This document shows positions 1-64,000 of a stretch of DNA of 64,000 nt, piece by piece. The stretch lies in NCBI GenBank assembly GCA_018268955.1, contig JAFDVO010000008.1, positions 22,988 to 86,987 on the forward strand, given 5' to 3'. How positions within the stretch are numbered: position 1 is the first letter of the stretch; each line of letters opens with the position of its first letter. The stretch comes from Acidobacteriota bacterium (lineage in GTDB: Bacteria; Acidobacteriota; Vicinamibacteria; Vicinamibacterales; CAVVIG01). The position numbers and the translations under genes were made by a program. The notes under the pieces were generated by a model. It worked only from the letters and a program-made list of their open reading frames with translations, made no database searches and had not been told where the DNA came from.

Positions 1-215
1 ATGCCGCCGCCGCCGACAAGCGCGAGGTCAAGGACGGCGACATCAAGCCGGCGTGCGTGCAGGGCTGCCCCTCGAAGGCGCTCGTGTTCGGCGACCTGAA
101 CGACCCGGAGAGCGAGGTTTCCCGCCTCGCCGAGTCGCCGCGCGGAACGAAGCTGCTCGAAGATCTCGGCACCGCGCCGAAAGTCACCTACCTCCAGGGT
201 GTGGAGCACGCATGA
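1..215 (+). CDS. 4Fe-4S ferredoxin-type iron-sulfur subunit (ActB/PsrB-like), C-terminal fragment; 5' end lies outside the window
   Basis: Frame 3 is open from the window edge to TGA 213-215. The tail reads ...ACVQGCPSKALVFGDLNDPESEVSRLAESPRGTKLLEDLGTAPKVTYLQG, which resembles the last Cys motif and C-terminus of Fe-S subunits that precede NrfD-type subunits. The stop overlaps the next start (ATGA). Confidence 0.6.
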   Translation, partial: AAAADKREVKDGDIKPACVQGCPSKALVFGDLNDPESEVSRLAESPRGTKLLEDLGTAPKVTYLQGVEHA

Positions 216-1558
216 GCACGTCAGGGGATCGTCTCGCCGCCGACCTGTTGCGTCCGCTCAACCGCACGGGCGCGCTCTGGTACGTGTTCGTCGCCTTCCT
301 CGGGACGATCGTCGCCTGTGGCCTCTTCGCCTGGTTCTTCCAGATGTGGCGCGGCTTCGGCCTCACCGGCATCCGATGGCCGGTCTACTGGGGCTTCCTC
401 ATCACCGACTTCGTCTTCTGGATCGGCATCAGCCACGCGGGCACGCTCATCTCCGCGATCCTGCGCCTCGTGAACGCTGGCTGGCGTCGTCCGGTCACGC
501 GCTGCGCCGAGGTGATCACCGCCTTCGCCTTGATGATCGGCGGTCTCTTCCCGATCATCCATCTTGGCAAGCCGTGGCTGTTCTTCTGGCTCATGCCGTA
601 TCCGAACCAGCGGCTGATCTGGCCGAACTTCCGCTCGCCGCTGGTCTGGGACTTCTTCGCCATCTCCACGTATCTGACCGGCAGCCTGCTCTTCCTCTTC
701 CTGCCGATGATTCCCGACTTCGCGCTCGTGCGCGACCGCACGACCGGGGTGAAGAGGACGATCTACGGCGCGCTGGCGCTCGGCTGGCGCGGCACCACGC
801 ACCAGTGGCACCGGCTCGAAACGGCGATGCAGATCATGGCCATCGCCATCATCCCGGTGGCCGTCTCGGTCCACACGATCGTGTCGTTCGACTTCTCGAT
901 GGCGCCCGTGCCGATGTGGCACTCGACGATCTTCGGGCCGTACTTCGTCGCGGGGGCCATCTTCAGCGGCATCGCCGGCCTGATCATCGCCATGGCGACC
1001 CTGCGGAAGGTGCTCCACCTGCAGGATTACCTGCAGGACATCCACTTCGAAAACCTTGGCAAGCTCCTGCTGACCATGAGCCTGCTCTGGGGCTACTTCA
1101 CGTTCAACGAGCGGCTCACCACCTGGTACGGCAACGGCACCGCCGAGATCAACACCTTCAGGGTCACGCAGAGCGGCACGTTCTCCCCGTTGTTCTGGAC
1201 CATGGTGCTCGTCAACTTCGTGCTGCCGGTCATCATCCTGAGCATCCGCCGGCTGCGCACCGTGACGGGATGCGTGATCGCGTCGATTGGCGTGGTGATC
1301 GGCATGTGGCTCGAACGGTACCTGATCGTCGTGCCGTCCCTGGCGCATAAGTACCTGCCGTACAGCTGGGGCACCTACAGCCCGCGGCCGACCGAAATCG
1401 TCATCACCGCGGCCACGTTCGCGGCGATGACGCTGCTCTACACGCTGTTCGCCAAGTTCGTCCCAATTATCTCGATCTGGGAAATGCGTGCGGGTGAACG
1501 TCCTGAAGAGGACCTGGCTGCCGTCAGCGAGCAGCGCCTTGGGGAGAGCCACGCATGA
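212..1558 (+). CDS. NrfD/PsrC-family polytopic quinol-interacting membrane subunit (alternative complex III ActC-like)
   Basis: Lies in ORF 53-1558. ATG 212 was chosen because it overlaps the upstream stop (ATGA). Many hydrophobic helices and NrfD-like sequence ([29 protein letters not shown]). The stop overlaps the next ATG at 1555. Confidence 0.8.
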
Positions 1559-2058
1559 AGTCGGTGTACGCGCTTTACTCGAACGGGGACGCCGCACAGC
1601 GCGCCGTGAACAGCCTGCGCTCCGCCGGCTACGCGGACCACGACATCACGGTCATCAGCGCCGCACCGATGGAGGAATACGAGTTCAGCCACATCGGGCA
1701 CCACAGCTTCCAGTGGTACATCGCGTGCGGGGGCGCCCTGCTGGGCCTGCTCTTCAGCACCTGGCTCACCACCTTCGCCGAGAAGGACTGGCCGATCGAC
1801 GTCGGCAACATGCCGATCGTCGCGTGGTATCCCAACCTGATCGTGATCTTCGAGATGACGATGCTGGGGGCGATCCTGTCGACGGTGGTCACGCTCATCA
1901 TCACCGCCGGGCTCGGACGTCGCGTCCCGAAGCTCTACGACCCGGAAGTGACCAACGGCAAGATTCTCGTTGGCATCGCCCAACCGAAGGACACCTCCGG
2001 CGCGGATGTCGAACGCGCCCTCCTCGCGGCACCAGGCGCTCAGGTCCGGACCGTCTAG
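1555..2058 (+). CDS. DUF3341-type small membrane subunit (ActD-like)
   Basis: A 167-aa ORF translationally coupled to the NrfD-like gene (ATGA). A soluble N-terminal half ([26 protein letters not shown]) is followed by two hydrophobic helices, the usual architecture after ActC. Confidence 0.7.
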   Translation: MKSVYALYSNGDAAQRAVNSLRSAGYADHDITVISAAPMEEYEFSHIGHHSFQWYIACGGALLGLLFSTWLTTFAEKDWPIDVGNMPIVAWYPNLIVIFEMTMLGAILSTVVTLIITAGLGRRVPKLYDPEVTNGKILVGIAQPKDTSGADVERALLAAPGAQVRTV

Positions 2059-2154
2059 GTCCGGCAAGGCCGACTCGAACAGGTCCCGCTTCCCGCCGTT
2101 CTGCCGTAGACTCTCGTGCTGCGGGGACGAGATCCCCAACAGACGGGAGTATCC

Positions 2155-3969
2155 ATGCACGTCCGATCGCTGTCCGTGTCAGCCACCGTGGCGATGTGGC
2201 TCTGTGCTGCTGTCGCGGCACATGCCCAGGCGCCCGACGGCAGTGCCGTGTTCCGCGCGAACTGCGCCACCTGCCATGACGGTGGGGCGTCGTCTCGTGC
2301 GCCGGCGCCGGAGCAACTGCGCGATCGCACACCCGAGTCGATCATTGCGGCGCTGACCGGCGGTGCCATGCGGTATCAGGGCCTGTCCCTGACCGGCGCG
2401 GAGCGACGCGCGGTCGCGGAGTACCTGACCGGCAAGAGCGTAGGGGCCGACGTGCAGGTGGACCCGAAGGCTGGACGCTGCACCAGCGCCGCGCCGTTCG
2501 TTGGCGTGTCCGGCGGCCCGGCGTGGAACGGCTGGAGCATCGACGCCGAGAACACCCACTTCGCGCCCGCGAAGGTGGGCGGGCTGACGGCTGACCAACT
2601 CCCGAAGCTGACGTTGAAGTGGGCGCTGGGCCTCCCCGAGGCGACGTCCGCGTGGGCACAGCCGACCGTCGTGGGTGGCCGCGTGTTCGTGGGCTCGCAG
2701 AACGGCACCGTCTTCTCGCTCGACGCGAAGAGCGGCTGCGTCGCGTGGACCTACGTCGCGAAGGGCGGTGTCCGTGGTTCGGTGAATGTCGGCCCGCGGC
2801 CCGGGGCTCCCGGCACGTTCAACGCCTACTTCTCGGACCAGAAGGGCTACGCGTACGCCGTCGACGCGAGCACCGGCGCCGAGGTGTGGAGCGTGCAGGT
2901 GGACCCGCATCCGCTCATTCGCCTGACCGGCTCGCCGGCGCTCTATCGCGATCGGCTCTACGTACCCACGTCGTCGTACGAGGAGGTGGGGAAGAGCCCC
3001 ACCTACAACTGCTGCACCTTCCGCGGGGCCATCGTCGCGCTCGACGTCGCGAATGGGAAGGTGGTCTGGCGGGCGTTCCCTATTCCGGAGGCGCCCGCAC
3101 TGATGGGCAAGCGCCCGGACGGGGGCGAGTCGTGGGGCCCGTCCGGCGGCGCGATCTGGTCTGCGCCGACCATCGACGTGAAGCGCGGCCTCATCTACGC
3201 CGGCGTGGGCAACACCTATAGCGGGACGATCTCGCAGCCGGGCACCGATGCCATCGTGGCCTTCGACCTGAAGACCGGCGCCATGAAGTGGTCGCAGCAG
3301 CTGGCGCCGAACGATGTCTATGGGTGCCGGAGCGGCGAGCCCAACTGCGTGGGCGAGCAGGGGCCAGACTTCGACTTCGGCGCGTCGCCCGTGCTGGCGA
3401 CGCTGCCGAACGGCAAGGACATCATCGTCTGCGGCCAGAAGTCCGGTGTGGCGTATGGGCTCGACCCCGACCACGGCGGCAAGGTCGTGTGGGAGTACCG
3501 CGCCGGCCAGGGCGGCGCGCTCGGCGGGATCGAGTGGGGCATCGCCACTGATGCGGAGCATGCCTATCTGCCGGTGGCCGATCAGAACCGGCCGAACCCC
3601 GGTGGTCTCCATGCCGTGAAGCTGGCAACCGGTGAGCGGGCCTGGTTCGCGCCGCCACCCGATCCGCTGCTCTGCGGGCAGAAGGGGCGTGGCTGCAACG
3701 CAGCGCAGTCTGCGGCGGTCACCGTCATCCCGGGTGCTGTGCTGTCCGGCTCCTTCGACGGCGGCATCCGTGCGTACTCGACGAAGGACGGCTCGGTCCT
3801 CTGGCAGTACGACACGAACCGCGAGTTCCTGACCGTCAACCGCGTGCGAGCACGCGGCGCGTCGCTCAACGGGCCTGCGCCGGTGGTCGTCGGCGGCATG
3901 CTGTACGTGAACTCGGGCGACTACCGCGCCCGGACCGGCAACGTCCTGCTGGCGTTCGGCGTCGAGTGA
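2155..3969 (+). CDS. Quinohaemoprotein: signal peptide, N-terminal c-type cytochrome domain (CATCH) and PQQ-like beta-propeller dehydrogenase (polyvinyl-alcohol-dehydrogenase-like)
   Basis: Lies in ORF 2116-3969. ATG 2155 is preceded by GGGAG at 2145-2149. Signal peptide MHVRSLSVSATVAMWLCAAVAAHAQA, haem-binding CATCH, then repeated propeller-like blades (VVGGRVFVGSQNGTVFSLDAKSG, AGVGNTY, VVGGMLYVNSG). Confidence 0.75.
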   Translation: MHVRSLSVSATVAMWLCAAVAAHAQAPDGSAVFRANCATCHDGGASSRAPAPEQLRDRTPESIIAALTGGAMRYQGLSLTGAERRAVAEYLTGKSVGADVQVDPKAGRCTSAAPFVGVSGGPAWNGWSIDAENTHFAPAKVGGLTADQLPKLTLKWALGLPEATSAWAQPTVVGGRVFVGSQNGTVFSLDAKSGCVAWTYVAKGGVRGSVNVGPRPGAPGTFNAYFSDQKGYAYAVDASTGAEVWSVQVDPHPLIRLTGSPALYRDRLYVPTSSYEEVGKSPTYNCCTFRGAIVALDVANGKVVWRAFPIPEAPALMGKRPDGGESWGPSGGAIWSAPTIDVKRGLIYAGVGNTYSGTISQPGTDAIVAFDLKTGAMKWSQQLAPNDVYGCRSGEPNCVGEQGPDFDFGASPVLATLPNGKDIIVCGQKSGVAYGLDPDHGGKVVWEYRAGQGGALGGIEWGIATDAEHAYLPVADQNRPNPGGLHAVKLATGERAWFAPPPDPLLCGQKGRGCNAAQSAAVTVIPGAVLSGSFDGGIRAYSTKDGSVLWQYDTNREFLTVNRVRARGASLNGPAPVVVGGMLYVNSGDYRARTGNVLLAFGVE

Positions 3970-4250
3970 CGCCGCGGGGGTGCAGCAGCGTGTAAGCCCA
4001 GCAGTCTCAGCGACTTTTTACGATTTGCCACGCCGGACCGACCGCCGAAATCCAGTACAATTTGGCGCCCGTCCGCTCGGACGGGGTTCCTGTCTGGAGG
4101 TCGACCTGGGTCTGTCCGAATGCGCGACGCTTACCCGTCGCGAACCTGCTGCTGCCCTGCCCGACGCCGTCGTCGGTACGTGGATGGCGCGTGCGCAGGG
4201 GCCCGGGACGATCTGCGAATTGTCATCATCTGTGTGGTCCCCGGTCCTGC

Positions 4251-6575
4251 ATGAAGTCTGCTGTCCGCATGTGGAGGCGAGCGGGTCTGTCCCTGCTCGC
4301 CGTGCTCGTCCTCTGTTCGCCGGCGCTCGCCCAGCGCAGGCCTCCGCAGGGCTCGTCTTCCGCCCCGTCCTCAACTGAGGATCCGCCGCCGCCCGTTCCG
4401 CCGCAGGTGATCTCGCGCGGCGAGAACGGCCGCATGGTGATCCGTGCGACCCGCTTGTCGCAGCCGCTGCGCATCGACGGTCGGCTGGACGAGTCGGTGT
4501 ACGCCGACGTGCCGCCGATCACCGACTTCATCCAGACCGTGCCGGCAGAGGGGAAGCCCTCGACCGAGCGGACGGAGGCCTGGGTGATGTTCGATGACAA
4601 CTTCTTCTACGTGACGGGCCGCATGTACGAGGACGTGCCGCCGGAGGAGTGGACGGCGAACGAACTCCGGCGCGACACGAGCCAGCTGCGCCAGAACGAC
4701 ATGTTCGGCTTCCTCATCGACACGTTCCACGACCGCAGGAACGGCTTCAATTTCTACACGAACCCGCTCGGCGGCTTTGCCGACCAGATCGTCACGGACG
4801 AAGGCAACCCGAACGTCGATTGGAACCCGGTGTGGGAAGTGCGCACCGGCCGTTTCCCCGGTGGGTGGATCGCCGAGATGGCGATCCCGTTCAAGTCGAT
4901 CCGCTACAACTCGGGCACGAACCAGACGTGGGGTATCCAGCTGCGCCGCTCGATCCGCCGCAAGAACGAGTGGACGCACCTGACCTTCATCCCCGCATCA
5001 ACCGGCGGGTCCACCAGCATCTTCCGCGTGTCCCGGGCCGCGACCCTGATTGGGCTCGACCTGCCGGCCGCCAGCAAGAACATCGAGCTGAAGCCGTACG
5101 GCATCTCGAAGGTGTCGAGTGACGTGGGCAAGGGCATCTCGAACGATCTCGAGCCGAACGCCGGGCTCGACGCGAAGGTCGGCATCACCGCGAACCTCAC
5201 GGCCGACATCACGGTCAACACCGACTTCGCCCAGGTGGAGGTCGACGAGCAGCAGGTGAACCTCACGCGGTTCAACCTCTCGTTCCCGGAGAAGCGCGAT
5301 TTCTTCCTCGAGGGACGCGGTATCTTCGACTTCGGTCGTGGTGGTCCGACGAACAGCCTCGCGGGTGCGAGCGGCGCGAGCAACTCGCTCACCCCGAGCC
5401 TGTTCTACAGCCGCGCGATCGGCCTCAACGCCGGGCGCGTGATTCCGATCAGGGCCGGCGGACGCGTCACCGGCAAGGCGGGCAAATACAGCCTCGGCGT
5501 GGTGAACATCGAGACGGGGGAGGACTCGGTCTCGAGCACCCCGTCGACCAACTTCACCGTCACGCGCATCAAGCGCGACATCCTCCGCCGCAGCAGCATC
5601 GGCGCGATGGCGACCAACCGATCGAACTCCACGGTCGTTCCCGGCGCGTCGAACTTCGCGTACGGGGCCGACGCGTCGTTCTCGTTCTTCCAGAACCTGA
5701 GCATGGGCGGCTACTACTCGAAGTCCGAGACCGACGGCAAGGACACCGACAACCAGAGCTACCAGGGGCGGTTCGACTACGCGGCCGACCGGTACGGCCT
5801 GCAGCTGCAGTTCCTCGACGTCGGCCAGAACTACAACCCTGAGGTCGGCTTCGTGCGTCGCTACGGATTCGATCGCACGTACGCATCCGCCCGCTTCAGC
5901 CCCCGTCCCCGCAAGCGGTTCCGCGGCATCCGCCAGTTCACCTATCAGGCAAGCCTCGAGTACATCCAGAACGCGGCGGGGCAGCTCGAGACGCGCAACC
6001 AGACCGGCCGGTTCGCCCTCGAGCGGCAGAACAGCGACCTCTTCGTCGTCGAAGGCGGGACGAACTACGAACTGCTCGTGGCGCCGTTTGCGATTGCGCC
6101 CGGTGTCCGGATTCCGAAGGGCAGCTACCCGTTCAACGACGTGACGATGTCGTATCAGCTCGGGCAGCAGCGCCGGCTGAACGGAACCGTCTCCTACCAG
6201 ACCGGGCAGTTCTACAACGGGACGATCAACGCCTACGGGTTTACGGCCGCGCGGTACGCGATCCTGAAACAGTGGTCGGTTGAACCGAGCATCCAGATCA
6301 ACTCGGTGAAGCTGCCGGCGGGTGATTTCACGACCAAGCTGATTCGTGCCCGCACCGACTACGGGTTCAACCCGCGCATGTTCATCAGCGGCCTCGTCCA
6401 GTACTCCTCGACGGGCAACGTGTTCAGCAGCAACTTCCGCTTCCGCTGGGAGTACCGCCCCGGCAGCGAGCTGTTCGTCGTCTACACCGACGAACGCGAT
6501 ACGACGAAGCCTGGGTATCCCGATCTCAAGAACCGTGCGTTCGTGGTGAAGGTGAACCGGCTCTTCCGGTTCTGA
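4251..6575 (+). CDS. DUF5916 family protein with N-terminal CBM9-like domain, predicted outer-membrane beta-barrel (paralog 1 of 5)
   Basis: Lies in ORF 4062-6575. ATG 4251 gives the signal peptide MKSAVRMWRRAGLSLLAVLVLCSPALAQ. Contains the CBM9-like block WEVRTGRFPGGWIAEMAIPFKSIRY and the family block TDFAQVEVDEQQVNLTRFNLSFPEKRDFFLEGRGIF. C-terminus is NRLFRF (aromatic terminal residue). Confidence 0.85.
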   Translation: MKSAVRMWRRAGLSLLAVLVLCSPALAQRRPPQGSSSAPSSTEDPPPPVPPQVISRGENGRMVIRATRLSQPLRIDGRLDESVYADVPPITDFIQTVPAEGKPSTERTEAWVMFDDNFFYVTGRMYEDVPPEEWTANELRRDTSQLRQNDMFGFLIDTFHDRRNGFNFYTNPLGGFADQIVTDEGNPNVDWNPVWEVRTGRFPGGWIAEMAIPFKSIRYNSGTNQTWGIQLRRSIRRKNEWTHLTFIPASTGGSTSIFRVSRAATLIGLDLPAASKNIELKPYGISKVSSDVGKGISNDLEPNAGLDAKVGITANLTADITVNTDFAQVEVDEQQVNLTRFNLSFPEKRDFFLEGRGIFDFGRGGPTNSLAGASGASNSLTPSLFYSRAIGLNAGRVIPIRAGGRVTGKAGKYSLGVVNIETGEDSVSSTPSTNFTVTRIKRDILRRSSIGAMATNRSNSTVVPGASNFAYGADASFSFFQNLSMGGYYSKSETDGKDTDNQSYQGRFDYAADRYGLQLQFLDVGQNYNPEVGFVRRYGFDRTYASARFSPRPRKRFRGIRQFTYQASLEYIQNAAGQLETRNQTGRFALERQNSDLFVVEGGTNYELLVAPFAIAPGVRIPKGSYPFNDVTMSYQLGQQRRLNGTVSYQTGQFYNGTINAYGFTAARYAILKQWSVEPSIQINSVKLPAGDFTTKLIRARTDYGFNPRMFISGLVQYSSTGNVFSSNFRFRWEYRPGSELFVVYTDERDTTKPGYPDLKNRAFVVKVNRLFRF

Positions 6576-6580
6576 GGCCG

Positions 6581-8911
6581 ATGGCAAAGACGATGAGAGC
6601 TGTGTGGGCGGCCGTGGCAGCGGCCATGGCGATGAGTGCGGGCGCGGCGCAGGCGCAGGGACAGGTCCAGGCGACCGGCGCGGCGTCGGTCGGCGAACTG
6701 CCAATTCCTGTGGCCCCGAAGACGATCGTGCGCGAGAACGGCAAGGTGGTCGTGCGCGCGATCCGGCTGACCGAACCGCTGAAGGTCGATGGCCGCCTCG
6801 ACGAGTCCGTGTACGAGCAGAACGAACCGGCCGATGGGTTCATCCAGACCGTGCCGGCGAATGGGCAGCCCGTGTCCGAGCGGACCGAGGCGTGGGTGAT
6901 GTACGACGACAGGTACATCTACATTGCCGCGAAGCTGTACGACTCGGCCCCGCCAGAGAAGTGGGTGGCGAACGAGCTCCGGCGCGACACGAACCAGCTG
7001 CGTCAGAACGACATGTTCGGCGTGCTGCTCGACACGTTCCACGACCGCCGCAACGGCTACAACTTCTACACGAACCCGCTCGGGGGCTTTACCGACCAGC
7101 TCGTCACGGACGAAGGCAACCCGAACGCCGACTGGAACCCCGTGTGGGAAGTGCGGCCGGGCCGATTCGATGGCGGCTGGACCACGGAGATCGCGATCCC
7201 GTTCAAGTCGATCCGCTACATCGCCGGCAAGAACCAGGCGTGGGGCATCCAGATGCGACGGTCGATCCGCCGCAAGAACGAGTGGGCGCACCTGACCGCA
7301 CTGCCGGCGGCCAACGGTGGACCGAACAGCGTGTTCCGCATCTCGCAGGCGGCGACGCTGGTCGGGCTCGACCTGCCGCAGCAGAGCGCGAACATCGACG
7401 TGAAGCCCTACGGCATCGTCACCTCGACGACCGACCGGCTGAAAAACCCGCAGGTCAACAACGACCTGACCGGCAGCTACGGCGGCGACATCAAGTACGG
7501 CATCACCGCGAACCTGACGGCGGACGTGACCATCAAGACCGACTTCGCGCAGGTCGAGGTCGACGAGCAGCAGCTGAACCTCACGCGCTTCAGCATCCAG
7601 TTCCCAGAGAAGCGCGACTTCTTCCTCGAGGGGCGCGGCATCTTCGACTTCGGCAAGGCGGGCGCGAACAGCGGCGGCGCCACACTCGGCTTCGGCAGCG
7701 GCGGCAACAGCAGCCCGTCGACCGGCTCGCCGACGTTCTTCTACAGCCGGCGCATCGGGCTCGAAGCCGGGCGGGCCATTCCGATCCGCGCTGGCGGGCG
7801 CCTGACCGGCCGTGTCGGGAAGTACACGATCGGCGCGCTGAACCTGGAGACAGGCGACGAGCCGGTTGCCGCGACGCCGGCCACGAACTTCACGGTGTTC
7901 CGCCTGAAGCGCGACCTGTTCCGCCGCAGCAGCATCGGGACGATGATCACGAACCGCGATCATTCGACGCTGGTGAAGGGCGCCTCCAACCTCGCGTACG
8001 GCGTGGACGGCCTGTTCTCGTTCTTCAACGACCTGAACATGGGCGGGTACGTCGCACGCTCCGACGTGGAGGGACGGAACACGAACAACACGAGCTATCA
8101 GGGACGGCTCGACTGGGCGCCCGATCGTTACGGTGTGCGCGTGGACTACCTGAAGGTCGGCCAGAACTACAGCCCAGAGGTCGGCTTCACGAACCGCAGC
8201 AACTTCCGGCGCTCGTTCGCGTCGGCCCGCTTCAGCCCGCGTCCGAAGCGGAGCAAGCGCGTGCGCAAGTACACGTCGGAAGGCACCTACGAGTACCTGG
8301 TGACCGACACGACCGGGCGCCTCGAATCGCGCGCGGCTGCCGGACGCTTCCTGATCGAGAAGCAGAGCAGCGACCTGATCAGCGTCGTCGCCACGAACCG
8401 CTACGAGTACCTCGCGCGGCCCTTCACGGTCGCCCAGGGCGTGACGATTCCGGTCGGCGGCTACACGTTCTCGGACCTCACGGCCACCTACGGGTTCGGC
8501 CAGCAGCGCCGGCTCTCGGGCAGCCTCGCCTATCAGGTGGGGCATTTCTACAACGGCGACATCAACGCCGTGAGCTTCAGCACGGGACGGTTCGCGATCC
8601 GCAAGAACTGGTCGCTCGAGCCCACCTTCACCGTCAACCACGTGTCGTTGCCTGCCGGCACGTTCACGAACGCGGTGATTGTGGCGCGCACGGACTACGG
8701 GTTCAATCCACGACGCTTCGTGAGCGCACTCGTGCAGTACTCGTCGGCGACGCACGTGTTCAGCTCGAACTTCCGCTTCCGCTGGGAGTATCAGCCCGGC
8801 AGCGAGCTGTTCGTCGTCTACACCGACGAGCGCGATACGACGAGGCCCGGGTACCCCGACCTGAGGAACCGTGCGTTCGTCGTGAAGGTGAACCGCCTGT
8901 TCCGCTTCTGA
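6581..8911 (+). CDS. DUF5916 family protein with CBM9-like domain (paralog 2)
   Basis: Starts 5 nt after paralog 1. Signal peptide MAKTMRAVWAAVAAAMAMSAGAAQAQ. Carries the same conserved blocks as paralog 1. The last ~150 nt are nearly identical at nucleotide level to paralog 1 and end in NRLFRF. Confidence 0.9.
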   Translation: MAKTMRAVWAAVAAAMAMSAGAAQAQGQVQATGAASVGELPIPVAPKTIVRENGKVVVRAIRLTEPLKVDGRLDESVYEQNEPADGFIQTVPANGQPVSERTEAWVMYDDRYIYIAAKLYDSAPPEKWVANELRRDTNQLRQNDMFGVLLDTFHDRRNGYNFYTNPLGGFTDQLVTDEGNPNADWNPVWEVRPGRFDGGWTTEIAIPFKSIRYIAGKNQAWGIQMRRSIRRKNEWAHLTALPAANGGPNSVFRISQAATLVGLDLPQQSANIDVKPYGIVTSTTDRLKNPQVNNDLTGSYGGDIKYGITANLTADVTIKTDFAQVEVDEQQLNLTRFSIQFPEKRDFFLEGRGIFDFGKAGANSGGATLGFGSGGNSSPSTGSPTFFYSRRIGLEAGRAIPIRAGGRLTGRVGKYTIGALNLETGDEPVAATPATNFTVFRLKRDLFRRSSIGTMITNRDHSTLVKGASNLAYGVDGLFSFFNDLNMGGYVARSDVEGRNTNNTSYQGRLDWAPDRYGVRVDYLKVGQNYSPEVGFTNRSNFRRSFASARFSPRPKRSKRVRKYTSEGTYEYLVTDTTGRLESRAAAGRFLIEKQSSDLISVVATNRYEYLARPFTVAQGVTIPVGGYTFSDLTATYGFGQQRRLSGSLAYQVGHFYNGDINAVSFSTGRFAIRKNWSLEPTFTVNHVSLPAGTFTNAVIVARTDYGFNPRRFVSALVQYSSATHVFSSNFRFRWEYQPGSELFVVYTDERDTTRPGYPDLRNRAFVVKVNRLFRF

Positions 8912-8921
8912 GGATCTGACA

Positions 8922-8993
8922 GGCCATGGGCGATGGGCGACAGGCCGCGCCCGCAGTCGTGACGGGCCTGCGGCCCATGCCGATTGCCATCAG
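8922..8993. repeat. GGCNNTG heptamer run with an imperfect inverted partner
   Basis: Starts 11 nt after TGA 8909-8911: ggccatg ggcgatg ggcgaca ggccgcg. A downstream partial reverse complement follows (gcctgcggcccatgccgattgccatc). Confidence 0.6.
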
Positions 8994-9016
8994 TGCTTCT
9001 GTACCCTGAGGTCAAT

Positions 9017-11272
9017 GTGCGACGCGCGTGTCTGACCACGATCCTCGCTGCGCTGGCTGCGACCGCGGCCGCCCAGCAGCCCCCTGACCCCGTTCCACCG
9101 GCGATCATCGCGAGAAACGAGGCCCGACAGGCGACCGTTCGGGCGGTGAAGCTCGACGAGCCGCTGCGCATCGACGGCCGTCTGGACGAGGCGATCTACT
9201 CGTCGATCACGCCGATCACGGACTTCATCCAGACGCTGCCTCGGAACGGCGAGGATCCGACCGAGAAGACCGAAGCGTGGGTGATGTTCGACGGCGAGCG
9301 GTTCTACGTCGCTGCCCGCTGCTGGGACTCGGCGCCGCCAGCGAAATGGGTCGCCAACGAGATGCGCCGCGATGCGAATCAGGTCCGGCAGAACGATCAC
9401 TTCGGCTTCATGATCGACACGTTCCACGATCGGCGGAACGGGTACGTCTTCTACTCGAACCCGGTCGGCGGCCGCATCGATCTCACCGAAGCGGACGAGG
9501 GGAACTCGAACGCCGACTGGAACCCGGTCTGGGAAGTGCGCACCGGCCGCTTCGAGGGCGGCTGGACGATCGAGATGGCCGTGCCGTTCAAGTCGATCCG
9601 CTACATCTCCGGCGAAGGCCAGACGTGGGGCATCCAGATGCGCCGGGCGATCCGCCGGAAGAACGAGTGGGCGCACCTCACGCCGCTGCCGACCGTGATG
9701 GGGGGATCCCAGGGGTTCTTCAGGATCTCGGCCGCCGCGACGCTGGTCGGGCTCGACCTGCCGCCGGCCAGCCGGAACATCGAGTTGAAGCCCTACGGCA
9801 TCGCACGCTCGACAACGGATCGCGTCGCGTCACCGCTCGTGAACAACAAGGGTGAAGGAGACTTCGGCGTCGACGCGAAGTACGGCATCACCGCCAACCT
9901 CACCGCCGACTTCACGTACAACACCGACTTCGCACAGGTCGAAGTGGACGAGCAGCAGGTGAACCTCACCCGTTTCTCGCTGCAGTTTCCTGAGAAGCGG
10001 GAGTTCTTCCTCGAGGGACGCGGCATCTTCAGCTTCGCGTCGTTCCCAACCACTGGTTCATCAGGCGGTGGGTCATCGACGAGCACCGTCCCGCTGCTGT
10101 TCTACAGCCGGCGCATCGGCCTGAACGGCGGGCGCGTAGTTCCGATCAACGTGGGCGGACGCGTGACCGGCAAGGTCGGCAAGTTCAGCCTCGGACTGCT
10201 GAACATCCAGACCGGCGAGGAGTCGGCCTCGAAGTCGCCGTCGACGAACTTCAGTGTTGTCCGCGTGAAGCGCGACGTCTTCCGGCGGAGCGCGATCGGC
10301 GCCATGGTCACGAACCGCTCGCAGTCCGCTGACGTGCCGGGGGCCGCGAACCAGGCGTACGGCCTGGACGGGGTGTTCAACTTCTTCGGCGACCTCACGA
10401 TGGGCGGCTACTACGCGCGCACGGAGACCGACAACGTGAGCGGCGACGGCTCCAGCTACCAGGCGCGCGTCGAGTACGCGCCGGACAAGTACGGTGCGCA
10501 GTTCGAGCGGGTCAAGGTCGGCGACGCGTTCAACCCGGAGGTCGGCTTCCTGCGGCGACGCAACTTCGAGCGCACGTTCGGCGAAGTGCGCTACAGCCCG
10601 CGGCCCAAACGCATCAGAGGCATTCGCCAGGTCACGATGACGGCGGGCGTGGAGTACATCGAGGGCAGCACGTCGAAGCGCATGGAGTCGCGGCAGCAGA
10701 CCGGGCGCATCAACGTGGAGCGGGAGAACAGCGACCAGTTCTCCTTCGAAGGCGGCACGAACTTCGAGTTCCTGCCGTCGCCGTTCAGGGTCGCACGCAA
10801 CGTCACGATTCCGTCCGGCGGCTACGGGTTCAACGACTGGACGGCGCGCTACGCGTTCGGTCAGCAGCGGCGGATCTCAGGCACCGTGCAGTTCCAGAAG
10901 GGGCAGTTCTACAACGGGCACATCAACGCGCTCACTGTGAGCGGCGCGCGCGTGTCGGTGATGACCCGCCTCTCGGTCGAGCCGAGCGTCTCGGTGAATG
11001 CGGTCACGCTGCCGGCGGGCGACTTCACGACCACCGTGCTGCGCGCCAGGTCCGACTACGCGTTCTCGCCGTTGATGTTCGTAAGCGGCCTGGTGCAGTA
11101 CAGCTCGAACGACCGGCTCTTCTCGACCAACCTGCGCTTCCGCTGGGAATACCTGCCGGGCAGCGAGCTCTTCGTCGTCTACACCGACGAGCGCGACACG
11201 ATACCTGTTGGTTTCCCGACGCTGAAGAACCGCGCGCTGGTCGTGAAGGTGAATCGGCTGTTCAGGTTCTAA
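9017..11272 (+). CDS. DUF5916 family protein with CBM9-like domain (paralog 3)
   Basis: Lies in ORF 8984-11272, which has a TTG start. I prefer GTG 9017 because it gives the signal peptide MRRACLTTILAALAATAAAQQ and clears the upstream repeat. Same conserved blocks; C-terminus NRLFRF. Confidence 0.85.
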   Translation: MRRACLTTILAALAATAAAQQPPDPVPPAIIARNEARQATVRAVKLDEPLRIDGRLDEAIYSSITPITDFIQTLPRNGEDPTEKTEAWVMFDGERFYVAARCWDSAPPAKWVANEMRRDANQVRQNDHFGFMIDTFHDRRNGYVFYSNPVGGRIDLTEADEGNSNADWNPVWEVRTGRFEGGWTIEMAVPFKSIRYISGEGQTWGIQMRRAIRRKNEWAHLTPLPTVMGGSQGFFRISAAATLVGLDLPPASRNIELKPYGIARSTTDRVASPLVNNKGEGDFGVDAKYGITANLTADFTYNTDFAQVEVDEQQVNLTRFSLQFPEKREFFLEGRGIFSFASFPTTGSSGGGSSTSTVPLLFYSRRIGLNGGRVVPINVGGRVTGKVGKFSLGLLNIQTGEESASKSPSTNFSVVRVKRDVFRRSAIGAMVTNRSQSADVPGAANQAYGLDGVFNFFGDLTMGGYYARTETDNVSGDGSSYQARVEYAPDKYGAQFERVKVGDAFNPEVGFLRRRNFERTFGEVRYSPRPKRIRGIRQVTMTAGVEYIEGSTSKRMESRQQTGRINVERENSDQFSFEGGTNFEFLPSPFRVARNVTIPSGGYGFNDWTARYAFGQQRRISGTVQFQKGQFYNGHINALTVSGARVSVMTRLSVEPSVSVNAVTLPAGDFTTTVLRARSDYAFSPLMFVSGLVQYSSNDRLFSTNLRFRWEYLPGSELFVVYTDERDTIPVGFPTLKNRALVVKVNRLFRF

Positions 11273-11273
11273 G

Positions 11274-11336
11274 GGCCATGGGCGCTGGTCGGTAGTCCGT
11301 GGGCAGGCTCTTGGCTCCGGACTTCTGGCTTCAGCG
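11274..11336. repeat. Degenerate in-phase heptamer run after the stop codon
   Basis: Starts 2 nt after TAA 11270-11272: ggccatg ggcgctg gtcggta gtccgtg ggcaggc tcttggc tccggac ttctggc ttcagcg. Confidence 0.5.
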
Positions 11337-11401
11337 CGGTCGACTCCTGGCCCGGGGCCGCGGGACGAAAAGCGCCACCACGGAGAGCACGGAGCTCGAC
11401 A

Positions 11402-11563
11402 TGGAGCGCACTGGCTTCGCTTGTGGCTAACGCGCGCGACTACGACCGTAGCTGGCGGGAGGTGGAGCAGCAGAAGGACGAACTGCTCGATGAAGTGCAG
11501 CGTCGAATGCTCACCTATGTCGAACGTGCTGAGTTGTTCACGGTCCGCTTCGTCGTGAGCTGA
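11402..11563 (+). pseudogene. Orphan 3' fragment of an unidentified gene (54 codons to TGA, no start codon)
   Basis: Frame 2 reads WSALASLVANARDYDRSWREVEQQKDELLDEVQRRMLTYVERAELFTVRFVVS*. It looks like coding sequence but has no upstream start. It sits just before a decayed restriction-enzyme-like gene. Confidence 0.3.
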
Positions 11564-11595
11564 CTCCGGTAGACGCTGACGCTGCCGTCCGTCAC

Positions 11596-12013
11596 ATGTC
11601 GAATAAAGAACGATTCTTCGACGAGTTTCGCTGATATGTCGACCGCGTGGACATGACCGCCTCGGGGTTCGCTGCGGACCGACTCCGAGGCGCTGGACGG
11701 TCCCGATATCGTGCCGACGTGGAACGACATCGAGGTGCCAGATGCCTCTGCTGTGCTCGACGCCTGGGAGCTGTTCGACGCGCCGGCGAACACCAGCCGT
11801 CGCTGCCCGCACCGATCTACGACTACGTCGTGTACGAGTCGGAAGTGGAGCGCGAGTTCGCGCGCAGGCTGGATGCGCGTGCGCGAGACCAAGAGCACGC
11901 GCGACTTCCTGAAGCTGCGGAACAGCGAGGCCGACAAGGTCCGCTGCGGGGCGCGCCACTTCGAGGCGCTCGGCGTGCCGTTCGGCGTCGTCGTCAGCGC
12001 CGACGAAGTGTGA
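11596..12013 (+). pseudogene. Decayed type III restriction enzyme Res/helicase-like gene: 12-codon N-terminus plus frameshifted C-terminal pieces
   Basis: ATG 11596 gives MSNKERFFDEFR and then a stop. Downstream pieces sit in two frames: PAPIYDYVVYESEVEREFARRLDAR (frame of ORF 11647) and ETKSTRDFLKLRNSEADKVRCGARHFEALGVPFGVVVSADEV (frame of ORF 11711). By recall these resemble Res-subunit C-termini. G+C is locally lower around 11590-11640. Confidence 0.5.
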
Positions 12014-12143
12014 GCGCCAGGCATCCGCTCGAGGCTGGTCGCCGTCCCGACGCAGCGCCGAGCCCGCCTCGAATGGAGTGCGTGTGACGGGCCAAGCGGA
12101 GTCGGGATGCGGCCGGCCCGACTGCAGGACGCCTGGCGGGCGT

Positions 12144-12213
12144 CAAGGCTCCAGGCGTCAGGCACCGTCGACTCCTGGCCCGGAGCCGACATGCCCGAAG
12201 CCTGAAGCCTGAA
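12144..12213. repeat. In-phase heptamer run; on the minus strand it reads TTCAGGC TTCAGGC TTCGGGC ... downstream of the cupin gene
   Basis: Plus-strand units are caaggct ccaggcg tcaggca ccgtcga ctcctgg cccggag ccgacat gcccgaa gcctgaa gcctgaa. That is ten units in one phase. Confidence 0.55.
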
Positions 12214-12230
12214 AACGCGCGCAGCGCGTG
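12212..12230 (-). terminator. Possible small intrinsic terminator of the cupin gene
   Basis: Minus strand directly after the stop reads ACGCGC-TGC-GCGCGT followed by TTTTC. The stem is 6 bp and the loop only 3 nt, so this is weak. Confidence 0.35.
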
Positions 12231-12231
12231 G

Positions 12232-12753
12232 CTACTTCGGCGCGACGAACCGCACTTCGAGATAGGTGATCTCCCCGTTCACCTTGCTGTACATGTGCGC
12301 TGACCCGGCGGGGACGATGATGACGTCGCCCGGCTTGAGGTCGTGCGACTCGCCGCCTTCGATCGTGGCCTCGCTGGCAGGCGCGCCAGGCTTCCGCACG
12401 ATCTTGCCGCCGGTCGTCACCGTGCCGGTGCCCGCGATGATGTAGTGCAGCTCGGTGTTGCCCGGATGCGCAATCGCGCCGTTGGCCTTCGGCCGATGGA
12501 CGATGTTCACGCGGTACTGATCCGTGAGGGCAATCGGCGAGGTGGCCATGTCATTCGTCTTCGCGATGGCCGCCTTGAGCACCGTCTGCAGATCGGTGTT
12601 CGACTTGAATATGCCAGCGGATCCCGGGGGCGGTGCGGGCGCAGCCTGCTCCTGCGCCGCAGGTGCTCCGCCGCTGCGGCCCTGGGCCGGATTCTGCCCG
12701 AACACCGGCATCGCCACGAGAAGGGTTGCCACCAACGTCATCTGTGCCTTCAT
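12232..12753 (-). CDS. Secreted cupin domain protein
   Basis: This is the last 173 codons of ORF 12232-14043. ATG at 12753 gives the signal peptide MKAQMTLVATLLVAMPVFGQ. Cupin-like core: HPGNTELHYIIAGTGTV...KPGDVIIVPAGSAHMY. Confidence 0.8.
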   Translation of the reverse strand: MKAQMTLVATLLVAMPVFGQNPAQGRSGGAPAAQEQAAPAPPPGSAGIFKSNTDLQTVLKAAIAKTNDMATSPIALTDQYRVNIVHRPKANGAIAHPGNTELHYIIAGTGTVTTGGKIVRKPGAPASEATIEGGESHDLKPGDVIIVPAGSAHMYSKVNGEITYLEVRFVAPK

Positions 12754-12895
12754 ACGCGCTCCATGCACGTCCCGCTGAAGCCGGACGCTACGACATCGAA
12801 TCCCGGACGTCGGGCGAAGCCCGACGCGACGACCGATCTCACCAACCTCCAACCCGTCCCCTACCCGGCAGGGACTGTAGCCCGGCGCCGTGCTT

Positions 12896-12944
12896 CGCCC
12901 AGAGCCGACCCGCCGGAAGCCCAGGGCTCGAAGCCGGAAGTCTA
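12896..12944. repeat. Heptamer run abutting and including the cyclase stop codon
   Basis: Units are agccgac ccgccgg aagccca gggctcg aagccgg aagtcta. The last unit contains the stop (cta, 12942-12944). In the gene's sense it reads TAGACTT CCGGCTT CGAGCCC TGGGCTT. Confidence 0.5.
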
Positions 12945-13946
12945 GAAGATGGCCAGTGCATTGGCGGGGAAGCCGGTCCCGCCCGTGACCGGCACTGGCG
13001 CAACGGTCAGGAGGAACTCCCAGCGATTCAGCTTCGCCGCCGTTTCCGCGACCGCTTCGAGATCCTGGTTGTCGAGGATGTCGACGCCAAGGCCCGCGAG
13101 GATCGCCGTGTGGAAGGGAAGTGTGATGCCCTCCACCAGTGACGGGATCACGTCCTGCGCATCGTCGCTCCCGACGAACGAGACACCGCGCTGCTTCAGC
13201 CACGGCGCGACCGAGGCGTGATATCCCGCTTCGTTGCGGCCGACCGCCCACGGCCCGAGCTTCTCGCGCCGAGCCCATCGGCCCGTGCGCAGGAAGATCG
13301 CATCGCCGGGACCGATCTTCACGTTCGCCATCTTCTCCCAGGCCTCGATGTCCTCGACGAACACCGGCGTGCCCGGCTCGAGCCACGGCACCTTCTTCAG
13401 GCGTGGCATGTCGATGAGCACGCCGCGCGTGACGACCCCGTTCTTGTAGCTGTCGACCGACAGCTTCAGGCAGCCCTTCTCGCTGAGGACCTCCTCGCGG
13501 CGGAAGCCGTTGTAGGTCTGGTCCTTCCAGAGGAAGTGGCAGAGCGCGTCGATGTGGCTGTGCGCGTACCCGTGATAGCTGACGCTGTAGGTGTCGGTGG
13601 TCAGCCCCCGGTTCATCGTGTGGTTGAACGGATTCGGGTTGTCCGGCGCGACCTCCTTGAGTGGGGCATGTGCCATCGACACCGTGATGCCGTTCTTTGC
13701 GAGCGCGAGCGCCTTCTTGCGCGTCTCCTGCGTGATCAGGTTTGCCGCGCCGAGCTGATCGTCCGTGCCCCAGCGGCCCCAGTTCTTGATCTCGTTGAAC
13801 ATCCTGTCGAACTCCTCGGTGTTGCGCGGGAAGCGCGCGGCCGAGGGGCCTGGCGACAGGATCGGTTCGGTCGATGCCGGCTGCTGCGCGGCGAGTGCGA
13901 CGGAGAGTGCCGCTGCCGCGAGCAGGGCGAGGGCAATGCGCGTCAT
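12942..13946 (-). CDS. Cyclase family protein (kynurenine-formamidase-like fold), secreted
   Basis: 334-aa ORF with signal peptide MTRIALALLAAAALSVALAAQ and an HxxxHxDxxxH-like block (HGYAHSHIDALCH). GGAGG lies upstream of the ATG. Confidence 0.85.
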   Translation of the reverse strand: MTRIALALLAAAALSVALAAQQPASTEPILSPGPSAARFPRNTEEFDRMFNEIKNWGRWGTDDQLGAANLITQETRKKALALAKNGITVSMAHAPLKEVAPDNPNPFNHTMNRGLTTDTYSVSYHGYAHSHIDALCHFLWKDQTYNGFRREEVLSEKGCLKLSVDSYKNGVVTRGVLIDMPRLKKVPWLEPGTPVFVEDIEAWEKMANVKIGPGDAIFLRTGRWARREKLGPWAVGRNEAGYHASVAPWLKQRGVSFVGSDDAQDVIPSLVEGITLPFHTAILAGLGVDILDNQDLEAVAETAAKLNRWEFLLTVAPVPVTGGTGFPANALAIF

Positions 13947-13984
13947 CCGGAGGCCTCCGGCGGAGAGTTATATCATTTGCGGGA

Positions 13985-16831
13985 ATGCCCGCATCGTTCG
14001 CGCTGCCCGCGGCCTTCTTTCTCTCAGGCGCCGCAGGGCTCATGTTCCAGGTGGTCTGGCTCTATCGCTGCGGCCTCGTCCTCGGGAGCAGCCTCCCGGC
14101 TGTCACGGTCGTCCTCTCTGCGTTCATGGCCGGGGTTGGCGCAGGCAGCGCCGCGGCTGCGCGCGCCGGCGATCGGGTTGCGCATCCCATCCGTGCGTAC
14201 ATCACGCTCGAACTCCTGGTCGCCATCACAGGCATCGCCGTCAGCGTGTTGCTGCCGCACGTCGGGGCAGTCGTGGGTCGCGTGACTCACCTGACGACTT
14301 CCGCGGCGACCCTCAATGCAGCACGGCTGGCCATCGCGTTCGGGTTGCTCATCGTGCCAGCGGGCGCCATGGGAGCGACGTTGCCGCTGCTCGTTTCCGT
14401 GCTGGCGAAGCGGGGAGCGGCGTTCGGTCCCGCACTGGGTCGGCTCTACGGTTGGAACACGCTCGGGGCGGTGGTCGGCGTGATCGGTGCAGAAGTCCTC
14501 TTCATCGGCGCGGCTGGTGTGACCGGCACGGCGTGCGCCGCCGCAGGCCTCAACCTGTGCGCGGCTTTGCTCGCAGGTTCGATTCGATCGGCTGACGCCG
14601 ACGAGATCCCGAACGCGGGACACCAGCAGGACGAGCAGCGTGCTGGCACGCCGCAGGACCGCGGCGCGGTCCGCTGGTTGCTCCTGTCCACTGCCGTCGC
14701 CGGTGGCGCGCTGCTCGGGCTCGAGGTGGTCTGGTTCCGCTTCCTGTCGATGTACGTGCTCGTCACCACGCTCGCCACGAGCGTGATGCTGGCAGCCGTA
14801 CTCTCCGGCATCGGCGTTGGCGGCATCGTCGGCGCAATCTGGCTCGGTCGTGGACGCAACGCCGCGACGTGGTTGGCAGTGCTGGCCTGCGCGACCGGGC
14901 TCAGTGTGATCGGCTCGTTCACCTTGTTCAGCTTCGTCACCCAGGGCACGCAAGTCGGCGCATGGACCAGCGTCCTGTGGTTCGCGTGCGAGCTGACCGT
15001 GATCACGTCGCTGCTTTCCGGAGCGTTGTTCACGCTGACCGGCGACGCGCTGCACCGAACCGGGCTTGGCGCTGCCGAGGCGACCGGCTCACTGGCTCTT
15101 GCGAACACACTCGGCGCCATCGTCGGTCCCGCGCTGGCCACATGGGTGCTGCTGCCCAACCTTGGGATCAAGGGGAGCATCACCACCTTCGCACTCGCCT
15201 ACGGCATCGTCGGCGCACTCGCCGCGCTGGGCCTTCGCGTCCGGCGCGCTCCCATCGCCATGCGCCGCGTTCCGTCACTGGTGATGGGCGCCGTGCTGGC
15301 TGTCGGTGTGGCACTCCTTCCGCTCGGCGCAGCAGACTCGGCGTATTTCCTGCGCGCCGCTGCTGCGTATGCGGACGATGGTTCCGAGGTCGTGGCGACG
15401 CGCGAGGGCACTGCCGAGACGCTGTTCGTCATGCAGCAGCGGTGGCTCGGTCGGCCCGTGTACAGCCGTCTGGTCACGAACGGCTTTTCGATGTCCGGCA
15501 CCGCCCTGCAGGGGCAGCGGTACATGCGTGGGTTCGCATACTACCCGATGCTCTTTCACGACGGTCCTCTCCGGAATGCGTTGGTCGTCTGCTACGGCGT
15601 TGGGGTGACCGTCGGCGCCGTCACGCACATCCCGTCGGTCGAAACCATCGATGTGGTCGAGATCTCACGCGAGATACCGGAGCTGAGCGACGTGATCTAC
15701 GAGGCCGGTTCGCGCCCGCTCGAGGACCCGCGCGTACGCCTCCATACGGAAGACGGCCGCTTCTTCCTGCAGACCACCGCCGACGCGTTCGACCTCATCA
15801 CCGGTGAGCCGCCGCCGCCTCGCACGCCAGGGACGGTGAACATCTACACGCGCGAGTACTTCGAGCTGGTGCGGAGCCGCCTGCGCGAAGGAGGCATCGC
15901 CACCTACTGGGTGCCGGTGGCTCGCCCCAACCCGGGCACGGACGTCAACACGATCGTCAAGGCGTTCTGTGACGTGTTCAGCGACTGCTCGCTGTGGAAT
16001 GCGACGCCATTCGACCTGATGCTGGTCGGTTCGCGTGGCACGACAGGGCCGAGGTCGCTTGCGGACCTCTCCCGGCCCTGGCAGACACCGGGGCTCGAGG
16101 CGCGGCTGCGGGAAGTGGCCTTGGAGCGGCCGGAGCAGATCGGCGCGACGTTCATCGGGGATGCCGCGTACCTGAAGACCCTCACCCAGGAGACGCCGCC
16201 GCTGGTAGACGACTTCCCGCAGCGTCTGCGTCCGCACCCTGGACGTCCGTCGCTGTCGGATCCGGGTTACGGCCGCGATCAGGCGGTCACGACGATGTAC
16301 GACTCGGTGCTGAGCGTGGAGCGGGCGCGCACGGCGTTCTCGACCTCGGCGTTCGTGCGGGGGCTGTTTCCGCCCGACCTCATCGAGCGGTCGCTGCCGT
16401 ACTTCGAGCAGCAGCGGATCATCAACCGCGTCTACTGGGAAGGCGGCCAGCCGCTGCGCCAGATCGAGGACCTCGACGGCGTGTTGTCCGGCACGACCCT
16501 TCGCACGCTGCCGTTGTGGATCCTCGGGAGCGACGAGGTGAAGCAGCGCATCGCGGAAACCACGCGCGACGATGTGAGTGGTGCGGTGGAATATGCCCGC
16601 GCGCTGCGTGCGTTGTCAGGACGGGACTTCGCCGGCGCCTCACGCTGGCTGTCGGTGGCACTCGAGCGCGGATTCACCGGCCCCACGGCCAGCCCACTGC
16701 TGGCCTACGCGTCGATGAAGAGCGGCAACACGGTGCTCGCGCAGCAGCTTGCCGCAGCCGCGCACGCCTCTTCAGACGACGAACGGCACTTCTGGGCGTG
16801 GATGGGGAAGGCGTTGGACGGCAGACGTTAG
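13985..16831 (+). CDS. Fused MFS-like membrane domain / spermidine-synthase-like domain protein with a helical-repeat C-terminal region
   Basis: Lies in ORF 13874-16831. ATG 13985 gives MPASFALPAAFFLSGAAGLMFQVVWLYR, typical of this fused family by recall. About 12 helices are followed by a methyltransferase-fold region (VVCYGVGVTVGA...DLITGEPPPP). Confidence 0.8.
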   Translation: MPASFALPAAFFLSGAAGLMFQVVWLYRCGLVLGSSLPAVTVVLSAFMAGVGAGSAAAARAGDRVAHPIRAYITLELLVAITGIAVSVLLPHVGAVVGRVTHLTTSAATLNAARLAIAFGLLIVPAGAMGATLPLLVSVLAKRGAAFGPALGRLYGWNTLGAVVGVIGAEVLFIGAAGVTGTACAAAGLNLCAALLAGSIRSADADEIPNAGHQQDEQRAGTPQDRGAVRWLLLSTAVAGGALLGLEVVWFRFLSMYVLVTTLATSVMLAAVLSGIGVGGIVGAIWLGRGRNAATWLAVLACATGLSVIGSFTLFSFVTQGTQVGAWTSVLWFACELTVITSLLSGALFTLTGDALHRTGLGAAEATGSLALANTLGAIVGPALATWVLLPNLGIKGSITTFALAYGIVGALAALGLRVRRAPIAMRRVPSLVMGAVLAVGVALLPLGAADSAYFLRAAAAYADDGSEVVATREGTAETLFVMQQRWLGRPVYSRLVTNGFSMSGTALQGQRYMRGFAYYPMLFHDGPLRNALVVCYGVGVTVGAVTHIPSVETIDVVEISREIPELSDVIYEAGSRPLEDPRVRLHTEDGRFFLQTTADAFDLITGEPPPPRTPGTVNIYTREYFELVRSRLREGGIATYWVPVARPNPGTDVNTIVKAFCDVFSDCSLWNATPFDLMLVGSRGTTGPRSLADLSRPWQTPGLEARLREVALERPEQIGATFIGDAAYLKTLTQETPPLVDDFPQRLRPHPGRPSLSDPGYGRDQAVTTMYDSVLSVERARTAFSTSAFVRGLFPPDLIERSLPYFEQQRIINRVYWEGGQPLRQIEDLDGVLSGTTLRTLPLWILGSDEVKQRIAETTRDDVSGAVEYARALRALSGRDFAGASRWLSVALERGFTGPTASPLLAYASMKSGNTVLAQQLAAAAHASSDDERHFWAWMGKALDGRR

Positions 16832-16879
16832 ACGTTGGACGTTAGAACTTAGAACTCAGAAGTCAGAATGCAGAACGTC
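16824..16879. repeat. In-phase heptamer run beginning inside the last codons of the upstream gene
   Basis: Units are gacgtta gacgttg gacgtta gaactta gaactca gaagtca gaatgca gaacgtc. The gene stop TAG is at 16829-16831, and a second in-frame TAG at 16850. A weaker periodic tail extends to about 16928. Confidence 0.75.
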
Positions 16880-17011
16880 GGTGGGTCAGTCAGTCCCGCC
16901 CGCCTTGCCCGCCCAGCCTGCCCTTTCAGGACCACTCGCTGTCTTCGCGTGTCCGTGACCTCCGTGGTAGTGCCGTTGGCCGCGATTGCGGCGCGACCCG
17001 CGCGATCCGTC

Positions 17012-17095
17012 CAGAGCCCAGAGCCCCGAGCCCGCAGCCCAAAGCCCGCAGCCCAAAGCCTATGGCCCATGGCCCAGCGCCCACCGCCCATTGCC
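17012..17095. repeat. Twelve in-phase heptamers, NNNNGCC on plus and GGCNNNG in the sense of the peroxidase gene
   Basis: Units are cagagcc cagagcc ccgagcc cgcagcc caaagcc cgcagcc caaagcc tatggcc catggcc cagcgcc caccgcc cattgcc. The array ends 11 nt from the stop codon at 17107-17109. Confidence 0.85.
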
Positions 17096-17106
17096 CTCGA
17101 CGGGTG

Positions 17107-18009
17107 TCAGCGAGCGGAGGAGAGTGTCCTGAGGAACGCCACGAGGTCCCGCTTGTCCTCGTCAGGGAGATCCAGGCGCTGCATGTCGCGATCGAGGTTC
17201 GGGTTCGGACGGCCGCCGCGGTCGTAGTAGTCGACGACCTCTTCGAGCGTCGCGAGGGATCCGTCGTGCATGTAAGGCGCTGTCCTGCCGACCTCTCGCA
17301 GCGTCGGTGTCTTGAACGCGCCGCGGTCTTCAGGCTTGCCCGTCACCTCGAATGCCCCGTCATCGACAAAGCGGCCCGACGCTCCTGCCTCGGACGAGGC
17401 GGGCACCCACGCGATGCCGGTATTGTGCAGCTTCTCGTCCGTGAAGTTCGTGCCGACGTGGCACATCAGGCAGTTGCCGCGTCCCTGGAACACGCGCAGG
17501 CCGTTACGTTCCTGTGCTGACAGCGCGCTGCGCTCCCCGTTGTTGAAGCGGTCATAGCGCGTGTCGCCGGACATCTGCGCGCGCACGTAGGTGGCGAGTG
17601 CCGCGGCGATCTTGTCGACAGGCAGTTCCACCCTTTGCGAGGCTTCTTCAAGAGTGAGATCCATCTCGTTTGGATCCTGAATGGGCATCAGGACCTGCTG
17701 TTCGAGCGTCGCAGCGCGCCCATCCCAGAAGAACACGCGTCCCCACACGCGATTAAGGATCGTCGGCGAGTTGCGTCGACCCTTGCGACCGAATACGCCA
17801 GGGGACACAGCGTCCGGCTTCGTGAACGCGCGCTCCGGATCGTGGCAGGAGGTGCACGCGATCGTGCCGTCTTTCGACAGGCGTGTATCCGCGAAGAGCC
17901 GCCGCCCGAGCTCAATCTTCTCCGGCGTGATCGGATTCGCTTCAGGGACCGGCAGCGTGGTGCCGAGGCCGAGCGGGATCGCGACTGCGGCGAGTGCCAG
18001 GAGCCTCAC
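17107..18009 (-). CDS. Di-haem cytochrome c peroxidase (CCP/MauG family)
   Basis: 300-aa ORF with a GTG start. Two CxxCH motifs (CTSCHDPERAF and CLMCHVG), a signal peptide, and the conserved tail PYMHDGSLATLEEVVDYY. Confidence 0.9.
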   Translation of the reverse strand: MRLLALAAVAIPLGLGTTLPVPEANPITPEKIELGRRLFADTRLSKDGTIACTSCHDPERAFTKPDAVSPGVFGRKGRRNSPTILNRVWGRVFFWDGRAATLEQQVLMPIQDPNEMDLTLEEASQRVELPVDKIAAALATYVRAQMSGDTRYDRFNNGERSALSAQERNGLRVFQGRGNCLMCHVGTNFTDEKLHNTGIAWVPASSEAGASGRFVDDGAFEVTGKPEDRGAFKTPTLREVGRTAPYMHDGSLATLEEVVDYYDRGGRPNPNLDRDMQRLDLPDEDKRDLVAFLRTLSSAR

Positions 18010-18034
18010 GAGGGGATCTTACGCCGCGGGCAGA

Positions 18035-18285
18035 GGCTCCAGGCTCCGGACTTCGGGCTCCGGTCGTTGTCGGCTGCGGGCAAGGATCGGCAGGCAGGGG
18101 GAGGGCGGGGCAGGCAGGCGGTCAGGGCTGGTGGGGCTGGTGGGGCTGGTGGGACTGATGCGGGCTTCAGGCTCCAGACCTCGGGCTTCAGGCCGGTCGG
18201 CTTCAGGCCGGACACCACGAGTGTCGCAGCCGGAAGCCGACAAGGCCGAGAGCCTGTAGCCTGGAGCCCAGAGCCTGAAGTTCGG
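18035..18285. repeat. Composite array: heptamers, three perfect 9-mers, then inverted GGCTTCA/TGAAGCC arms
   Basis: Heptamers from 18035: ggctcca ggctccg gacttcg ggctccg. GGCTGGTGG occurs three times at 18126-18152. Then gggcttcaggctccagacctcgggcttcaggccggtcggcttcaggccgg faces ccggaagccgacaaggccgagagcctgtagcctggagcccagagcctgaag. Confidence 0.7.
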
Positions 18286-18290
18286 TGCGC

Positions 18291-21200
18291 TTAGAAGTCC
18301 AATTGCGCACCGAACTTGACGAGTCGTCCCTGCAGGATGCTGGTGGGCGTCCGCCAGTTCGGGCCGACGGTGTTGTTCTGCGTCAGGATCGCGCTGCTGT
18401 TCAGCAGGTTGTACACGTCCATCGACGCGGAGAGGCGGCGGCTGCCGAACCGGAAGTTCTTGCCGACGCGCACGTCAATCTGCGTGAAGCGATCCCCATA
18501 CAGCGTGCCCGGCGCAATGAGGCCGGTCGTTGCCGAGCCGGCCGAGAGCGGCCGACCCAGGTTCTGCGCGAGCGCACTGGTGACCGTGTAGGTCGCGAGG
18601 ATCTGCGGACCGGGCCGGTTCTGGACCGTGCCGCTTGCAGTGAGGCCCCACCAGGGCAGCGGGTAGCTGACGAGCCCCTTCACATCCGGCTGGTACGGCG
18701 GCGCCACACGGCAGTAGAGCGTGCTCGGGGTACCTGCTGCGCCGGTCGAGCCGTACGTCGGCGCAAGCGTCCCGGCCGTGGAGGCGGCCACGCCGGCCAC
18801 GGCTGCGTAGGTGACGCTGACCTTGTCGGCCACATCGCAGATGTCGGTCACTTCGTGGCCGATGCTGACGCCGCCAGACGCCATGCCCCCGCGCGGCAGG
18901 CGCGCGTTCATGTTCAGGTCATAGCCGGTGTACACGTCGCTCACCTTCCCGAAGTTGCTCGCCTTCTGCACGACGAAGAACGGCACCGTCGTCGAGAAGG
19001 AGGGGTTCAGGTCGACGAAGCCGCAGACCTGCTGCCCGGCGTTGGGCAGGGTGAAGCCCGAGGTGGACGCTGGTCCGGTCGGCGCCGTCACGCAGAACTG
19101 GTCGTACGCGGAGGGCGGCCGCGACGTGTTCTCGCTCGCGACGAAGTTGCCGAATGTGTGCCGCGTCCACTGGAAGTCCAGGGCCACGCGCGGCAGGACC
19201 TCGTGCTGGAAGCCGAGCGCGAACTCCTGGTCGTTCGGACGCACGCCCCAGCCCTTCGTGATCTCGTCCGCGTAACGGGCGGCGATGTTCAGCGAGCCGA
19301 GCGGTGCGTTCAGCAGCCCGCACTCGCCGTTCGCGGCGGAGTTGTACAGGTTGCAGTCCGGGAAGAAGTTGCCGTTCGCGTCGGTCCAGCTGCGGGTGGC
19401 GCTGTTCACCGAGGTGTTCACCCGGTTGTTCAGCGTGGCCATGTTGGTCGACTCGCTGGCGAGGTACCGCCCCCAGTTGCCGCGCACCACGGTCTTGCCA
19501 TTGCCGAACAGGTCGTAGGTGGCGCCCACGCGCGGCGTGATGTCCTTCCAGTTCGGCACGTTCGAGATCGCCTCGTACTGCCGTGCGCCGACGAAGGGGA
19601 TGGCAGCCAGCGTCTGCGCCGGGACGTACGCGTTGTGGTAATCGAAGCGCACGCCGTAGTTCAGCGTGAGCTTCCCGACGGTCCAGCGGTCCTGCGCGTA
19701 GAGCCCGAGCGCAGACTTCAGCTTCTCGAGGTCGATGAGCGGACGCGCGTACTGGGTGATCGAGGTCGGGATGCCGTTGCGGAACGACCAGGCCTGGGCC
19801 TGGTTCGTGTCGTACGTGTACTGCCGCGTGCCCCACATGTTCTGCACGCCCACCTTGAACGAGTGCGAACCGGTGACGTAGTTGGCTGCCGCGCGGAAGT
19901 TCCACTGGTGGTTGTAGGCGGTCGTGAACACGTTGTTGGCGCCGTAGGTGATGCCGAGCGCCGACTCCGTCTTCGAGATCACCGCCTCCGGACCGTACCC
20001 GTTCACGTTGTACGGCTCGGGGCCGAAGATCCACCGCTCGTTGTAGAAGGTGAAGCCCCCTTCGAAGAGCAGCTTGTTCGTCGCCGGGTTGCTCCAGGTG
20101 CTCTGGAGGATGTACTCGGGACGGTGCGTGAAGTAGAGGCCCGCTTCCGGGGAGACCGTGGCTGCGCAGTTGTTGCAGTCGACCAGCCGCTGGTTGAAGT
20201 GCCCGTAGAAGGTGAGCTTGTGCTTCTGCGCCGCCTGCCACGTGAGGTTCAGGGTTTCACCTCGCGTCCACGTGTCGCCGCCGACCGCCGGCTGCGTCAG
20301 GTCCTGCGAGTTCGGCACCAGGGTCGTCGGATGGGACGCGTCGCCGTAGAGGCAGCCGTTCGGGTTGGCGCAGTACTGCGGCGCGCCCGGACGCAGGTTC
20401 TTGTACATGCCGGCGATGTAGTTCTGTGCGCCCGAATAGCGGAAGCCGCCGTACCACCAGAGGCGGTCCTTGATGATCGGCCCGCCGCCCGCCGGGTTCA
20501 CGTCCCAGATCTTCTTCACGCTGTTCACGCGCGTGAGGCCGATCTTCTTGAGGTCATCGGTCAGGTTGTCGCTCTGCAGACCGCTGTTGCTGAAGTTGCC
20601 GAAGAAGTAGCCGCGGAACGTGTTGCCGCCCTCCTTCGGAATCGTGTTGCTGAGCACACCGCTGGACCGCCACTCGGCCGAGAGCGCGCTGGTCGTGATG
20701 GTCATCTCCTGGACGGTGCCGGTGTTCTGCACGAGCGTCGTGTTGTAGCCGCCGCCCGTGTTGTTCATGTTGTTGTAGGGCATGCCGTTCATCACGAGCG
20801 GCATCTGGTCCGAGCGGCTGCCGTGGACCGAGAGCGTCTGGTACCGCTCACCACCGGTGCCGCCGACGTCCTGGCTGCCGAGTGCGATGCTGACGCCCGG
20901 CACCAGCACGCTGAGGCTCTGGAAGCTGCGGCCGGTGGGAATCGCGTCGATCAGATCGCTCGTGAGCGACTTCCGCTGCTGCACGCTCTGGGTGTCGATG
21001 AGCGGACTCTGGCCGGACACGGTGATCGTTTCCTCGAGGCCGCCGACCTTCAGGTCGGCGTTCACGGTTGCCGTGAAGCCGCCAGTTAGTTCGATGCCTT
21101 CACGCTTCACCGTGCTGAAGCCGGTCAGCGTGAACGTGACGCTGTAGGTGCCGGGGCGCAGGTCGATGATGCTGTAGCGACCGTCCGCGTCCGTAATCGC

Positions 21201-21380
21201 GGTGCGGGTCTTCTCGATGAGCGCGGGGCTCGCTGCCTCGACCGTGACGCCGGGCATCACGCCGCCGGACGTGTCGCGGACAACGCCAGAGATGCTGCCG
21301 TTCTGCTGCGCGAACGCAGCACCGTGGCTCACGGCCAGGACGGCCAGCGCGAGCAGGCACATCCTCAATGCTTTCCTCAT
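18291..21380 (-). CDS. TonB-dependent-receptor-like outer-membrane protein with N-terminal carboxypeptidase-regulatory-like domain
   Basis: Lies in ORF 18291-21470. ATG 21380 is preceded by GGGAGGAAG. Signal peptide MRKALRMCLLALAVLAVSHGAAFAQ, a CarboxypepD_reg-like block (GSISGVVRDTSGGVMPGVTVEA...DGRYSIIDLRPGTYSVTF) and a C-terminal GAQLDF. Confidence 0.9.
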   Translation of the reverse strand: MRKALRMCLLALAVLAVSHGAAFAQQNGSISGVVRDTSGGVMPGVTVEAASPALIEKTRTAITDADGRYSIIDLRPGTYSVTFTLTGFSTVKREGIELTGGFTATVNADLKVGGLEETITVSGQSPLIDTQSVQQRKSLTSDLIDAIPTGRSFQSLSVLVPGVSIALGSQDVGGTGGERYQTLSVHGSRSDQMPLVMNGMPYNNMNNTGGGYNTTLVQNTGTVQEMTITTSALSAEWRSSGVLSNTIPKEGGNTFRGYFFGNFSNSGLQSDNLTDDLKKIGLTRVNSVKKIWDVNPAGGGPIIKDRLWWYGGFRYSGAQNYIAGMYKNLRPGAPQYCANPNGCLYGDASHPTTLVPNSQDLTQPAVGGDTWTRGETLNLTWQAAQKHKLTFYGHFNQRLVDCNNCAATVSPEAGLYFTHRPEYILQSTWSNPATNKLLFEGGFTFYNERWIFGPEPYNVNGYGPEAVISKTESALGITYGANNVFTTAYNHQWNFRAAANYVTGSHSFKVGVQNMWGTRQYTYDTNQAQAWSFRNGIPTSITQYARPLIDLEKLKSALGLYAQDRWTVGKLTLNYGVRFDYHNAYVPAQTLAAIPFVGARQYEAISNVPNWKDITPRVGATYDLFGNGKTVVRGNWGRYLASESTNMATLNNRVNTSVNSATRSWTDANGNFFPDCNLYNSAANGECGLLNAPLGSLNIAARYADEITKGWGVRPNDQEFALGFQHEVLPRVALDFQWTRHTFGNFVASENTSRPPSAYDQFCVTAPTGPASTSGFTLPNAGQQVCGFVDLNPSFSTTVPFFVVQKASNFGKVSDVYTGYDLNMNARLPRGGMASGGVSIGHEVTDICDVADKVSVTYAAVAGVAASTAGTLAPTYGSTGAAGTPSTLYCRVAPPYQPDVKGLVSYPLPWWGLTASGTVQNRPGPQILATYTVTSALAQNLGRPLSAGSATTGLIAPGTLYGDRFTQIDVRVGKNFRFGSRRLSASMDVYNLLNSSAILTQNNTVGPNWRTPTSILQGRLVKFGAQLDF

Positions 21381-21500
21381 TCTTCCTCCCAGGGAATGGT
21401 GGTGCACTGAAACAAGCGCACGGATGTTTGCACACGGCACGATCGGTCGCAACGACAAGTTGCGACACATCTGTCGCTGCGCGCGTCACTCTCCGTAGAA

Positions 21501-21740
21501 TTGGATGCGATGGCGGGCGACCGATCGGAGGGGCTGCGGATCTGGCGGCTTCGCAAGCGGCAGTTGTATGTGGACGCCGAACTGCGGCCAGCACCAGACA
21601 CAGGGGAATGGGACCTGCTGGTCTACTACGGGACGACGCTCACATCGTCGAAGCGCTTCGCCACGCGGAACGAGGCGGTCGACGAGGGGCGTGCGCGAAG
21701 GGCGGAGCTGGAGCGGGAGGGGTGGACGTTCCACTGGTAA
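21501..21740 (+). CDS. Small hypothetical protein (79 aa, or 76 aa from ATG 21510)
   Basis: The ORF has a high third-position G+C pattern consistent with coding. No family recognised. It ends ...LEREGWTFHW. The start codon is uncertain (TTG 21501 or ATG 21510). Confidence 0.5.
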   Translation: MDAMAGDRSEGLRIWRLRKRQLYVDAELRPAPDTGEWDLLVYYGTTLTSSKRFATRNEAVDEGRARRAELEREGWTFHW

Positions 21741-21766
21741 CGCACATTAGAGCAGTGTGCGTTACC
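21736..21766 (+). terminator. 11-bp perfect hairpin overlapping the stop codon of the small ORF
   Basis: ggtaacgcaca (21736-21746) pairs with tgtgcgttacc (21756-21766) around a 9-nt loop. There is no U-tract, so terminator function is only a guess. Confidence 0.4.
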
Positions 21767-21784
21767 AATGAAGCGTCCGAGAGA

Positions 21785-21875
21785 GGCTACAGACTGCTGG
21801 CTCCAGGCTCCGGGCCGAGTCGGCTCCGGCCTGAAGCCGACCAACCCTGAAGCCCGGAGCCCGAAGCCTGGAGCC
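21785..21875. repeat. Thirteen in-phase heptamers, mirror-symmetric between two convergent genes
   Basis: Units are ggctaca gactgct ggctcca ggctccg ggccgag tcggctc cggcctg aagccga ccaaccc tgaagcc cggagcc cgaagcc tggagcc. Positions 21799-21814 pair with 21860-21875 (16 bp, 1 mismatch). The array ends 1 nt from the stop at 21877. Confidence 0.85.
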
Positions 21876-21876
21876 T

Positions 21877-23049
21877 CTACGCGATCGTGATCTTCCTGGG
21901 GAACTGTCCGTTGTCCTCGAGGAACGTCTTCTTGTTCGCGAGGTCTGCGGCGGTCGGCTGCACGACGCCGTTGGTGTCCGTGACGCGCGAGACGAGCGTG
22001 TGCTCACCGGCAGCGGGGGTGTTCCAGTCGAACGTGAACAGCTTCCATCCGTAGGTGGCCGACGTGTCCGGCGAGAGCGTCGCCTTCTGCCAGGCTCCAC
22101 CGTCGACCTGCACCTCCACCGAGCGGATCGGTGTGCCGTCGTTCAGGACGAAGCCCGTGACCTTGTAGTTCTTGTTGCCGGAGGTGGTCACGCGTGCAAT
22201 CACCGACTTGAGCCGCATCTTCGAGACGCCGGTCTCCTTCGGCATCACGACGCCGCCGATGTTCTCCTCGCGCAGCGTGCGATACCAGCGCGTCTGGAAC
22301 TTGCCCATGTAGGGCTCGGCCTGCACGTGGATGTTGGACAGCCACTTCACGTTCGCGACGCCGTACCACCCCGGCACCAGCAGCCGGAGCGGCGAGCCCT
22401 GGTGGACCGTGAGCGGCTGGCCGTTGAGGGCCCAGGCGAGGAACGGCTCGCCCGACAGCGCCTGCTCACGCGTGAGGCTGCGGCCGAACTGCTGCTCGAC
22501 CGTGAACTTCTGGGTGCGCCACTCGATCTCTTCCTGTCCCTTGTCCGCGCCGAAGAAGACGAACTCTCGCGCGTCGCGCGAGACGCCTGCCTGATCGAGG
22601 ACGAGCCGCAGCGGGATGCCGGTCCACTTGCCGTTGCCCGCAAACCCCTGCACCAGCCGCGGGCTGTTGCCCGAGCACTCGAAGCCGGCGATCAGCTCGC
22701 GGTTGCCCATCTTCTTCAGATCGTCGAGCGACAGCGAGAGCGGCGAGGTCACCATGCCGCTGACCTTCAGGCGCCAGCTGGCGGCATCTACCGTGGGATG
22801 ACCGTAATGCTGCGTCGTGAAGAACTGATCGGGCGGCGTGTACGGGCCGTCGATCTTCCGGATGTCGTAGTTCCGGGTCGTGGCGTTCGGATTCGGGTTG
22901 AAGTTGGCAGGGAAGTCGCTGAAGGGCACCACGGTCTCGCCCTGCGCCAGCGCGGGGAGCGTGAACCCGGGGAGGTTGGCCACCGACAGGCCGATGCCGG
23001 CAAGGCCGAGCGTCTTCAGGATGTCGCGGCGCGACTGTGCAGGGGCCAT
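21877..23049 (-). CDS. Tat-exported molybdopterin-dependent oxidoreductase (sulfite-oxidase family)
   Basis: 390-aa ORF with the twin-arginine signal MAPAQSRRDILKTLGLAGIGL, GGAGGA upstream of the ATG, and Mo-binding plus dimerisation-domain-like sequence. Confidence 0.85.
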   Translation of the reverse strand: MAPAQSRRDILKTLGLAGIGLSVANLPGFTLPALAQGETVVPFSDFPANFNPNPNATTRNYDIRKIDGPYTPPDQFFTTQHYGHPTVDAASWRLKVSGMVTSPLSLSLDDLKKMGNRELIAGFECSGNSPRLVQGFAGNGKWTGIPLRLVLDQAGVSRDAREFVFFGADKGQEEIEWRTQKFTVEQQFGRSLTREQALSGEPFLAWALNGQPLTVHQGSPLRLLVPGWYGVANVKWLSNIHVQAEPYMGKFQTRWYRTLREENIGGVVMPKETGVSKMRLKSVIARVTTSGNKNYKVTGFVLNDGTPIRSVEVQVDGGAWQKATLSPDTSATYGWKLFTFDWNTPAAGEHTLVSRVTDTNGVVQPTAADLANKKTFLEDNGQFPRKITIA

Positions 23050-23164
23050 CGTTCGAAGATCCTCCAGGACCGCGTGTGCGGGTGCGTCCGTCCCTCATGG
23101 ACGTGAACGTCCGCGCGGATTCTAGCACGTCAGCACCGGAGCGCCGGACGGCCCCTCTGGTGGG

Positions 23165-23812
23165 CTACGGACGTGCGGACGTGACCGGCGCCTGGCAGTC
23201 GCGATCCCGGTTGACGCGAATGGGCCACCAGCGATCGAAGCCGTTCTCGGTGGCGCCGATCACCAGCACCGGCGAGATCAGCGCCGGGTCGTACTCGCCG
23301 ATGCCGGCCTGCTCCGGATGCTCGGGGATCAGGCTGACCCGCAACTGGTTGAACCCGGCCGACTCGAACGGCACGAAGTACAGGTCGGCTCGTCCCTCGG
23401 CGCCGTCCACCGTCTGGTGCGCCAGGCAGACCGGCTCGAACGCCTTGCCGCCGTCGAGCGCCGCATCCGCTGCCATGCGGTGGATCGAGTCCACGCCAAA
23501 GGCGCCCTGCAGCGCCTCATCGAATTCCGAGCGCAGGACGAGCGGGATTGCCGGGTGTGCAGGGGCGACGAGCGCGGCGCCCGCCCGCCTGGATACCTCG
23601 GCAAACAGCGAGGCGGTCAGCGTGTCCGGCGGCTTCACCGCGACAATCCACGGGTCGGTCCCATCACTCGTCACGAGCGTCCACCGCTCCGGCACCGTGG
23701 GTGCCACCTGCACCGGTGTCGAATCGACGCGATGGGTCACGTACCACGCGAGTGCGCCCCCGATGACGACGAGCAGCAGCAGGATGGGCAGGGCACGGCG
23801 CGCCAGGGACAT
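23165..23812 (-). CDS. Hypothetical membrane-anchored protein
   Basis: 215-aa ORF with one N-terminal helix (ALPILLLLVVIGGALAWYV). No family recognised. Confidence 0.6.
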   Translation of the reverse strand: MSLARRALPILLLLVVIGGALAWYVTHRVDSTPVQVAPTVPERWTLVTSDGTDPWIVAVKPPDTLTASLFAEVSRRAGAALVAPAHPAIPLVLRSEFDEALQGAFGVDSIHRMAADAALDGGKAFEPVCLAHQTVDGAEGRADLYFVPFESAGFNQLRVSLIPEHPEQAGIGEYDPALISPVLVIGATENGFDRWWPIRVNRDRDCQAPVTSARP

Positions 23813-23836
23813 GCCTCAATGCTACGGAGTAACGGG

Positions 23837-23948
23837 GAAATGCAGAAATGCACAAATGCAGAAATGCACAGGTGCAGAAACGCACAGACGCAGAAGCGCA
23901 CAGACGCAGAAACGCACGACCGCTGAAGTGCACACATGCGGAAGCGCC
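23837..23948. repeat. Fourteen in-phase octamers (GAAAYGCA/CAnAYGCA), alternating with a 16-nt super-period
   Basis: Units are gaaatgca gaaatgca caaatgca gaaatgca caggtgca gaaacgca cagacgca gaagcgca cagacgca gaaacgca cgaccgct gaagtgca cacatgcg gaagcgcc. Confidence 0.85.
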
Positions 23949-23976
23949 CGGCCCCGGAGACGATGGCGGAGACGCT

Positions 23977-24075
23977 GGAATGCAGGAAGGATGGAGGGGG
24001 AGATTGGAGGGTGGAGGTTGGGGTTGGAGTGGGGAACACCGGCTCCCTGCCCCGACCTCAGACCTCCGTCCTCTG
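23977..24075. repeat. G-rich TGGAGGN heptamers facing a C-rich partner (GACCTCN)
   Basis: G-rich side: ggaatgc aggaagg atggagg gggagat tggaggg tggaggt tggggtt ggagtgg. C-rich side: ccctgccccgacctcagacctccgtcctctgcc. The two sides are imperfectly complementary. Confidence 0.65.
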
Positions 24076-24096
24076 CCTTCGCTCGTGCCGCGAGCG

Positions 24097-24300
24097 CTAC
24101 TTCTTGATCTTCTCGCCGATGTCCTCGATGAACTCACCGGCCTTGCGACGGCCGCGGCCGATCGCATCCTGCGTGTCACCGGCGGCTTCATCGGCAATGC
24201 CTTCGTTCTTCATCCGCTCGTTGTCCGTCAGATCGCCCGCGGCCTGCTTCATCTTGCCCTTGAGCGCCTGTGCCTTGCCTTCCATCTCATCGCGGTTCAT
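24097..24300 (-). CDS. CsbD-family general stress protein
   Basis: 67 aa: MNRDEMEGKAQALKGKMKQAAGDLTDNERMKNEGIADEAAGDTQDAIGRGRRKAGEFIEDIGEKIKK. This is the typical CsbD pattern. GGAGGGG lies upstream. Confidence 0.9.
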   Translation of the reverse strand: MNRDEMEGKAQALKGKMKQAAGDLTDNERMKNEGIADEAAGDTQDAIGRGRRKAGEFIEDIGEKIKK

Positions 24301-24331
24301 GGCCCCTCCAATCCTGAATGGCAGCTGATGG

Positions 24332-24484
24332 CTAGACGACCGTCCTGCGTCCGCTGATGATGCCCACCAGGAACAGCACCAGCGCGATGACGAGCAGGAC
24401 GTGCACGATCGAACCGATCGTGTAGACGCCGACGAGCCCGAGCAGCCACGCGACGAAGAGAATCAGCGCGAGTGTGAACAACAT
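24332..24484 (-). CDS. lmo0937-family small membrane protein (50 aa); below the ORF-track size cutoff
   Basis: My own translation is MLFTLALILFVAWLLGLVGVYTIGSIVHVLLVIALVLFLVGIISGRRTVV*. A strong SD (GAGGAGGTAGAAGGAG) lies upstream. Two helices and a GRR tail are typical of this miniprotein family. Confidence 0.75.
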   Translation of the reverse strand: MLFTLALILFVAWLLGLVGVYTIGSIVHVLLVIALVLFLVGIISGRRTVV

Positions 24485-24681
24485 TGCTCCTTCTACCTCC
24501 TCATGCGGCGGCGTTCGGCCGTCGCGTTCAACGCTGAGGAGAACAGCAAAGGACGGGCCGGTCTTTACGGTTCAGCCACGAACTCGACAATGGGCAATTG
24601 ACGCCGAAATCGCAATGGTCCTGCTAAAGTGAAGAGCTCGTCAGGCCGACCTGCTTCACTCCTTGTTCACGCAGTCCTCAG

Positions 24682-26949
24682 ATGTTCCGATCTGTTTCCA
24701 TCGTTGGTGCCCTTCTCTGCCTCACCGCCTCGCTTGCCAGCGCGCAATCGTCAGGTCGCCAGCCTGCGGCGGCCACTGACCCGGTCGTCACCCGCACGCC
24801 GGAAGGGCAGGTGACGATACGGGCCATCCGCGTCGCGCGCCCTCTCGTTCTCGACGGCCAGTTGAAGGAGGAGATCTACGCGCAGGTGCCGCCGATCGAC
24901 GGCTTCCTCCAGCAGGAACCTCTCGAGGGCGAGCCGGCGACCGAACCGACTGAGGCGTGGCTGTTCTACGACGACCGATACATCTACGTCGCCGCGCACC
25001 TGCACGACTCGCAGCCCGACCGCGAGATCATCACCGAGATGCGGCGCGACGGTCAGGGGACGAACGACAACGAGAGCTTCGGCGTCGTGTTCGACACGTT
25101 CCACGATCGACGTAACGGATTCCTGTTCCAGATCAGCCTCGCTGGCGGCCTCTACGATGGCTACATCACCGATGAACGGGACATGAACCGTGACTGGAGT
25201 ACGGTCTGGGACGCGCGCACCGCCCGCGTCGACGACGGGTGGACGGTGGAGATGGCCATCCCTTTCAAGTCGCTCAGGTTTCCTCCCGGGTCGCACGACT
25301 GGGGTGTGAACCTGAAGCGCGTGGTGAAGTGGAAGAACGAGAACCAGTACCTTACCCGCATGCCGGGCGCCCTTGGTCGCCGCGCGATCAACAAGCTCTC
25401 GTCTGCCGCCACGCTGGTCGGCCTCGAAACGCCGCAGGCGCGCCGAAACTTCGAGCTGAAGCCCTACGCGATCGGCGGCGTCACCACCGATCGTCCGGTC
25501 GGCGCCTCCTCGTCGAACGCCGCGAAGAGGAACGTCGGCGGTGACATGAAGATCGGCATCACGGACGGCATCACGGCGGACGTGACGTACAACACCGACT
25601 TCGCGCAGGTCGAGGAAGACGAGCAGCAGGCGAACCTCACGCGCTTCAGCGTGCTGTTCCCGGAAAAGCGGGAGTTCTTCCTCGAAGGGCAGGGCATCTT
25701 CGCGTTCGGCGGCGTGTCGAACCGGCCTCCAGGATCGGGCGCAACCAACTTCGGCAATCCGATCCCCGCCGACGTGCCGGTGATGTTCTTCAGCCGACGC
25801 ATCGGGCTGCAGGACGGCAAGGAGGTCCCGATCGACGTCGGCGGACGCGTCACGGGCAAGGCTGGCAACTACAGCATCGGCGTGATCGACATCAGGACCG
25901 GCGACGTGCCCGCCCGCGCGCTCGACCCCACCAACTTCAGCGTGGTTCGGGTGAAGCGCGACATCCTCCGTCGCAGTGCGGTCGGCATCCTCTTCACCGA
26001 TCGCTCCCGCTCGACGTTCGGCCCCGGACACGGGAGCACGGTCGGCCTGGACGGCGTCTTCTCCTTCTTCCAGAACCTGAACTTCAACAGCTACGTGGCC
26101 GCCAGCGACAACCCCGGGCTCTCGGGCGAGAACCTCAGCTACCGCGGACAGCTCGATTACAACGCAGACAAGTACGGACTGCAGGTCGAGCGCCTGACGC
26201 TCGACCAGAACTTCCGTCCGGATCTCGCGTTCACCCGGCGGACCGCGTTCGCCCGCAACTCCGCGTATGCCAGATACAGCCCGCGCCCGCACTCGACGAC
26301 CGTGCGGAAGATGTTCTACGAGGCGCAGTTCGACTACATCACGGACCCGAGCAACCGCCTGCAGTCACGGCAGGCGCAGGTGGCGGTCCGCGCCGAGTTC
26401 CAGAACAGCGACGCGGCCGCGATCGAACTGCAGCAGAACTACGAGTCGCTTGACAAGCCGTTCGAGGTCTCGCCTGGCGTGTCCATCCCGGTGGGTGGCT
26501 ACGGGTTCCGTGAAGCGCACGTGATCTACAACTTCGGCCCGCAGCGTCCGCTCTCGGCGAACGTGTCGCTCGAGCGCGGCGAGTTCTACAACGGGACGCG
26601 CACCGGCGTCAGCGCATCGCGTGGGCGCGTGCAGATTACCCCGCAACTCATGGTGGAACCCGGGATCACCCTCAACATCGTCCGCATGCCGGAAGGGGAC
26701 TTCACGTCCACGCTGGTGACCGGCCGGGCGACCTACACCGTGACCCCGCGCATGAGCGCCAGCGCGCTGATGCAGTACAACTCCACCGCGAGCACGTTCA
26801 ACACGAACATCCGTTTCCGCTGGGAGTACCAGCCGGGCAGCGACCTGTTCGTCGTGCTCACCGACAACCGCGACACGCTGACAACCGGGTTTCCTGCGCT
26901 GCGCAACCGCGCGTTCATCGTGAAGTTCACGCGGTTGTTCCGCATGTGA
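24682..26949 (+). CDS. DUF5916 family protein with CBM9-like domain (paralog 4)
   Basis: Signal peptide MFRSVSIVGALLCLTASLASAQ. Conserved blocks WDARTARVDDGWTVEMAIPFKSLRF and TDFAQVEEDEQQANLTRFSVLFPEKREFFLEGQGIF. C-terminus TRLFRM. Confidence 0.9.
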   Translation: MFRSVSIVGALLCLTASLASAQSSGRQPAAATDPVVTRTPEGQVTIRAIRVARPLVLDGQLKEEIYAQVPPIDGFLQQEPLEGEPATEPTEAWLFYDDRYIYVAAHLHDSQPDREIITEMRRDGQGTNDNESFGVVFDTFHDRRNGFLFQISLAGGLYDGYITDERDMNRDWSTVWDARTARVDDGWTVEMAIPFKSLRFPPGSHDWGVNLKRVVKWKNENQYLTRMPGALGRRAINKLSSAATLVGLETPQARRNFELKPYAIGGVTTDRPVGASSSNAAKRNVGGDMKIGITDGITADVTYNTDFAQVEEDEQQANLTRFSVLFPEKREFFLEGQGIFAFGGVSNRPPGSGATNFGNPIPADVPVMFFSRRIGLQDGKEVPIDVGGRVTGKAGNYSIGVIDIRTGDVPARALDPTNFSVVRVKRDILRRSAVGILFTDRSRSTFGPGHGSTVGLDGVFSFFQNLNFNSYVAASDNPGLSGENLSYRGQLDYNADKYGLQVERLTLDQNFRPDLAFTRRTAFARNSAYARYSPRPHSTTVRKMFYEAQFDYITDPSNRLQSRQAQVAVRAEFQNSDAAAIELQQNYESLDKPFEVSPGVSIPVGGYGFREAHVIYNFGPQRPLSANVSLERGEFYNGTRTGVSASRGRVQITPQLMVEPGITLNIVRMPEGDFTSTLVTGRATYTVTPRMSASALMQYNSTASTFNTNIRFRWEYQPGSDLFVVLTDNRDTLTTGFPALRNRAFIVKFTRLFRM

Positions 26950-26967
26950 CGTCGTCGTGCTGTCGCG

Positions 26968-28686
26968 TTGGCGCGTTGCTCGCGCTATGCTCGCGTGGAG
27001 GTGCCCGTCTCCCAGAGTTCTTCCGGTCCCCTGAGCACGGCCGAGCGGCTCGCCGTCTCACTGCTGGCCCCATTCGCGACCGTCGTTGTCGCATCCTACG
27101 TTGCGGATCGGATCGGCTTGCGGTTCCTGCCGGTGCCGATGCTCGCGCTCGCCGTGCTCTCTGTCGTCGCGGCCGCTGCCGTCGTCCGTCCGGCCCTTCG
27201 AACTCGGACCGACGTCGCGCTGTTCCTCGCAGCGGTCCTCGGCGTCTTCGGCTGGCTGCTGTGGCTTGCCTCGCCAACGCTGTTGCCGCTCAGCACCGGA
27301 CCCGACCTCACGCACCATCTCATCCTGATCCGCTTCATCGAGGAGCACTGGCGCCTCGTGCACGACCCGTCGCTCGAGCGGTACCTCGGCGAGATGGCGC
27401 AGTACACGCCTGGCAGCCATGTGCTTTCGGCGCTTGCCGGAGCCTGGTCCGGCACTGACGGGCTGCGGGCGCTCCACACGGTGCAGGCCGCGACGGTCGC
27501 ACTGAAGTCAGGCTTCCTGCTCCTGACCGGCCTGCGCCTGCTTCCTCGAACCGCGCCCAGGCCTCTGGCACTGGTCGGCGTGGTGCTGCTGTTCGCGTCT
27601 CCTCAGTACTTCGTGCGCGGCTTCACCGAATTCGGCTTCGTCGCGCAGGTCGTCGCCGAGCTCTTCGTGGTCGCGATGTGGTGGGCCAGCGCCGCCTGGT
27701 GGCAGACGCCCTCGACCGCCCCTTTGCTGGTGTTTGCCATGGCGGGGTCGGCGACATTCCTCACGTGGCCGGTCTACGTTGGGGCACCCGCGCTTGCTGG
27801 AGGCGTGCTGGTGATGGCGCAGCGGCGGATGTCAGTGGCCTCCCGCGTTCGATGCCTGCTGCTGGCGTTCACGCCGATCGCGGTGGTGGCGGCCCTGTAC
27901 ATCCTCGGGCGTCTGGGATGGCTGCAACTGGCGGGCACTGGAGGCACGGCACCGTGGCCATCCATGTCCGCGTACGGTCCCGTGCTCGTCGCACTCGCGA
28001 CGCTCGGAGTCCTGGTTGGTCTGGTGCGCACGCGTGGGCTCGCAACCCTCGTGTTCCTGGCCTCTGCCCTTCTGCAGGCTGGTGCCTTCTTCATCCTTGC
28101 CCAACGCGCGGGAGCGCCTCAGCCCTACATGGCGTTGAAGATGGGGTACCTGCTCCTGTGGCCGATGGCCGCCTGCGCGGTGCTGGCGTGCGGAGCAGCC
28201 TGGGACGCCATGGCGAGCCGCCTCGGTGCCGGCGGCGGTGAACGTCGGGCGAGCGCGGTGGTGGCGTGGGCTGTGGTCATCGCGCTCGGCGTGATCGTTG
28301 GACGACCGCTCCTGCGCAATCCTCGCCTGCTGCATCCGTTGCCGCCGGCCACGTCGCTGCCGCTGTACGATGCGGGGCGCTGGGCTCGCGCGCACGTGCC
28401 CGCCCCATGCGTCGAGTATCTCGTCGGCGACGATGAGACGGCGTACTGGCTGCATCTCGCCGTGCTGGGCAACCCACGCATGTCCCCCCGCACGGGCGAC
28501 AACCGGACGTACGAGCCGACCGATGCGGTGGTTCGCTGGCTCACGCCAGGCGGTCTCCCGTACGCCATTGCGGACCTGCCCGCGCTGCCGAGGGGGGTGC
28601 GCGACGAACTCGACGTCATGCAGGCGTTCGGCACCGCCGCCGTCGTCCGGCGGCGAGGTCCGACCTCGTGTGACCCGTCGCGGTAG
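26968..28686 (+). CDS. Polytopic membrane protein of unknown family (GT-C-like glycosyltransferase is a guess)
   Basis: 572-aa ORF starting 18 nt after paralog 4 (TTG start; GTG 26995 is an alternative). More than 10 hydrophobic helices and a soluble C-terminal tail. Followed by a GT2 gene. Confidence 0.6.
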   Translation: MARCSRYARVEVPVSQSSSGPLSTAERLAVSLLAPFATVVVASYVADRIGLRFLPVPMLALAVLSVVAAAAVVRPALRTRTDVALFLAAVLGVFGWLLWLASPTLLPLSTGPDLTHHLILIRFIEEHWRLVHDPSLERYLGEMAQYTPGSHVLSALAGAWSGTDGLRALHTVQAATVALKSGFLLLTGLRLLPRTAPRPLALVGVVLLFASPQYFVRGFTEFGFVAQVVAELFVVAMWWASAAWWQTPSTAPLLVFAMAGSATFLTWPVYVGAPALAGGVLVMAQRRMSVASRVRCLLLAFTPIAVVAALYILGRLGWLQLAGTGGTAPWPSMSAYGPVLVALATLGVLVGLVRTRGLATLVFLASALLQAGAFFILAQRAGAPQPYMALKMGYLLLWPMAACAVLACGAAWDAMASRLGAGGGERRASAVVAWAVVIALGVIVGRPLLRNPRLLHPLPPATSLPLYDAGRWARAHVPAPCVEYLVGDDETAYWLHLAVLGNPRMSPRTGDNRTYEPTDAVVRWLTPGGLPYAIADLPALPRGVRDELDVMQAFGTAAVVRRRGPTSCDPSR

Positions 28687-28723
28687 GCGGAGGACCCGCC
28701 TCATCCGGGTATCATGAACGCGC

Positions 28724-29428
28724 GTGAACCCGCTGCTCTCGATCATCGTCCCGGTCTACAACGAAGAAGCGACCATCGGCGCCGTCCTGGATCGGCTGCT
28801 CGCCATCGGCTTTCCTGTCCCGATCGAAGTGATCGCGGTGAACGACGGCTCCCGGGATGGGACGGCGGCGGCACTGGACGCCGCGGCCGCACGGAGTCCG
28901 CTGATCACGGCCGTTCACCTCGAACGGAACGGCGGCAAGGGCATGGCGCTGCGTACCGGATTCGCGCGCACGCGGGGCTCGATCGTGGCGATCCAGGACG
29001 CGGATCTCGAGCTCGATCCGGCGCAGTTGCTCACGTTGATCGAGCCGATCCTCGCCGGGCGCGCTGACGTCGTCTACGGGTCGCGCTTCCTGAACGATGC
29101 CTCGCACGTGCCGATCGTCTCGCGGCTGGGCAACGCAGGGCTGACCTTCCTGACGAACCTCCTGTACGGCACCAAGCTCACCGACATGGAGACCTGCTAC
29201 AAGATCATGCGCGGCGACATCGCGCGAGGCCTCCGGCTCACCGCGAACCGGTTCGACATCGAACCGGAGATCACCGTGAACCTGCTCAAGAGCGGCGTGC
29301 GCATCATCGAACTGCCCGTCAGCTTCTCGCCACGCTCGCGGCAGGCTGGCAAGAAGATCCGCTGGCGCGACGGCTGGCACGCCGTGGACCTGCTCGTGCG
29401 GCATCGGTTCGGAGGCAGCGGCTCCTGA
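28724..29428 (+). CDS. Family 2 glycosyltransferase (polyprenyl-phosphate sugar synthase-like)
   Basis: GTG start. Contains LSIIVPVYNEEATIG, VNDGSRDGT and IQDADLE motifs. Confidence 0.85.
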   Translation: MNPLLSIIVPVYNEEATIGAVLDRLLAIGFPVPIEVIAVNDGSRDGTAAALDAAAARSPLITAVHLERNGGKGMALRTGFARTRGSIVAIQDADLELDPAQLLTLIEPILAGRADVVYGSRFLNDASHVPIVSRLGNAGLTFLTNLLYGTKLTDMETCYKIMRGDIARGLRLTANRFDIEPEITVNLLKSGVRIIELPVSFSPRSRQAGKKIRWRDGWHAVDLLVRHRFGGSGS

Positions 29429-29444
29429 CTGGCGGCGACACGGC

Positions 29445-29645
29445 AACGCAGGAACGCAAGAACGCAGAAACGCAAAAACGCAGGAACGCAGGAACGCAGG
29501 AACGCAACGCAAGAACGCAGGAACGCAAGAACGCAAGACAGCGCGCTGGAAGATTCACGCAGTCACGCACGAGCGATTGCAGCATTCGTGCGCTCCTGTG
29601 AGCGTGCATTGTTGCATTCCTGCATTCCCGCATTCCCGCATTCCC
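29445..29645. repeat. ~200-nt imperfect palindromic element whose arms are octamer arrays
   Basis: Left arm 29445-29538 has twelve units of AACGCARR/ACGCARGA. A central bulged hairpin lies around 29556-29604. Right arm 29606-29645 has five units of GCATTCCY, whose reverse complement (RGGAATGC) matches the left unit at 6-7 of 8 positions. The element fills the gap between convergent stops at 29428 and 29651. Confidence 0.85.
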
Positions 29646-29650
29646 CCGGG

Positions 29651-30067
29651 TCAGTGCTTCGCTGGGATCTTCAATACCTGGCCCACCTTGATCTTGTCGG
29701 GGTCTGAGAGCTGGTCGCGGTTCGCGTTGAAAACCTCCATGTAGGCGCCAGCACTGCCGAGGAACTCCTTGGCGATCTTGCTGAGCGTGTCGCCGCTCTT
29801 CACGGTGTACGTCTGTGGTGCAGTCTGCGCGGCCGCTTCACTCTGGGCTGCCGCAGCGGGAGCGGTGTTCAACGGGCGGATGTCGGCGATGATGTCGGTG
29901 CGCCAGCTCGGGACGGTCTTGATGGCGTCCCAGATCCGGTTTGCCTCCTCCTGGTTCTGCACCGTCCCGTGGAAATGGAGCTTGCCGTCACGCTCTTCGG
30001 CCGCTCCCTGCATGTGCAGGCTCTTCGCCACCTGAATGGCCGCCCCGTACGTATCTCGCAATCCCAT
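29651..30067 (-). CDS. BON-like plus LysM peptidoglycan-binding protein (YgaU-like)
   Basis: Lies in ORF 29651-30268; ATG 30067 was chosen (MGLRDTYGAAIQVAK...). C-terminal LysM: YTVKSGDTLSKIAKEFLGSAGAYMEVFNANRDQLSDPDKIKVGQVLKIP. Confidence 0.8.
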   Translation of the reverse strand: MGLRDTYGAAIQVAKSLHMQGAAEERDGKLHFHGTVQNQEEANRIWDAIKTVPSWRTDIIADIRPLNTAPAAAAQSEAAAQTAPQTYTVKSGDTLSKIAKEFLGSAGAYMEVFNANRDQLSDPDKIKVGQVLKIPAKH

Positions 30068-30231
30068 AAGCACCTCGTCTGGAAGTCGTGTGTCGACCAC
30101 GGATCTGCAAGCGACAGGCCTGAGTTGCGCTGTCCGCCGCACGTGACACGCGCTCGCGCACTCTCGAGTGGACAGGCGCCGCCAAGTCGTTGAATTCACA
30201 CGGGCGCGGCACTGGCAGCGGCGTTGCTGAG

Positions 30232-31011
30232 ATGCACACTCCTCCGCACCCGACCCTGTCCAGCCCACTCGATGTGGTGTTCGTCGAGCCCTTCGGAGGA
30301 AGTCGCGATCACCTCAGGCAACTGCTCGAGTTCGAAGGGCTTCGGATCGGGACGTGCTCGGGCGATCAACTCCTGCGCGCCGCCCCAAATCACCCAGTGC
30401 GCGTCCTCATCCTGGACGATGCATCGCTGGGCGAACGGACCGTGCCGGTCGTCGACGCGTGCACCACCGGTGCGCGTGTCCGCCTGCTGTTCCTCGCGCT
30501 CGTGCCTGCTGGCGCAGACGCCCGTGGCATCGAACTGGTCGAACGCGGAGTCGATGGGTTCCTGACGGTTCCGTGTGGGGGGCGCGAGTTCGTTGCGCGG
30601 GTTCGCGCCATGCTTCGGCGGCTCGACCGCGTGGAGCGCGCGCGCTCGCACGCGGAGCGGGTCGAGGAGAACGGCGGCGACCGCGTCGTCCGCGTACGTC
30701 AGCTCGTCGTGGACCCGGCGCGGCGGCGTGTCCGCGCCGCCGACCACGAGTTGCGCCTGACGGAGCAGGAGTTCCAGCTCCTGCATGTGTTCGTGTCGTC
30801 GCCGGGCCGCGTGTTCAATCGGCAGGCACTCCTCGATGCCGTCTGGGGACGCGACACGTTCGTCACGCTTCGCAGTGTGGACGCGCTCGTGAAACGGCTG
30901 CGGCACCAACTCCACCCCGCGCTTCCGCCGGATGTTCTGGAGACTGTCAGAGGCGTCGGTTACCGGCTCAACGAAACACGCCTCGGTGCAATCACGTCCG
31001 CGGAATGCTGA
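30232..31011 (+). CDS. OmpR/PhoB-type winged-helix regulator with a degenerate (pseudo-)receiver domain
   Basis: Lies in ORF 30190-31011 (TTG start; ATG 30232 preferred). C-terminal trans_reg_C: LRLTEQEFQLLHVFVSSPGRVFNRQALLDAVWG...VRGVGYRL. In the receiver, VVFVEPFGG replaces the acidic pair, VLILDD is retained, and the conserved T/S and K positions read LALV and LTVPC. Confidence 0.75.
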   Translation: MHTPPHPTLSSPLDVVFVEPFGGSRDHLRQLLEFEGLRIGTCSGDQLLRAAPNHPVRVLILDDASLGERTVPVVDACTTGARVRLLFLALVPAGADARGIELVERGVDGFLTVPCGGREFVARVRAMLRRLDRVERARSHAERVEENGGDRVVRVRQLVVDPARRRVRAADHELRLTEQEFQLLHVFVSSPGRVFNRQALLDAVWGRDTFVTLRSVDALVKRLRHQLHPALPPDVLETVRGVGYRLNETRLGAITSAEC

Positions 31012-31079
31012 GACACGAAGTCACAGATTTTTCACCGCGCCATCACACAGGTTCAACCGGCGACCGGTTCAATGGGAGC

Positions 31080-31514
31080 ATGTTGAGTTCGCGTGTGGCG
31101 GTCACGCTTGCGTGCGTCGCCACCTTCGCTGCCTCCGCCTGCGGCGGCACTGCATCATCGACCACATCGCCGTCCACGGTGGCGGCGGACGCCACGATCA
31201 ACGAAAGCTTCGGCGCCACCATCGACGTCGGCGGCGGCGTCTTCTACTCCTTCTCCATGCAGAGTTACGGCAACGTGGCGGTCACGCTGACCGCCGTCAC
31301 CGGGACCGACCTGCCAGACGACATCACGCTCGGTCTCGGCATTGGTCGGCCAAGCGGCACGTCGTGCACGACATCGTTGTCGACATCGGCCACGCCGGGC
31401 GCGACGGCACAGTTGACCGGCGTCTACGGGCCCGGTGTGTTCTGTGTCCGGGTGTACGACGCCGGCACGCTGAGCGCTCCCATCCAGTTCACGGCCTCGG
31501 TGGCGCACTCATGA
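31080..31514 (+). CDS. Small lipoprotein, paralog A (144 aa), unknown family
   Basis: Tail of ORF 30354-31514. GGGAG lies 2 nt before ATG 31080. Signal plus lipobox AASAC, an S/T-rich linker, then a ~100-aa domain with two conserved Cys. Confidence 0.7.
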   Translation: MLSSRVAVTLACVATFAASACGGTASSTTSPSTVAADATINESFGATIDVGGGVFYSFSMQSYGNVAVTLTAVTGTDLPDDITLGLGIGRPSGTSCTTSLSTSATPGATAQLTGVYGPGVFCVRVYDAGTLSAPIQFTASVAHS

Positions 31515-31951
31515 CGGCGCGGAATCGAGGCGTTGTCGCCGTGCTGCTCTCGTTGGTGGGGCTCGCCACCGGAGCGTGCGGAGGCTCGTCCACGACGTCC
31601 CCCTCCACGACGACAGCCACGGCATCCACGGAGCTCTTCACCGGGAACCTCTCGCCCGCCGGAACGGCTTTCTACTCCTTCACCGTGACGACTGCCGGCT
31701 CGGTTGCCGTCACGCTAGCCAGCCTGTCGTCCTCCACGATCGGCCCGGCCGTTCCGGTGACGCTGAAGGTCGGCGTCGGTGTGCCGAGCGGGTTCGGCTG
31801 CGCGACGGCCAGCGATGTGGACACATCGCCACGGCTGACGGCGCAGCTCACGGTATCTGGGGCGAAGGACAACATCTACTGCGTGAACCTGGCGGACCGC
31901 GGCGCGCTGCGATCGGACGTCCGGTTCGTCATCCGGATCGTGCACACCTGA
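31511..31951 (+). CDS. Small lipoprotein, paralog B (146 aa)
   Basis: Tail of ORF 30932-31951. ATG 31511 overlaps the paralog A stop (ATGA). Lipobox ATGAC. Same conserved pattern as paralog A. Confidence 0.7.
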   Translation: MTARNRGVVAVLLSLVGLATGACGGSSTTSPSTTTATASTELFTGNLSPAGTAFYSFTVTTAGSVAVTLASLSSSTIGPAVPVTLKVGVGVPSGFGCATASDVDTSPRLTAQLTVSGAKDNIYCVNLADRGALRSDVRFVIRIVHT

Positions 31952-31952
31952 T

Positions 31953-32360
31953 ATGAGAGCGCCGCTTCCCGTGCTTGCTGTCCTGCTGTGCACCCTCTGC
32001 GGCTGCAGCACCGGTACCACCACGTCACCGACGACAACGGTCACGGCACCGACGACCGACACGTTCGCGAGCCTGCTGGTGAGAGGGGGCAGCACGTCGC
32101 GCGCGTTCACGACGTCCACAGCGGGAACGGTGCGGGTGACCCTCACCGCGTTTGGGAACGGCGGCGTTCAGGCGGGAGTGGCGGTGGGGGTTCCTGCCGG
32201 AAGCGGACCCTGCAGCCCTGCGGTGTCGGTCGTGACCGCGCCAGGCGGGTCGCCGCAGATTACGACGTCGGCCGACGCGGGCAGCTATTGCGTGCAGGTG
32301 TTCGACCCGGGAACGCTTGCGGCGGACACGCCGTTCACGATCACGATCGAACATCCCTGA
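31953..32360 (+). CDS. Small lipoprotein, paralog C (135 aa)
   Basis: ATG lies 1 nt after the paralog B stop. Lipobox LCGC, T/S/P-rich linker, same conserved pattern. Confidence 0.7.
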   Translation: MRAPLPVLAVLLCTLCGCSTGTTTSPTTTVTAPTTDTFASLLVRGGSTSRAFTTSTAGTVRVTLTAFGNGGVQAGVAVGVPAGSGPCSPAVSVVTAPGGSPQITTSADAGSYCVQVFDPGTLAADTPFTITIEHP

Positions 32361-32369
32361 CGCCGGTGT

Positions 32370-32390
32370 GTCGCTCCGTCGCGGAGCGAC
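32370..32390. terminator. 9-bp perfect hairpin between convergent genes (possible bidirectional terminator)
   Basis: gtcgctccg - tcg - cggagcgac, 10 nt after the stop at 32360 and 8 nt from the stop at 32398. No U-tract. Confidence 0.45.
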
Positions 32391-32397
32391 GATCATC

Positions 32398-32679
32398 CTA
32401 CTTGGCGGCGTCGGCCTTGCGCCGCGCGGCCCAGTACTTCTTCATGCGGTCGGACACCGCCTTTCGGTCAGCCGCGGTCCACCCGCGCTTCGATACTGCG
32501 GGAGCGCCCTGCTTCGCGGAAGCCGCCTGCCGTGCCGGCGTGCGCTTCGCGCCCGCGGCTCCCCGGCGCAGGTCAGGGAACGTCTTGAAGATCGACTCGA
32601 GCTCGTTCTGCAGTTCCTGCACGCGTGCCACGGCGCCCGCCCGAGCGAGCCGAAGCAATTCTTCACGGGAGATAGCCAC
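32398..32679 (-). CDS. Small basic protein (93 aa) with a helical N-terminus and Lys/Arg-rich C-terminus; unknown family
   Basis: Lies in ORF 32398-32796. GTG 32679 is preceded by GGAGGA at about 7 nt. Sequence: (M)AISREELLRLARAGAVARVQELQNELESIF...RGWTAADRKAVSDRMKKYWAARRKADAAK. Confidence 0.6.
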   Translation of the reverse strand: MAISREELLRLARAGAVARVQELQNELESIFKTFPDLRRGAAGAKRTPARQAASAKQGAPAVSKRGWTAADRKAVSDRMKKYWAARRKADAAK

Positions 32680-32804
32680 GTTTGATCCTCCTGAGCTGAG
32701 TGTACCTGAGAAAACGCATGCGCTTCCGGGCCCGCGTATCAAAAGTGCGCCGTGAGCCGGGTCGATTGCATCGGCGCGCGCGACGTGCAGTAGCATCTTG
32801 GGCC

Positions 32805-34361
32805 ATGCGGAGACTCATTCAGCTCGCCTCCACGACCACAGTGGCGATTGTCGGCGCCTGTGGAGTCCATGTGTTCACGCAGGGCACCACGTCCACGCTT
32901 GCGGATTGCACCGTTGCGAGCCTGCAGGCGAAGGCGCCGGCGGGGACGACGATCACGGGTGCGAAGGTGGTCGACGGTTCCGATCGAGTGCCGCGGCATT
33001 GCCAGGTGGATGGGCATGCTGCGACTCCTGGCAATGAGGTCAACTTCCGGCTTGGCTTCCCCGAGCGCTGGAACGGCAAGTACTACTTCGTAGGCGTCGG
33101 CGGCCTCGGCGGCAGCATCGGCTCACTGAACAAGGGGCTCGAGCGCGGCTACGCATCCGCATCCACCGATACCGGACACAGCGCGGACGATCAGAGCTGG
33201 GGCTCGAACCGCGCGAAGGAAATTGATTACGGCCATCGCGGGACGCACGCGACCGCCGTGGCGGGGAAGGCGCTCGCAGGCGCGTTCTACGGGCGCGCGC
33301 CGCAGCACGCCTATTTCGAAGGCTGCTCCAACGGCGGCCGGCAGGCGCTCATGGAAGTGCAGCGCTATCCGGAGGATTTCGACGGGATCATCGGCGGCGA
33401 TCCTGCCACCGGCACCCCGATGCAGGTGGGACGGGTGCTCGTCTATCAGAAGATGCTCGCGAAGCCTGAGAACTTCCTGCCCGCAGAGAAGATCGAGCTG
33501 CTCTCGAAGGCGACGCTGGCCGCGTGCGACAAGGCGGACGGCCTCAAGGATGGACTCGTCACCGATCCGCGTCGGTGCTCGTTCAAGCCCGAGTCGCTGA
33601 AGTGCAGCGGGGCCGATGGACCGAACTGCCTGAACGACGGACAGCTCGCAGTCGTGAAACAGATTTACGAGGGAGCCTCCATCAACGGCGAACCGTACGC
33701 GTGGGGGTTCCCGGTCGGGCACGAGGGCAGTGCCACGGGGTGGCGCGCGTGGATCTCGGGTCCGGAGGATCCGACGACGCAGGCGGACGGCACGCTCGCC
33801 TATACGGGGCGGCGGCTGCCGAGCGGGTACGGGCTCGCCGAGTCCAACATGCGATTCCTCGCGTTGGAGAACGACGATCCGGCTTTCAACTGGCGTGTCT
33901 TCAGGTTCCCGCAGGATCTCGCCCGGATGAAGACCATGAGCGACATCCTCAGCCCGCTCGATCCCGATCTGCGTCCGTTCAAGAACCGCGGCGGGAAGCT
34001 GCTCCTGTACCACGGATGGTCGGATCCGGCGATCAGCGCGTACGGGACCGTCGGCTATTACGACCGCGTGCTGAAGACCGTCGGCGGCCAGCAGCAGATG
34101 GACGTGTTCGCGAAGCTGTATCTCGTCCCTGGCATGCATCACTGCAGTGGCGGCCCAGGCCCGAACGAGTTCGACATGCTCACCGCTCTGGAGAACTGGG
34201 TGGAGAAGGGGCAGTCGCCGGGACCGGTGGTCGCCACACACCGCGAGAACAACGCGGTCACCCGCACGCGGCCGCTGTGTCCGCATCCGCAGGTCGCCCG
34301 CTACAGGGGGACGGGGAGCATCGATGACGCCGCGAACTTCACGTGCGAGGTGCCGCGGTAG
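32805..34361 (+). CDS. Tannase/feruloyl-esterase family alpha/beta hydrolase, secreted
   Basis: Lies in ORF 32700-34361; ATG 32805 gives MRRLIQLASTTTVAIVGACG. Nucleophile motif FEGCSNGGRQALMEVQRYPEDFDGIIGGDPA. Confidence 0.85.
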   Translation: MRRLIQLASTTTVAIVGACGVHVFTQGTTSTLADCTVASLQAKAPAGTTITGAKVVDGSDRVPRHCQVDGHAATPGNEVNFRLGFPERWNGKYYFVGVGGLGGSIGSLNKGLERGYASASTDTGHSADDQSWGSNRAKEIDYGHRGTHATAVAGKALAGAFYGRAPQHAYFEGCSNGGRQALMEVQRYPEDFDGIIGGDPATGTPMQVGRVLVYQKMLAKPENFLPAEKIELLSKATLAACDKADGLKDGLVTDPRRCSFKPESLKCSGADGPNCLNDGQLAVVKQIYEGASINGEPYAWGFPVGHEGSATGWRAWISGPEDPTTQADGTLAYTGRRLPSGYGLAESNMRFLALENDDPAFNWRVFRFPQDLARMKTMSDILSPLDPDLRPFKNRGGKLLLYHGWSDPAISAYGTVGYYDRVLKTVGGQQQMDVFAKLYLVPGMHHCSGGPGPNEFDMLTALENWVEKGQSPGPVVATHRENNAVTRTRPLCPHPQVARYRGTGSIDDAANFTCEVPR

Positions 34362-34452
34362 GGCGGAGGGCAGAGGTCAGGTCGGAGGTTGGAGGTCGGA
34401 GGTTGGGCCCAGAGCCCGGAGGCTGAAGCCCGGAGCCCGAAATCTCCAGGTT
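34362..34452. repeat. Thirteen in-phase heptamers starting at the first base after the stop codon
   Basis: Units are ggcggag ggcagag gtcaggt cggaggt tggaggt cggaggt tgggccc agagccc ggaggct gaagccc ggagccc gaaatct ccaggtt. The first half is GGAGGTY in the sense of the plus gene. The second half reads GGGCTYC in the sense of the minus-strand tRNA. Confidence 0.8.
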
Positions 34453-34464
34453 CTTGCGTGCTGA

Positions 34465-34553
34465 TGGTGCCGGAGGTGGGAATCGAACCCACACGAGGAG
34501 TAAACCTCACGGGATTTTGAGTCCCGCGCGTCTGCCAGTTTCACCACTCCGGC
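34465..34553 (-). tRNA. tRNA-Leu (anticodon CAA), with long variable arm and encoded CCA
   Basis: The reverse complement is GCCGGAGTGGTGAAACTGGCAGACGCGCGGGACTCAAAATCCCGTGAGGTTTACTCCTCGTGTGGGTTCGATTCCCACCTCCGGCACCA. The acceptor stem pairs GCCGGAG with CTCCGGC, the anticodon loop is CTCAAAA, the T-loop is GGTTCGATTCC, and the extra arm is class II. Confidence 0.95.
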
Positions 34554-34943
34554 GTCGAAGACAGAAGAGCAGTATACCGCGTCGTTCTGCGCCGGGACCG
34601 TGCACTCCCCACGACCTCGGCCGGGGCGTTTCCCAGTGCTCCGCGACGGTGCAGCCACGATTCCCCTGACTCGCCTGCGCTGTTGCGATGGCGGCCGGCG
34701 CGCCCCGCGAGCCGTGTACGAAAGTCGCTCCCAGCCAAGCCCTCCGATCGATCCCGGCCAATGGCGCAGCTCGCGTTGAACTCGAGCGGCACAGCTTCGC
34801 CACAACGTGCCTCTCCGCAGCAGCTTAGCCCCATCTGGCCGAGGCGGACGCACGGGTCGGGCGTGGGTCCGCCGCGGTAAGATCAGCAGGGTGGAAGCAG
34901 AGGCGAAAGTCGCTGAATTGCGCCTGTTTTCGAGGATTTCAGG

Positions 34944-34972
34944 TTGTGGGCCTGTACGGCGTCGGCTATACT
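34944..34972 (+). promoter_or_regulatory. Candidate sigma-70-type promoter for carD
   Basis: TTGTGG (34944-34949), a 17-nt spacer, then TATACT (34967-34972), about 110 nt upstream of the carD GTG. A similar TATACT lies on the minus strand at 34571-34576, 17 nt upstream of the tRNA 5' end. Confidence 0.45.
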
Positions 34973-35084
34973 GAGTGAACTGCCGGTACTGCCTCCGCCG
35001 AGGCTCCGGCTGGTCTCGCCGAAGCGTAGGCGCGAAGGCTGAGTTCATCGGCCTACCATCCAGTAGCTCCTGACAGGGGGAACC

Positions 35085-35687
35085 GTGATATTTGAAGTCG
35101 GCGACAAGGTCATCTACCCGAATCATGGTCTTGGAATCGTGGAGCGGATCGAGGAGAAGACGATCCTCGGTACTACCTGCGGTTTCTACCATCTTCGGAT
35201 TGTGGCCAACGACACCACCGTGCTCGTGCCCGTGGCAAATGCCGATGGCGTCGGGTTGCGGCGCGCCATCAGCGACGAGGACGTCGATCGACTGTTCGGG
35301 CTTCTCGGTGACGGTCAGATCGACAATCACCAGAATTGGAAGGGGCGGTTCAAGGACAACTCGGACAAGATGCGCAGCGGCTCGATCTACGACGTCGCGG
35401 ATGTGTTGAAGAGCCTCACGTTCCTGGCGAAGTCGAAGAGCCTCTCGTTCCGCGAGAAGCGCATGCTCGATCGCGCGAAGTTCCTCATCATCTCGGAAGT
35501 CTCGGAAGTCATGTGCGAGAAGGCTGCGGCCATCGAGGACCGCGTCGATCGCGCACTCGAGCAGTGCTTCACCACGAAGGCCCGTGCTGCGGCACCGCGC
35601 CCGAAGGTGAGCCGCACCGCCGCCGTGCCGCCACCGCGCGCGCAGGCCGCATCAGCCGCGCGTCGCACCGCGCGCGCCGCGTCGTAA
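35085..35687 (+). CDS. carD: CarD/CdnL-family RNA-polymerase-binding transcription regulator
   Basis: GTG start after GGGGGA. Sequence FEVGDKVIYPNHGLGIVERIEEKTILGTTCGFYHLRI...MRSGSIYDVADVLKSL matches CarD_CdnL_TRCF. Ala/Arg-rich tail. Confidence 0.9.
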   Translation: MIFEVGDKVIYPNHGLGIVERIEEKTILGTTCGFYHLRIVANDTTVLVPVANADGVGLRRAISDEDVDRLFGLLGDGQIDNHQNWKGRFKDNSDKMRSGSIYDVADVLKSLTFLAKSKSLSFREKRMLDRAKFLIISEVSEVMCEKAAAIEDRVDRALEQCFTTKARAAAPRPKVSRTAAVPPPRAQAASAARRTARAAS

Positions 35688-35712
35688 GCCGCGCGCCACT
35701 CACGCCCGACAC

Positions 35713-35742
35713 AGCCCGCCGGCTCAGCCGGCGGGCTTTTTT
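35713..35742 (+). terminator. Intrinsic terminator after carD
   Basis: agcccgccggc - tca - gccggcgggct (11-bp perfect GC-rich stem) followed by tttttt. Confidence 0.85.
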
Positions 35743-35759
35743 CGTTATGATGCAGCCCG

Positions 35760-36491
35760 GTGATCATTCCGGCGCTTCGCACGGTCGCGACGTACGTGGC
35801 CGTTTCCCTGTACGTCCTCGTTGCTGGACCGCTGGGCATGCTCCTGGCGCTGCTGTTCCGGTGGAAGGACCTGCTCTACATCCTCGGCCATCTCGGCGTC
35901 AGGCTGGCGCTCTTCACGACCGGCATCCGATTCCGGGTGCGGGGGCGCGAGCACCTGCCTCTCGACCGGGCGGCGGTCTACTGCTCGAATCACCAGAGCA
36001 ACGTCGACCCGCCCGTGCTCTTCGAGGCGCTGCATCCGAGGATGCACATCCTCTACAAGCACGAACTCGATCAGATTCCCATCCTGGCGCGTGCGTTCAG
36101 GCTTGGCGGGTTCATCCCTGTCGATCGCCGCAATCGCGACGCCGCGATGCGCTCCATCGAGAACGGCGCGCGTGCGATACGCTCCGGCAGTTCGTTCCTG
36201 ATCTTCCCTGAAGGGACCCGCAGCAGGACCGACGAGTTGCTGCCGTTCAAGAAAGGCGGCATTCACATGGCGATCCTCGCGCAGGCGCCGATCGTGCCGG
36301 TCGCCATCCGCGGAGGCCGCGCTGCGATGCAGCGTGGCAGCTGGCTCATCCACCCGGTCGTCGTCGACATCGCCGTGGGAGCACCGGTCGAGACGGAAGG
36401 GCTGACCTCGAACGATCGCGACACGCTCATCGCGGAGGTCCGCGGGCGTATCGAGGCGTTGGTGAGCGACCTCAAGCAAGAGCGCGCGTAG
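35760..36491 (+). CDS. plsC: 1-acyl-sn-glycerol-3-phosphate acyltransferase
   Basis: GTG start. HX4D motif NHQSNVDPPVL and FPEGTRSR motif. N-terminal membrane helix. Confidence 0.85.
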   Translation: MIIPALRTVATYVAVSLYVLVAGPLGMLLALLFRWKDLLYILGHLGVRLALFTTGIRFRVRGREHLPLDRAAVYCSNHQSNVDPPVLFEALHPRMHILYKHELDQIPILARAFRLGGFIPVDRRNRDAAMRSIENGARAIRSGSSFLIFPEGTRSRTDELLPFKKGGIHMAILAQAPIVPVAIRGGRAAMQRGSWLIHPVVVDIAVGAPVETEGLTSNDRDTLIAEVRGRIEALVSDLKQERA

Positions 36492-36506
36492 CGACGTTCG
36501 TTCGCC

Positions 36507-37598
36507 TCATCCCGTCTCGAACGTGAGCGTCCAAGGCGCGAGCGGCAGCTTGTCGGTCCCGAGGATGCCGTCCTGCAGTTCGATGACGACCTTCGAGAAG
36601 CGATCGAGCGGCGAGGCGAACCGGATCTCCAGCACGCGGTTCCCGGGTAGGTAGGTGATCGTGAAGGGCACTGGCGAGGCGTTCCCGCTGGCATACCGCG
36701 CGGCGATGCGATTGCGGAACGTCGCCGGGTCCATGTCCCGCGAGAACTGGATCCGCACAGTGGTGGTCGGCAGGACGTCGGTCTCGCCGCCGATCGGCGC
36801 GCTGAAGACCACCTCTGGCGGCGGCGCAGCGGCCACTCGTATGACCGGCTGATCGGGCGTGTCCTGCGGCGCGGTGGTGATCTTGATCGTCGCGCCTTCT
36901 GCGTTGAGCCACTGCAGCCCACGGCCCTGCTGCAGCGTCCCCGAGACCTCGATCCAGCGGCCGGTGTCGATCCGCGAGTCGAGCGCCAGTTCGAAGTCCT
37001 TGCCGCGCGGTCGCAGGTTCGTCACCCACACAGCGGCGTCGGCGGACCGGACCACGAAGTCCCACCGGCTCTGGCCTGGTGCGTCCGGCAGGTCACCGAG
37101 CAAATTGCGTGCGCCGAACTGCCCGACGACGGTCACGCGTTGATCGAGGTAGCGCGAAGGAAACAGGACGATGTTGCGGATCGACGGCGCCGATGGTGGC
37201 GAGACTGGCGAGACCGAAGACGCGATGAGCGCGGTCGCCTGGCCGCTTCGAGGCCAGGGGCCCGCCGGATCGACGCCGAAGGTCCGCTTGAGATCGTAGC
37301 CCGCGAGCCGGGGGTCGTCTGCCGTGAACTTCCCCAGATCCCAGAACTCGCCGCGCACCTCGACGAGACCGTCGGCGGTGCTGCCCTTGCTCACCACGCG
37401 GAGCGAGAGGCCGTCGCTGGTCAGCCGGTACTCGCCCGTGTCCAGCAGCTTCATCTCCCCGACGACCATCACAGGGCGCGTGTGGAAGAACTCGGCGTGG
37501 GCGAGCAGGGCAGCGACGTTCGTGGCGCGCCGCGTTGCACTTGGCTGCGCGCCGGCGACGCTGGCGACGAGCACACACAGCAGTATCAGTCGTTTCAC
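36507..37598 (-). CDS. Secreted hypothetical protein with C-terminal SbsA/Big_5-like Ig domain
   Basis: Lies in ORF 36507-37751; GTG 37598 gives the signal peptide (M)KRLILLCVLVASVAGAQP. C-terminal block PPPEVVFSAPIGGETDVLPTTTVRIQFSRDMDPATF. Confidence 0.65.
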   Translation of the reverse strand: MKRLILLCVLVASVAGAQPSATRRATNVAALLAHAEFFHTRPVMVVGEMKLLDTGEYRLTSDGLSLRVVSKGSTADGLVEVRGEFWDLGKFTADDPRLAGYDLKRTFGVDPAGPWPRSGQATALIASSVSPVSPPSAPSIRNIVLFPSRYLDQRVTVVGQFGARNLLGDLPDAPGQSRWDFVVRSADAAVWVTNLRPRGKDFELALDSRIDTGRWIEVSGTLQQGRGLQWLNAEGATIKITTAPQDTPDQPVIRVAAAPPPEVVFSAPIGGETDVLPTTTVRIQFSRDMDPATFRNRIAARYASGNASPVPFTITYLPGNRVLEIRFASPLDRFSKVVIELQDGILGTDKLPLAPWTLTFETG

Positions 37599-37632
37599 GT
37601 CGTTCCGGCCCCTGTCCTTGAATGGGACGCGC

Positions 37633-39615
<1,983 letters not shown>

Positions 39616-39660
39616 GGCCCGGATATTAGCACGGGGTTTTGCTACAATCTGGCGTCGCTT

Positions 39661-40356
39661 GTGAAACAACCGAACAAACCCAGGGTGCGTGCGCCCAAGT
39701 CCCGTCAGCACGGCGAAAACGTGTCGGAACTGACGACGAATCGCCTGTCCGTGTACCTGCGATGCCTGACCGAACTCGAGGCGCAAGGGGCCCGGACCGT
39801 CTCGTCGCAGTCCCTTGCCGAACAGTTCCACCTGAACGCGGCACAAATCCGGAAAGACCTGGCGTACTTCGGTGAGTTCGGGGTGCGCGGCGTCGGCTAC
39901 TACGTCCGCGACCTCAAGCGGCACCTGCGTCAGATCCTCGGTCTCGATCGCAGCCTCAGGGTCGGCATCATCGGGGCCGGCAACCTCGGCCAGGCGCTTG
40001 CGGATTATCCGGGCTTCCGCCAGGAAGGCTTCGAAATCGCCGCGCTGTTCGACAATCAGGTCGGCAAGGTCGGGCAGCAGTCTCGATCGGGCGTCCCGAT
40101 CTATGAGGTGAACGACCTTCGCAAGCACGTGAAGCGCGACCAGATCAGCATCGCGGTCCTCGCCGTGCCCGCGTCAGCGGCACAGCGAGTGGCGGACGTG
40201 GTGGTCGCCGCAGGCATCAAGGCGATCCTGAACTTCACGCCCGGTACACTGCAGGTTCCGGAGGACGTGAAGGTGAAGGGCGTCGATTTGACCGTGTCGC
40301 TCGAGAGCCTTTCGTTCTTCCTCGCGCACGGTGAGTTCGCCGAGGACGACGAGTAG
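39661..40356 (+). CDS. rex: Redox-sensing transcriptional repressor Rex
   Basis: GTG start. Contains RLSVYLRCLTELEAQGARTVSSQSLAEQFHLNAAQIRKDLAYFGEFGVRGVGY and the Rossmann motif IIGAGNLGQAL. Confidence 0.9.
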   Translation: MKQPNKPRVRAPKSRQHGENVSELTTNRLSVYLRCLTELEAQGARTVSSQSLAEQFHLNAAQIRKDLAYFGEFGVRGVGYYVRDLKRHLRQILGLDRSLRVGIIGAGNLGQALADYPGFRQEGFEIAALFDNQVGKVGQQSRSGVPIYEVNDLRKHVKRDQISIAVLAVPASAAQRVADVVVAAGIKAILNFTPGTLQVPEDVKVKGVDLTVSLESLSFFLAHGEFAEDDE

Positions 40357-40374
40357 CGACCCGCGGGTACTCTC

Positions 40375-40866
40375 ATGGCCAAGCGATCGAGCAGCGGCAC
40401 GTCGCGTCTCTCTCACGTCGATGAGCAGGGGCGCGTCACGATGGTGGACGTGGGCGACAAGCCGGTCACGGCGCGTGAGGCCATTGCCCGCGGGTCAATC
40501 CGGATGTCGGCCGAGGCGCTCGCGCAGATCAGGTCAGGCGCGGTGAAGAAAGGTGACCCGCTCCAGACGGCGCGGATCGCCGGCATCATGGCTGCGAAGC
40601 AGACCTCCGCGCTGATTCCGCTCTGCCATCCGCTCCCGATCTCCAGCGCGAATGTCGAGCTGATCGCGACGGCGACCGGCTACGACATCGAGGCGCGCGT
40701 GCGTACGACCGGACAGACCGGCGTCGAGATGGAAGCGCTGACCGCTGTGTCCGTCGCGGCGCTCACCATCTACGACATGGTCAAGGCGGTCGACAAGCGC
40801 ATGGTCATCAGCAACATCCGGCTGATGAAGAAGACCGGCGGCAAGTCCGGCACGTTCACCCGCTAG
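40375..40866 (+). CDS. moaC: Cyclic pyranopterin monophosphate synthase MoaC
   Basis: 163 aa. Contains [21 protein letters not shown]...IPLCHPLPI...[20 protein letters not shown]. Confidence 0.9.
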
Positions 40867-40893
40867 CGCGCCTCGACCGCGGCGCTCTCACGT

Positions 40894-41691
40894 ATGATGG
40901 CCCGTGTGCGCAGGTTCCTGTCGTCGTGCCTTCTGGTGGTGGCCCTGATGCTGGTCCGCCGAACCCCCGGTTTCGCAGCGTGGCAGTCCGGCAGCGCCAT
41001 GCCGGTCTTCGGGTACACGGTCGTTCACACGTACCCACACGATCGTGACGCCTTCACCCAGGGACTTCAGGTGGTTGATGGGATCTTCTACGAAGGCACC
41101 GGGCTCAATGGACGTTCGTCGATCCGCCGGGTGAAGATCGAAACGGGGGAGGTGCTGCAGAAGCGTGACGTGCCGCCGCAGTACTTCGGGGAGGGGATCA
41201 CGGTCCGCGGTACGGAGCTCTTCCAGCTCACGTGGCAGACCGGCGTCGCCTTCGTTTACGACCGCCAGACCTTCGCACCGAAGCGGCAGTACAAGTACAC
41301 CGGCGAGGGCTGGGGGCTCACGCAGGACAAGACGATGCTGATCATGAGTGACGGCACCGAGTACCTGCGGTTTCTCGACCCCGCCACGTTCACCGAGAAG
41401 AGGCGCCTCCGCGTGATGGCCGCCGGCCAGCCCCTGAAGAACCTCAACGAACTGGAACTCGTGAAGGGCGAGATCCTGGCGAACGTCTGGCAGACCGATT
41501 ACGTCGCGCGCATCGACCCGTCCACCGGCGTCGTGACCGGCTACATCGACTTCCGGGGCCTGCTGACGCCTCGCGAGCGCGAAGGCACCGACGTCCTCAA
41601 CGGCATTGCGTGGGACGAGAAGAGCGATCGCCTCTTCATCACCGGCAAGCTCTGGCCGCGCGTGTTCGAGGTTCGCATCACGCGCAAGTGA
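40894..41691 (+). CDS. Glutaminyl-peptide cyclotransferase (beta-propeller type)
   Basis: Signal/anchor, then YTVVHTYPHDRDAFTQGLQVVDGIFYEGTGLNGRSSIRRV...NELELVKGEILANVW. Confidence 0.85.
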   Translation: MMARVRRFLSSCLLVVALMLVRRTPGFAAWQSGSAMPVFGYTVVHTYPHDRDAFTQGLQVVDGIFYEGTGLNGRSSIRRVKIETGEVLQKRDVPPQYFGEGITVRGTELFQLTWQTGVAFVYDRQTFAPKRQYKYTGEGWGLTQDKTMLIMSDGTEYLRFLDPATFTEKRRLRVMAAGQPLKNLNELELVKGEILANVWQTDYVARIDPSTGVVTGYIDFRGLLTPREREGTDVLNGIAWDEKSDRLFITGKLWPRVFEVRITRK

Positions 41692-41697
41692 ACGGTT

Positions 41698-44007
41698 CTA
41701 CCAGCGCAACAGCCGCGTCACCTTCACGATGAAGGATCGGTTCTGCAGCTCGGGGAAGCCGACCGAACGGCCAAAGGCATCCACCGTTGTCCGCCCGTCG
41801 CTGTAGACCACGAACAGCTCGCTGCCCGGCAGGTACTCCCAGCGGAAGCGGGCGTTGGTGGTGACGCTGTCGGTCCGCGACTGGTACTGAATCAGCGCCG
41901 ACACGAACATGCGGGTCGACAGCGTGTAGGTGGCCCGGCTGCTGTACAGGTTGCTGTTGGCCTTGCCCTGCGGGACATCCACCTTGTTCCACGAGAGCTG
42001 GGGCTCCAAGTAGAACTGCCTCGAGAGTTCGACGCGGCCGCTCCACGTGAGCTCCGTCAACGTCCCGCCGTAGAAGCCGCTCCGTGCCGCGGTCAGCGAT
42101 CCGGAGAGCGGCCGCTGCTGCCCGAAGGTGTACGTGGCGTGCGACTGCGTCATCTCGTACTCGCCCGCGGGGACGAACAGCTTCTTGCCCACCTCGAAGC
42201 GGTTGACGAGGCGCTCGTAGTTCCGGCTCACGTCAAAGGAGAACGTGTCGCTGTTGTTCAGCTCGAACTGGAAGTTGCCCTGGACTTCCTTCGACTCCGG
42301 ACGGTTCTGCGTGTCGGTGATGTAGTCGATGCTCGCGATGTAGTACAGCTTGCGCACCCCGAAGAACTTGCGGGGCCGCGGGCTGTAGCGCGCCTGCCCG
42401 TAGGAGCGCCTGAACGCGGTGCGTCGCAGGAACCCGACTTCAGGGTTGAAGTCGGCTCCGACCGAGAGATGCTCGGCGGACAACCCGTACTTGTCCGCGT
42501 TCCAGTCGAACCTGCCGCGGTAGCTCGTGTCGTCGCCGGTCCGGCCGGGAGAGTCGGTCCTGGCGAGGTACGCGTTGATCGATGTGTCCTTCGTTGGGCT
42601 GAGCAGCGTGTCGAGACCGTAGGCGAGGTTCTCGCTGCCCTGCGCGCCGTACCTCGTGGTGGCCACCGGATCGCGACGCGTGAAGATCGCGCCGACGCGG
42701 CTCCGCTGGAAGATGTCGCGGTTCACGCGCACGACGCTGAAGTTCGTCGACGGGCTGTTGGCGTCCTGTGACGCCGCGGTCTGGATGTTGAGCACGCCGT
42801 AGCGCCACAACCCCGACCGTCCGAGCAGGCGGCCTCCAGCGCGGATCGGCACCTCGAGCCCGTTGTTCAGGCCGATCCGCCGGCTGTAGAAGATCAGCGG
42901 CGCAGTGCTGGTGTTCTGGCTGCTGCCCGCCTGCCCGCCGCCGCCGCCCGTGCCGCCCGTTCCCGCGGAGCCGTTCGCGAAGTTGAACGTGTCGGCCCCC
43001 TCGAGGAAGAAGTCGCGCTTCTCGGGAAAGAGGACGCTGAAGCGGGAGAGGTTCACGACCTGCTGATCGTCCTCCACCTGTGCGAAATCGGTGTTGATCG
43101 TCAGGTCCGCGACGAGCGTCTGCTTGATGCCCCACTTCACGTCGACGCCGAGATTACCGTCCCCCTCGTTGGACACGGGAGGCCGCGCGGTGCGATCGGT
43201 CAGGAGCGACCCGAGCGCGTACGGTTTCACGTCGATGTTCTTGCCGATTGGCGGCGTCTGGATGCCGACCACGGTGGCCGCAGCCGACATGCGCGACATG
43301 GCGGGTCGTCCCCACGACGCCAGGACCGGCGCGAGGTAGCTCAGTTCATTCTTGTAGATCACCCGCCGCCGGAAGTTCATGCCCCAGATGGTGCCGCCCT
43401 CCCTGTACCTGAACGATCGGAAGGGGAACCGGATCTCCACCGACCAGCCGTCCGAGAACGTGCTCGTCTTCGCGTCCCAGACGCCGTTCCAGCTGTTGTT
43501 CGGCTGTTCGTTCGTCGTCGACCAGTCGAGCAGCGCGCCGGAGACGTTCACGACGAACCCGTAGCCGTTGCGCCGGTCGTAGAAGCCGTCGAACGACACG
43601 CCGAAGTGATCGTTGTTGAACAGGTTGTTGGCGTCCCGCCGCATTTCCGTGGCAACCCGCTTGTCCGGCTGCGAATCGTACATCCTGGCCGAGACATAGA
43701 GGTTGTCCCGATCGAAGAAGACCCAGACCTCCGTCTTCTCCGTCGCCGGCGCTCCCTCAGTTGGTTCCTGCTGGATGAAGTCACCGACCGGCTTCACGTC
43801 GCGGTAGAACGGCTCGTCGAGCACGCCGTCGAAGACCATCGGGGACGGCGTGCGCATGGCGCGCATCGTGATGCGCCCCTGCGCGTCGCGCGCGATCATC
43901 TCGGGCAGTTCGGGTGGTGGCGGGCCCTGGATCGGTGGGTCGCCGCCCTGGGCAAAGACTGAAGACGCAGCAAGAAGGGACAGCAGCAGGGCGCCAAGGA
44001 CTCGCAT
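41698..44007 (-). CDS. DUF5916 family protein with CBM9-like domain (paralog 5, most divergent)
   Basis: Lies in ORF 41698-44031; ATG 44007 gives MRVLGALLLSLLAASSVFAQ. Conserved blocks WDAKTSTFSDGWSVEIRFPFRSFRY and TDFAQVEDDQQVVNLSRFSVLFPEKRDFFLEG. C-terminus TRLLRW. Confidence 0.85.
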   Translation of the reverse strand: MRVLGALLLSLLAASSVFAQGGDPPIQGPPPPELPEMIARDAQGRITMRAMRTPSPMVFDGVLDEPFYRDVKPVGDFIQQEPTEGAPATEKTEVWVFFDRDNLYVSARMYDSQPDKRVATEMRRDANNLFNNDHFGVSFDGFYDRRNGYGFVVNVSGALLDWSTTNEQPNNSWNGVWDAKTSTFSDGWSVEIRFPFRSFRYREGGTIWGMNFRRRVIYKNELSYLAPVLASWGRPAMSRMSAAATVVGIQTPPIGKNIDVKPYALGSLLTDRTARPPVSNEGDGNLGVDVKWGIKQTLVADLTINTDFAQVEDDQQVVNLSRFSVLFPEKRDFFLEGADTFNFANGSAGTGGTGGGGGQAGSSQNTSTAPLIFYSRRIGLNNGLEVPIRAGGRLLGRSGLWRYGVLNIQTAASQDANSPSTNFSVVRVNRDIFQRSRVGAIFTRRDPVATTRYGAQGSENLAYGLDTLLSPTKDTSINAYLARTDSPGRTGDDTSYRGRFDWNADKYGLSAEHLSVGADFNPEVGFLRRTAFRRSYGQARYSPRPRKFFGVRKLYYIASIDYITDTQNRPESKEVQGNFQFELNNSDTFSFDVSRNYERLVNRFEVGKKLFVPAGEYEMTQSHATYTFGQQRPLSGSLTAARSGFYGGTLTELTWSGRVELSRQFYLEPQLSWNKVDVPQGKANSNLYSSRATYTLSTRMFVSALIQYQSRTDSVTTNARFRWEYLPGSELFVVYSDGRTTVDAFGRSVGFPELQNRSFIVKVTRLLRW

Positions 44008-44027
44008 GTGCGCCGACGATTCTACCG

Positions 44028-44909
44028 TCAATCCTCGCCGTTCCGCGGTGGTGGCTCCAGGTGAATCACGGCGTCGACAATCTGCGGGTACCGGCTCATG
44101 ACCCGGTCTTTGACGACGTGCGAGATGTCGTGTGCATCAGTGAGTCGCATGTCCGCGGGCAGCCACACGTGGAAATCGAGGAAGACGTGGTCCGCCGATC
44201 CGCGCGTGCGGATCTGATGGCACCCGAGCACACCCTCGACGCTCATCACCACCTGCTCGATGTCCGCCTCCGACATGACGATGCGGTCGCTCAGGATCTT
44301 CGTGGTCGTCAGGGCGATCTGGTAGCCGGAGTACCCGATGAACGCGGCCACGACGAGCGCCGCGAGCGGGTCGAGCACCGGCACGCCCGCCCGCGCTCCG
44401 GCCAGCGCGACGATCACCGTCACCGACGAGAACACATCGCCGCGCGTCTGCGTCGCATCGGCCAGCAACACCTCGCTGCCCAGCGCCTCGGCGGCGGCTG
44501 ACTCGTAGCGCACAACGATGACGTTCACGATGACCGTCAGGATCATCACGGCGAACCCGGATGCCGTGATGTCGGGCGGAGCCGACCGTCCCGTGAGGTG
44601 GTTGAAGGCGTTGCGGAGCACCTCGAGCATCACCAGCCCGAGGAACGCGACTACGCCGACGGCCGCCATCGTCTCGTACTTGCGATGACCGTAGGGGTGG
44701 TCTTCGTCCGGTGGGCGCCTCGCGGCGTACACGCCGACGAGCCCCACGACGTTCGATGCGGTATCCGTCAGCGAGTGGAAGCCATCGGACAGGATGCTGA
44801 TCGCACCGCTCGAGTACCCGTACGCGATCTTCGCGAGCGCGACGGCGAGGTTGAGGAAGAGGACGCGCGTCAGGACCCGCGCGACCCCCGCGTACCGCTC
44901 AGAAGACAC
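44028..44909 (-). CDS. Cation diffusion facilitator family transporter
   Basis: GTG start. Six helices, a HSLTDTASN-type motif, and a C-terminal cytoplasmic domain (HVWLPADMRLTDAHDISH). Confidence 0.85.
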   Translation of the reverse strand: MSSERYAGVARVLTRVLFLNLAVALAKIAYGYSSGAISILSDGFHSLTDTASNVVGLVGVYAARRPPDEDHPYGHRKYETMAAVGVVAFLGLVMLEVLRNAFNHLTGRSAPPDITASGFAVMILTVIVNVIVVRYESAAAEALGSEVLLADATQTRGDVFSSVTVIVALAGARAGVPVLDPLAALVVAAFIGYSGYQIALTTTKILSDRIVMSEADIEQVVMSVEGVLGCHQIRTRGSADHVFLDFHVWLPADMRLTDAHDISHVVKDRVMSRYPQIVDAVIHLEPPPRNGED

Positions 44910-45444
44910 GAGCGGTTGGCACCGGCCACCAGCGGAGTTGCACCTTCCCGATGATGTACTTCTTCGGCACCATGCCCCAGTGGCGGCTGTCCGAGCTGTT
45001 GTTGCGGTGATCGCCCATCACGAAGTAGTAGCCCTCGGGGATGATCTGGGGGCCCCAGTCGTCGTGGCTGCGATACTCGGCGGACACGTAGTCGTCCTGG
45101 AGCGGGATGTCGTTCACGTAGACGCGGCCATCGACGATCCGCACGCTGTCCCCTTCTTCCGCGATGACCCGCTTCACGAACGACTTGTCGGGGTTCAGCG
45201 GGTAGTAGAGCATCACGATGTCGCCGCGCCGTGGCTCCGAGATGCGGTAGATCAGCTTGTTCACGATCAGCCGATCCTGGTCCTCGAGCGTGTGCGCCAT
45301 GCTCTGGCCCTCGACGCGCGCGACCTGGAAGCCGAAGGTCACGATCAGGATCGCGTAGACCGCGGCGGAGAAGAGCGTCTTGATCCACGCGATCAGCTCC
45401 TCCTGCACCTGCCGCAGCCGTGAGTGACCGTTCGCCTGCAGCAC
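44899..45444 (-). CDS. lepB: Signal peptidase I
   Basis: Motifs EGQSMAHTL, GDIVMLYYP, VKRVIAEEGD and VMGDHRNNSSDSRHWG. The frame stays open up to 45726, but that would overlap the upstream response-regulator gene by about 100 nt. GTG 45444 is my guess; the true start is uncertain. Confidence 0.75.
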   Translation of the reverse strand: MLQANGHSRLRQVQEELIAWIKTLFSAAVYAILIVTFGFQVARVEGQSMAHTLEDQDRLIVNKLIYRISEPRRGDIVMLYYPLNPDKSFVKRVIAEEGDSVRIVDGRVYVNDIPLQDDYVSAEYRSHDDWGPQIIPEGYYFVMGDHRNNSSDSRHWGMVPKKYIIGKVQLRWWPVPTARVF

Positions 45445-45620
45445 GGCCGATGCCCCGCCCGCACCAGCCGGTGCGAGTTCGAGCGGCACGCCCAGGGTGG
45501 CGCCGTCCTCGGCCTGTCCGTAACCAGCGTCAGTGCCGCGCACACCGGTCGCCGGAGAGGTCCGGTGTGCGTCCAGGGCCTCAGCCGAGAATGCGAACGG
45601 AGCAGGCGCCGGCGTGCCGG

Positions 45621-46418
45621 TCAGATCTTCAGGTACTCCCTGAGCCGCTTGGTCTGCGTGCGGCTGACCGGAATCTCCGTCGCCTTCTCGTCCTTCATTC
45701 TCAGGATGTAGTTCCGACTGAACCACGGGACGATCTCCTTGATCTTGTTGATGTTCACCAGGTGGGACCGGTGCACGCGCCAGAAGACGCTCGGGTCGAG
45801 CCGCGCATGCAGCTCGTCCAGCGTCCTGTAGTTGGAGGTGCCCGAGAACTGGCTGGTGACGATGGTGATGGTTTCGTCGACGACCGAGGCATGGACGATG
45901 TCCTCGGCCTGGACGAGCAGCAGGCGTTCGCCGACCTTGACGGCGAGCCGTTCCCGTCGGCTCTGCCGTTCGCTGACCAGTTGCAGGATCTTCGCGAGCT
46001 GATCCTCTCCGAGTGCCCCTGCGGTGCCCTCCCCGGGATGCCGCTCCGCCGCAATGCGGCGCCGGGCTCGCTGGACGGCGGTGTCGAGGCGCGCCGGGTC
46101 CACCGGCTTCAGCAGGTAGTCCACCGCGTTCACCTCGAACGCTTCGATCGCGTGCTGGTCGAACGCGGTGACGAAGACGATGTGGGCGCCCGCATCGAGG
46201 TCCATGAGCCGGCGTGCGACCTCGAAGCCGGTCAGCCCGGGCATCTGCACGTCCAGGAAGACGAGGTCGGGTTGCAGTCGATCGATCGTCTCGACGGCTG
46301 CCGGTCCGTTGTCGGCTTCGCCGATCACGTCGACGCCGCCAAGCTGGCCGAGCAGGTAGCCGAGTTCTTCACGCGCCAGCTGCTCGTCGTCCACGAGGAC
46401 GGCTCGCAAGTCGCTCAT
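45621..46418 (-). CDS. LytTR-family DNA-binding response regulator
   Basis: Receiver (VLVDDEQLAREEL...VFLDVQMPGLTG) plus a LytTR domain (VHRSHLVNINKIKEIVPW). The start overlaps the kinase stop (ATGA). Confidence 0.9.
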   Translation of the reverse strand: MSDLRAVLVDDEQLAREELGYLLGQLGGVDVIGEADNGPAAVETIDRLQPDLVFLDVQMPGLTGFEVARRLMDLDAGAHIVFVTAFDQHAIEAFEVNAVDYLLKPVDPARLDTAVQRARRRIAAERHPGEGTAGALGEDQLAKILQLVSERQSRRERLAVKVGERLLLVQAEDIVHASVVDETITIVTSQFSGTSNYRTLDELHARLDPSVFWRVHRSHLVNINKIKEIVPWFSRNYILRMKDEKATEIPVSRTQTKRLREYLKI

Positions 46419-47737
46419 GCCGGGATCCGCTCGGGGAGTGCCAGGTCGGGGATCTCCACGCTCACGCGCGTGCCCCGGCCGGTCGTGCTGGCGAGCTTCA
46501 GCGTGCAGGCGGCGCCGTAGATCGTGCGCAACCGTTCGTTGACGTTGCTCAGCCCGATGCCCCCTTCGAGTGCTTCTTTCAGCCGTTCCTCCGTCATCCC
46601 CAGCCCGTCGTCCTCGACCTCGATGAGCGAGCGGTCACCCCGCCTTGCTGTCCTGATGGTAATGCGACCACCGCCGACCTTGCGCGAGAGGCCGTGCTTG
46701 ATGGAGTTCTCGATGATCGGCTGCAGCAGCATGCTGGGGACGATCACGTCCAGGGTGTCGGGGCTGATCTCCTTCAGCACCTTGAGCTGCGGGCCGAAGC
46801 GGACCACCTCGATGTCCAGATACTGATCGATCGATTCGAGCTCCTCTCGGAGCGTGACGAAATGGTCCGTGCTGCGCATGAGCCGGCGCAGCAGGCCCGA
46901 GAGCTTCGTGATCAGCACCCGGGCAGTGTCCGGCTGCGTCCGGATGAGCGATGAGATGGACGTGAGGGTGTTGAAGAGGAAATGGGGATTGATCCGGTTG
47001 GAGAGCGCCTCGATCCGGGCGGCGAGCAGCAGCTTCTCCTGTTGCTCCAGGCGGTGCTCGATGCGCGCGTTGTTCCAGATCTTGATCGGCGTGGCGACGG
47101 TCAGCACCGTGGCGAGCACGATGACCGGGAAGGTCCACAGCGGATCGGCATGCAGGTAGAACAGGCGGTGGTGTTCGCTCCAGCGCACGCCGAGCCCCTG
47201 GCGAATGAGCTCGAGCCCGACGGGCGCGATCAGCAGGATGACCTGCCAGTCGATCTGCCGCTGTCGCAGCATGTGCCAGATCCGGATCGGCAGCCGGGTG
47301 ACCACGAACGGTGAGAAGTGCCAGATCGCCTCTTTCGGGCAGAGCTCGCGGAGACCTCCGCCCGCGAACCCGCATCCAACCGCGAAGGGGAGTGCGATCA
47401 CCTCGCCATTCGCGAGTGGTGGGAGGCCGACGAGCAGGCCGACGATCGCCCCGGCGTAGGGGCCGGCAATCAGGCCGACCACGAAGGCGCCTTCGAGCGT
47501 GAGGTCGGCCGCGTTATAGTTCAGGAGCAGTCGCGATGCGACGCCGGCCGTCAGCGGGAGGCCCAGGGCGAACACCATGATCAGGCGGTCGCCCCAGCCA
47601 CGCCGCTCGAAGATGAGGATGTGACGGAATCGGCGGTAGCGGACCAGCATGGTCGCCAGCGCCGCCATGACGGCGAGCTTCACGACAAGCGTCGTGAGAA
47701 GCACCTGCTCGGCTGAGAGGAACTGTGGGCCGGGCAT
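46415..47737 (-). CDS. LytS-type sensor histidine kinase (5TM-LYT sensor, His_kinase, HATPase)
   Basis: Lies in ORF 46415-48253; ATG 47737 chosen (MPGPQFLSAEQVLLTTLVVKL...). H-box NPHFLFNTLTSISSLIR and an ATPase region with GIGLSNVNERL. Confidence 0.85.
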   Translation of the reverse strand: MPGPQFLSAEQVLLTTLVVKLAVMAALATMLVRYRRFRHILIFERRGWGDRLIMVFALGLPLTAGVASRLLLNYNAADLTLEGAFVVGLIAGPYAGAIVGLLVGLPPLANGEVIALPFAVGCGFAGGGLRELCPKEAIWHFSPFVVTRLPIRIWHMLRQRQIDWQVILLIAPVGLELIRQGLGVRWSEHHRLFYLHADPLWTFPVIVLATVLTVATPIKIWNNARIEHRLEQQEKLLLAARIEALSNRINPHFLFNTLTSISSLIRTQPDTARVLITKLSGLLRRLMRSTDHFVTLREELESIDQYLDIEVVRFGPQLKVLKEISPDTLDVIVPSMLLQPIIENSIKHGLSRKVGGGRITIRTARRGDRSLIEVEDDGLGMTEERLKEALEGGIGLSNVNERLRTIYGAACTLKLASTTGRGTRVSVEIPDLALPERIPA

Positions 47738-47779
47738 CCTTGATTTACTGGATCTTATCGGCGGGGTAAACTGAGAGCA

Positions 47780-48223
47780 ATGGCTCTGATTCGTCCTTTG
47801 ATCGTCGGCTTTGCGACCACGTTCCGGCACATGTTTAAGAAGCCGATCACTGTGGATTATCCGGACGAGAAGGTTCCGGTGTTTCCGAAGTGGCGCGGCA
47901 AGCAGGTGCTGATGCGCGACGAGAACGGACTCGAGAAGTGCGTCGCCTGCGGCCTGTGCTCGGTCGCGTGCCCGGCGGACGCGATTTACCTCGAGCCCGC
48001 GGAGAACGATGGCACGGTGCAGGCGGGACCGCGGTACGCCGCCGTGTACCAGATCCACAAGACGCGCTGCATCTTCTGCGGCTTCTGTGAAGAGGCGTGT
48101 CCGGTCGGCGCCATCTTCATGGGCAAGGACTACGAGCTGGCGGTCTACAGCAAGGACGACTTCGTCTGGGACAAGACCGACCTCCTCGTCCCGGCCACCA
48201 CGGGGGCGAGCGCCAACGGGTAG
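47780..48223 (+). CDS. nuoI: NADH-quinone oxidoreductase subunit I-like 2x[4Fe-4S] protein, not in a nuo operon
   Basis: 147 aa. Contains CVACGLCSVACP and CIFCGFCEEACP with NuoI-like flanks (ITVDYPDEKVPVFPKWRG). No other nuo gene is in the window. Confidence 0.8.
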   Translation: MALIRPLIVGFATTFRHMFKKPITVDYPDEKVPVFPKWRGKQVLMRDENGLEKCVACGLCSVACPADAIYLEPAENDGTVQAGPRYAAVYQIHKTRCIFCGFCEEACPVGAIFMGKDYELAVYSKDDFVWDKTDLLVPATTGASANG

Positions 48224-48234
48224 GTCCGTCAGGC

Positions 48235-48265
48235 AGGGCGGGCCAGGAGGCATGCCCGCCCTTTG
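48235..48265 (+). terminator. Possible terminator after nuoI
   Basis: agggcgggc (48235-48243) pairs with gcccgccct (48254-48262) around a 10-nt loop, then ttt. Confidence 0.45.
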
Positions 48266-48299
48266 ACCGTCCGCCCGACCAGCCCGCGCTCATCCACCC

Positions 48300-48995
48300 A
48301 TGCAGATTGGTGCGCTAGGCGACATCCACGGCGCCTTCGACGCCGTCGTCGACATCATGGCCCGGCATCCCGATGTCGAGTTGTGGGTGCAGGTCGGGGA
48401 CATGGCCAGCAACGACGGTGAGTACTTCACGCCGCCAAGGCCGCTCTACTGGATTAAGGGTAATAACGAGGACTTTGACGTCGTGGCGGCAGCCATTGCC
48501 GGTCGATCGCCCGCGCCGACGCTGCATTACCTGCCGAATGGCGGACCGTACCAGGTGGGCCCCTGGAAGGTGGCGGCCCTTGGCGGCACCTTCGCGCCGA
48601 GCTGGTACCACTCACCCGTGGCGCTGCTCCCACCGTCGCGCGGCAAGCGGATCGGCAGCGGCTCGATGAAGCTCGGCAAGAGCCGCGACGACAAGCGCCG
48701 GCACTTCGTCCGCGATGAGGTCCTCGCGTGCAAGGCGCTGACCGGCATCGACGTGTTCCTGACGCACGAAGCGCCCCGGCCCTTCTACCCGGCGGGGAGA
48801 CGGATCGACGCGGGCAAGACCGTCATCAGCGAAGTGCTCACCTCCATGCGGCCGCGGCTGCACCTGTTCGGCCACCACCACGAGTTCACCGACTCGGTCC
48901 GCCAGGGCGTCCGCTCGATCGGCCTCGACGTCGTCGGCAAGTCCTACCTGCTGATTGACGCCGAGACGTTCCGCTGTGAGCGCCTGGATACCTGA
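48300..48995 (+). CDS. Metallophosphoesterase
   Basis: Motifs GDIHG, VGDM, GNNED and a histidine-rich HLFGHHHEF. Confidence 0.8.
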   Translation: MQIGALGDIHGAFDAVVDIMARHPDVELWVQVGDMASNDGEYFTPPRPLYWIKGNNEDFDVVAAAIAGRSPAPTLHYLPNGGPYQVGPWKVAALGGTFAPSWYHSPVALLPPSRGKRIGSGSMKLGKSRDDKRRHFVRDEVLACKALTGIDVFLTHEAPRPFYPAGRRIDAGKTVISEVLTSMRPRLHLFGHHHEFTDSVRQGVRSIGLDVVGKSYLLIDAETFRCERLDT

Positions 48996-49016
48996 CGGAA
49001 TGCGCGACCACGCACT

Positions 49017-50858
49017 ATGACTCCATTCTCTGATGCGATTCGCGAGCGCGTGCTCGTCTGCGACGGCGCGATGGGCACGATGCTCTACTCGCGCGGCGTG
49101 TTCATCAACAAGAGTTTCGATGCGATGAACCTCACGCAGGCGCCCCTGGTGGAAGCGGTTCACCAGGAGTACGTGCTCGCGGGCGCGGACATCCTCGAAA
49201 CGAACACGTTCGGAGCGAACCGGATCAAGCTCGGATCGTTCGGCCTGGCCGAGAAGCTGCGGGACATCAACATCGCCGGCGCACAGATTGCGCGGCGCGC
49301 GGCCGGCGATCGCGCGTATGTCGCGGGCGCCATCGGCCCGCTCGGCATCCGCATCGAGCCATGGGGCAAGACCGGTGTTGACGAAGCGCGTGAGTACTTC
49401 CGTGAGCAGGCGTCGGCGCTCCTCGAAGGCGGCGTGGACCTGTTCATCCTCGAAACCTTCCGCGACCTGAACGAGATCGGCGCCGCCATCGACGCAGTAC
49501 GGTCGCTCACCAACCTGCCGATCATCGCCCAGATGACGACGGAGGAGGACGGGAACACGCTGGATGGCACGCCGCCGGAGCGGTTTGCGCCGGAGCTCGA
49601 GAAGCGTGGCGCGACCATCCTCGGCGTGAACTGCGCGGTCGGTCCGGGCCCCATGCTCGAGACGATCGAGCGCATGGAAGCGGTGACGGCGCTTCGGCTG
49701 TCGGCACAGCCGAATGCCGGCAAGCCGCGCGACGTCGAAGGGCGCAACATCTATCTCTGCTCGCCCGAGTACATGGCGTCCTACGCCCGACGCTTCATGC
49801 TGCACAACGTGGGCGTCGTGGGCGGCTGCTGCGGCACCACGCCGGAGCACATCCGGCAGATCAAGGCAGCGGTACGCGGTGCCCACGTGCCGGCGTCGGT
49901 GACGAAAGCGGAAGCCAGGGGGAGCGTGAAAGTCGGCACGACCATCGTGGCGCCTCCCGTCCCGCGCGAGCAGAAATCGCACCTCGCGCGAGCGCTGGCG
50001 AACGGCACCTTCGTGCTCGGCGTCGAGCTGCTGCCGCCCCGTGGGTTCGAAGCAGAACCGGCCATCCAGCGCGCACGCGAGCTGAAGCGGTACGGAGTCG
50101 ACGTGGTGAACATCCCCGACGGGCAGCGATCGGGGGCCCGCCTGAGCGCGCTCGCACTGGCCGTGCTGGTCGAGCAGCAGGCCGGGATCGAGACGGTGCT
50201 TCATTACGCGTGCCGCGACCGGAACCTGGTCGGCATCCAGTCCGACCTGCTGGGCGCCCACGCGATCGGGCTCCGCAATGTGATGCTGATTACCGGCGAC
50301 CCCGGCCGCGTGGGTGACTATCCAGATGCCACGGCCGTGTTCGACGTGGATTCGATCGGCCTGACCAACCTCGTCACACGGCTCAATCACGGCGCCGACA
50401 TTGGTGGGCAGCCCATTGGGGCGCCCACGGCCTTCCACATCGGTGTCTCCGTCAATCCCGGCGCGGCCAACCTCGACGAGGAGCTGCGGCGGTTCGAATA
50501 CAAGGTCGAGGCAGGCGCCGAGTTCATCGTGACCCGCCCGATCTTCGACCTGCCCGCTTTCGAGAAGTTCCTGGCGCGCATCGCATCGGCCGGCCTTCCG
50601 GTGATTGCCGGCGTGTTTCCGTTCGAATCGGCTCGAAATGCCGAGTTCATCGCGAACGAGGTGCCCGGTGTGCGGGTGCCCGAAGGCCTGATGGAGCGGA
50701 TGCGTCGCGCCGACGGGCAGGACGCGGCCGCAGCCGAGGGCATCGCGATTGCGCATGAAATCGCCGCCGGGCTGCGCCATGCCGTTCAGGGCATCCAGGT
50801 GTCGACCCAGACCGGCAACATCGATGCGGCGCTTGGCGTCCTCGATGGACTTCGCTGA
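49017..50858 (+). CDS. Bifunctional homocysteine S-methyltransferase / 5,10-methylenetetrahydrofolate reductase (YitJ-like)
   Basis: The N-terminal homocysteine-binding domain (LVCDGAMGTMLY...GGCCGTTPEHI) is fused to an MTHFR domain (FVLGVELLPPRG...LHYACRDRN...ITGDP). Confidence 0.85.
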   Translation: MTPFSDAIRERVLVCDGAMGTMLYSRGVFINKSFDAMNLTQAPLVEAVHQEYVLAGADILETNTFGANRIKLGSFGLAEKLRDINIAGAQIARRAAGDRAYVAGAIGPLGIRIEPWGKTGVDEAREYFREQASALLEGGVDLFILETFRDLNEIGAAIDAVRSLTNLPIIAQMTTEEDGNTLDGTPPERFAPELEKRGATILGVNCAVGPGPMLETIERMEAVTALRLSAQPNAGKPRDVEGRNIYLCSPEYMASYARRFMLHNVGVVGGCCGTTPEHIRQIKAAVRGAHVPASVTKAEARGSVKVGTTIVAPPVPREQKSHLARALANGTFVLGVELLPPRGFEAEPAIQRARELKRYGVDVVNIPDGQRSGARLSALALAVLVEQQAGIETVLHYACRDRNLVGIQSDLLGAHAIGLRNVMLITGDPGRVGDYPDATAVFDVDSIGLTNLVTRLNHGADIGGQPIGAPTAFHIGVSVNPGAANLDEELRRFEYKVEAGAEFIVTRPIFDLPAFEKFLARIASAGLPVIAGVFPFESARNAEFIANEVPGVRVPEGLMERMRRADGQDAAAAEGIAIAHEIAAGLRHAVQGIQVSTQTGNIDAALGVLDGLR

Positions 50859-50895
50859 CTGACCGGATGTATAGTCGGTCGGACTTGTCTCATCC

Positions 50896-51654
50896 GTGGC
50901 AGACCCGGCGAGTTGGGCGGGGTCGCGCATGGAGCCGCAATCGTCGAGGCTGTTGATGCCGCTATTCGACTCGCCAGAGCCTGAGCACGACAAAATCGTC
51001 GGCAGCGATGTCGCCACCCGGGCGCTGTCGGTGACCGTTGTCGAGAACGATTTCGTCGCCCGCGTCTACGAGAAGCTCGCGTCGATCTACGACTTCACGT
51101 TCGGTCCGACCCTTCATCCCGGTCGCGTGCAGGCGCTGCAGCGTATGGGGATCAAGGACGGAGACCGCGTGCTCGAAGTCGGGGTGGGCACCGGCATCAA
51201 CGCGACCCTGTACCCGCGCACCTGCCACGTCACCGGCATCGACCTATCGGATTCGATGCTGGAGAAGGCGCGCGAGCGGGTCGCCCGCAAAGGGCTGACG
51301 AACGTCCGGCTCCTCGAAATGGACGCCGCCGACCTGAAGTTCGCCGAGGGCTCCTTCGACATTGTGTACGCCCCGTACCTGATCAGCGTCGTGCCCGACC
51401 CGGTGGCGGTGGTGCGCGAGATGGTGCGTGTCTGCCGACCCGGCGGGAAGATCGTCGTCCTCAACCACTTCCTCAGCCCCAACCCGGTGCTGGCGTGGCT
51501 CGAGCGGGCGATCTCGCCCTTCACGGTCCACATCGGCTTCAAGTCTGACCTCGACCTCCCGGCATTCCTCGCGCAGGCCGGGCTCAAGCCAGTGTCCATC
51601 GAGAAGGTGAACATCCCGAGGATCTGGTCGCTCGTCACTTGCATCAAGGCCTGA
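50896..51654 (+). CDS. Class I SAM-dependent methyltransferase
   Basis: Motif VLEVGVGTGINA. The start is uncertain (GTG 50896 or ATG 50929). Confidence 0.75.
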   Translation: MADPASWAGSRMEPQSSRLLMPLFDSPEPEHDKIVGSDVATRALSVTVVENDFVARVYEKLASIYDFTFGPTLHPGRVQALQRMGIKDGDRVLEVGVGTGINATLYPRTCHVTGIDLSDSMLEKARERVARKGLTNVRLLEMDAADLKFAEGSFDIVYAPYLISVVPDPVAVVREMVRVCRPGGKIVVLNHFLSPNPVLAWLERAISPFTVHIGFKSDLDLPAFLAQAGLKPVSIEKVNIPRIWSLVTCIKA

Positions 51655-53438
51655 GACTCAGCCGGATCTGGCTGGTCCTCGTCCTCGTCGCCTTCTGCCT
51701 GCCGCTCTTCAACGGTCTCGGGATTCCCGATCTCGAGACCGACGAAGCCATCTACTCCTTCGCAGTCGATCGCATCCTCGAAGTCGGCGACTGGCTCGAG
51801 CCCAAGAGCAGCCCGAGCGAGACGGCCGTGTTCCTCGAGAAGCCGCCGCTCAAGTTCTGGCTCGTGGCCGCCCCGATCAAGGCCGGCCTGCTGCCGCATG
51901 ACGAGTTTGGCCTCCGCTTCCTCGACGCGGTGGCCGGCAGCGCCGCCTTCGTCTACGTGTTCGCCATCGGCAGTATCCTCGCCGGGCCGGTGTGCGGGGC
52001 GGTCGCGGTACTGCTGCTGTTCGTCCACTGGCCCCTGCTGTTCGCGCATGGGTTGCGCTCCAACAACATGGAGGCGTCGCTCGTCCTGAGCTACTGCGGC
52101 GGCGTGTTCCACGTCCTGCGCTGGTCGGCGGTCGACGAGCCCCGCGGCCGCACCGGCCACGCGGTGGCCGCATCCCTGTGGTTCGTCCTCGGGTTCATGA
52201 CGAAGTTCGTCGCGGCCCTCTTCCTGCCGTTCATGCTTGCCACGGCCGTGGTGGTGACGCCTCGAGTACGCGCCCGGCTGTTCGCGGAGTGGCGGCTCTG
52301 GGGCGCGTGTGCAGGGCTGGTGCTGCTGCTGTGCGCGCCCTGGTTCGCGTACGCCCACGTGCGGTTCGGCTCGCAGCTCTGGGAGACGATCCTCGGTGAG
52401 CACGTGCTCAAGCGCATGACGGCGTACCTCGATCCCACGCACCTGCACCCCTGGTACTGGTACCTGCAGCAGATGTGGAAGGAGTTCGAGAACGAGCAGA
52501 TGCGCTGGCTCATCGTGGCCGGCGTCGTGACGCTGCTCGTGCAGGCCGCCCGCAGACGCTGGTTCGAGGGGATGGTGGTGCTGCTGTGGGCGGCGGTGCC
52601 GATGGCCATCATCTCTGCGGGCACGTCGAAGCTCTATCACTACGCCTACCCATATCTCCCGCCCATCACCCTCGCGGCCGGCTATCTCGTCGCCCTGGTG
52701 GTGATGCTCGCGCCTGCGCCGCTGCGGCGCCTGCTCGAAGCGGCGGAGGACCGCGTTGCCACACGACTGGCACCGCTCCTCGGATCGCCCGTGAGCCCGG
52801 GGGCCCGACGAATCGCCATGGTGCTCGTCACGGTCGGCGCGGCACTGGCGATCGGCGCCGTGGCGCTGGGCGGGCTGAAGTTCGACGTCGGCGGCCGCAC
52901 CGTGTTCCGCAGCTCCGGCATCTGGCGGCCAATCGCGCTGATCCTCGTTGCGGCGATCGTCACACGCAGCAGCGCGCGGGTGACGAAACTGGTGGTGGCG
53001 ATCGTCGTGTTCAACGTGATGCCACTGGATGCGTACCGCGGCCAGCTCGAATGGACCAGCAGGGGAGCCCATCCCATGCGGAGCGCGGCCGCGTGCGTCC
53101 AGCAGGTGCAGGCCTCTGCCGGCACGAACGCCGGGATCTACATCGACATGCCCGAGGGCATCTGGCATCCGCTCTATTACTATTTCCGGCGCGTGCGTCC
53201 GGTGACCGAGGCCACAACTCCGCTCGATCCGGTCATCGATCGATACCTGCTGGACCCGGCAGCTGCGCGTCCGGTGCTGATCTCCGACACGGCCTGGCGT
53301 AAGTACCAAATGCGTCGCGCGCAAGCGGGCGGGAGCGCGCTCTCTCCGCCGATGGTGCCGTTCCTCAACTCACTGCTCCTCCTGCCGGGCCCATACGCGA
53401 CCTGCAGTCCAGAGGCCAGGCTGCTGACGCCGCGCTAG
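51639..53438 (+). CDS. GT39/ArnT-like polyprenyl-phosphate-sugar-dependent glycosyltransferase (GT-C)
   Basis: The TTG start overlaps the upstream gene end. Contains DLETDEAIYSFAVDRILEVGDWLEP...EKPPLKFWL and more than 10 helices. Confidence 0.8.
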   Translation: MHQGLRLSRIWLVLVLVAFCLPLFNGLGIPDLETDEAIYSFAVDRILEVGDWLEPKSSPSETAVFLEKPPLKFWLVAAPIKAGLLPHDEFGLRFLDAVAGSAAFVYVFAIGSILAGPVCGAVAVLLLFVHWPLLFAHGLRSNNMEASLVLSYCGGVFHVLRWSAVDEPRGRTGHAVAASLWFVLGFMTKFVAALFLPFMLATAVVVTPRVRARLFAEWRLWGACAGLVLLLCAPWFAYAHVRFGSQLWETILGEHVLKRMTAYLDPTHLHPWYWYLQQMWKEFENEQMRWLIVAGVVTLLVQAARRRWFEGMVVLLWAAVPMAIISAGTSKLYHYAYPYLPPITLAAGYLVALVVMLAPAPLRRLLEAAEDRVATRLAPLLGSPVSPGARRIAMVLVTVGAALAIGAVALGGLKFDVGGRTVFRSSGIWRPIALILVAAIVTRSSARVTKLVVAIVVFNVMPLDAYRGQLEWTSRGAHPMRSAAACVQQVQASAGTNAGIYIDMPEGIWHPLYYYFRRVRPVTEATTPLDPVIDRYLLDPAAARPVLISDTAWRKYQMRRAQAGGSALSPPMVPFLNSLLLLPGPYATCSPEARLLTPR

Positions 53439-53442
53439 CCGT

Positions 53443-54180
53443 ATGCCGCCGGTCCTCCTGTCCGTCGTGATTCCCGCCTACAACGAGGAGCGTCGCCTCG
53501 GCGCCACGCTCGTCACGGTCGCGGAGTACCTGCGAGAACAGCCCTGGGACTGGGAAATCCGTGTCGTCGACGACGGATCGGCCGATGGCACCGTGCGCGT
53601 TGCGGAGGCCGCAGCCTCGCAAGAGGGGAGGATTGTCGTCCAGCGTGAGCCTCACCGGGGAAAGGGCGGGGCCGTGAAGGCGGGACTGATGGCAGCACGG
53701 GGTGAGTTCAGGTTCATCTGCGATGCCGACCTCTCGATGCCGATCGCCGAGATCGCTCGATTCCTGCCCCCCGAGGCGCCCCCTTTCGACGTGGCAATCG
53801 GATCGCGGGAAGGGCTGCGCGCCAGGCGCGTGGGCGAGCCCGCCTACCGGCACATTGCGGGGCGCGCGTTCAACCTCGGGGTTCAGTGGCTCGTGCTGCC
53901 AGGGATCGAGGACTCACAGTGTGGGTTCAAGATGTTCACGGCAGCAGCCGTGAAGTCGATCTTCCCCCGTGTCACTGTGGATGGTTGGGCCTTCGATGTC
54001 GAGGTGCTCGCGATCGCCCGCGCCCAGAAGCTCCGCATCGTCGAACTGCCGATCGAGTGGCACTACCGCGCCGAGTCGCGCCTGAACATGCTCCGCGATG
54101 GATGGCAGATGCTGAAGGAACTGCTGCGGATCCGATTGAGGTCGATGCGAGGACGATACCGTTCCGAGGTTGGAAGCTAG
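53443..54180 (+). CDS. Family 2 glycosyltransferase (polyprenyl-phosphate glucosyl/hexosyl synthase-like)
   Basis: Contains LSVVIPAYNEERRLG, VDDGSADGT and ICDADLS. Confidence 0.85.
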   Translation: MPPVLLSVVIPAYNEERRLGATLVTVAEYLREQPWDWEIRVVDDGSADGTVRVAEAAASQEGRIVVQREPHRGKGGAVKAGLMAARGEFRFICDADLSMPIAEIARFLPPEAPPFDVAIGSREGLRARRVGEPAYRHIAGRAFNLGVQWLVLPGIEDSQCGFKMFTAAAVKSIFPRVTVDGWAFDVEVLAIARAQKLRIVELPIEWHYRAESRLNMLRDGWQMLKELLRIRLRSMRGRYRSEVGS

Positions 54181-54361
54181 AACTCAGAAGTCAGAACTGG
54201 GCCCGCATCGGTTCCAAGGCTCAGCCCGTCCGCCCAACCCCAACGCCCCAACCTCCAACCTCCAACCTCCAACCTCCAACCTCCAACCTCCACCCTCCAA
54301 CCTCCGACCTCCAACCTCCGACCTCCAACCTCCGACCTCCGACGTTCGTGCGCTGACCTCT
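54180..54361. repeat. 26-unit single-phase heptamer lattice (GAAnTCA drifting to AACCTCC/GACCTCC)
   Basis: Begins at the last base of stop TAG 54178-54180: gaactca gaagtca gaactgg gcccgca tcggttc caaggct cagcccg tccgccc aacccca acgcccc. Then come aacctcc x5, accctcc, and aacctcc/gacctcc alternating x7. It ends gacgttc gtgcgct gacctct. Confidence 0.9.
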
Positions 54362-54372
54362 GAGGGGGGTGC

Positions 54373-55476
54373 TTACCTCTGAAGCCGTGCCAGTATGCGG
54401 CGTGCGATGACGTCGGCGCCGTCTGCCCTGAGTGTCGATGCGGGGGCTGGTTGGGCGAGGAGCGCATCGAGCGCGTCGCCCCAGCGGCCCGCGACCAGGT
54501 CCTCGCGATCGATCAGGCGGCTTCGCATCACCGCAGGCATCTCGCGCATGAAGACCTCCTGCTCGATGAAGCGACCGCGCAGCGTGTAGAGCAGCGGCAC
54601 TCCATTCGCCAGGCACTCCGAGACGATGCCGTAGCCGAGCTTGGTCACGACTGCGTCGCAGGCGGCGAGCAGGTCCGTGTACGTGACGCCGGCGCGCTGC
54701 ATATCGGCTCTCGTGACGACGCGCAGGTTGGGATGTCGTGGCGCGTCTCGAGGCACCTCGTACTCGGTGGCCACCACGAGCTGACGAGGGTCATCGGCGG
54801 CGCTCGCCAGGGGCACGCTCCCACCATGTCCTCCAAACGTCGCAAGCACGAGCCGCTGTGTGGAGGGAAGGCCGAGCCGGGCGCGGGCATCGTGGCGCGT
54901 CACGGTCGCTCGACGCGCGACCAGCGGCACGTCTTCGAGCGGACGCATGCCGTCGAATCCACCCGCGAACGGCAGCCGCAGCGTCAGCGTCGCCTGCGCA
55001 TTTGCGGCTGCAATCTGCTCGCGCACGCCTGGGGCAGCGCTGTCGAAGCCGGGAAGGCCCCCGTAGATCCAGTCCCACGTGAAGTTGCTGATGGCGACCG
55101 ACGGGAGACCTGCCGCGCTCGCAGCCGCGAACGCGAGAGGCGGGATGTCGCCGACCACCAGCGTGCCGCGGTGCTCACGCAGGATGGCCGCCTCGCGCTC
55201 CACGCGCGTATCGAACTCCGCGTAGAACTCCCGCGCTCGCCGTGCGGTCTCCGCCTCGTCGATGCTGAGGCTGTCCGGCTGGACCACTCCAGTGTCGGTC
55301 GCACCGGTGATGATGTTGACGGGCCGGTGTACGTTGGCGCGCAAGAACCACTCCGGCACCGTCGTCCGGAGCCCGATGGGGAGCTCGGGTGCCAGCTCAC
55401 CAAGCGCGTTCACGACGAGCGCGCTGCGCGAGGCGTGGCCGAAGCCGTGACCGGAGATGTAGAAGACGACGGACAA
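54373..55476 (-). CDS. GT-B fold glycosyltransferase (GT1/GT28-like, MJ1255-type)
   Basis: TTG start. The N-terminus (M)SVVFYISGHGFGHASRS is typical of this family by recall. Confidence 0.7.
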   Translation of the reverse strand: MSVVFYISGHGFGHASRSALVVNALGELAPELPIGLRTTVPEWFLRANVHRPVNIITGATDTGVVQPDSLSIDEAETARRAREFYAEFDTRVEREAAILREHRGTLVVGDIPPLAFAAASAAGLPSVAISNFTWDWIYGGLPGFDSAAPGVREQIAAANAQATLTLRLPFAGGFDGMRPLEDVPLVARRATVTRHDARARLGLPSTQRLVLATFGGHGGSVPLASAADDPRQLVVATEYEVPRDAPRHPNLRVVTRADMQRAGVTYTDLLAACDAVVTKLGYGIVSECLANGVPLLYTLRGRFIEQEVFMREMPAVMRSRLIDREDLVAGRWGDALDALLAQPAPASTLRADGADVIARRILARLQR

Positions 55477-55477
55477 C

Positions 55478-57829
55478 TCAGGGCTGTGGCAGTGCGACCT
55501 TCAGCACGTCTTCGAGCGTGGACGCCGGAACGAAGGTCATCTGCTCCTTCACTTCCGGCGGCAACTCGGCCACGTCTGCGCTGTTGCGGGACGGGTGGAT
55601 GAAGGTCTTGATGCCGAACCGCTTCGCGGCGAGTGCCTTCTCGCGAATGCCGCCGACCGGGAGCACGAGGCCGCTCAGGGTGATCTCGCCGGTCATCGCG
55701 ACATCGGGCCGCACGATCTGGTTCTTCAGCGCCGAGACGATGGCGGTGGCCATGGTCACGCCCGCAGAGGGGCCGTCCTTGGGAATCGCGCCGGCCGGGA
55801 CGTGCACGTGGAGGTCGTGCTTCTCGAGCACATCGGGGTCGATGCCGAGCTCCTTCGAGACAGCGCGGACATGGCTCAGTGCCGCGCGCGCGGACTCCTG
55901 CATCACGTTCCCGAGCTGGCCTGTGAGGATCAGGTTGTGGTGGCCCGCAGGCAGCAGGCTCGCTTCCACGAACAGGACGTCACCGCCCACTTCGGTCCAG
56001 GCCACGCCGGTAGCGACGCCGGGACGTGACACGCGGAACGAGAGCTCCTGCTGGAAACGCGGTGGCCCCAGGTAGTCAGGAACGTCGTCGCCCCCGATCA
56101 CGGTCTGCGGCAGCGGCTCGCTGGATGCGGCGACCCTGGCCGCCACCTTCCGGGCGACGGCGCCAATCTGCCGCTCCAGGTTCCGCACGCCGGCCTCACG
56201 CGTGTAGTCGCTGGCGATGCGCCGGAGTGCCGCGTCTTCCAGGAGGATCTGCTCGGGCGAGAGGCCATGCTCGGTCAGCTGCCGCGGGACGAGGTACCGC
56301 TTCGCGATGTGAAGCTTCTCCTCTTCGCTGTAGCCCGCGAGCTGGATGATCTCCATGCGGTCGAGCAGGGCGGGATGGATCGTCCCCAGCTGGTTGGACG
56401 TCGCGATGAAGAGCACCTTCGAGAGGTCGATGTTCACCTCGAGGTAGTGATCGCGGAACGTCGAGTTCTGCGCCGGGTCGAGCACCTCGAGCAGGGCCGC
56501 CGCCGGGTCGCCCTGGTAACCACCCGCTGAAATCTTGTCGATCTCGTCCAGCATGAAGACGGGATTCATCGCGCCCGCCTGCTTCAGGGCCTGGACGATG
56601 CGCCCCGGGATGGAGCCGATGTAGGTGCGGCGGTGGCCCCGGATTTCCGCCTCGTCGCGGACGCCGCCGAGCGAGATCCGCACGAACTTCCGGTTCATCG
56701 CGCGAGCGACCGACTGGCCCAGCGAGGTCTTGCCGACGCCTGGGGGCCCGACGAAGCAGAGGATCGGGCCCTTCATCGCCATCGACCCGGTCTGCTGCGC
56801 CTTCAGCTTCTGCACCGCCAGGTACTCGACGATGCGCTCCTTGATCTTGTCGAGGTCGTAGTGATCCTCGTCGAGCACCTGCCGCGCCGCGACCGGATCG
56901 AGCCGGTCCTCTGTCGTCTTCGACCACGGCACGTCGAGGAGCCAGTCCAGGTACGTCCGGATCATCTGGTACTCGGGTGAAGCCTGGCCCATGCGCTCCA
57001 GCCGTTCGAGCTCGCGAAGCGCGGCGGTGTTGACGTGCTCGGGCAGGTGCGCGTCGGCAATGCGCGCACGGAGCTCCTGCATCTCCGGCTTCTCGCCTTC
57101 GCCGAGCTCTTCCTGGATCGCCTTCATCTGCTGCCGGAGGTAGTACTGACGCTGCGCGTCGGTCATCTCCTGCTGCGCGGCTGACTCGATCTTTCCCTTC
57201 AGCTCCAGGAGCGCGATCTCGCGATTCAGCGCGGCGGCCACCGACGACAGTTTGTCGATCAGCTGGTTCGCCTCGAGAATCTGCTGCTTCTCGTCGGCTT
57301 TCATGTCGAGAAGGCTGGCGAGCACGTATGCCAGCCGGAGCGGATCGTCCAGGCCCTGCACCATCGTCCGCAGTTCCTGCGAGAGGCCCGTGGCCACCGA
57401 GAGCGCCTTGTCGATCAGTTCGCGCAGGCGGCGGACCCAGGCGTCGATTTCAATGGTCCGCTCGGCCGACTCAGGCTGGGGGCGTACCATCGCGCGGAGC
57501 GAGTTCGCGCTCCTCGAGATCAGGTCGGCCCGTCCGCGCTGGAGCCCCTCGACGATCACATGGATCACGCCGTTCGGCGCCTTGGCCATCTGGCGGACCA
57601 CCGCGATCGTGCCGATCTCGCGCAGATCCCCGGGCTGGGGCTCCTCCACGCTGGCGGTCTGCAGCGTGAGGAACAGCAGGCGATCGCCAGCGAGCGCCCG
57701 ATTGACCGCTTCGACAGAGTGCGGTCGCGAAATGGCCAGAGGCTGCAGGGTCAGCGGAAAGACGACGGTTTCGCGCAGCGCGAGCAGGGGCAGTTCGCTG
57801 GGGTAGGTGCGAGCGGGGTCGGTCGCCAT
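55478..57829 (-). CDS. lon: ATP-dependent endopeptidase La (Lon)
   Basis: 783 aa with a LON N-domain, Walker A GPPGVGKTS and the protease motif PKDGPSAGVTMATA. Confidence 0.95.
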   Translation of the reverse strand: MATDPARTYPSELPLLALRETVVFPLTLQPLAISRPHSVEAVNRALAGDRLLFLTLQTASVEEPQPGDLREIGTIAVVRQMAKAPNGVIHVIVEGLQRGRADLISRSANSLRAMVRPQPESAERTIEIDAWVRRLRELIDKALSVATGLSQELRTMVQGLDDPLRLAYVLASLLDMKADEKQQILEANQLIDKLSSVAAALNREIALLELKGKIESAAQQEMTDAQRQYYLRQQMKAIQEELGEGEKPEMQELRARIADAHLPEHVNTAALRELERLERMGQASPEYQMIRTYLDWLLDVPWSKTTEDRLDPVAARQVLDEDHYDLDKIKERIVEYLAVQKLKAQQTGSMAMKGPILCFVGPPGVGKTSLGQSVARAMNRKFVRISLGGVRDEAEIRGHRRTYIGSIPGRIVQALKQAGAMNPVFMLDEIDKISAGGYQGDPAAALLEVLDPAQNSTFRDHYLEVNIDLSKVLFIATSNQLGTIHPALLDRMEIIQLAGYSEEEKLHIAKRYLVPRQLTEHGLSPEQILLEDAALRRIASDYTREAGVRNLERQIGAVARKVAARVAASSEPLPQTVIGGDDVPDYLGPPRFQQELSFRVSRPGVATGVAWTEVGGDVLFVEASLLPAGHHNLILTGQLGNVMQESARAALSHVRAVSKELGIDPDVLEKHDLHVHVPAGAIPKDGPSAGVTMATAIVSALKNQIVRPDVAMTGEITLSGLVLPVGGIREKALAAKRFGIKTFIHPSRNSADVAELPPEVKEQMTFVPASTLEDVLKVALPQP

Positions 57830-57841
57830 GGGTTCAGGATA

Positions 57842-58516
57842 TCAGTGGATGTAAGGGATGAGACGCCAGCGGACGACCCTTCGGTACTCGAGGTAGCGAT
57901 TGCCGCACTGCGACGTCAGGCCCGCTTCTTCGAAGGGCATCGCTATCAGGAGGTAGGCGGTCGTGACCGTGGCGAACAGGAGCCGGTCGCCGGTCATCAC
58001 CGGCGTGCCGAAGAAGATGAGCACCCAGCCCGAGTAGAGCGGGTGGCGGACGAACCGGTATGGCCCGTCATGCTGCAGCACGTCGGTCGGCTTCGGCTCG
58101 GCGAGTCCGGCCAGTTCGCTGACGCTGATCTTCCTGACGCACAGGATGCTGAGTGCGATGCCGGCCACCTGCGCCGAGAGCAGCAGCACGTGCATGGCGC
58201 CAGACGCGTGATACACATCGACACCGATGGGGACCCAGAGCCAGGTCACCGCCATCAGCAGCAGGCTGGCCACCCACACATAGGCGCTCCGTACGAGATC
58301 GGCAGGCACCCACTTTGTCACCCACCGCTTCGCAGCAGGGCGCGCGAGCAGGCTGTGGTGCAGGGCGAACACCGTCAGCAGCCCAGTGTCTGCCGACGCC
58401 GCGCGCAGGGCGTGCCCGCCGCTCGTGACGTCCGACAGGTGCATCCACCACCAGCCGACACGCACGACGGCTGCCACGAATAGCACGAGCCCGATGCGTT
58501 TGATTGCCGGCTTCAT
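57842..58516 (-). CDS. ICMT/PEMT-like membrane methyltransferase family protein
   Basis: Lies in ORF 57842-58519 (TTG); ATG 58516 preferred (MKPAIKRIGLVLFVAAVV). Motif RHPLYSGWVLIFFG. Multi-helix. Confidence 0.7.
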   Translation of the reverse strand: MKPAIKRIGLVLFVAAVVRVGWWWMHLSDVTSGGHALRAASADTGLLTVFALHHSLLARPAAKRWVTKWVPADLVRSAYVWVASLLLMAVTWLWVPIGVDVYHASGAMHVLLLSAQVAGIALSILCVRKISVSELAGLAEPKPTDVLQHDGPYRFVRHPLYSGWVLIFFGTPVMTGDRLLFATVTTAYLLIAMPFEEAGLTSQCGNRYLEYRRVVRWRLIPYIH

Positions 58517-58588
58517 CAATTCACCAACTCACCAATTCACCAACTCACGAATTCACCAACTCACCAACTCACCAATTCACCAATTCCC
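58517..58588. repeat. Nine in-phase octamers CAAYTCAC abutting a start codon in a divergent 5'/5' spacer
   Basis: Units are caattcac caactcac caattcac caactcac gaattcac caactcac caactcac caattcac caattccc. On the minus strand the last unit reads GGTGAATTG immediately before ATG 58516. Confidence 0.9.
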
Positions 58589-58623
58589 TGTGCTCGGTCA
58601 CCTGATGCTATAACCAGCCTGTC

Positions 58624-59883
58624 GTGGATCGGGTCGTCATTTCAGGAATCGGAGTCGTCTCGCCATTCGGTGTGGGTCGGGAGACCTTCTGGACGCACAT
58701 CAGTCGGGGCGACAGTGGTGCGCGCATCCTGGATGACCTGGACCCCTCAATCCCCTGTCGCGTTGCCGCGCCCGTCCTTGGCGTGACCACGGACGACGTG
58801 CCAAGGATCGAGGGAGAAGATACGTGGGATCCCGCCCACCGGGCCGACCCGAAGCGCTACAGCCGAGCCGCGCTCATCGCGGTGATTGCTGCGCGTGAAG
58901 CCTGGAACGATGCCGGCTTGCGGGCGAGCGAGGAGAACGCCGCGGTGATCATCGGGAGCGGCGGAGGCGGGATTGACGTGGGGGAGAAGCAGTACTACGA
59001 CTTCTTCGTCGAGCGCGGACGCAAGGTGACCCCCTACGCGATCCCGATCTCGATCGTTGGCATGATGTCGAGCGAGGTCTCCATCTCGCTCCGGCTGCAC
59101 GGCTTCAGCCACGTGCTGTCCTGCGGCTGCACCAGTTCGACCGATGCCATCGGGTATGCGGTGGCGGCTATCCGCTCTGGTGAAGCGGACATCGTGCTGT
59201 CCGGAGGGGCGGACGCCTGTGTGACGCCGGGGATGCTGTACGGGTTCTCCCGCATGCGCGCGGTATCGGTGGGGCACAACGACACGCCGCACGCCGCCTC
59301 CCGTCCCTTCGACAAGGCACGCGACGGGTTCGTGCTGGGAGAGGGCGCCTGGATGCTGGTCCTCGAGCGCGAGGACCATGCGCGAGCACGCGGTGCAACG
59401 GTCTACGCCTCGATCGACGGCTATGCGTCGACGTGCGACGCCTACCACCGCGTCCAGATGGCTCCCGACGGCGTGCAGATCGTCCGTGCCATGGCGAAGG
59501 CCATCGAGAAGTCGGGCCGTGCCCGCGATGCGATCGGCTACGTCAACTTCCATGGCACATCCACGGTGCTGAACGATGCGATTGAGTCGCGATGCGTGCG
59601 CGAGCTGTTCGGCACGCGCGCCGACCACATCGCCGGGTCCTCCGTGAAGTCGATGATCGGGCACCCCCAGGGCGCAAGCGGCGCCGCGGGGATCGTGACC
59701 ACCGCGCTCGCGATGCAGCGCGGCTTCCTGCCACCGACGATCAACCAGCGGGAGCCGGATCCGTCGTGCGATCTCGATTACGTCCCGAACGTCGGTCGTG
59801 AGGCGCAGGTCGAGGCCGCCCTGTGCAACTGCCTCGGCTTCGGCTCCAAGAACAGCGCCATCGTCATGGGTGCGGGGCGTTAG
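58624..59883 (+). CDS. Beta-ketoacyl synthase, KAS-II (FabF)-like, divergent and outside a fab operon
   Basis: GTG start. Cys-His-His triad context: LSCGCTSSTDAIGYA, CDAYHRVQMAP and NFHGTSTVLND. Also KSMIGHPQGASGAAG. Confidence 0.8.
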   Translation: MDRVVISGIGVVSPFGVGRETFWTHISRGDSGARILDDLDPSIPCRVAAPVLGVTTDDVPRIEGEDTWDPAHRADPKRYSRAALIAVIAAREAWNDAGLRASEENAAVIIGSGGGGIDVGEKQYYDFFVERGRKVTPYAIPISIVGMMSSEVSISLRLHGFSHVLSCGCTSSTDAIGYAVAAIRSGEADIVLSGGADACVTPGMLYGFSRMRAVSVGHNDTPHAASRPFDKARDGFVLGEGAWMLVLEREDHARARGATVYASIDGYASTCDAYHRVQMAPDGVQIVRAMAKAIEKSGRARDAIGYVNFHGTSTVLNDAIESRCVRELFGTRADHIAGSSVKSMIGHPQGASGAAGIVTTALAMQRGFLPPTINQREPDPSCDLDYVPNVGREAQVEAALCNCLGFGSKNSAIVMGAGR

Positions 59884-59908
59884 GTGAGATCTGCCATCTG
59901 CACTGCAC

Positions 59909-61069
59909 ATGGCGTGTGACGTGCTCGTCATCGGCGCCGGCCCGGCGGGCTCGGTTGCGGCGCTCGTGCTGGCGCGCGCGGGCGCGCGTGTGTGCCTTGT
60001 CGATCGCGCCGCCCTGCCGCGGCCCAAGCTGTGCGGCGATACCCTGAACCCGGGCGCGCTCGGCATCCTGCGTCGCCTCGGGATCGGAGACGGCATCGAG
60101 CGGCACGGGCTGCCCATCGACGGTATGCGCGTCACGGGCGACGGCGTGGTCGTGGACGGTCGCTATCCGCGCGGGCTGCGAGGTGTCTCGATGCGGCGGG
60201 ACGATCTCGACCTTGCGCTCGTGCACGCGGCGGCCAGCGCTGGAGTGGACGTGCGGACGCAGGTGCGTGCGGCTGGCCCGATTGTCGAGGAGCAGCCTGG
60301 CAGCGTGCGGGTGGCAGGCGTGGCGTGCACGGGACCCACGGGTGTGCGGTTCGATCTCCGTGCGCCGGTCACCATCGCAGCCGACGGCCGTCGCTCGGCG
60401 CTCGCGCTCGCGCTTGGGCTCACGCGCCACCCGGAGAAGCCGCGTCGGTGGGCCATCGGCGTACATGCGGCCGGCATGGAGGGTCTGTCAGCCTTCGGCG
60501 AAATGCACATCCGTCGCGGCTACTACGTGGGCGTCGCGCCGTTGCCAGGCGGTCTCGCGAACCTCTGCGTCGTGCGTCCCGCTGCTGCCGCCGAGGACGG
60601 TTTCCGCGACCCTGCCGGCACGCTCCGCCGGATCATCGACGCGGAGCCGATCCTGCGCGAGCGGACCACGCACGTGGAGTTTGCGTCCCGGCCGCTCGTG
60701 CTCGGGCCGCTGGCGGTCGACACCGTGCCGGGCGCCGCGATGCCGCCCGGCCTGCTGCTCGCTGGTGATGCCGCCGGGTTCATCGACCCGATGACCGGCG
60801 ACGGGATGCGGTTTGCCCTGCGCGGCGGCGAACTCGCGGCTGACGCCGCCATCCGCGCACTCGCCCACGGCTGGAACGGGGTGCACGCGCATCTCGAGCA
60901 GGCCCGTCGGCAGGAATTTGCAGCCAAGTGGCGGTTCAACCGTGCGCTGCGCGCGCTCGTCGGCAGCGCGATGGGCGTGCGGGGTGCCACCCTCGCGGCG
61001 CGCGCCATGCCGGCCAGCATCAGGCTTCTCATCCGCCACGCGAGCGACTGCGCGCGGGCCACGGCGTAG
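59909..61069 (+). CDS. FAD-dependent oxidoreductase (geranylgeranyl-reductase-like)
   Basis: N-terminal dinucleotide fold DVLVIGAGPAGSVAALVLARAGARVCLVDR. Also GDAAGFIDPMTGDGM. Confidence 0.8.
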   Translation: MACDVLVIGAGPAGSVAALVLARAGARVCLVDRAALPRPKLCGDTLNPGALGILRRLGIGDGIERHGLPIDGMRVTGDGVVVDGRYPRGLRGVSMRRDDLDLALVHAAASAGVDVRTQVRAAGPIVEEQPGSVRVAGVACTGPTGVRFDLRAPVTIAADGRRSALALALGLTRHPEKPRRWAIGVHAAGMEGLSAFGEMHIRRGYYVGVAPLPGGLANLCVVRPAAAAEDGFRDPAGTLRRIIDAEPILRERTTHVEFASRPLVLGPLAVDTVPGAAMPPGLLLAGDAAGFIDPMTGDGMRFALRGGELAADAAIRALAHGWNGVHAHLEQARRQEFAAKWRFNRALRALVGSAMGVRGATLAARAMPASIRLLIRHASDCARATA

Positions 61070-61075
61070 CCGACC

Positions 61076-61591
61076 TTGATCCGCCTCGCGCTCCTCGCGC
61101 TCGTGGTGTTCGGCACGATGATCGTGGAAGCGGTCCGCGCGCGCCGCAACGAACGCCTGCAGCGCGCCCGTGGCGGCGTCGAGCCGCGTCATGACGTGTA
61201 CCCGCTGATGCAGGTGGCCTACCCTGGCGTCTTCCTCGCCATGCTGTGGGAAGGGCTGCTGCGCCCCACGCCGCCAACGGTGGTGGTCGCCGTCGGGCTC
61301 GCGGTCCTCGTGGCGGGCAAGCTGCTCAAGTGGTGGGCCATCCTGACGCTCGGCCAGTGCTGGACCTTCCGCGTCATCGTCGTGCCCCAGGCTCCGCTGG
61401 TCACCTCGGGGCCGTATCGGTGGCTGCGGCACCCCAATTACGTCGGCGTGGTTGGCGAACTCGCCGGCAGTGCGATGATTGCTGGCGCTCCGGTGGCCGG
61501 TCTCCTCGGGACGCTGCTCTTTGGCGGGCTGATGCTGGTCCGCGTGCGCCTCGAGACCCGAGCGCTGGGTGCTATACTCCGGCGCGGGTAA
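61076..61591 (+). CDS. Isoprenylcysteine carboxyl methyltransferase (ICMT) family protein
   Basis: TTG start. Four to five helices. Motif YRWLRHPNYVGVVGELAG. Confidence 0.75.
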   Translation: MIRLALLALVVFGTMIVEAVRARRNERLQRARGGVEPRHDVYPLMQVAYPGVFLAMLWEGLLRPTPPTVVVAVGLAVLVAGKLLKWWAILTLGQCWTFRVIVVPQAPLVTSGPYRWLRHPNYVGVVGELAGSAMIAGAPVAGLLGTLLFGGLMLVRVRLETRALGAILRRG

Positions 61592-61612
61592 TCCCGCCGC
61601 TTTCCAGCACGA

Positions 61613-63082
61613 ATGTCCTCCGAGCCCGGCCCGCCAGAGCACCCCCGATCCACGCTGCCGCCCTGGGCCCGCGTCCTCGATCTGGCGTGCCTGGCCATTG
61701 TCCTGCTCGCAGCGGTGGTTGCCGCCTGGGGCGGATTCCGCATGCGCGTCGGCGGCATCCGGGTGGCGCTCACCTCGCCGTACCGGGTCTTCGCCGTCGC
61801 CGCACTGATCGCGGTCGTTCGACACCTGCTCGTGCCGCGTCCTCCGATCTACGCCGACCTCCCCGGCCGTCTCCGTGCGAACCTTGCGACGACGCCTGCG
61901 CGGACCGCATTCGGCGCGCTGGTCGGCACGCGGCCCGCGATCCTCTTTGTCGGCTACATGGCGGTCGTCGTTTTCGGCTTCGGCGCGGGAGGGCGCGCCC
62001 CGTATCGGCTGTCGGACAACGAGGCCGCCAACCTTCAGGTCCGCTGGGACATGCCGTGGTACTTCGGCATCGCCTCCGAAGGCTACCACTTCAACCCCAA
62101 CTACCACGGCCAGCAGAACGTCGTGTTCTTTCCGGCGTTCCCCATGATCTGGCGCCTGGCCGCGCGGCTGCTCGGTGGGCAGACGATGGCGTACGTGACG
62201 GCGGGAACGGTGGTGGTCTTCGTCTGCTTCTTCGTCGCGCTGACGTACCTCTTCCGCCTGGCGAGGGAACTGACTGGCGAGGATGATCCGGCGCGCTTCA
62301 CGGTGTGGCTGCTCGCGACCTATCCGTTCGCGCTGTTCTACGGCGCGATCTACACCGAGTCGCTGTTCCTGCTCGGTGCGACCGCCGCGTTCTTCCATTT
62401 CCGCCGCCGTGAGTTCGTGGCCGCAGGGCTGTGGGGGCTGCTCGTCGGGCTCACGCGGCCGAACGGCTGCTTTCTCTCCATTCCGCTCGCGTTGATCGCC
62501 ATTGCGCCGTGGCTGCCGCGGTGGCTGAATGGCGGAGCGGACCAGAACATCGAGCGTGAACCAGGGAGAAAGCGGTTCGCTGCGCTGGTGCCGGCCATGC
62601 TGACCTCGGCCATGCCGGGTGTTGGCGTGCTGCTCTACTCGGGGTGGATGTGGTACTTCACCGGCAACCCGCTCCAGTGGGCTGCCGGCCACGCGGCGTG
62701 GGGCCGGGAGTACGTGGGCTTCGCCCCGCTGATTGCCGACCGCTACGACTGGCTGGTGAACGCCGGGCTCTACACGTACTCGACCTACGTGCCGACCGAC
62801 TTCCTCAACACCATCGGCGCGTTCTTCGCGCTCGCGTGTGCAATTCCGGTGGCGCGCCGGCTCGGACTTGCCTACGCCGTGTTCATCCTCATCAACATCC
62901 TGCCGCCGATGGCGGCGGGTGGCATGTTGTCGATGGGGCGGTTCTCGTCCGTGCTGTTCCCCGCGTTCATCTGGTGCTCAACCGTCATTCCAGTGCGGCA
63001 CCGCGCCGGCTGGCTGGCGACGTTCATGGCCATGCAGGCGCTGAACGCCACGCTGTTCTATACGTGGAGAGAGCTCTTCTAG
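61613..63082 (+). CDS. Polytopic GT-C-like membrane protein (PIG-V/mannosyltransferase-like)
   Basis: 489 aa. The block RWDMPWYFGIASEGYHF...VVFFPAFPMIWRL resembles the PIG-V family signature by recall. More than 10 helices. Confidence 0.6.
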   Translation: MSSEPGPPEHPRSTLPPWARVLDLACLAIVLLAAVVAAWGGFRMRVGGIRVALTSPYRVFAVAALIAVVRHLLVPRPPIYADLPGRLRANLATTPARTAFGALVGTRPAILFVGYMAVVVFGFGAGGRAPYRLSDNEAANLQVRWDMPWYFGIASEGYHFNPNYHGQQNVVFFPAFPMIWRLAARLLGGQTMAYVTAGTVVVFVCFFVALTYLFRLARELTGEDDPARFTVWLLATYPFALFYGAIYTESLFLLGATAAFFHFRRREFVAAGLWGLLVGLTRPNGCFLSIPLALIAIAPWLPRWLNGGADQNIEREPGRKRFAALVPAMLTSAMPGVGVLLYSGWMWYFTGNPLQWAAGHAAWGREYVGFAPLIADRYDWLVNAGLYTYSTYVPTDFLNTIGAFFALACAIPVARRLGLAYAVFILINILPPMAAGGMLSMGRFSSVLFPAFIWCSTVIPVRHRAGWLATFMAMQALNATLFYTWRELF

Positions 63083-63138
63083 GCGGTAGGCGATGGGCGA
63101 TGGGCGCCAGGCTCGAGACGCTCGGGCCGCGGCTCTTG
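63083..63138. repeat. GGCNNTG-type heptamer run starting at the first base after the stop
   Basis: After TAG 63080-63082: gcggtag gcgatgg gcgatgg gcgccag gctcgag acgctcg ggccgcg gctcttg. Confidence 0.65.
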
Positions 63139-63151
63139 CTGGGTGCAGACG

Positions 63152-63991
63152 ATGACCAAAGTGCGACGGTTCACGCAACTGGACGTATTCACGACACAGC
63201 CGCTCCTCGGCAACCCGCTGGCGGTGGTGCACGATGCCGCCGGCCTGACCGATCTGGACATGGCGGCGTTCGCGCGGTGGACCAACCTGTCCGAGACGAC
63301 CTTCCTGTTCCACCCAACGGAGCCGGGTGCGGACTACTGGGTCCGCATCTTCACGCCGGGCGGCGAACTGCCGTTCGCGGGGCATCCGACGCTCGGCAGC
63401 GCGCACGCGTGGCTGCTCGCGGGCGGTCGTCCCACGCGCGACGGTGAGGTCGTCCAGCAGTGCGGCGTCGGGCTCGTGCGAGTGCGGTACACCGGCGCAC
63501 GGCTCGCATTCGCCGCGCCTCCCCTGAGGCGCAGCGGTCCTGCGGACGATGCGATGCGCGCACAGGTGGCGACGGCGTTGCGGATTGAACCGGATGCCAT
63601 AGTGGCCCTGGAGTGGGTGGACAACGGACCCGGCTGGCTTGCCGTGATGCTGGCGGACGCCGATGCCGTCCTCGCGCTGCGGCCGGACTTCTCCGCCATG
63701 CATGGACTGAAGCTCGGGATTGTCGGACCGTACGCGGCCGGTGGCGACGCGCACTTCGAAGTGCGTGCCTTCGTGCCGACGCTCGGTGTTCCCGAGGACC
63801 CGGTCACAGGGAGTCTCAACGCGGGCCTCGCGCAGTGGCTGATCGGCAGCGGGCGTGCGCCGGCGCGCTACGTCGCGCGCCAGGGGAGAGCGCTCGGGCG
63901 GGATGGCCGTGTCCATGTGACGCAGGAGGATGGCGACATCTGGATTGGGGGCGATGTCGTGGCGGTAGTACAGGGCACGGTCGACGTCTAG
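63152..63991 (+). CDS. PhzF-family isomerase-like protein
   Basis: Lies in ORF 63143-63991 (GTG); ATG 63152 gives MTKVRRFTQLDVFTTQPLLGNPLAVV, the typical PhzF N-terminus. Also SETTFL and GHPTLGSAHAW. Confidence 0.85.
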   Translation: MTKVRRFTQLDVFTTQPLLGNPLAVVHDAAGLTDLDMAAFARWTNLSETTFLFHPTEPGADYWVRIFTPGGELPFAGHPTLGSAHAWLLAGGRPTRDGEVVQQCGVGLVRVRYTGARLAFAAPPLRRSGPADDAMRAQVATALRIEPDAIVALEWVDNGPGWLAVMLADADAVLALRPDFSAMHGLKLGIVGPYAAGGDAHFEVRAFVPTLGVPEDPVTGSLNAGLAQWLIGSGRAPARYVARQGRALGRDGRVHVTQEDGDIWIGGDVVAVVQGTVDV

Positions 63992-64000
63992 GCGGACCTG

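Follow-up and report, generated by a model that had tools for sequence, protein, structure and literature searches.

Five DUF5916 outer-membrane paralogs of apparently ancient origin in a Vicinamibacterales genome: candidate TonB-independent channels

The window analyzed here, a 64,000-nt stretch of contig JAFDVO010000008.1 from a soil-type acidobacterium (Vicinamibacterales), contains five genes of the DUF5916 family, designated p1 to p5. As originally predicted, three of them are arranged head-to-tail on the forward strand, namely p1 (4251..6575, 774 aa), p2 (6581..8911, 776 aa), and p3 (9017..11272, 751 aa), and they are separated by gaps of 5 nt and 105 nt. The two additional copies, p4 (24682..26949, forward strand, 755 aa) and p5 (41698..44007, reverse strand, 769 aa), are deep-branching paralogs. 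A tblastn scan of the window recovered exactly five copies and no fragments, and all five ORFs were intact with a single terminal stop each. Because p2 starts only 5 nt after the p1 stop codon and its ATG is preceded by GAGG, translational coupling of the two genes is likely. p3 begins with GTG, also with GAGG upstream, and a GTG start was likewise found in its orthologs in two other assemblies (L010 and L011). In the annotation of another gene caller, p1 starts at an ATG at position 4269, giving a protein of 768 aa. The three co-oriented genes are probably co-transcribed; a promoter and terminator scan across p1-p3 revealed no signal above shuffled expectation. Upstream of p1 and p4, no RNA or riboswitch clues to a substrate were found, and the sole Rfam match above threshold in the search was a tRNA at 34468-34553.

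All five copies matched Pfam DUF5916 (PF19313) with 67.3-80.3 bits (E 1e-18 to 1e-22; 71 bits for p1), above the gathering score of 22.6 bits, which agrees with the family assignment first made from the sequence alone. The precomputed Pfam assignment of 120 close homologs was likewise PF19313, and the source-database label on close homologs was 'DUF5916 domain-containing protein [Vicinamibacterales bacterium]'. In each of the five copies, the match spanned profile positions ~6-87 of 572 rather than the full ~570-position alignment, and the aligned part corresponded to the TDFAQVE…FPEKR motif region only; in contrast, another DUF5916 member, P0214, aligned over profile positions 6-429. Judged by these alignments, the Vicinamibacterales/Gemmatimonadota branch is a divergent one, with a barrel beyond the reach of the Pfam DUF5916 model. 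DUF5916 usually occurs together with CBM9_1, and the window copies have the same domain order, a CBM9-like region followed by DUF5916. The hallmark motif of p1 (TDFAQVEVDEQQVNLTRFNLSFPEKRDFFLEG, 5220..5315, forward strand, aa 324-355) was near-invariant in 74 homologs. Two motifs had been proposed as shared by all five proteins: the TDFAQVE…FFLEG block, described as invariant, was matched strictly by four of them, with QV instead of QQ in p5, and the CBM9-like block motif by three, with P for T in p2 and V at the [IF] position in p3.

With 19,954 clusters at the 50% identity level, DUF5916 is a very large family, and its members abound in the soil phyla Acidobacteriota and Gemmatimonadota. The statement that it has no assigned function was borne out: literature searches for DUF5916/PF19313, for CBM9 together with outer membrane, and for CBM9-like returned nothing on the family, comparison of the five copies with NCBIfam models yielded no match, and searching the PDB sequences gave nothing for the single protein or for the 74-sequence profile. 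We are highly confident of the family membership and architecture. p1-p5 are ordinary multi-copy members of a very large uncharacterized family and do not constitute a new kind of system.

The AF2 model of p1 (pLDDT 76.5, pTM 0.70) featured a signal helix, a β-sandwich, a barrel of ~25 strands, and a 75-residue loop, in line with the expectation of a barrel with an N-terminal domain. The predicted organization of the proteins is a signal peptide, a short variable Pro-rich linker, a CBM9/DOMON-like β-sandwich, and a barrel of ~24-26 strands with short loops, interrupted between strands 4 and 5 by one long conserved acidic loop (consensus TDFAQVE.D.Q..NL.RF...FPEKR.FFLEG). On inspection, a basic n-region, a hydrophobic core, and an AxA-type site before Q were present in all five proteins, consistent with the signal peptides originally proposed; in p1 this segment covers 4251..4334 (forward strand, aa 1-28), with the cleavage site between ...SPALA and QRR, and the model places a helix at aa 2-20. 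The C-terminal strand is conserved, with an aromatic last residue in four of the five proteins, as had been noted (F, F, F, M, and W in p1-p5, the Met being that of p4). A barrel-only AF2 model built from an alignment of the five window paralogs reached a pLDDT of 44.7 and was set aside.

The β-sandwich of p1 (4410..4952, forward strand, aa 54-234; pLDDT mostly 75-93, with dips to 48-69) was recognized from sub-threshold Pfam matches and Foldseek. The CBM9-like character claimed for this region held at the level of fold but not of Pfam score: CBM9_1 (PF06452) matched p1-p5 at aa ~52-231, ahead of the DUF5916 region, with 17.6, 22.1, 20.8, 19.0, and 19.0 bits, all below the gathering score of 23.4 bits, whereas the best Foldseek match in the PDB was a CBM9 structure, 1i82_A (E 8.9e-8, target TM 0.67), and 7nwn also matched (E 1.1e-7, target TM 0.59). 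A profile of the CBM9 region compared with PDB sequences gave 7nwn as best and sole match, a weak one (E 0.19). The predicted fold therefore corresponds to that of CBM9-2 of Thermotoga maritima Xyn10A (1i82; DOMON-like superfamily), but the window domain shares 18% identity with it, scores below the Pfam threshold, and sits on a membrane barrel instead of a secreted glycoside hydrolase. Five Trp residues are invariant (W111, W191, W195, W206, and W227), putative counterparts of the conserved aromatic clamp through which CBM9 binds carbohydrate.

The predicted β-barrel of p1 extends over 5040..6557 (forward strand, aa 264-769), with a pLDDT mostly of 80-94 from aa 400 onward; the DSSP strand count in the model was 25, an odd number. 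The hallmark motif was placed in the 75-aa loop (p1 aa 325-399, pLDDT <50), the most conserved segment of the family, which is dense in D, E, Q, N, R, and K residues that do not vary. Foldseek matched the barrel to generic large barrels, including TonB-dependent transporters, LptD, PapC, and SlpA. Barrel loops alternated between one conserved and one variable side, and paralog/ortholog identities were 0.64/0.93 for the loops assigned to the periplasm compared to 0.43/0.80 for those assigned to the outside, the same pattern as in typical outer-membrane proteins, whose periplasmic loops are more conserved than the outer ones. With a signal peptide, a modeled barrel, and a C-terminal β-signal, the proteins are predicted to be outer-membrane β-barrels and BAM substrates.

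The p1-p2-p3 order was found in four other Vicinamibacterales assemblies (L001, L008, L010, and L011), where amino acid identity to the window proteins was 81-87% for p1, 74-84% for p2, and 79-85% for p3; p1 and p2 of the window share 62%. At the nucleotide level, orthologs were about 80% identical (0.77-0.82) and paralogs about 68% (0.64-0.71). In a neighbor-joining tree, p1, p2, and p3 each formed a monophyletic group, p4 and p5 were deep, lying farther from p1-3 than the Gemmatimonadota sequences did. These relationships indicate that the triplet predates the split of the sampled Vicinamibacterales lineages, that purifying selection has apparently kept p1-p3 as three separate ortholog groups, and that the p4 and p5 lineages are, by the same comparison, older than the triplication. 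The term local amplification, used in the original prediction, is therefore misleading: the array goes back to a single ancient triplication, and the two other lineages, which are much older, happen to lie close to it.

The genes surrounding the copies differed widely among genomes (L013 being an example). In L001, L008, L010, and L012, the gene directly upstream of p1 encodes an AtoE-like SCFA_trans inner-membrane transporter; since this gene is absent from that position in the window and in L011, the adjacency is not obligatory. In the window and in L011, a periplasmic cytochrome c-PQQ dehydrogenase is encoded directly upstream of p1. A CDF cation-efflux gene (44028-44909, reverse strand) precedes p5, with 20 nt between the two, and p4 is followed, 19 nt on, by a 572-aa polytopic-looking ORF without a Pfam match and then by a GT2 glycosyltransferase. 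A possible second paralog pair, each member consisting of a large ORF that lacks Pfam matches and a GT2 gene after it (26968-29428 and 51639-54180), was rejected, as the large ORFs were not similar. Elsewhere in the window, a TonB-dependent-type receptor (18291-21470) matched Plug and OMP_b-brl_4.

The best overall explanation, to which we assign a probability of roughly 45%, is that the five genes are ancient DUF5916 outer-membrane paralogs acting as TonB-independent channels. Taken by itself, a channel or uptake function is a tentative assignment, somewhat less likely than not. The earlier suggestion of a diversified set of surface receptors or porins is plausible. The proteins would be substrate-selective outer-membrane channels or receptors in which the β-sandwich may bind a ligand, probably a glycan, or act as a gate, the conserved loop may line or constrict the pore, and the variable loops may give the paralogs different specificities. 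Counting in favor of this role are the many conserved paralogs per genome within a huge family, as in porin and receptor families, and the gene neighbors, namely SCFA_trans, the PQQ dehydrogenase, and the CDF transporter. So does the result that none of the five copies matched the Plug, TonB-dependent receptor, or LptD/OstA Pfam domains at E ≤ 0.01. TonB-dependent transporters (such as FauA, ZnuD, Cir, and PirA) also combine a large barrel with a preceding N-terminal globular domain, occur as many paralogs, and were among the top Foldseek matches, but with TM-scores of only 0.2-0.33; the window copies lack matches to Plug (PF07715) and TonB_dep_Rec (PF00593), have a β-sandwich instead of the plug fold, and have ~25 predicted strands compared to 22 in the characterized transporters. 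The OprD/Occ porins of Pseudomonas (Foldseek ranks 21, 30, and 34) are likewise multi-paralog, TonB-independent barrels encoded, like the window copies, beside transporters and periplasmic enzymes; the Occ barrel, however, has 18 strands and no extra domain, and there is no sequence relationship.

A broader version of the channel proposal is doubtful. It would make DUF5916 a widespread class of TonB-independent outer-membrane uptake channels, in which the CBM9/DOMON-like domain might capture the ligand or act as a gate, possibly as an in-barrel plug, with the invariant acidic loop as selectivity filter. The Vicinamibacterales channels would then work together with the adjacent AtoE-like transporter and periplasmic PQQ dehydrogenases, and the three genes of the array could code for a hetero-oligomer or for proteins with three different specificities. 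Among outer-membrane families without known function, DUF5916 ranks with the larger ones, and a conserved three-gene array near transporters and periplasmic oxidoreductases offers a concrete start for asking what the barrels carry.

Instead of importing a substrate, the proteins could form an export or insertion machine of the LptD or exopolysaccharide type, with the CBM9/DOMON-like domain in the periplasm passing a glycan or glycolipid to a 26-strand barrel and on to the cell surface. LptD likewise combines an N-terminal β-sandwich/jellyroll with a very large barrel (26 strands) and was a recurrent Foldseek match (ranks 7, 12, 16, and 19), and the ORF and GT2 glycosyltransferase that follow p4 would suit such a role. 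Some family members carry FlgO/TolB_N-like N-terminal additions, which argue for a periplasmic N-terminus; domains of this type are periplasmic where they have been characterized. Yet the TM-scores to LptD were only 0.27-0.32, the window copies matched no OstA (PF03968), LptD (PF04453), or polysaccharide-export Pfam family and no corresponding NCBIfam model, and no LptE-like partner was identified nearby. Next to p1-3 lie genes for transporters and oxidoreductases rather than for glycan synthesis, and the genome holds at least five conserved paralogs, while export and insertion machines are, to our knowledge, usually single-copy. We regard this explanation as unlikely.

It is distinctly unlikely that the proteins act as OmpA/SlpA-like structural tethers, in which a periplasmic CBM9-like domain would bind the glycan of peptidoglycan and so anchor the outer membrane to it. 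The histidine kinase PghK provides a precedent, as its periplasmic CBM9-like domain senses peptidoglycan damage (bioRxiv 10.1101/2023.05.05.539549). Deinococcus SlpA was among the barrel matches, and the Pro-rich linker after the signal peptide would also fit, but five diverged paralogs with variable loops exceed the needs of a tether, the Pfam search gave no match to a peptidoglycan-binding family, OmpA_C and SLH included, and the hallmark loop would be left unexplained. The same loop, with its invariant acidic and basic residues, also fits a catalytic or metal site, which counts against the channel reading and suggests an enzyme embedded in the outer membrane, for example a glycan hydrolase or lyase with a catalytic acidic loop and a CBM9-like domain targeting the substrate. 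Known CBM9 modules do sit on glycoside hydrolases (1i82 and 7nwn are from xylanases); nevertheless, such an activity is improbable, given the lack of similarity to catalytic families in Pfam, NCBIfam, or PDB, the low pLDDT of the loop, and the small barrels of such known barrel enzymes as OMPLA, PagP, and OmpT, unlike the window copies.

The last 150 nt of p1 (6426..6575, forward strand), which encode the two final strands of the barrel and the C terminus (...VKVNRLFRF), are 89% identical to their p2 counterpart (8762..8911, forward strand), compared to 70% over the whole genes, confirming the near-identity seen by eye. This end does stand above the gene-wide level, but it is not the sole peak: p1/p2 identity reached 91% in codon columns 161-200 (CBM9-like domain) and 84% in columns 341-380, and the last 150 nt were raised in other pairs too (p1-p3 76%, p2-p4 77%). 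Sliding-window identity showed the 3' peak to be one of several conservation peaks common to all paralog pairs. Synonymous sites between paralogs are essentially saturated, the same-codon frequency being 0.60-0.69 compared to 0.58-0.59 expected from codon bias alone.

The original prediction considered it likely that a recent tandem duplication had produced p1 and p2 or that gene conversion had lately homogenized their 3' ends. Apart from the raised 3' identity, this would account for a p1-p2 identity over the last 50 codons of 0.887 (94% for amino acids), where either gene shows 0.83-0.87 to its orthologs, and for the rare codon CGT that p1 and p2 alone have in column 784 of the alignment. 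It conflicts with the presence of the triplet and clean ortholog clades in four other assemblies, with the saturation of synonymous sites, and with a same-codon frequency in the last 50 codons of 0.76 (n = 46) compared to 0.70 gene-wide. At 128 p1/p2 clade-diagnostic sites, the window p1 was p1-like at 123 and p2 was p2-like at 115, with no tract; private states shared by p1 and p2 numbered 4, where controls averaged 5.25; and permuting runs in a Sawyer-type test gave p = 0.21. A conversion tract at the 3' end was thus unsupported by identity, same-codon, diagnostic-site, private-state, or run-length tests. Furthermore, when the 3' end of p2 was compared with p1 of each of the other genomes, identity was 83-85% throughout; the similarity therefore reflects retained constraint and not homogenization within the genome. 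Recent copying is very improbable and largely refuted, and we are confident that neither a recent duplication nor a recent conversion took place.

The 3' identity of p1 and p2 is instead a consequence of strong amino acid constraint on the last strands and the C-terminal signal, together with extreme codon bias (GC3 ~88%). Where a genome is GC-rich, conversion need not be the cause of high 3' nucleotide identity between outer-membrane paralogs, because constraint on the C-terminal β-signal and codon bias can account for it. A small excess of p1-p2 identity within the window over between-genome comparisons was seen in the last 50 codons (0.887 compared to 0.83-0.85) and in columns 141-200 (0.872 compared to 0.79-0.84), so short, old conversion events between p1 and p2 may have occurred.

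The window, with a GC content of ~66% (GC3 ~88% in real genes), carries five DUF5916 paralogues as intact ORFs: p1 (4251-6575, + strand), p2 (6581-8911, +; ATG start), p3 (9017-11272, +; GTG start), p4 (24682-26949, +), and p5 (41698-44007, - strand). The first three lie head to tail with intergenic gaps of 5 and 105 nt, and GAGG boxes closely precede the p2 ATG and the p3 GTG. A tblastn search of the window with p1 and p5 as queries recovered exactly five copies and zero fragments, bearing out the number and positions in the original prediction. Amino acid identity to p1 was 62% for p2, 62% for p3, 47% for p4, and 44% for p5. All five N-termini resemble Sec signal peptides, and the C-terminal residue is F in p1, p2, and p3, M in p4, and W in p5. 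Two sequence patterns that had been proposed for all copies hold in most of them: the CBM9-like pattern was strictly matched by three of the five and the second, supposedly invariant block by four, each miss being a single residue.

Profile comparison places p1-p5 in Pfam DUF5916, with all five above the cut-off (67-80 bits vs 22.6), the alignment being limited to the first ~87 of 572 profile positions. The predicted CBM9 likeness was recovered as slightly sub-threshold CBM9_1 matches in all five (17.6-22.1 vs 23.4 bits) and as a CBM9 fold in the structural model of p1. Close homologues are labeled DUF5916 protein and come from Vicinamibacterales (Acidobacteriota) MAGs. When the representatives of 1.84 billion clusters at 50% identity were searched exhaustively with HMMER, 19,954 clusters passed E <= 1e-3 and 3,883 passed E <= 1e-30; the family is very large. 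An NCBIfam search with p1-p5 gave no matching model, no PDB chain was detectable by sequence even using a 74-sequence profile, and a literature search for DUF5916 or PF19313 found no paper naming either. The five proteins are ordinary multi-copy members of a known, uncharacterised family.

With 74 homologues as input, AlphaFold2 modelled p1 at a mean pLDDT of 76.5 and a pTM of 0.70. The model opens with a signal helix (aa 2-20) and continues through a β-sandwich (aa 54-234) and a conserved yet poorly modelled linker (aa 235-263) to ~25 long strands (aa 264-769), which form a large barrel bearing outer-membrane hallmarks and whose pLDDT, starting at aa 400, is mostly 80-94. Modelling the barrel alone from five sequences was unsuccessful (pLDDT 44.7). 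Foldseek comparison with the PDB ranked CBM9 modules first (1i82, E 8.9e-8, target TM 0.67; 7nwn, E 1.1e-7, target TM 0.59), and the predicted β-sandwich shares their fold. Strands 4 and 5 are separated by a 75-residue loop (aa 325-399), most of it with pLDDT < 50, which contains the most conserved sequence of the family, TDFAQVEVDEQQVNLTRFNLSFPEKRDFFLEG, and then a Gly/Ser-rich stretch that varies in length. When loop sides were assigned by counting strands backward from the C-terminus, paralogue/orthologue identity was 0.64/0.93 in the presumed periplasmic loops and 0.43/0.80 in the presumed outer loops, so the presumed inner side is the more conserved, as is usual in outer-membrane proteins. 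Ahead of the CBM9-like domain, and outside the Pfam CBM9_1 match, a conserved β-hairpin was observed (4398-4460, p1 aa 50-70, with equivalents in p2-p5; pattern …P.VI.R…G…V.RA.RL…; pLDDT 83-91), in which R56, R65, and A66 are invariant across 74 sequences.

The order, orientation, and short gaps of the p1-p2-p3 triplet are kept in four other Vicinamibacterales assemblies (L001, which is MAG STL-ACI17, L008, L010, and L011). In a 15-sequence codon alignment, orthologues were closer (nucleotide identity 0.77-0.82) than paralogues (0.64-0.71), contrary to the recent duplication originally suggested. The NJ tree resolved p1, p2, and p3 as three monophyletic orthologue clades, with p1 and p2 as sisters and p3 outside; two-copy and single-copy relatives (L012, L013) fell outside the triplication, Gemmatimonadota sequences formed the next group out, and p4 and p5 lay in separate deep lineages. 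Together, the synteny, the orthologue clades, and the depth of p4 and p5 indicate that the five copies in 40 kb, separately conserved, trace to a single ancient triplication and to two lineages older still, and not to a recent burst. Independent tandem pairs were also seen in a Gemmatimonadales MAG (L003, 7664-12193) and on an acidobacterial contig that is more distant (L012, 10001-14433); each pair groups with itself in the tree, and tandem duplication is therefore recurrent in the family.

The near-identical 3' ends of p1 and p2 are real, with 89% identity over the last 150 nt compared to 70% over the whole genes; however, their attribution to recent duplication or conversion does not hold, although the copies themselves were correctly spotted. 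At identical-amino-acid codons, paralogue pairs used the same codon in 60-69% of cases, where codon usage alone predicts 58-59%, and synonymous sites are essentially saturated; for p1-p2, the figure was 0.76 in the last 50 codons (n = 46) and 0.70 gene-wide. Sliding windows showed the 3' peak to be one of several (columns 161-200, 0.91; 341-380, 0.84; 741-780, 0.86), all coinciding with the protein regions most conserved in every comparison. At 128 nucleotide sites where the other four genomes show a fixed difference between their p1 and p2 clades, window p1 was p1-like at 123 and window p2 p2-like at 115, and no conversion tract was seen. Bases common to both window paralogues and found nowhere else numbered 4, no excess over the cross-genome control mean of 5.25, and a Sawyer-type permutation of concordant p1/p2 runs gave p = 0.21. 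Over its last 50 codons, p2 had an identity of 0.83-0.85 to p1 of every other genome, and p2 of the sister lineage L011 likewise resembles p1 at its 3' end; the other p2 subclade has diverged at the C-terminus (VKATRL or VKVTRL vs VKVNRL). These results speak against a recent event, and the 89% identity reflects codon bias together with constraint retained at the C-terminal signal and the two final barrel strands. Within the genome, p1 and p2 keep an excess of ~5 nt in 150 and have one rare CGT codon in common, which makes a short, old conversion possible, but nothing requires one.

The region upstream of p1 holds two genes of an ACIII-like module, NrfD/ActC-like (53-1558) and ActD (1555-2058), followed by a cytochrome c-PQQ β-propeller dehydrogenase gene (2116-3969); in L001, L008, and L011 these same genes, along with molybdopterin and Fe-S subunits, are likewise found ahead of the triplet. 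An AtoE-like SCFA_trans gene (PF02667), encoding an inner-membrane short-chain fatty acid transporter, lies directly 5' of the p1 orthologue in L001 (5658-7061), L008 (8275-9723), L010 (8348-9796), and the more distant L012 (8363-9787), and is absent from the window and L011; the adjacency may reflect functional pairing or only a synteny remnant. A CDF cation-efflux gene precedes p5 by 20 nt, and downstream of p4 come a 572-aa ORF that has no Pfam match and then a GT2 gene. This arrangement of a ~570-600-aa ORF without a Pfam match and a GT2 glycosyltransferase occurs twice (26968-29428, directly 3' of p4, and 51639-54180, +), and the two large ORFs have no detectable similarity. Elsewhere, the minus-strand segment 17107-23049 encodes a TonB-dependent-type receptor carrying a CarboxypepD_reg domain (18291-21470), with a di-haem cytochrome c peroxidase (17107-18009) on one side and a sulfite-oxidase-like molybdoenzyme (21877-23049) on the other; peroxidase and molybdoenzyme also lie downstream of the triplet in L011.

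We considered that DUF5916 proteins might act as TonB-independent, substrate-selective channels or receptors, a tentative reading (probability about 0.4), because they lack a Plug domain, have many conserved paralogues and variable outer loops, and neighbor transporter and periplasmic dehydrogenase genes. An LptD-like role in export or insertion is unlikely; LptD was among the next Foldseek matches, with TonB-dependent transporters, PapC usher, SlpA, and Occ porins (TM 0.2-0.33), and this resemblance to large outer-membrane barrels is generic. Less likely still is a peptidoglycan tether acting through a CBM9-like domain in the periplasm, a precedent being PghK; with an odd strand count (~25), this domain may lie on either side of the membrane. 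A barrel enzyme using the conserved acidic loop is highly improbable. Some family members (P0125, P0128, P0228) carry, before the CBM9-like domain, extra FlgO/TolB_N-like or right-handed β-helix (NosD-like) domains, which bear on the membrane side of the N-terminus.

No Rfam element, including riboswitches, was found upstream of p1 or p4. The 870-nt divergent intergenic region 5' of p4 contains a long, near-perfect hairpin (23985-24090, +; ΔG -67.7 kcal/mol, z = -5.45) whose 5' arm is rich in GGAGG and whose 3' arm is C-rich; for this hairpin, Rfam gave only spurious miRNA-precursor matches. The sole Rfam match above threshold is a tRNA gene (34468-34553, -) inside a mechanical ORF without a Pfam match (34377-35330, -) that is probably not a gene. 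Directly after the p2 and p3 stops lies the motif GGCCATGGGCG (8922-8939 and 11274-11284, +), also present at 17064-17095 (-), 63089-63106 (+), and other intergenic or gene-end positions, and tandem and overlapping at two of the sites. With ≤1 mismatch, it was matched 10 times against 3.4 expected, a count reached by no shuffle; the motif is possibly a small repeat of intergenic DNA.

Follow-up and report, generated by a model that had tools for sequence, protein, structure and literature searches.

The gene-end spacers of the window, by which we mean the whole 64-kb stretch of DNA analysed here, contain tandem lattices of 7- and 8-nt units, and these lattices are confirmed as real. The arrays are restricted to non-coding DNA, begin at stop codons, lie close to gene 3' ends, have a G-rich sense strand, are polymorphic between strains and turn over in unit sequence. 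We consider it probable that they are long-motif SSRs, that is, heptamer and octamer microsatellites that were seeded at stop codons, grew by slippage and survive mainly in 3' flanks.

Heptamer and octamer arrays in the window

Period-7/8 tandem arrays occur only in non-coding DNA, which makes up ~6 kb of the window, the other ~58 kb being coding. TRF reported them at 8922, 12193, 16812/16844, 17011/17065, 18250, 21846, 23837, 23988/24052, 29445, 29605, 34360/34407, 54179, 54234 (15 copies), 58512 and 63089. Under a strict cut-off (self-match of at least 85% over 4 copies) the window yields 6 period-7 and 6 period-8 segments, 12/12 of them non-coding, and no segment at periods 4-6 or 10-13. 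Autocorrelation of the pooled non-coding DNA peaks at lags 7, 8, 14 and 21 (0.343, 0.326, 0.326 and 0.331, compared with 0.283 in shuffles), and coding DNA shows 3-periodicity alone. Against dinucleotide shuffles, 11 of the 23 gaps of at least 40 nt are significant (p<=0.023), the best period being 7 or 8 with one exception (9, at 18125). The spacer arrays described in the first-pass annotation hold up statistically, including the weaker ones at 11273 and 18035, which along with other re-tested regions gave a lag-7 p=0.001; the sole claimed array to fail alone is 12890-12941 (lag-7 p=0.18). The units keep a single phase, as had been described, with 0% indels in most arrays (TRF). The arrays are as follows.

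8922..8948, + strand: GGCCATG GGCGATG GGCGACA lattice (TRF; gap p=0.01; sense strand G10 C4), 10 nt past the stop of the DUF5916 gene 6581-8911
11273..11340, + strand: degenerate heptamer lattice, GGGCNNT drifting to GGCTYYN (lag-7 match 0.54, p=0.001), 1 nt past the stop of the DUF5916 gene 8984-11272
12140..12231, - strand: GGCTTCR / YGRAGCC paired arrays forming a long hairpin (RNA fold -62.2 kcal/mol, z -6.8), arms ~12144-12165 and ~12193-12213 (TRF 12193-12213), past the cupin stop 12232
12890..12941, - strand: weak GGCTTCS lattice abutting the cyclase stop 12942
16812..16876, + strand: GTTAGAC drifting to AGAACTC, ~9 units (TRF; lag-7 match 0.74, p=0.001), spanning the TAG stop (16829-16831) of a SpeE-like gene and two more TAGs; stop-unit identity 6/7
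17011..17096, - strand: GGGCNNT drifting to GGGCTYT, ~12 units (TRF; lag-7 match 0.70), 10 nt past the CCP/MauG stop 17107, with G-quadruplex-type motifs within
18035..18065, + strand: GGCTCCR x4 (lag-7 match 0.59, p=0.001), 25 nt upstream of the CCP start
18125..18166, + strand: GGGCTGGTG x4.6, the single period-9 case (TRF score 61; gap p=0.003; G4 motif)
18160..18290, - strand: GGCTYYR / complement paired arrays, hairpin of ~45 bp (RNA fold -80.4 kcal/mol, z -6.9; TRF 18250-18277), 8-13 nt past the stop 18291 of a TonB-dependent-receptor-like gene
21780..21876, - strand: AGGCTCC AGGCTTC GGGCTCC GGGCTTC, loop hairpin and complementary array, directly at the Mo-oxidoreductase stop 21877 (offset 0; RNA fold -71 kcal/mol, z -8.1)
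23837..23947, + strand: GAAAYGCA x13 octamers (TRF), 24 nt upstream of gene 23165-23812 (- strand)
23975..24075, - strand: GGAGGTC units opposing CCAACCY units (TRF 23988-24029 and 24052-24073; lag-7 p=0.001), after a small hairpin (24080-24096) 3' of the CsbD stop 24097; weak fold, z -1.9
29445..29535, + strand: AACGCAGR x11.8 octamers (TRF score 119; fold z +2.8, unstructured), 16 nt past the GT2 stop 29428
29605..29645, - strand: GGGAATGC x5 octamers (TRF; sense strand G15 C4), 5 nt past the LysM gene stop 29651
34360..34439, both strands: GGAGGTY x6.6 (+ strand), beginning at the tannase TAG stop, then GGGCTYC x4.7 (- strand), facing the tRNA-Leu 3' end (TRF; lag-7 match 0.65)
54179..54198, + strand: TAGAACT CAGAAGT CAGAACT lattice spanning the GT2 stop codon (TRF; stop-unit identity 5/7)
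54234..54343, - strand: GGAGGTY x15 (+ strand CCAACCT; TRF score 163; fold z +1.3, unstructured), 29 nt past the GT1 stop 54373
58512..58586, + strand: TTCACCAA x9.4 octamers between divergent genes (TRF score 108-120; gap p=0.003)
63080..63106, + strand: TAGGCGG TAGGCGA TGGGCGA TGGGCG (TRF; stop-unit identity 6/7); the stop codon heads unit 1 and recurs once out of frame

Two gene assignments differ from the first-pass annotation. A conserved 76-aa ORF (~21510-21740, + strand) had been missed in 21471-21876, and this gap is therefore convergent; the gap 34362-34464 is bounded by tRNA-Leu.

Placement, stop-codon onset and strand polarity

Placement was counted in the window pooled with related Vicinamibacterales loci, where gene calls rest on a simple codon model, with the window as its training set, and not on curated annotation. 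On these calls, arrays are present in 11/28 convergent (39%), 21/91 co-oriented (23%) and 2/33 divergent (6%) gaps. Where genes are co-oriented, the array is closer to the 3' end of the upstream gene in 19/20 gaps (p=4e-5), and 12 arrays lie within 12 nt of the stop, compared with 4.4 expected. All array gaps of the window touch a gene 3' end, as had been claimed, with the exception of 58520.

The earlier description of arrays that start at or near the stop, or include it, can be sharpened, since the onset of the lattice is the stop codon itself. The periodicity profile remains at background through position -1, climbs across the stop codon and reaches 0.81 at +3. The match to the next unit is 0.57 for the stop-containing unit and 0.32 for the last coding unit. 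Young arrays repeat the stop, for example TAGGCCT TAGGCGA TAGACGA TAAGCGT (L083) and TAGGCCAA x3 (L093).

Arrays are mostly oriented in the sense of the preceding gene: G exceeds C on the sense strand in 30 arrays and C exceeds G in 5, and the sense-strand skew is +0.19 in array-bearing flanks vs 0.00 in array-less flanks. The suggestion that inverted repeats are simply the arrays of two convergent genes holds only in part. It is incomplete because inverted pairs also adjoin a lone gene end (18160-18290, 23975-24096), and the arrays in several convergent gaps (16832-17106, 54181-54372) are not complementary.

The claim that no described element class fits these arrays has to be withdrawn. The heptamer repeats that Rehm et al. 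(2015; PMC4692102) report from Xanthomonas and Nostoc are 89-93% intergenic and lie ~28 nt from the upstream ORF vs 160 nt from the next; they frequently form inverted pairs in convergent arrangement, are under-represented where ORFs diverge and differ from one species to another. The present arrays resemble them in being intergenic, 3'-proximal, arranged in inverted pairs and rare between divergent genes. Across phyla, the over-represented SSR sizes are 7-mers and then 8-mers (Huang and Mrazek, 2014; PMC4060949). Intergenic heptamer and octamer repeats are already known from these two genera and from pan-prokaryote surveys; new in the present case are the lineage, the large number of unit families, the stop-codon onset and the sense-strand polarity.

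Strain variation and proposed growth by slippage

The arrays behave as hypervariable microsatellites. Unit number varies even between near-identical strains: L155 and L163, whose flanks are almost the same, lack exactly 4 units (32 nt) of array 23837, and array 29445 has 6 units instead of ~12 (45 nt fewer) in L181. Strain alignments totalling 105 kb (at least 97% identity) show indels only within arrays, and differences per kb amount to 5.3 in arrays, 0.9 in coding and 1.3 in other non-coding DNA. Strains differ by substitutions in the units of array 54234, within which short-read contigs also break; 5/8 strain contigs start inside array 58512. The arrays do not stem from assembly errors: an independent Logan assembly is 100% identical over 16839-18154, and further assemblies reproduce them.

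Units also turn over at orthologous positions. At the cyclase stop, five syntenic genomes carry GGCTTCS, GGGATCA/GGGGTCT x13, GGCGATG x2.4, GGCGATG x3.6 or AATCTGC arrays, those of L002, L004, L005 and L007 being clear heptamer arrays of other units, and an array follows this stop in only ~10/21 relatives (at least 72% identity). Orthologous hairpins with varied units follow the Mo-oxidoreductase stop (21877) in L002 and L005. Period-7/8 arrays number 26.6 per 100 kb in the window, 16.5 in Vicinamibacterales and 0.5 in Bryobacterales/Terriglobia; such arrays are probably a trait of whole genomes in this Vicinamibacterales lineage. The host is a soil acidobacterium, and the spacers after many of its genes are filled by fast-changing runs of 7 or 8 bases.

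Three roles had been suggested earlier, of which a slippage-driven process seeded at stops is the best supported, given the polymorphism, the indels within arrays, the in-phase extra stops and the unit turnover. A 7- or 8-nt segment starting at or just past a stop codon would first be duplicated in tandem, and the array would then expand, contract and drift via slipped-strand mispairing or unequal exchange. Mismatch repair misses loops of at least 5 nt. Coding DNA would be purged of indels whose length is not a multiple of 3, and promoter regions of arrays; we propose that arrays therefore persist mainly in 3' flanks. We infer that slippage is the engine and purifying selection the filter.

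Neutral slippage alone does not explain everything. A small vocabulary (GGCTYCR, GGCGATG, GGAGGTY, AGAAYTC, AACGCAGR) is reused at loci that are not linked and from one genome to another, and this lies outside its reach, as do the strongly G-rich sense strand and the absence of unit lengths 5, 10 and 11. Nor does it account for the sharp nucleation at stop codons, as a duplication taking in as many as 4 coding bases would be no less neutral, or give a reason why the 5' arm of the hairpin is invariably the GGCTYCR one.

Hairpins and alternative explanations

Long hairpins are formed by the GGCTYCR paired arrays only (three in the window; -62 to -80 kcal/mol, z -6.8 to -8.1, RNA fold). In this subfamily an array and its inverted counterpart make 35-45 bp hairpins directly 3' of stops (0-18 nt past them) with a common inner core, GTCGGCTYC...GRAGCCGAC. 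Selected RNA 3'-end modules, in which U-tract-free hairpins act as bidirectional terminators or, in the manner of REP elements, stop 3' exonucleases, and units represent stem growth, are an unlikely alternative to slippage. Canonical U-tract terminators are no commoner than in shuffles, and all five convergent gaps of the window as initially annotated (5/5) hold arrays, both of which would suit such modules. L002 and L005 keep orthologous hairpins whose two arms have changed in concert, but this is weak evidence because unit and complement arms pair in any register. The other arrays are unstructured (fold z +2.8 at 29429-29560, +1.3 at 54225-54372, +2.0/+1.1 at 16832-17106, and near 0 at 63083, 8912 and 34362), and therefore a hairpin is not their common feature. 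Furthermore, the better-folding strand does not track the transcribed strand, and the same stop has an array in only about half of relatives. The suggested role as U-tract-free terminators or stabilisers thus fits the GGCTYCR paired arrays and fails for the rest; these hairpins are plausibly candidate transcript 3'-end structures, as a secondary role.

Rut sites are unstructured, G-poor and C-rich, and Rho primary sites are usually quoted at a spacing of ~10-13 nt per subunit. The sense polarity, with a skew only where arrays exist, could reflect G-rich sense arrays that resist Rho and a C-rich, G-poor, unstructured opposite strand that loads it on antisense or convergent read-through before the gene 3' end. 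Complements of direct arrays, e.g. (CCAACCU)15 and CCAGAGC x12, are C-rich and unstructured, and array frequency is highest in convergent gaps. However, the 7-8 nt period does not match the Rho spacing, several families (AGAACTC, AACGCAGR) are not C-rich on either strand, and hairpin-forming arrays would occlude Rho loading, making this explanation improbable.

We find it very hard to favour multivalent binding platforms, another of the roles suggested earlier, in which Shine-Dalgarno-like GGAGGT arrays hold terminating ribosomes or GGA units titrate a CsrA-like factor. Sister genomes have unrelated units at orthologous stops, strains with identical flanking proteins differ in unit number, one partner each would be required for at least six unrelated unit families, and a GGA or Shine-Dalgarno motif is missing from most families. 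Sense GGAGGTY arrays do follow three window stops (24097, 34361, 54373) and occur in L085-L087, and the limited vocabulary shared across loci and genomes would be expected of such platforms.

G-quadruplex elements of the Xanthomonas/Nostoc GGGNATC type have less still to recommend them, even though 5/6 window G4 motifs are non-coding and in or beside arrays, and the L002 GGGATCA/GGGGTCT x13 array is exactly of the Xanthomonas type. Only 3-4 of ~20 window arrays have four G3 tracts, and the structure is impossible for GGCTYCR, GGAGGTY, AACGCAGR, AGAACTC and TTCACCAA.

Least credible, and already disfavoured, are dispersed REP/MITE-like mobile copies and an assembly or chance artefact. The shared GGCTYCR core and a GTAG-headed REP-like hairpin (at 12769 and in relatives) might point to mobile copies, but each locus has its own units, copy number and flanks, neither terminal inverted repeats nor target duplications were seen, and the window holds a single REP-like hairpin. 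Against an artefact stand the independent assemblies and shuffle p values of 0.001-0.003.

Tandem heptamer and octamer arrays in non-coding DNA

Arrays with a period of 7 or 8 nt were detected by TRF at essentially every coordinate at which the first-pass annotation had claimed intergenic lattices. The tandem units are contiguous and run head-to-tail for 2.6-15 copies, mostly with 0% indels (TRF, and reading of the sequences), which places them in the SSR class (head-to-tail units of 5-11 nt without spacers). The window was split into about 6 kb of non-coding and 58 kb of coding DNA for a strict scan (at least 85% self-match, four copies). This returned six period-7 and six period-8 segments, all 12 of them non-coding; none was found in the 58 kb of coding DNA, and none at periods 4-6 or 10-13 in the window. 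In pooled non-coding DNA the autocorrelation has peaks at lags 7, 8, 14 and 21 (0.343, 0.326, 0.326 and 0.331, compared with 0.283 in shuffles) and coding controls have a 3-base period only, so that the period-7/8 excess is restricted to non-coding DNA. Against dinucleotide shuffles, 11 of the 23 gaps of at least 40 nt are significant (p≤0.023), with a best period of 7 or 8 in all bar one (9, at 18125). The degenerate arrays claimed at 11273 and 18035 pass (p=0.001), and 12890-12941 is the sole claimed array that is not significant alone (p=0.18). A contig from an independent assembly (L001) is identical over 16839-18154, and both of its ends lie inside arrays. TRF, strict self-match, autocorrelation, shuffle tests and independent assembly therefore all bear out the original observation. 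The arrays account for about 10% of the non-coding bases of the window and comprise at least six unit families.

The GC content of the window is 66%, and by exact-protein look-ups it corresponds to 46090-110089 of contig JAXLQY010000005.1 (GCA_046331445.1). Its nearest species representatives are Vicinamibacterales MAGs, to which its CCP/MauG gene is 78% identical, and four related contigs (L002, L004, L005 and L007) are syntenic with it at 72-94% amino-acid identity. A unit vocabulary (GGCTTCA, GGCGATG, AGAACTC and TTCACCAA-like) is common to the window and its relatives.

Density of period-7/8 arrays (arrays per 100 kb)
Window: 26.6
Vicinamibacterales loci: 16.5
Other unclassified Acidobacteriota: 7.7
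Planctomycetota: 3.3
Bryobacterales/Solibacter/Terriglobia: 0.5

Heptamer or octamer arrays in inverted pairs are likewise present in loci from other Acidobacteriota and Pirellulaceae (L058 6447-6581, L026 12893-13040, L062 20199-20268, L064 2370-5264), and the tandem-repeat-armed hairpin architecture is thus not confined to Vicinamibacterales.

The gene model was built from a codon-usage score, and flanking genes were checked with Pfam. Stop usage among the 52 window genes is 23 TAG, 23 TGA and 6 TAA, TAG being as frequent as TGA. Annotated features of relevance here are as follows.

4062-6575, 6581-8911, 8984-11272, 24682-26949 and 41698-44031: DUF5916/CBM9-like paralogues
11423-12087 (elsewhere 11423-12013), +: restriction-endonuclease gene remnant, frameshifted (Pfam RE_endonuc)
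~21510-21740, +: conserved 76-aa ORF, present in L002 and L005 and a gene call in strain contigs
34465-34553, -: tRNA-Leu(CAA) (Rfam)

The restriction-endonuclease remnant occupies the long 'gap' between a DUF5916 gene and the cupin gene, its RE_endonuc domain being split over two reading frames (profile positions 4-36 and 66-104). The 76-aa ORF ends in GWTFHW* and has a faint match to REase_MTES_1575 (E=0.009) as its sole Pfam match; a plain hairpin with an 11-bp stem lies 3' of it at 21741-21775. Between tRNA-Leu(CAA) and carD, the 531-nt non-coding stretch 34554-35084, upstream of carD, is without coding signal, periodic array, fold signal (z about 0) or Rfam match.

Stop-codon onset and strand polarity

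Because the 76-aa ORF is on the + strand, the gap 21741-21876 is convergent with the Mo-oxidoreductase gene. Arrays are present in all convergent gaps of the window and in one of its five divergent gaps. When the window is pooled with 24 related loci, the gaps that contain arrays number 11/28 (convergent), 21/91 (co-oriented) and 2/33 (divergent); of the divergent pair, one reflects a gene-call miss. Of 20 co-oriented gaps, 19 have the array block closer to the 3' end of the upstream gene (p=4e-5); in 12 cases the distance to the stop is at most 12 nt, compared with 4.4 expected (p=3e-5).

The onset of the repeats can be located from the s[i]=s[i+period] profile over 27 stop-proximal arrays. 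It stays at background (about 0.25) through the last pre-stop base, rises across the stop codon (0.37, 0.56, 0.52), reaches 0.81 at +3 and is then near 0.7. The stop-headed unit matches the next unit at 0.57; for the last coding unit the match is 0.32. TAG is enriched at array-bearing stops (17/27, compared with 100/243 stops overall), and in several arrays the stop is itself repeated out of frame.

Out-of-frame repeats of the stop codon in the window and in two related loci (L083, L093)
Window 63080: TAGGCGG TAGGCGA TGGGCGA
Window 16829: TAGACGT TGGACGT TAGAACT TAGAACT CAGAAGT
L083: TAGGCCT TAGGCGA TAGACGA TAAGCGT TGGGCGA
L093: TAGGCCAA x3

A three-frame backup-stop device can be rejected. 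Most units are stop-free (GGCGATG, GGAGGTY, AACGCAGR, GGCTYCR) and the extra stops in young arrays decay to TGG or CAG, which together argue against sustained selection for backup stops.

The arrays are also polar. On the upstream gene's sense strand, 30 of 38 stop-proximal arrays have more G than C and five have more C than G. Over the 40 nt that directly follow the stop, GC skew averages +0.19 in array-bearing flanks (p=4e-6) and 0.00 in flanks lacking an array; in 5' flanks the average is -0.02. General G-richness of 3' flanks is rejected as the cause, because flanks without arrays have zero skew. The first-pass claims that the arrays adjoin gene 3' ends and follow the sense of the preceding gene are strengthened by the pooled gap counts, the onset at the stop and this sense-strand bias.

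One octamer array, TTCACCAA in the region 58512-58623, covers about -112 to -38 relative to a ketoacyl-synthase start, with a TATAAC-like hexamer downstream of it; from this placement it may overlap the ketoacyl-synthase promoter. Heptad repeats overlap the Vibrio ctx promoter. A CACCAA-type tract resembling the 58512 array is found in the syntenic contig L002 at 11070-11100.

Unit turnover and strain polymorphism

At the cyclase stop (window 12942) a heptamer lattice starts from the stop in five syntenic genomes, and the units differ between them.

Arrays at the cyclase stop in the window and syntenic contigs
Window: GGCTTCS
L002 15082-15163: GGGATCA/GGGGTCT x13
L004: GGCGATG x2.4
L005: GGCGATG x3.6
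L007: AATCTGC, extending to the next gene's ribosome-binding site

Among 21 metagenomic orthologues (at least 72% identity) an array follows this stop in about 10. At the Mo-oxidoreductase, TonB-receptor-like and cupin stops, GGCTYYR-type arrays are kept in relatives, with numbers and details that vary. Five paralogues with DUF5916 and CBM9-like domains, each encoding about 760 aa, are also present in the window, and three of these genes are arranged in tandem. In the arrays 3' of 8911 and 11272 the opening string is identical, GGCCATGGGCG, and on account of this common head they may share ancestry through duplication of the DUF5916 gene.

Between strains, arrays vary where flanking proteins are 100% identical. 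In two other samples the 23837 octamer array lacks exactly 32 nt (4 units), the 29445 array has 6 units compared with about 12 in another sample, and a (CCAACCT)15 array carries unit substitutions. In strain alignments covering 105 kb at ≥97% identity, 100% of indels fall within arrays, and differences per kb are 5.3 in arrays, 0.9 in coding and 1.3 in other non-coding DNA; these figures are descriptive, as the contigs are not independent samples. Unit-number variation was observed for 2-3 arrays only, other arrays being identical across 3-9 contigs. Short-read metagenome contigs repeatedly end within arrays (L001 at 16839 and 18154; L167-L173; L186-L190), making arrays break points in this organism's public assemblies. 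In practical terms the arrays are sites at which metagenome assemblies from short reads break in these abundant soil bacteria, and they are strain-level VNTR markers.

Described repeat classes, RNA structure and origin

Heptamer repeats in intergenic DNA have been on record from cyanobacteria since 1990 and from prokaryotes at large since 2007, without an accepted origin or function. The arrays of the window had been put forward as an undescribed class, which is contradicted by the heptamers of Xanthomonas and Nostoc (PMC4692102) and by the 7-/8-mer excess in prokaryotes (PMC4060949). They are a dense, multi-family case of a described but unexplained class.

Xanthomonas has about 185 GGGAATC-type heptamer repeats per genome, and Nostoc has GGGGAYT repeats (Rehm et al., 2015; PMC4692102). 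These are 89-93% intergenic, with a mean distance of 28 nt to the upstream ORF compared with 160 nt to the downstream one; they form convergent inverted pairs in about 70 cases and are under-represented between divergent ORFs (PMC4692102). Their length and sequence vary between species, with no tie to gene function, and their role is unknown (PMC4692102). The window and related loci share the 3'-proximal placement, the inverted pairs and the depletion in divergent gaps, and the GGGATCA/GGGGTCT array of L002 (15082-15163) is the same GGGNATC G-quadruplex-type heptamer as in Xanthomonas. However, there are at least six unit families here rather than one, most of which cannot form G-quadruplexes; octamers are common too, the lattice starts at the stop codon and the host belongs to the Acidobacteriota (Vicinamibacterales). 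In Xanthomonas same-strand and opposite-strand shares are about equal, at 30-35% each (PMC4692102), whereas here the sense strand is G-rich in 30 arrays and C-rich in 5.

Surveys of prokaryotic SSRs agree with the unit size and intergenic excess seen here. Heptamers were reported as the over-represented SSR size, with polymerase slippage as the suggested cause (Mrazek et al., 2007, cited through PMC4692102), and across phyla the over-represented classes are 7n3 and then 8n3 (Huang and Mrazek, 2014; PMC4060949). The excess of long-motif SSRs is intergenic, not coding (PMC4060949; Mrazek et al., 2007, via PMC4692102). As represented by PMC4060949 and by the account of Mrazek et al. (2007) in PMC4692102, the surveys report neither stop-codon onset nor sense polarity. 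Planctomycetes have a median of 2.0, and Acidobacteria score 0 (normal for 7n3) in four genera, none from Vicinamibacteria (PMC4060949), so this lineage is a new, dense case; a limited literature search turned up no description of such arrays from Acidobacteria. Cyanobacterial STRR and the Beggiatoaceae TAACTGA repeats are likewise short tandem heptamers of variable copy number at many unlinked intergenic sites (MacGregor, 2015; PMC4679880). Unlike the TAACTGA repeats, which are mostly 5'-proximal, a few nt upstream of start codons, with one unit dominant (PMC4679880), the arrays here lie 3' of stop codons and have many different units.

On the best-supported reading the arrays are microsatellites, hypervariable and built of heptamers and octamers, which would arise by tandem duplication and slipped-strand mispairing and be tolerated mainly in 3' flanks. 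Loops of at least 5 nt escape mismatch repair; non-3n indels and promoter disruption would presumably be purged. Neutral slippage alone fails to explain the recurring vocabulary, the polarity, the sharp nucleation at stops and why units of 5, 10 and 11 nt are missing. Such features would allow for a selected RNA-level role or for expression-coupled generation of repeats.

For an RNA-level role, hairpins would be putative U-tract-free transcript ends and the C-rich complements putative antisense Rho-loading tracts. In the GGCTYCR family each array is succeeded by its inverted counterpart, and the pairs form hairpins of very high stability.

12140-12231, -: GGCTYCR hairpin, -62.2 kcal/mol, z -6.8
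18160-18290, -: GGCTYCR hairpin, -80.4 kcal/mol, z -6.9
21780-21876, -: GGCTYCR hairpin, -71 kcal/mol, z -8.1

Two of these three adjoin one gene 3' end only, and are therefore not simply the arrays of convergent genes meeting. Folds of whole gaps and of single arrays rule out the hairpin as a common denominator: 29429-29560 (z +2.8) and 54225-54372 (z +1.3) are unstructured or less structured than shuffles, gap 16832-17106 gives z +2.0/+1.1, and 63083, 8912 and 34362 fold with z near 0. Since many arrays are unstructured, the hairpin is a trait of one sub-family and not of the class. Strand asymmetry of G.U pairs gave no signal bearing on RNA-level selection, as the strand that folded better was not consistently the transcribed one. 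A Rho utilisation site on the gene's own transcript (C-rich, G-poor, unstructured) does not fit the G-rich sense strand (skew +0.19); the complement of the arrays does have Rho-site composition.

It is also conceivable, though we think it improbable, that a process linked to gene expression, rather than ordinary background slippage, generated the repeats of the arrays. This proposal would rest on nucleation exactly where the ribosome comes off the mRNA, on the G-rich strand being the non-template strand, and on a unit of 7-9 nt, close to the RNA:DNA hybrid length of RNA polymerase. Speculatively, R-loops or RNA polymerase-replisome collisions on the first untranslated nucleotides could drive tandem duplication, and hairpins and antisense-C-rich tracts could then take on a secondary use as antisense or transcript-end insulators. 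If true, an expression-coupled origin would give a mechanistic answer to the heptamer excess among bacterial intergenic repeats. This unusually dense and diverse lineage offers three sharp, quantifiable regularities that constrain models (stop onset, G-rich sense polarity and unit turnover at fixed sites), and in combination these open a transcription- or translation-coupled origin to testing.

Other element classes fit less well. U-tract-less 'I-shaped' terminator hairpins have been proposed for high-GC bacteria. Like these, the paired GGCTYCR arrays are GC-rich hairpins right 3' of stops without a U tract, but their stems are 35-45 bp of heptamer repeats and over half of the arrays are without any hairpin. 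Canonical intrinsic terminators combine a GC-rich hairpin with a U tract, which the array hairpins lack; U-tract terminator-like sites over 8-28 kb are at chance level (12, compared with 8.8 +/- 3.0 in shuffles), none of them at arrays. G-quadruplex motifs are enriched in non-coding DNA (5/6) and touch 3-4 arrays, but most unit families have no G3 tracts and so fall outside the G-quadruplex heptamer class (GGGNATC; at least four G3+ tracts, short loops). Rfam matched tRNA-Leu only, and no array, over the whole window at the gathering threshold and over 8.8-35.2 kb at E≤0.1. CRISPR, with repeats of 23-50 nt and unique spacers of similar size, is excluded by contiguous units of 7-8 nt.

REP/BIME elements share the 3' flanks and convergent gaps, and the hairpin-forming subset of arrays could, as a putative role, similarly stabilise mRNA 3' ends. 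A REP is an imperfect palindrome of 20-40 nt headed by GT[AG]G (GTAG) and present as near-identical dispersed copies, whereas the arrays are phase-locked tandem lattices with locus-specific units. A scan for REP-like hairpins (GC-rich 7-bp stems, TTCA/TGAA loops) gave one intergenic match in the window, at 12769, and with this single hairpin a REP-like origin of the GGCTTCA units was set aside. The hairpin itself (12769-12795) is GTAG-headed, with a consensus of roughly GTAG[CT]G[TC]CCGSCTTCAGSCGGRC, and has the string GGCTTCAG in common with the most frequent heptamer family. Spacers of related contigs contain the hairpin as well (L002 15170-15200, L004 8520-8570, L005 14860-14890, L083, L085-L087 and L091).

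Follow-up and report, generated by a model that had tools for sequence, protein, structure and literature searches.

In the window, the whole 64,000-nt stretch of DNA that we analyzed from a soil-dwelling member of the Vicinamibacterales (Acidobacteriota) (~66% G+C), a small ORF on the plus strand and a molybdopterin oxidoreductase gene on the minus strand converge. The small ORF (21510 to 21740, taken with its translation from the ORF list) is conserved, encodes 76 to 79 amino acids, and ends in WTFHW before its stop codon at 21738 to 21740. It is present as a 76-amino-acid gene call on five further contigs, and its C-terminus is conserved in loci L006 to L012; a Pfam family match to 21510 to 21740 was absent. 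The opposing gene (21877 to 23049, with its stop codon at 21877 to 21879) encodes a sulfite-oxidase-like protein of 390 amino acids that belongs to the Oxidored_molyb family (PF00174, E = 1.7e-42). An identical protein is encoded on 5 metagenome contigs, and the closest relatives in named genomes, at 85 to 90% identity, are from Vicinamibacterales/Acidobacteriota MAGs. The stop-to-stop spacer between the two genes (21741 to 21876) is 136 nt long. It has two parts, a stem-loop of the small ORF (21724 to 21778) and, following it, an imperfect palindrome (21782 to 21878).

The stem-loop lies over the small ORF's own stop codon on the plus strand and was detected both as an inverted repeat and in RNA folds. 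An earlier note on this DNA, made from the letters alone, had described a perfect 11-bp hairpin overlapping this stop at 21736 to 21766; we recovered this hairpin as the core of the structure (21736 to 21746 paired with 21756 to 21766) and found that it extends to 21724 to 21778. The stem-loop is retained in L006, L008, and L009, with 3 pairs altered on both sides; the small ORF therefore possesses a 3' structure of its own.

The palindrome, identified by an inverted-repeat search and RNA folds, is ~97 nt long and is built of heptamers of the form GGCTYCR. Its arms (21782 to 21825 and 21835 to 21878, 44 nt each) are 75% complementary around a center at ~21830. On the plus strand, two degenerate outer units, GGCTACA GACTGCT (21785 to 21798), whose partners in the minus-strand fold are the outermost units of the right arm, are followed by a left array, GGCTCCA GGCTCCG GGCCGAG (21799 to 21819), with a lag-7 identity of 0.71. 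Next comes a nonperiodic family core (21819 to 21841), which is an overlapping inverted pair of GTCGGCTYCNGGC (21819 to 21831 on the plus strand and 21829 to 21841 on the minus strand). The right array (21848 to 21875), defined by TRF and lag-7 identity, reads GGCTCCA GGCTTCG GGCTCCG GGCTTCA on the minus strand.

The earlier note had quoted 21785 to 21875 correctly and had read it as a single-phase lattice of 13 heptamers that exactly fills the gap between the genes. The period of 7 is real. Lag-7 identity over this interval is 0.54, other short lags give 0.18 to 0.32, and for lags of 4 through 12, 0 of 5,000 dinucleotide shuffles matched 0.54. TRF reported 4.4 copies of period 7 in the right arm (21846 to 21876), and the window contains 15 copies of GGCTYCRGGCTYC where 1.3 would be expected. 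The lattice itself did not hold up. The motif is in phase in only 7 of the 13 heptamers (GGCT starting at 21785, 21799, and 21806 and AGCC ending at 21854, 21861, 21868, and 21875), and the center of the element (21820 to 21847; lag-7 identity, 0.33) is aperiodic, and the GGCT and AGCC there are offset from the phase by 2 nt. Nor is the gap filled, as the lattice takes up 91 nt of the 136-nt spacer. Arms sharing one 7-nt phase occur in two of six GGCT-family palindromes, for which the chance of at least two in six is 0.21, and the common phase of the focal left and right arms looks like a coincidence. The note had also read GGCTCCA GGCTYCG after each stop. This is right for the minus strand, where the right array begins 1 nt past the Oxidored_molyb stop (its end at 21875 is, as claimed, one base before the stop codon at 21877), and overstated for the plus strand, where the GGCTCCA GGCTCCG units come 58 nt past the small-ORF stop, beyond the small ORF's own hairpin. 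A pairing of 16 bp between 21799 to 21814 and 21860 to 21875 was found as 17 nt with one mismatch (21799 to 21815 with 21859 to 21875). We hold with high confidence that the element consists of two GGCTYCR arrays placed head-on between convergent genes, around the core GTCGGCTYCNGGC.

RNA folds and terminator features of the spacer

Folding both strands of the spacer region, which the note had proposed as a check, gave strong folds and a stronger one on the minus strand. For 21720 to 21885, the plus strand yielded -90.3 kcal/mol (z = -7.5) and the minus strand -111.4 kcal/mol (z = -12.3). Folded by itself, the palindrome reached -55.4 kcal/mol as the plus strand, using a single G.U pair, and -76.1 kcal/mol as the minus strand, using 6 such pairs, so that the focal stem has a minus-strand folding advantage of ~21 kcal/mol. 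In the minus-strand fold, the pairing register is shifted by one unit, which shows the tandem arms to be tolerant of 7-nt slips. From these models, we predict with high confidence that the array pair forms an imperfect stem-loop of ~45 bp on either strand. The minus-strand advantage is absent in the orthologues, and GGCT-family palindromes in single-sense spacers have no systematic sense-strand folding advantage. Because the orthologues and these palindromes disagree with it, we dropped the asymmetry between G.U and C.A pairs as a sign of RNA-level selection.

The flanks of the focal stem (...GCGTAG/AGGC and GCCTCT/CTCGGAC) have neither a T-run nor an A-run and hence provide no U-tract on either strand, and a terminator scan gave no match at the focal site. 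Therefore, although a GC-rich stem-loop is present after the stops, we rejected a canonical intrinsic terminator here; with the U-tract missing on both strands, the element is probably not one. The 64 kb contain one convincing case of a hairpin-plus-T-run terminator at a gene end, after the CarD gene (35713 to 35737). As the organism thus has at least one canonical terminator and the U-tract is missing here, the focal stem alone is unlikely to terminate RNA polymerase. A search of Rfam 15 at the gathering score left the focal site without a match, and its sole match in the window was a tRNA-Leu (34465 to 34553).

Unit families, orientation, and turnover of the arrays

TRF detected many 7- and 8-nt arrays with differing units in the window. 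The heptamer units were GGCTYCR, GGGCNNN, AGGTYGG/CCAACCT (15 copies), GGCGATG, AGAACTC, and CGTTAGA, and the octamer units were AACGCAGG, TGCATTCC, GAAACGCA, and TTCACCAA; at least eight unrelated families of 7/8-nt units coexist in one genome. GGCTYCR is, with high confidence, the commonest array family of this genome, and the focal locus is an ordinary copy of it. GGCT palindromes share a common architecture (a stop, (GGCTYCR)n, GGGCATGTCGGCTYCGG, a variable center, CGAC, and (YGRAGCC)n), which we found at ~11330, 12175, 12900, 18215, and 21830 in the window and also in L007 and L009. Against an expectation of 2.8, the window contains 12 copies of the core GTCGGCTYCNGGC, most of them within other GGCT palindromes. 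Beyond the window, 7/8-nt arrays were found in the related Vicinamibacterales MAG loci L006, L007, L009, L011, L012, L014, and L018, and single short arrays were found in L020, L027, and L029. They were absent from the remaining 15 loci analyzed, Bryobacterales loci included. Although coding regions make up 89% of the sequence in the 26 high-GC loci, 32 of the period-7 arrays there were intergenic and 12 were genic. Within the window, five of the six convergent spacers contain arrays, compared with one of the eight divergent spacers (P = 0.026).

To place GGCTYCR arrays relative to genes, we scanned metagenomes for GGCTYCRGGCTYCRGGCTYC, which gave at least 120 contigs; contigs with at least 60% G+C were kept, and each array was turned to read GGCT. 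The polarity sample consisted of intergenic arrays of three or more GGCTYCR units on independent metagenome contigs. Among the matches listed, 92 arrays were intergenic and 6 genic; where a gene boundary lay within 80 nt of an intergenic array, the nearest one was 62 times on the 5' (GGCT) side and 9 times on the 3' side (P = 7e-11). Arrays adjacent to stops were in the sense orientation in 33 cases and not in 7 among the matches listed (P = 4e-5). By class, again among the matches listed, 33 arrays followed the stop of a gene on the same strand at a median distance of ~9 nt (class A), 29 adjoined the start of a gene on the opposite strand (class B, with the strand checked by codon score and a CAT start), 2 fell into class C, and 7 fell into class D. 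Several class A arrays begin immediately 3' of a TAA, TAG, or TGA codon, and some class B arrays are only a few nucleotides upstream of start codons. The 62:9 rule, among the matches listed, thus spans both gene ends. A polarity was also seen in the remaining unit families: of their arrays lying no more than 60 nt from a stop, 20 were G-rich in the sense of that gene and 4 were not. We conclude with high confidence that GGCTYCR arrays are gene oriented, with the strand that reads GGCT pointing away from its own gene. This family-wide polarity is more interesting than the focal locus.

We considered folding as a cause of the polarity. Arrays of (GGCUUCR)n and (GGGCUCU)n fold in the sense orientation only, through G.U pairs. 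GGCTCC-type arrays fold symmetrically, yet among the matches listed they are the more strongly oriented, the polarity being 13:1 in GGCTC-rich arrays and 19:6 in GGCTT-rich arrays. We therefore ruled out self-folding of single arrays as the cause of the polarity. A special pairing between complementary arrays 5' and 3' of one gene (17107 to 18009) stayed no more than an idea. The duplex of these arrays, at -58.9 kcal/mol (shuffles, -39.6 ± 4.2), was no better than duplexes with the arrays of other genes.

The earlier note had presented the focal locus as the cleanest example of arrays built as gene-oriented halves rather than as an inserted palindrome. The locus cannot carry that weight. Two arrays of the same family in opposite orientations are complementary by construction, and GGCT-first in the sense of each gene is automatic for any palindrome, so that the focal locus alone proves nothing. 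The evidence for orientation comes instead from single arrays elsewhere, through the 62:9 polarity among the matches listed. Gene-oriented halves are also supported by two other convergent spacers of the window, which hold pairs of noncomplementary arrays (16812 to 16876 with 17011 to 17096 and 54179 to 54198 with 54234 to 54340), each in the sense of its own gene. A further support is that the left arm of the focal element matches its right arm at 17 of 21 positions and the right arms of 19 unrelated loci at a mean of 17.8, and 17 of those 19 do at least as well as its own. An own-arm fit that does not exceed the foreign-arm fit gives no sign of selection for pairing at the focal locus. Arm coevolution was not detected (own, 17.15 of 21; foreign, 16.44 of 21; P = 0.12). 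The support for gene-oriented halves is nevertheless mixed, because true palindromes exist too. In 5 of 20 palindromes, at most one foreign arm did as well as the own arm, and L082, L131, and L133 have inverted partners behind a single gene in codirectional spacers. Among the matches listed, a complementary partner within 160 nt lay downstream of 19 of 74 arrays and upstream of 4 of 74, and about three quarters of the GGCT-family arrays had no inverted partner. Most arrays of the family are single, without core or partner. For the focal element, the simplest reading is two independent family arrays, one per gene, and not an inserted or duplicated palindrome.

Within the species, the focal array is invariant across six assemblies (L004 covers the focal spacer only up to 21799). 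The spacers of L001 to L005 are as in the window, save that L001 differs by one single-nucleotide polymorphism within the small-ORF hairpin, at 21777. A further difference in L004, at 24089 to 24127, was an N gap and was discarded as a scaffolding artifact. The note had suggested following this spacer through related genomes and watching whether the two halves change independently. Arm copy numbers do differ among L007, L009, and L011, which have GGCT-type palindromes with varying unit variants between the orthologous stops. In the same position, L012 has an octamer palindrome (GTTGGTGA × 5 and TCACCAAC × 5), L008 has a plain GC hairpin, and L006 has a spacer of 61 nt in which the array is absent; thus, 2 of the 6 relatives (L006 and L008) are nonperiodic here despite conserved flanks, which counts against the note under the criterion it had set itself. 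Of the relatives, L006 has the closest protein (90% identity), and it has no array at this site, which indicates that the element is dispensable. A structured element is usual at the focal site across species, and its sequence turns over.

The end of the neighboring TonB-receptor gene gives a second comparison. Downstream of it, the window has a full palindrome, and its orthologues in L007, L009, and L011 have sense GGCTNTG arrays only, which are preceded by a small GC hairpin in L009 and L011. Turnover was also visible in a comparison of two strains with 99.4% identity across 11.8 kb, in which all 3 indels lie inside arrays and comprise whole units (4 nt, 2 × 9 nt, and 4 × 8 nt). These indels are direct evidence of slippage, and we hold with high confidence that the arrays expand and contract by whole units through replication slippage.

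Possible roles of the arrays

By analogy, we tentatively favor reading the focal element as a 3' stem-loop of the REP type that replication slippage has built, a function that is quite possible but far from assured. Transcription past either stop would produce an RNA that folds into a long stem, the pairing of which could slip by 7 nt and, on the minus strand, would use G.U pairs. Such a stem may block 3'-to-5' exonucleases, hinder read-through from one convergent gene into the other, and so define a stable 3' end. In favor of this reading are the very stable folds on both strands, the sense arrays at a median of ~9 nt past stops (among the matches listed), the frequency of arrays in convergent spacers, and the recurrence of a structured element at the focal site across species. 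Against it stand the absence of the array from L006, the lack of a minus-strand advantage in the orthologues and of a sense-strand advantage in the family, and the lack of arm coevolution at the focal locus. Because the small ORF already has a conserved hairpin, the heptamer stem would serve mainly the molybdoenzyme transcript, the stop of which is 1 nt away. Two features of the family bound this proposal. With about three quarters of the arrays lacking a partner, a long hairpin cannot be the general function of the family, and a 3'-end function leaves unexplained the 29 class B arrays (among the matches listed) that adjoin starts.

It is less likely, although it would be no surprise, that the element is a nonadaptive by-product of slippage-prone intergenic DNA, with the polarity arising from a transcription-linked mutational bias and the hairpin being an accident without a role. 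The whole-unit indels between strains are what this explanation predicts, as are the fast turnover and the absence of the element from L006 and L008. It also accommodates an own-arm complementarity no better than that across loci and the absence of a family-wide, sense-specific G.U signature. Mrazek (2007), as that work is cited in PMC4692102, noted the over-representation of heptamers and put it down to polymerase slippage. However, an orientation of 62:9 and a median distance of ~9 nt from stops, among the matches listed, are hard to obtain from slippage alone, and only periods 7 and 8 show the bias, with 4, 5, 10, and 11 being rare in the same spacers of the 26 high-GC loci. Arrays also persist at two orthologous gene ends in species with ~87% protein identity, and the focal spacer is identical in six assemblies (L004 to 21799) save the L001 polymorphism at 21777.

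The polarity at both stops and starts raises a broader idea, which we consider improbable as it stands, that the 7/8-nt arrays are a lineage-wide, orientation-specific punctuation. They would be polar signals for transcription or RNA fate, providing U-tract-independent termination or insulation that might be mediated by a protein or an R-loop, and they would have evolved by slippage. RNA that leaves a coding region, whether in sense past the stop or antisense past the start, would always bear GGCUYCR or a G-rich reading, and the complement would be found on RNA that enters one; a hairpin of the focal type would then be two such signals meeting. If this were true, it would supply a function for the long-unexplained heptamer repeats of bacteria. 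The lineage offers a clean case, with many unit families in a single genome and arrays within a few bases of stops, and the role of heptamer repeats becomes directly testable in it. A natural comparison is already available at one orthologous site, where relatives have a GGCT palindrome, an octamer palindrome, a plain hairpin, or nothing. The arrays are also useful in annotation, as they mark gene ends and strand in Vicinamibacterales MAGs.

A quite improbable explanation is that each 7-nt unit is a putative site for a DNA- or RNA-binding protein, so that the array is a polar mark of gene boundaries and the hairpin is secondary. Candidate binders, named with the same reserve, would be a cold-shock or S1-domain protein on RNA and a nucleoid or roadblock protein on DNA. 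Strict polarity at stops and starts (classes A and B) fits such an array, and so does a unit length fixed at 7 to 8 nt despite unrelated unit sequences; TAACTGA heptamers have prompted the same suggestion (PMC4679880). However, so many unit sequences would require many proteins or a recognition that is independent of sequence.

We regard it as very unlikely that the palindrome is a mobile element of the REP/REPIN kind, copied by a RAYT (TnpA_REP) transposase and inserted beside gene ends. It is multicopy (at least five copies in 64 kb), extragenic, and frequently in hairpin form, and its conserved inner core GTCGGCTYCNGGC stands in inverted pairs with arms on both sides, all of which recall REPINs. 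Against this, the arms are variable-number tandem heptamers with no fixed sequence, single arrays without core or partner predominate, and the at least eight unrelated 7/8-nt unit families behave alike. An alignment of the GGCT palindromes contained no invariant element such as a GTAG-type head, and a scan of 46 predicted window proteins, with 7 others outside it, yielded no transposase, Y1/RAYT included. Orthologous sites, moreover, change in situ, which is not the presence or absence with target duplications expected of insertion.

A G-quadruplex element, as proposed for the heptamers of Xanthomonas and Nostoc, is scarcely credible here, for although the outward strand tends to be G-rich (20:4) and the AGGTTGG-type arrays of the window resemble two-tetrad quadruplex formers such as the thrombin aptamer, GGCTYCR units have GG doublets only, with GGG occasionally at unit junctions, so that the four or more G3 tracts of a classical quadruplex are missing, the GC skew is nearly nil (0.0 to 0.2), and at the focal site a complementary partner competes in a very stable hairpin.

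Comparison with known systems

Tandem heptamers have been known for decades to be over-represented in bacterial intergenic DNA, and the cyanobacterial STRR heptamers have been known since ~1990. Within the literature, we found nothing specific on heptamer repeats in Acidobacteria or Vicinamibacter. Like the REP, BIME, and REPIN elements of Enterobacteria and Pseudomonas, the GGCTYCR arrays are abundant and extragenic, often lie just past stops, and form hairpins and inverted pairs. However, REPs are fixed units of 20 to 40 nt with a conserved head that is recognized by a RAYT transposase, whereas the GGCTYCR arms are variable tandem heptamers. REP stem-loops in 3' untranslated regions reportedly stabilize upstream mRNA (the work of Newbury et al., 1987). 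The focal element also resembles a bidirectional intrinsic terminator, in that a GC-rich stem-loop lies between converging stops and folds on both strands. It differs from one in the absence of an A- or U-tract on both flanks and in a stem of ~45 bp with many bulges, compared with the usual 5 to 15 bp.

The TAACTGA direct repeats of Beggiatoaceae, cyanobacteria, and Bacteroidetes (MacGregor 2015, PMC4679880) are likewise intergenic tandem heptamers with a fixed orientation near gene boundaries, and our class B arrays share their position upstream of starts. TAACTGA repeats are, however, AT-rich and mostly upstream of starts, with 1 of 170 sets inverted (PMC4679880), whereas the focal element is an inverted pair located past stops.

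The closest likeness is to the intergenic heptamers GGGAATC of Xanthomonas and GGGGAYT of Nostoc PCC 7120, which are ~90% intergenic, lie at a mean of 28 nt past the upstream ORF, and occur in ~40% of cases as convergent inverted pairs (Rehm et al. 2015, PMC4692102). Those repeats have a downstream-coding/upstream-noncoding polarity, are rare between divergent genes, and vary in length among relatives (PMC4692102). The arrays described here are similarly tandem 7-nt units in intergenic DNA near the end of the upstream ORF (median, ~9 nt), with the same polarity, few occurrences in divergent spacers, and copy numbers that vary between relatives. Inverted pairs make up 26% of the GGCTYCR family (among the matches listed), compared with the ~40% above, and in both cases the pairs can form stem-loops. 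The present arrays differ in belonging to the phylum Acidobacteriota, in having other units, in lacking G3 tracts, in the coexistence of at least eight families, octamers included, in one genome, and in the conserved nonrepeat core of the GGCT palindromes. With these differences, the GGCTYCR element joins an already described kind, the heptamer repeats of Xanthomonas and Nostoc.

Arrays in convergent spacers and behind a tRNA gene

In two convergent spacers of the window, the repeats on either side belong to different families. In the first, three AGAACTC units (54179-54198) begin at the stop of a plus-strand glycosyltransferase gene, and the (CCAACCT)x15 array that shares the spacer (54234-54340) has the unit AGGTYGG when taken in the minus-strand gene's sense. 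These two arrays are not complementary to each other. The plus-strand RNA of the (CCAACCT)x15 array contains hardly any G and is unstructured, at -30 kcal/mol vs -67 for the spacer. The second holds a CGTTAGA/AGAACTC array (16812-16876) that covers the final 20 nt of the plus-strand gene and about 12 GGGCNNN units (17011-17096) behind the minus-strand cytochrome c peroxidase gene. These arrays are likewise unrelated, and each lies in the sense of its own gene. Another convergent spacer (29445-29535 and 29605-29645) is filled by octamer arrays whose arms differ in copy number, AACGCAGG x12 vs TGCATTCC x5, and G.U pairing between the arms is available on the minus strand only (-114.6 vs -79.7 kcal/mol).

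Under the orientation rule, arrays read GGCT or G-rich on the strand running away from the nearest gene boundary. A GGGCTYC array (34360-34439 region) adjoins the AGGTYGG array behind the plus-strand tannase gene and comes after the minus-strand tRNA-Leu(caa) gene (34465-34553) in that gene's own sense; the rule therefore holds for a tRNA gene too. The AGGTNGG/CCAACCT hairpin at 23973-24096, immediately after the stop of a CsbD-like gene, is far more stable when folded as the antisense (plus) strand, at -73.9 vs -48.9 kcal/mol, and is an exception to any rule based on sense-strand RNA.

Arrays ahead of start codons

In class B arrays, the GGCT-5' side faces the start of an opposite-strand gene. 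They occur at 18035-18061 in the window and at metagenome loci including L126, L137, L073, and L062. GGCTYCR is on the antisense strand, with the start codon 4 to 65 nt downstream, so that the mRNA leader carries (YGRAGCC)n. The TGAAGCC units of these arrays place TGA in all three frames immediately ahead of the start.

The only array in the window's divergent spacers, (TTCACCAA)x9 at 58512-58586, directly adjoins the start of a gene for a PEMT/ICMT-like methyltransferase. Its octamer family also builds, as GTTGGTGA, the palindrome (7175-7284) at the orthologous molybdoenzyme site of L012, a related species with the same flanking genes.

Complementary arrays around one gene

The 5' and 3' arrays of the gene at 17107-18009 (17011-17096 and 18035-18061) are complementary, with a predicted duplex of -58.9 kcal/mol vs -39.6 +/- 4.2 for shuffles. 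Their complementarity is no greater than that with arrays of other genes. That inverted arrays might bracket genes is a conjecture.

Array length and other features of the window

Arrays at 23837-23947 and 18125-18166 vary between strains: compared with the window, the same-species assembly L001 has a 32-nt deletion (four octamers) and an 18-nt insertion (2 x 9-mer) in them. The longest GGCTYCR-family array seen has at least 18 GGCTCCG units (L099, 6390-6514, reverse orientation), and this metagenome contig terminates within it.

Five large DUF5916 paralogues (4407-6575, 6602-8911, 8993-11272, 24811-26949, and 41698-43899), three of them in tandem, lie within one 64-kb window. In the strain-variable 9-mer array, GGGCTGGTG, the E. 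coli Chi octamer GCTGGTGG is present in each unit, from which we draw no inference. Behind the CarD gene stands the only textbook intrinsic terminator at any gene end in the 64 kb (35713-35737), in which TTTTT comes after a GC stem of 11 bp; the organism thus does employ U-tract terminators.

Follow-up and report, generated by a model that had tools for sequence, protein, structure and literature searches.

Results

Two Octamer Arrays in the Spacer between Convergent Genes

The window, the whole 64,000-nucleotide stretch of DNA analyzed here, comes from a soil/sludge acidobacterium and is 99.93–100% identical to contigs of the Vicinamibacterales (Acidobacteriota) MAG GCA_046331445.1 (GC ~66%). 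Within it, a GT2 glycosyltransferase gene on the forward strand and a LysM-domain gene on the reverse strand converge on a 222-nt spacer (Table 1). A previous reading made from the sequence alone had placed a palindromic element of ~200 nt with octamer-array arms between the two stop codons, and we found both the location and the inverted structure to be correct: two convergent tandem arrays of 8-nt units span positions 29445–29645.

The left array was reported by TRF at 29445–29535 with period 8, 11.8 copies, and a score of 119 (consensus AACGCAGG). Unit by unit, it consists of seven octamers from 29445, a truncated AACGC carrying a 3-nt deletion (29501–29505), and four further octamers; what the sequence-only reading had taken for a 6-nt slip at 29501 is this 5-nt unit, and the arm ends at 29537 rather than 29538. 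In the right array (TRF 29605–29645, period 8, 4–5 copies, scores 52–57, consensus GCATTCCC), the five octamers previously described were recovered, reading GCATTGTT, GCATTCCT, and three times GCATTCCC on the forward strand.

In the sense of GT2, the left array reads GGAACGCA on a strand of 74% purine and begins 16 nt after the GT2 stop; in the sense of LysM, the right array reads three times GGGAATGC, then AGGAATGC and AACAATGC, and its end lies 5 nt from the LysM stop. As had been noted before, both arrays are GGAAYGCR in their own gene's sense, 5–16 nt past their own gene's stop, and the units of the two arms match at six to seven of eight positions. The arms are 77–81% complementary over 30–32 nt, and the TRF match rate of the arrays is 83–95%. 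In the center, the bulged hairpin of the previous reading was seen in the sequence as well as in the folds, with cacgc/gcgtg, tcac/gtga, and gcacg/cgtgc pairing; decayed unit-like pieces are found on its left side (CACGCAGT, CACGCACG) and right side (GCGTGCAT).

Matches to a double unit with zero to two mismatches were confined, within the window, to the element and to 23837–23852. With up to three mismatches allowed, the window contained 28 matches compared with 12.2 ± 3.4 in shuffled sequences, and none of the 100 shuffles reached 28. At least 10 independent assemblies (NCBI, ENA, Logan, JGI) contain the identical 222-nt spacer, which is therefore not an assembly artifact. A coding role of the arrays was rejected because their period is not a multiple of three, and two reverse-strand ORFs running across them (29319–29633 and 28712–29536) were discarded as they lie opposite the GT2 gene, itself well supported, and overlap it.

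Table 1. Genes and short-unit arrays of the window, with the evidence for each
Feature	Position	Strand	Description and evidence
GT2 glycosyltransferase gene	28724–29428	+	PF00535, E = 1.5e-31; stop 29426–29428; called likewise in public assemblies
Left array	29445–29537	+	11 octamers AACGCARR and a truncated 5-nt unit; TRF and unit table
Center	29538–29605		Nonrepetitive bulged inverted repeat; direct sequence reading and pairing in folds
Right array	29606–29645	-	Five octamers, G-rich strand is the - strand; TRF and unit table
LysM-domain gene	29651–30067	-	PF01476, E = 7e-12; stop 29651–29653; 138 aa per public gene callers
Related 14-unit array	23837–23948	+	GAAAYGCA alternating with CAGACGCA; TRF and pattern matches
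Same-class arrays	16812–17096		CGTTAGA/AGAACTY after + gene; GGGCNNT/GCTYTGG (- reading) after - gene 17107–18009
Same-class arrays	34360–34439		AGGTYGG x6 after the stop of a tannase-family gene, then GCCCRGA x5 facing tRNA-Leu
Same-class arrays	54179–54340		AGAACTC x3 after + gene; CCAACCT x15; TRF score 163
Same-class array	58512–58586		TTCACCAA x9.4 between divergent gene starts; TRF

Other Short-Unit Arrays of the Window

Arrays with a period of 7–8 nt were detected by TRF in seven spacers, namely the five regions 16812–17096, 29445–29645, 34360–34439, 54179–54340, and 58512–58586 together with 21846–21876 and the compound spacer 23837–24073; downstream of the stop at 11272 there is a further, decayed run of heptamers. 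Of the ~19 intergenic regions in the window that measure 100 nt or more, 7 bear arrays. Several units recur: AGGTYGG and TCYGGGC/GCCCRGA at three loci each, AGAACTC and GRAAYGCA at two. The last of these includes the array at 23837, which had been assigned to the same unit family as the element, an assignment that held (TRF periods 8, 16, and 32). A reverse-strand gene (23165–23812) starts 24 nt from this array, which lies upstream of it with the purine-rich strand antisense to the gene.

The compound spacer is flanked by two reverse-strand genes, CsbD and one encoding 215 aa. Besides the GAAAYGCA/CAGACGCA array, which shows a 16/32-nt super-period, it holds AGGTTGG-like heptamers and CCGACCT units, and the AGGTTGG block is among the few arrays violating the polarity rule given below. 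The array of 15 CCAACCT units reads AGGTTGG in the sense of a reverse-strand gene (54373–55476). The TTCACCAA array begins within the first codons of the reverse-strand gene 57842–58519 and takes up the divergent promoter region that precedes the forward-strand gene at 58624, a position from which it could alter the expression of both genes if its unit number varies. Canonical four-tract G-quadruplex (G4) motifs were found on the reverse strand at 17011–17096 (GGGCNNT and GGGCTNNGG types; motif 17017–17096) and at 54225–54249, the start of the CCAACCT array, and both G4-bearing strands are sense to the neighboring reverse-strand gene.

At the tRNA-Leu gene (CAA; 34465–34553, reverse strand), two strain contigs (L003, 11289–11560; L006, 6213–6592) match the window up to 34523–34525, a point within the gene, and past it the two contigs match neither the window nor one another. 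This pattern has the signature of an attachment site, and the 3′ part of the tRNA gene may have received different integrated elements in other strains.

Polarity of the Arrays Relative to Neighboring ORFs

The orientation of the window arrays follows a simple rule in nearly all cases: the 5′ end of the G- or purine-rich strand adjoins the nearest ORF, so that this strand is the sense strand after a stop and the antisense strand before a start. With gene calls that for all polarity statistics were crude (long ORFs and a GC3 filter), the rule was obeyed by 11 of 13 clearly skewed arrays of the window, judged by purine fractions, and by 17 of 24 skewed arrays in loci chosen by GT2 homology alone. 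Both arms of the element obey it, and for this reason they face each other. Each array in the other two-array spacers of the window obeys it as well, with units that differ between the two arrays, and those spacers are therefore not palindromic.

The sequence-only reading had allowed for a one-off local duplication; arrays of GGAAYGCR turned out to be common in metagenome contigs. A metagenome scan for three consecutive units gave at least 120 contigs, with GC contents from 30 to 70%. Among the matches listed, 52 nonredundant arrays had a confident ORF within 100 nt; the polarity rule was obeyed by 44 of these 52 (p = 4e-7), 41 adjoined the 3′ end of a gene, and the median distance to the ORF was 17.5 nt. 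Paired arrays among the matches listed were convergent, with the G-rich arm first, in eight cases and divergent in none. The same scan of viral contigs gave one match, too few for a comparison with permuted units. An apparent coding occurrence, a four-unit run of CGCGTTCC within an ORF of ~400 aa, is conserved in three soil contigs (L101, ~4814–4845; L110; L124).

The recurrence of GGAAYGCR in contigs of 30% to 70% GC hints at a preference for this unit, as might be expected if the arrays formed a 3′-UTR binding platform for a sequence-specific protein, such as a CsrA-type GGA binder, or for a DNA-acting nucleoid protein. The CAGGAAY and GGAGGT contained in sense-strand units are presumably similar to the GGA motifs found in CsrB-type sponge RNAs, which would be a further point for a putative platform of this kind. 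Other unit families of the same genome are without GGA, however, and within the element the motifs would be buried in a long duplex; we consider a binding platform highly improbable.

The Locus in Relatives and Strains

In the five nearest relatives (L011, L012, L222, L223, and L224; GT2 identity 83–88%), the stops of GT2 and LysM overlap (L011, L222) or are 12 to ~40 nt apart (L224, L223, L012). Two of them, L012 and L223, carry only a plain GC-rich hairpin, GACGCG..CGCGTC, at the same site. The short or overlapping stops indicate that the 222-nt array spacer is a recent gain specific to this species. A database of 5.8 billion proteins yielded no GT2 relatives of 88–100% identity.

The absence of the whole spacer from every near relative would also fit the insertion, between the stops, of a MITE-like miniature mobile element with the octamer arrays as its terminal inverted repeats. 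The architecture of terminal arms around a unique center is of the expected kind, and an inverted array pair sits within coding sequence in another genome (L040, below). Against this, no flanking direct repeat or target-site duplication is visible at the element, and BLAST found no second copy of the ~67-nt center in the window or in 225 loci. The arm units vary from locus to locus and change in unit steps, which is typical of slippage and not of transposition, and a mobile element appears scarcely credible to us.

Within the species, the 12/5 allele is dominant. Strain L010 has 6 in-phase left units in place of 11 and the truncated one, which makes it 45 nt shorter (five units plus the 5-nt unit), and its right-arm units are different; L006/L094 differ by one unit substitution. 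Between strain L002 and the window, every indel over 20 kb falls within the array at 23837, where L002 shows a 32-nt deletion (four units, one super-unit), a one-base shift, and clustered substitutions. Unit number thus varies among strains at both arrays, and the independent gain and loss of units that had been proposed from the unequal arms agrees with the L010 and L002 alleles. Every left unit has C where the equivalent position of every right unit has T, and this fixed difference points to internal homogenization and to independent concerted evolution of each array.

The arrays are the main indel hotspots between strains and could serve as strain markers. They are also breakpoints of short-read metagenome assemblies: contigs from independent samples end in the left or right array (L004, L007, L009, L010, L096–L098, and L100).

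Across the loci chosen by GT2 homology, arrays of 7–8 nt are common in Vicinamibacterales and in other Acidobacteriota and rare in other phyla. Complementary inverted pairs of the same unit were also found in L025, L026, L033, and L040. In the last, a Vicinamibacterales genome, an inverted heptamer pair (TCGGGAT x9 and CCGAATC x4) lies inside the GT2 homologue at 6152–6275; the ORF stays open and gains ~35 residues (…GTRESGFGNRDSGFGIRKSG…SESRIPTPESR…), and its C-terminal tail (~6790–6831) is likewise array derived. In-frame invasion of coding sequence by arrays is thus possible.

Folding and Terminator Searches

We folded both strands of the element, as had been suggested previously. The RNA of the LysM-sense (reverse) strand folded at -114.6 kcal/mol (z = -7.6) and that of the GT2-sense (forward) strand at -79.7 kcal/mol (z = -2.1), and the ranking of the strands was unchanged with DNA parameters. 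The arms differ by two transitions, and these account for the asymmetry by giving G·U pairs on one strand and C·A mismatches on the other; as it comes from two events only, it is no evidence of selection. No consistent preference for the transcribed strand was seen among 14 other inverted array pairs.

A terminator scan of positions 20001–40000 found none in 29429–29650, and the element stem has no U-tract after the hairpin; the scan detected a canonical terminator after carD (35713–35737). In the window, the Rfam 15 scan identified tRNA-Leu only. The sole Rfam match in the element was to a plant miRNA hairpin model, at 27.6 bits against a gathering score of 124.

The strong reverse-strand fold invites the explanation that the element is a selected bidirectional terminator or RNA-stabilizing hairpin, its long stem needed to block convergent transcription between the two genes and to shield the 3′ end of each. 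With Rho-independent bidirectional terminators, the element shares its placement as an inverted repeat between convergent genes; arrays of the window are enriched between convergent genes (borne by five of seven convergent regions, compared with 2 of the 12 other regions; Fisher p = 0.045), pairs of convergent arrays are found again at other loci and in other phyla (PMC4692102), and the simple hairpin of L012 and L223 stands at the same site. It differs from such terminators in lacking flanking U/A tracts, in the negative scan, and in its ~40-bp imperfect stem made of tandem units.

The comparison with other loci also goes against a selected terminator. The closest relatives, L011 and L222, cope with overlapping stops and no spacer. 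The two arms of the element follow separate evolutionary courses; they are 12 and 5 units long and show a fixed C/T difference. Most of the two-array spacers of the window are noncomplementary (16812/17011, 34360/34407, and 54179/54234). In L221, a stop is followed first by 19 perfect GGAATGCA units, next by a distinct canonical terminator, and then by a tRNA; the array there is accordingly not the terminator. Taken together, we regard selection for such a hairpin as possible but unlikely.

G-quadruplex or i-motif regulatory elements, as proposed for GGGNATC repeats, were also considered. In the LysM sense, the right-arm unit GGGAATGC equals the Xanthomonas GGGAATC plus one base, the Xanthomonas and Nostoc units form G4s in vitro (PMC4692102), and full motifs of four G3 tracts occur in the two other window arrays described above. 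The element itself has no canonical four-tract G4: its reverse strand contains only three tracts of three or more Gs, its left arm has GG tracts only, and the forward-strand arrays are without a G3 tract, a lone GGG lying beyond them at 29648. Several co-resident unit families are not G-rich (AGAACTC, TTCACCAA), and we judge a G4-based role of the element very unlikely.

Discussion

The phrase "one palindromic element" is better replaced by two convergent simple sequence repeat (SSR) arrays, each tied to its own gene end. In our assessment, the element is likely a convergent pair of long-unit SSR arrays of GGAAYGCR, one past the GT2 stop and one past the LysM stop, each oriented so that its G- or purine-rich strand is sense to the gene it follows. 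It would belong to the same class as the GGGAATC repeats of Xanthomonas and the GGGGAYT repeats of Nostoc, its palindromy would most simply be a by-product of the polarity, and its hairpin would possibly act as a 3′-end barrier.

Under this explanation, arrays would arise and change length through slipped-strand events, a mechanism suggested by the observed pattern of unit changes. If two arrays, one at either end of a short convergent spacer and each bound by the polarity, used the same favored unit, they would necessarily be inverted, and the polarity rule combined with a shared unit is the most likely reason for the palindromy. One same-unit pair among four to five two-array spacers would be about what random pairing among ~5 unit families predicts. 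Transcription of both genes into the element would then allow the arms to pair in RNA as a long imperfect hairpin, which in the LysM sense is predicted to be fully paired with G·U wobbles. Such a hairpin plausibly serves as a 3′-end barrier or stabilizer between the convergent genes. The relatives do without it: at this site their stops overlap, or a simple hairpin rich in GC is present. Counting against the independent origin of the two arrays, the locus-specific units of the complementary pairs in L025, L033, and L026 suggest that some such pairs may share a common origin.

A wider reading is that the polarity is general whatever the unit, in Acidobacteriota, Xanthomonas, cyanobacteria, and many uncultured lineages, and that it reflects a process tied to the end of translation. 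Arrays and convergent pairs would in that case be widespread, fast-evolving, and unrecognized gene-end elements rather than neutral microsatellites. Two candidate processes may be envisaged, one in which slippage or expansion is promoted by R-loops or G-structures of the G-rich transcript, newly free of ribosomes past the stop, and one in which selection favors a modular 3′-UTR insulator. We offer this generalization tentatively and think it quite unlikely.

Comparison with Known Repeat Systems

The phenomenon is not confined to this unit or this genome, and the class that the convergent SSR arrays would join is already known from Xanthomonas and Nostoc (PMC4692102). Rehm et al. (2015) described intergenic heptamer repeats, GGGAATC in Xanthomonas and GGGGAYT in Nostoc/Anabaena, including the cyanobacterial STRR heptamers (PMC4692102). 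Xanthomonas has ~186 arrays per genome, 89–93% of them intergenic, and the repeats lie either in sense orientation no more than 50 bp from a stop or antisense upstream of an ORF, with 70–75 convergent pairs per genome (PMC4692102). Unit number varies extensively among close relatives, the arrays are transcribed, and their function is unexplained; an origin by polymerase slippage is a hypothesis relayed there from a 2007 survey (PMC4692102).

With these repeats, the window arrays share the head-to-tail arrangement of a short G-rich unit, the intergenic location, and the polarity toward ORF ends. They share the convergent plus/minus pairs able to form stem-loops, as seen in the complementary arms and the hairpin folds, and the variation in unit number, as seen in L010 and L002 and in the absence of the spacer at 83–88% identity. 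The left and right arrays, 16 and 5 nt from the stops and both sense, lie within the known distance, and the array at 23837, 24 nt before the start of a reverse-strand gene, fits the antisense upstream position. Compared with the unit consensus GGGNATC/GGGGAYT, the right arm GGGAATGC is GGGAATC with one inserted base and the left arm is GGAACGCA; GGGAATC/GGGATTC units themselves are found in the Vicinamibacterales relative L040.

Long-unit SSRs of prokaryotes provide a second comparison. Huang and Mrazek (2014) found such repeats (7n3/8n3) to be over-represented in the intergenic DNA of some phyla; in their survey, representation in the four acidobacterial genera available at the time was normal (0.00) for both 7n3 and 8n3, and polarity relative to ORFs was not described (PMC4060949). 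Tandem units of 7–8 nt, length polymorphism, and a proposed slippage origin are common to those repeats and ours (PMC4060949). The arrays of the window show the near-perfect iteration and the whole-unit indels of slippage-type SSRs (32 nt, or four units, in L002; L010 in phase).

The TAACTGA intergenic direct repeats of Beggiatoaceae and cyanobacteria, for which a posttranscriptional role was proposed, are similar in being abundant intergenic heptamers common to distant phyla (PMC4679880). They differ in having one fixed unit, two to six copies per set, and one indirect repeat in 170 sets (PMC4679880).

Relative to the class of Rehm et al., the element differs in its period, which is 8 in both arms and not 7, while heptamer arrays occur in neighboring spacers of the window. 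Its left arm is without a G3 tract and the element as a whole falls short of the four G3 tracts of a canonical G4, the host is acidobacterial, and at least five unrelated families of 7/8-nt units coexist in 64 kb with no single dominant unit. The density is apparently much higher as well, at 7 array-bearing spacers per 64 kb compared with ~186 arrays per 5 Mb. The class is thereby extended to include octamers as well as heptamers, Acidobacteriota as hosts, units that lack G4 potential, and genomes in which several unit families occur side by side at high density. That a non-G4 unit keeps the same polarity over contigs of 30–70% GC, among the matches listed, argues against G4 as the unifying feature and suggests a mechanism linked to the boundaries of ORFs; the polarity rule itself is the point of greatest interest.
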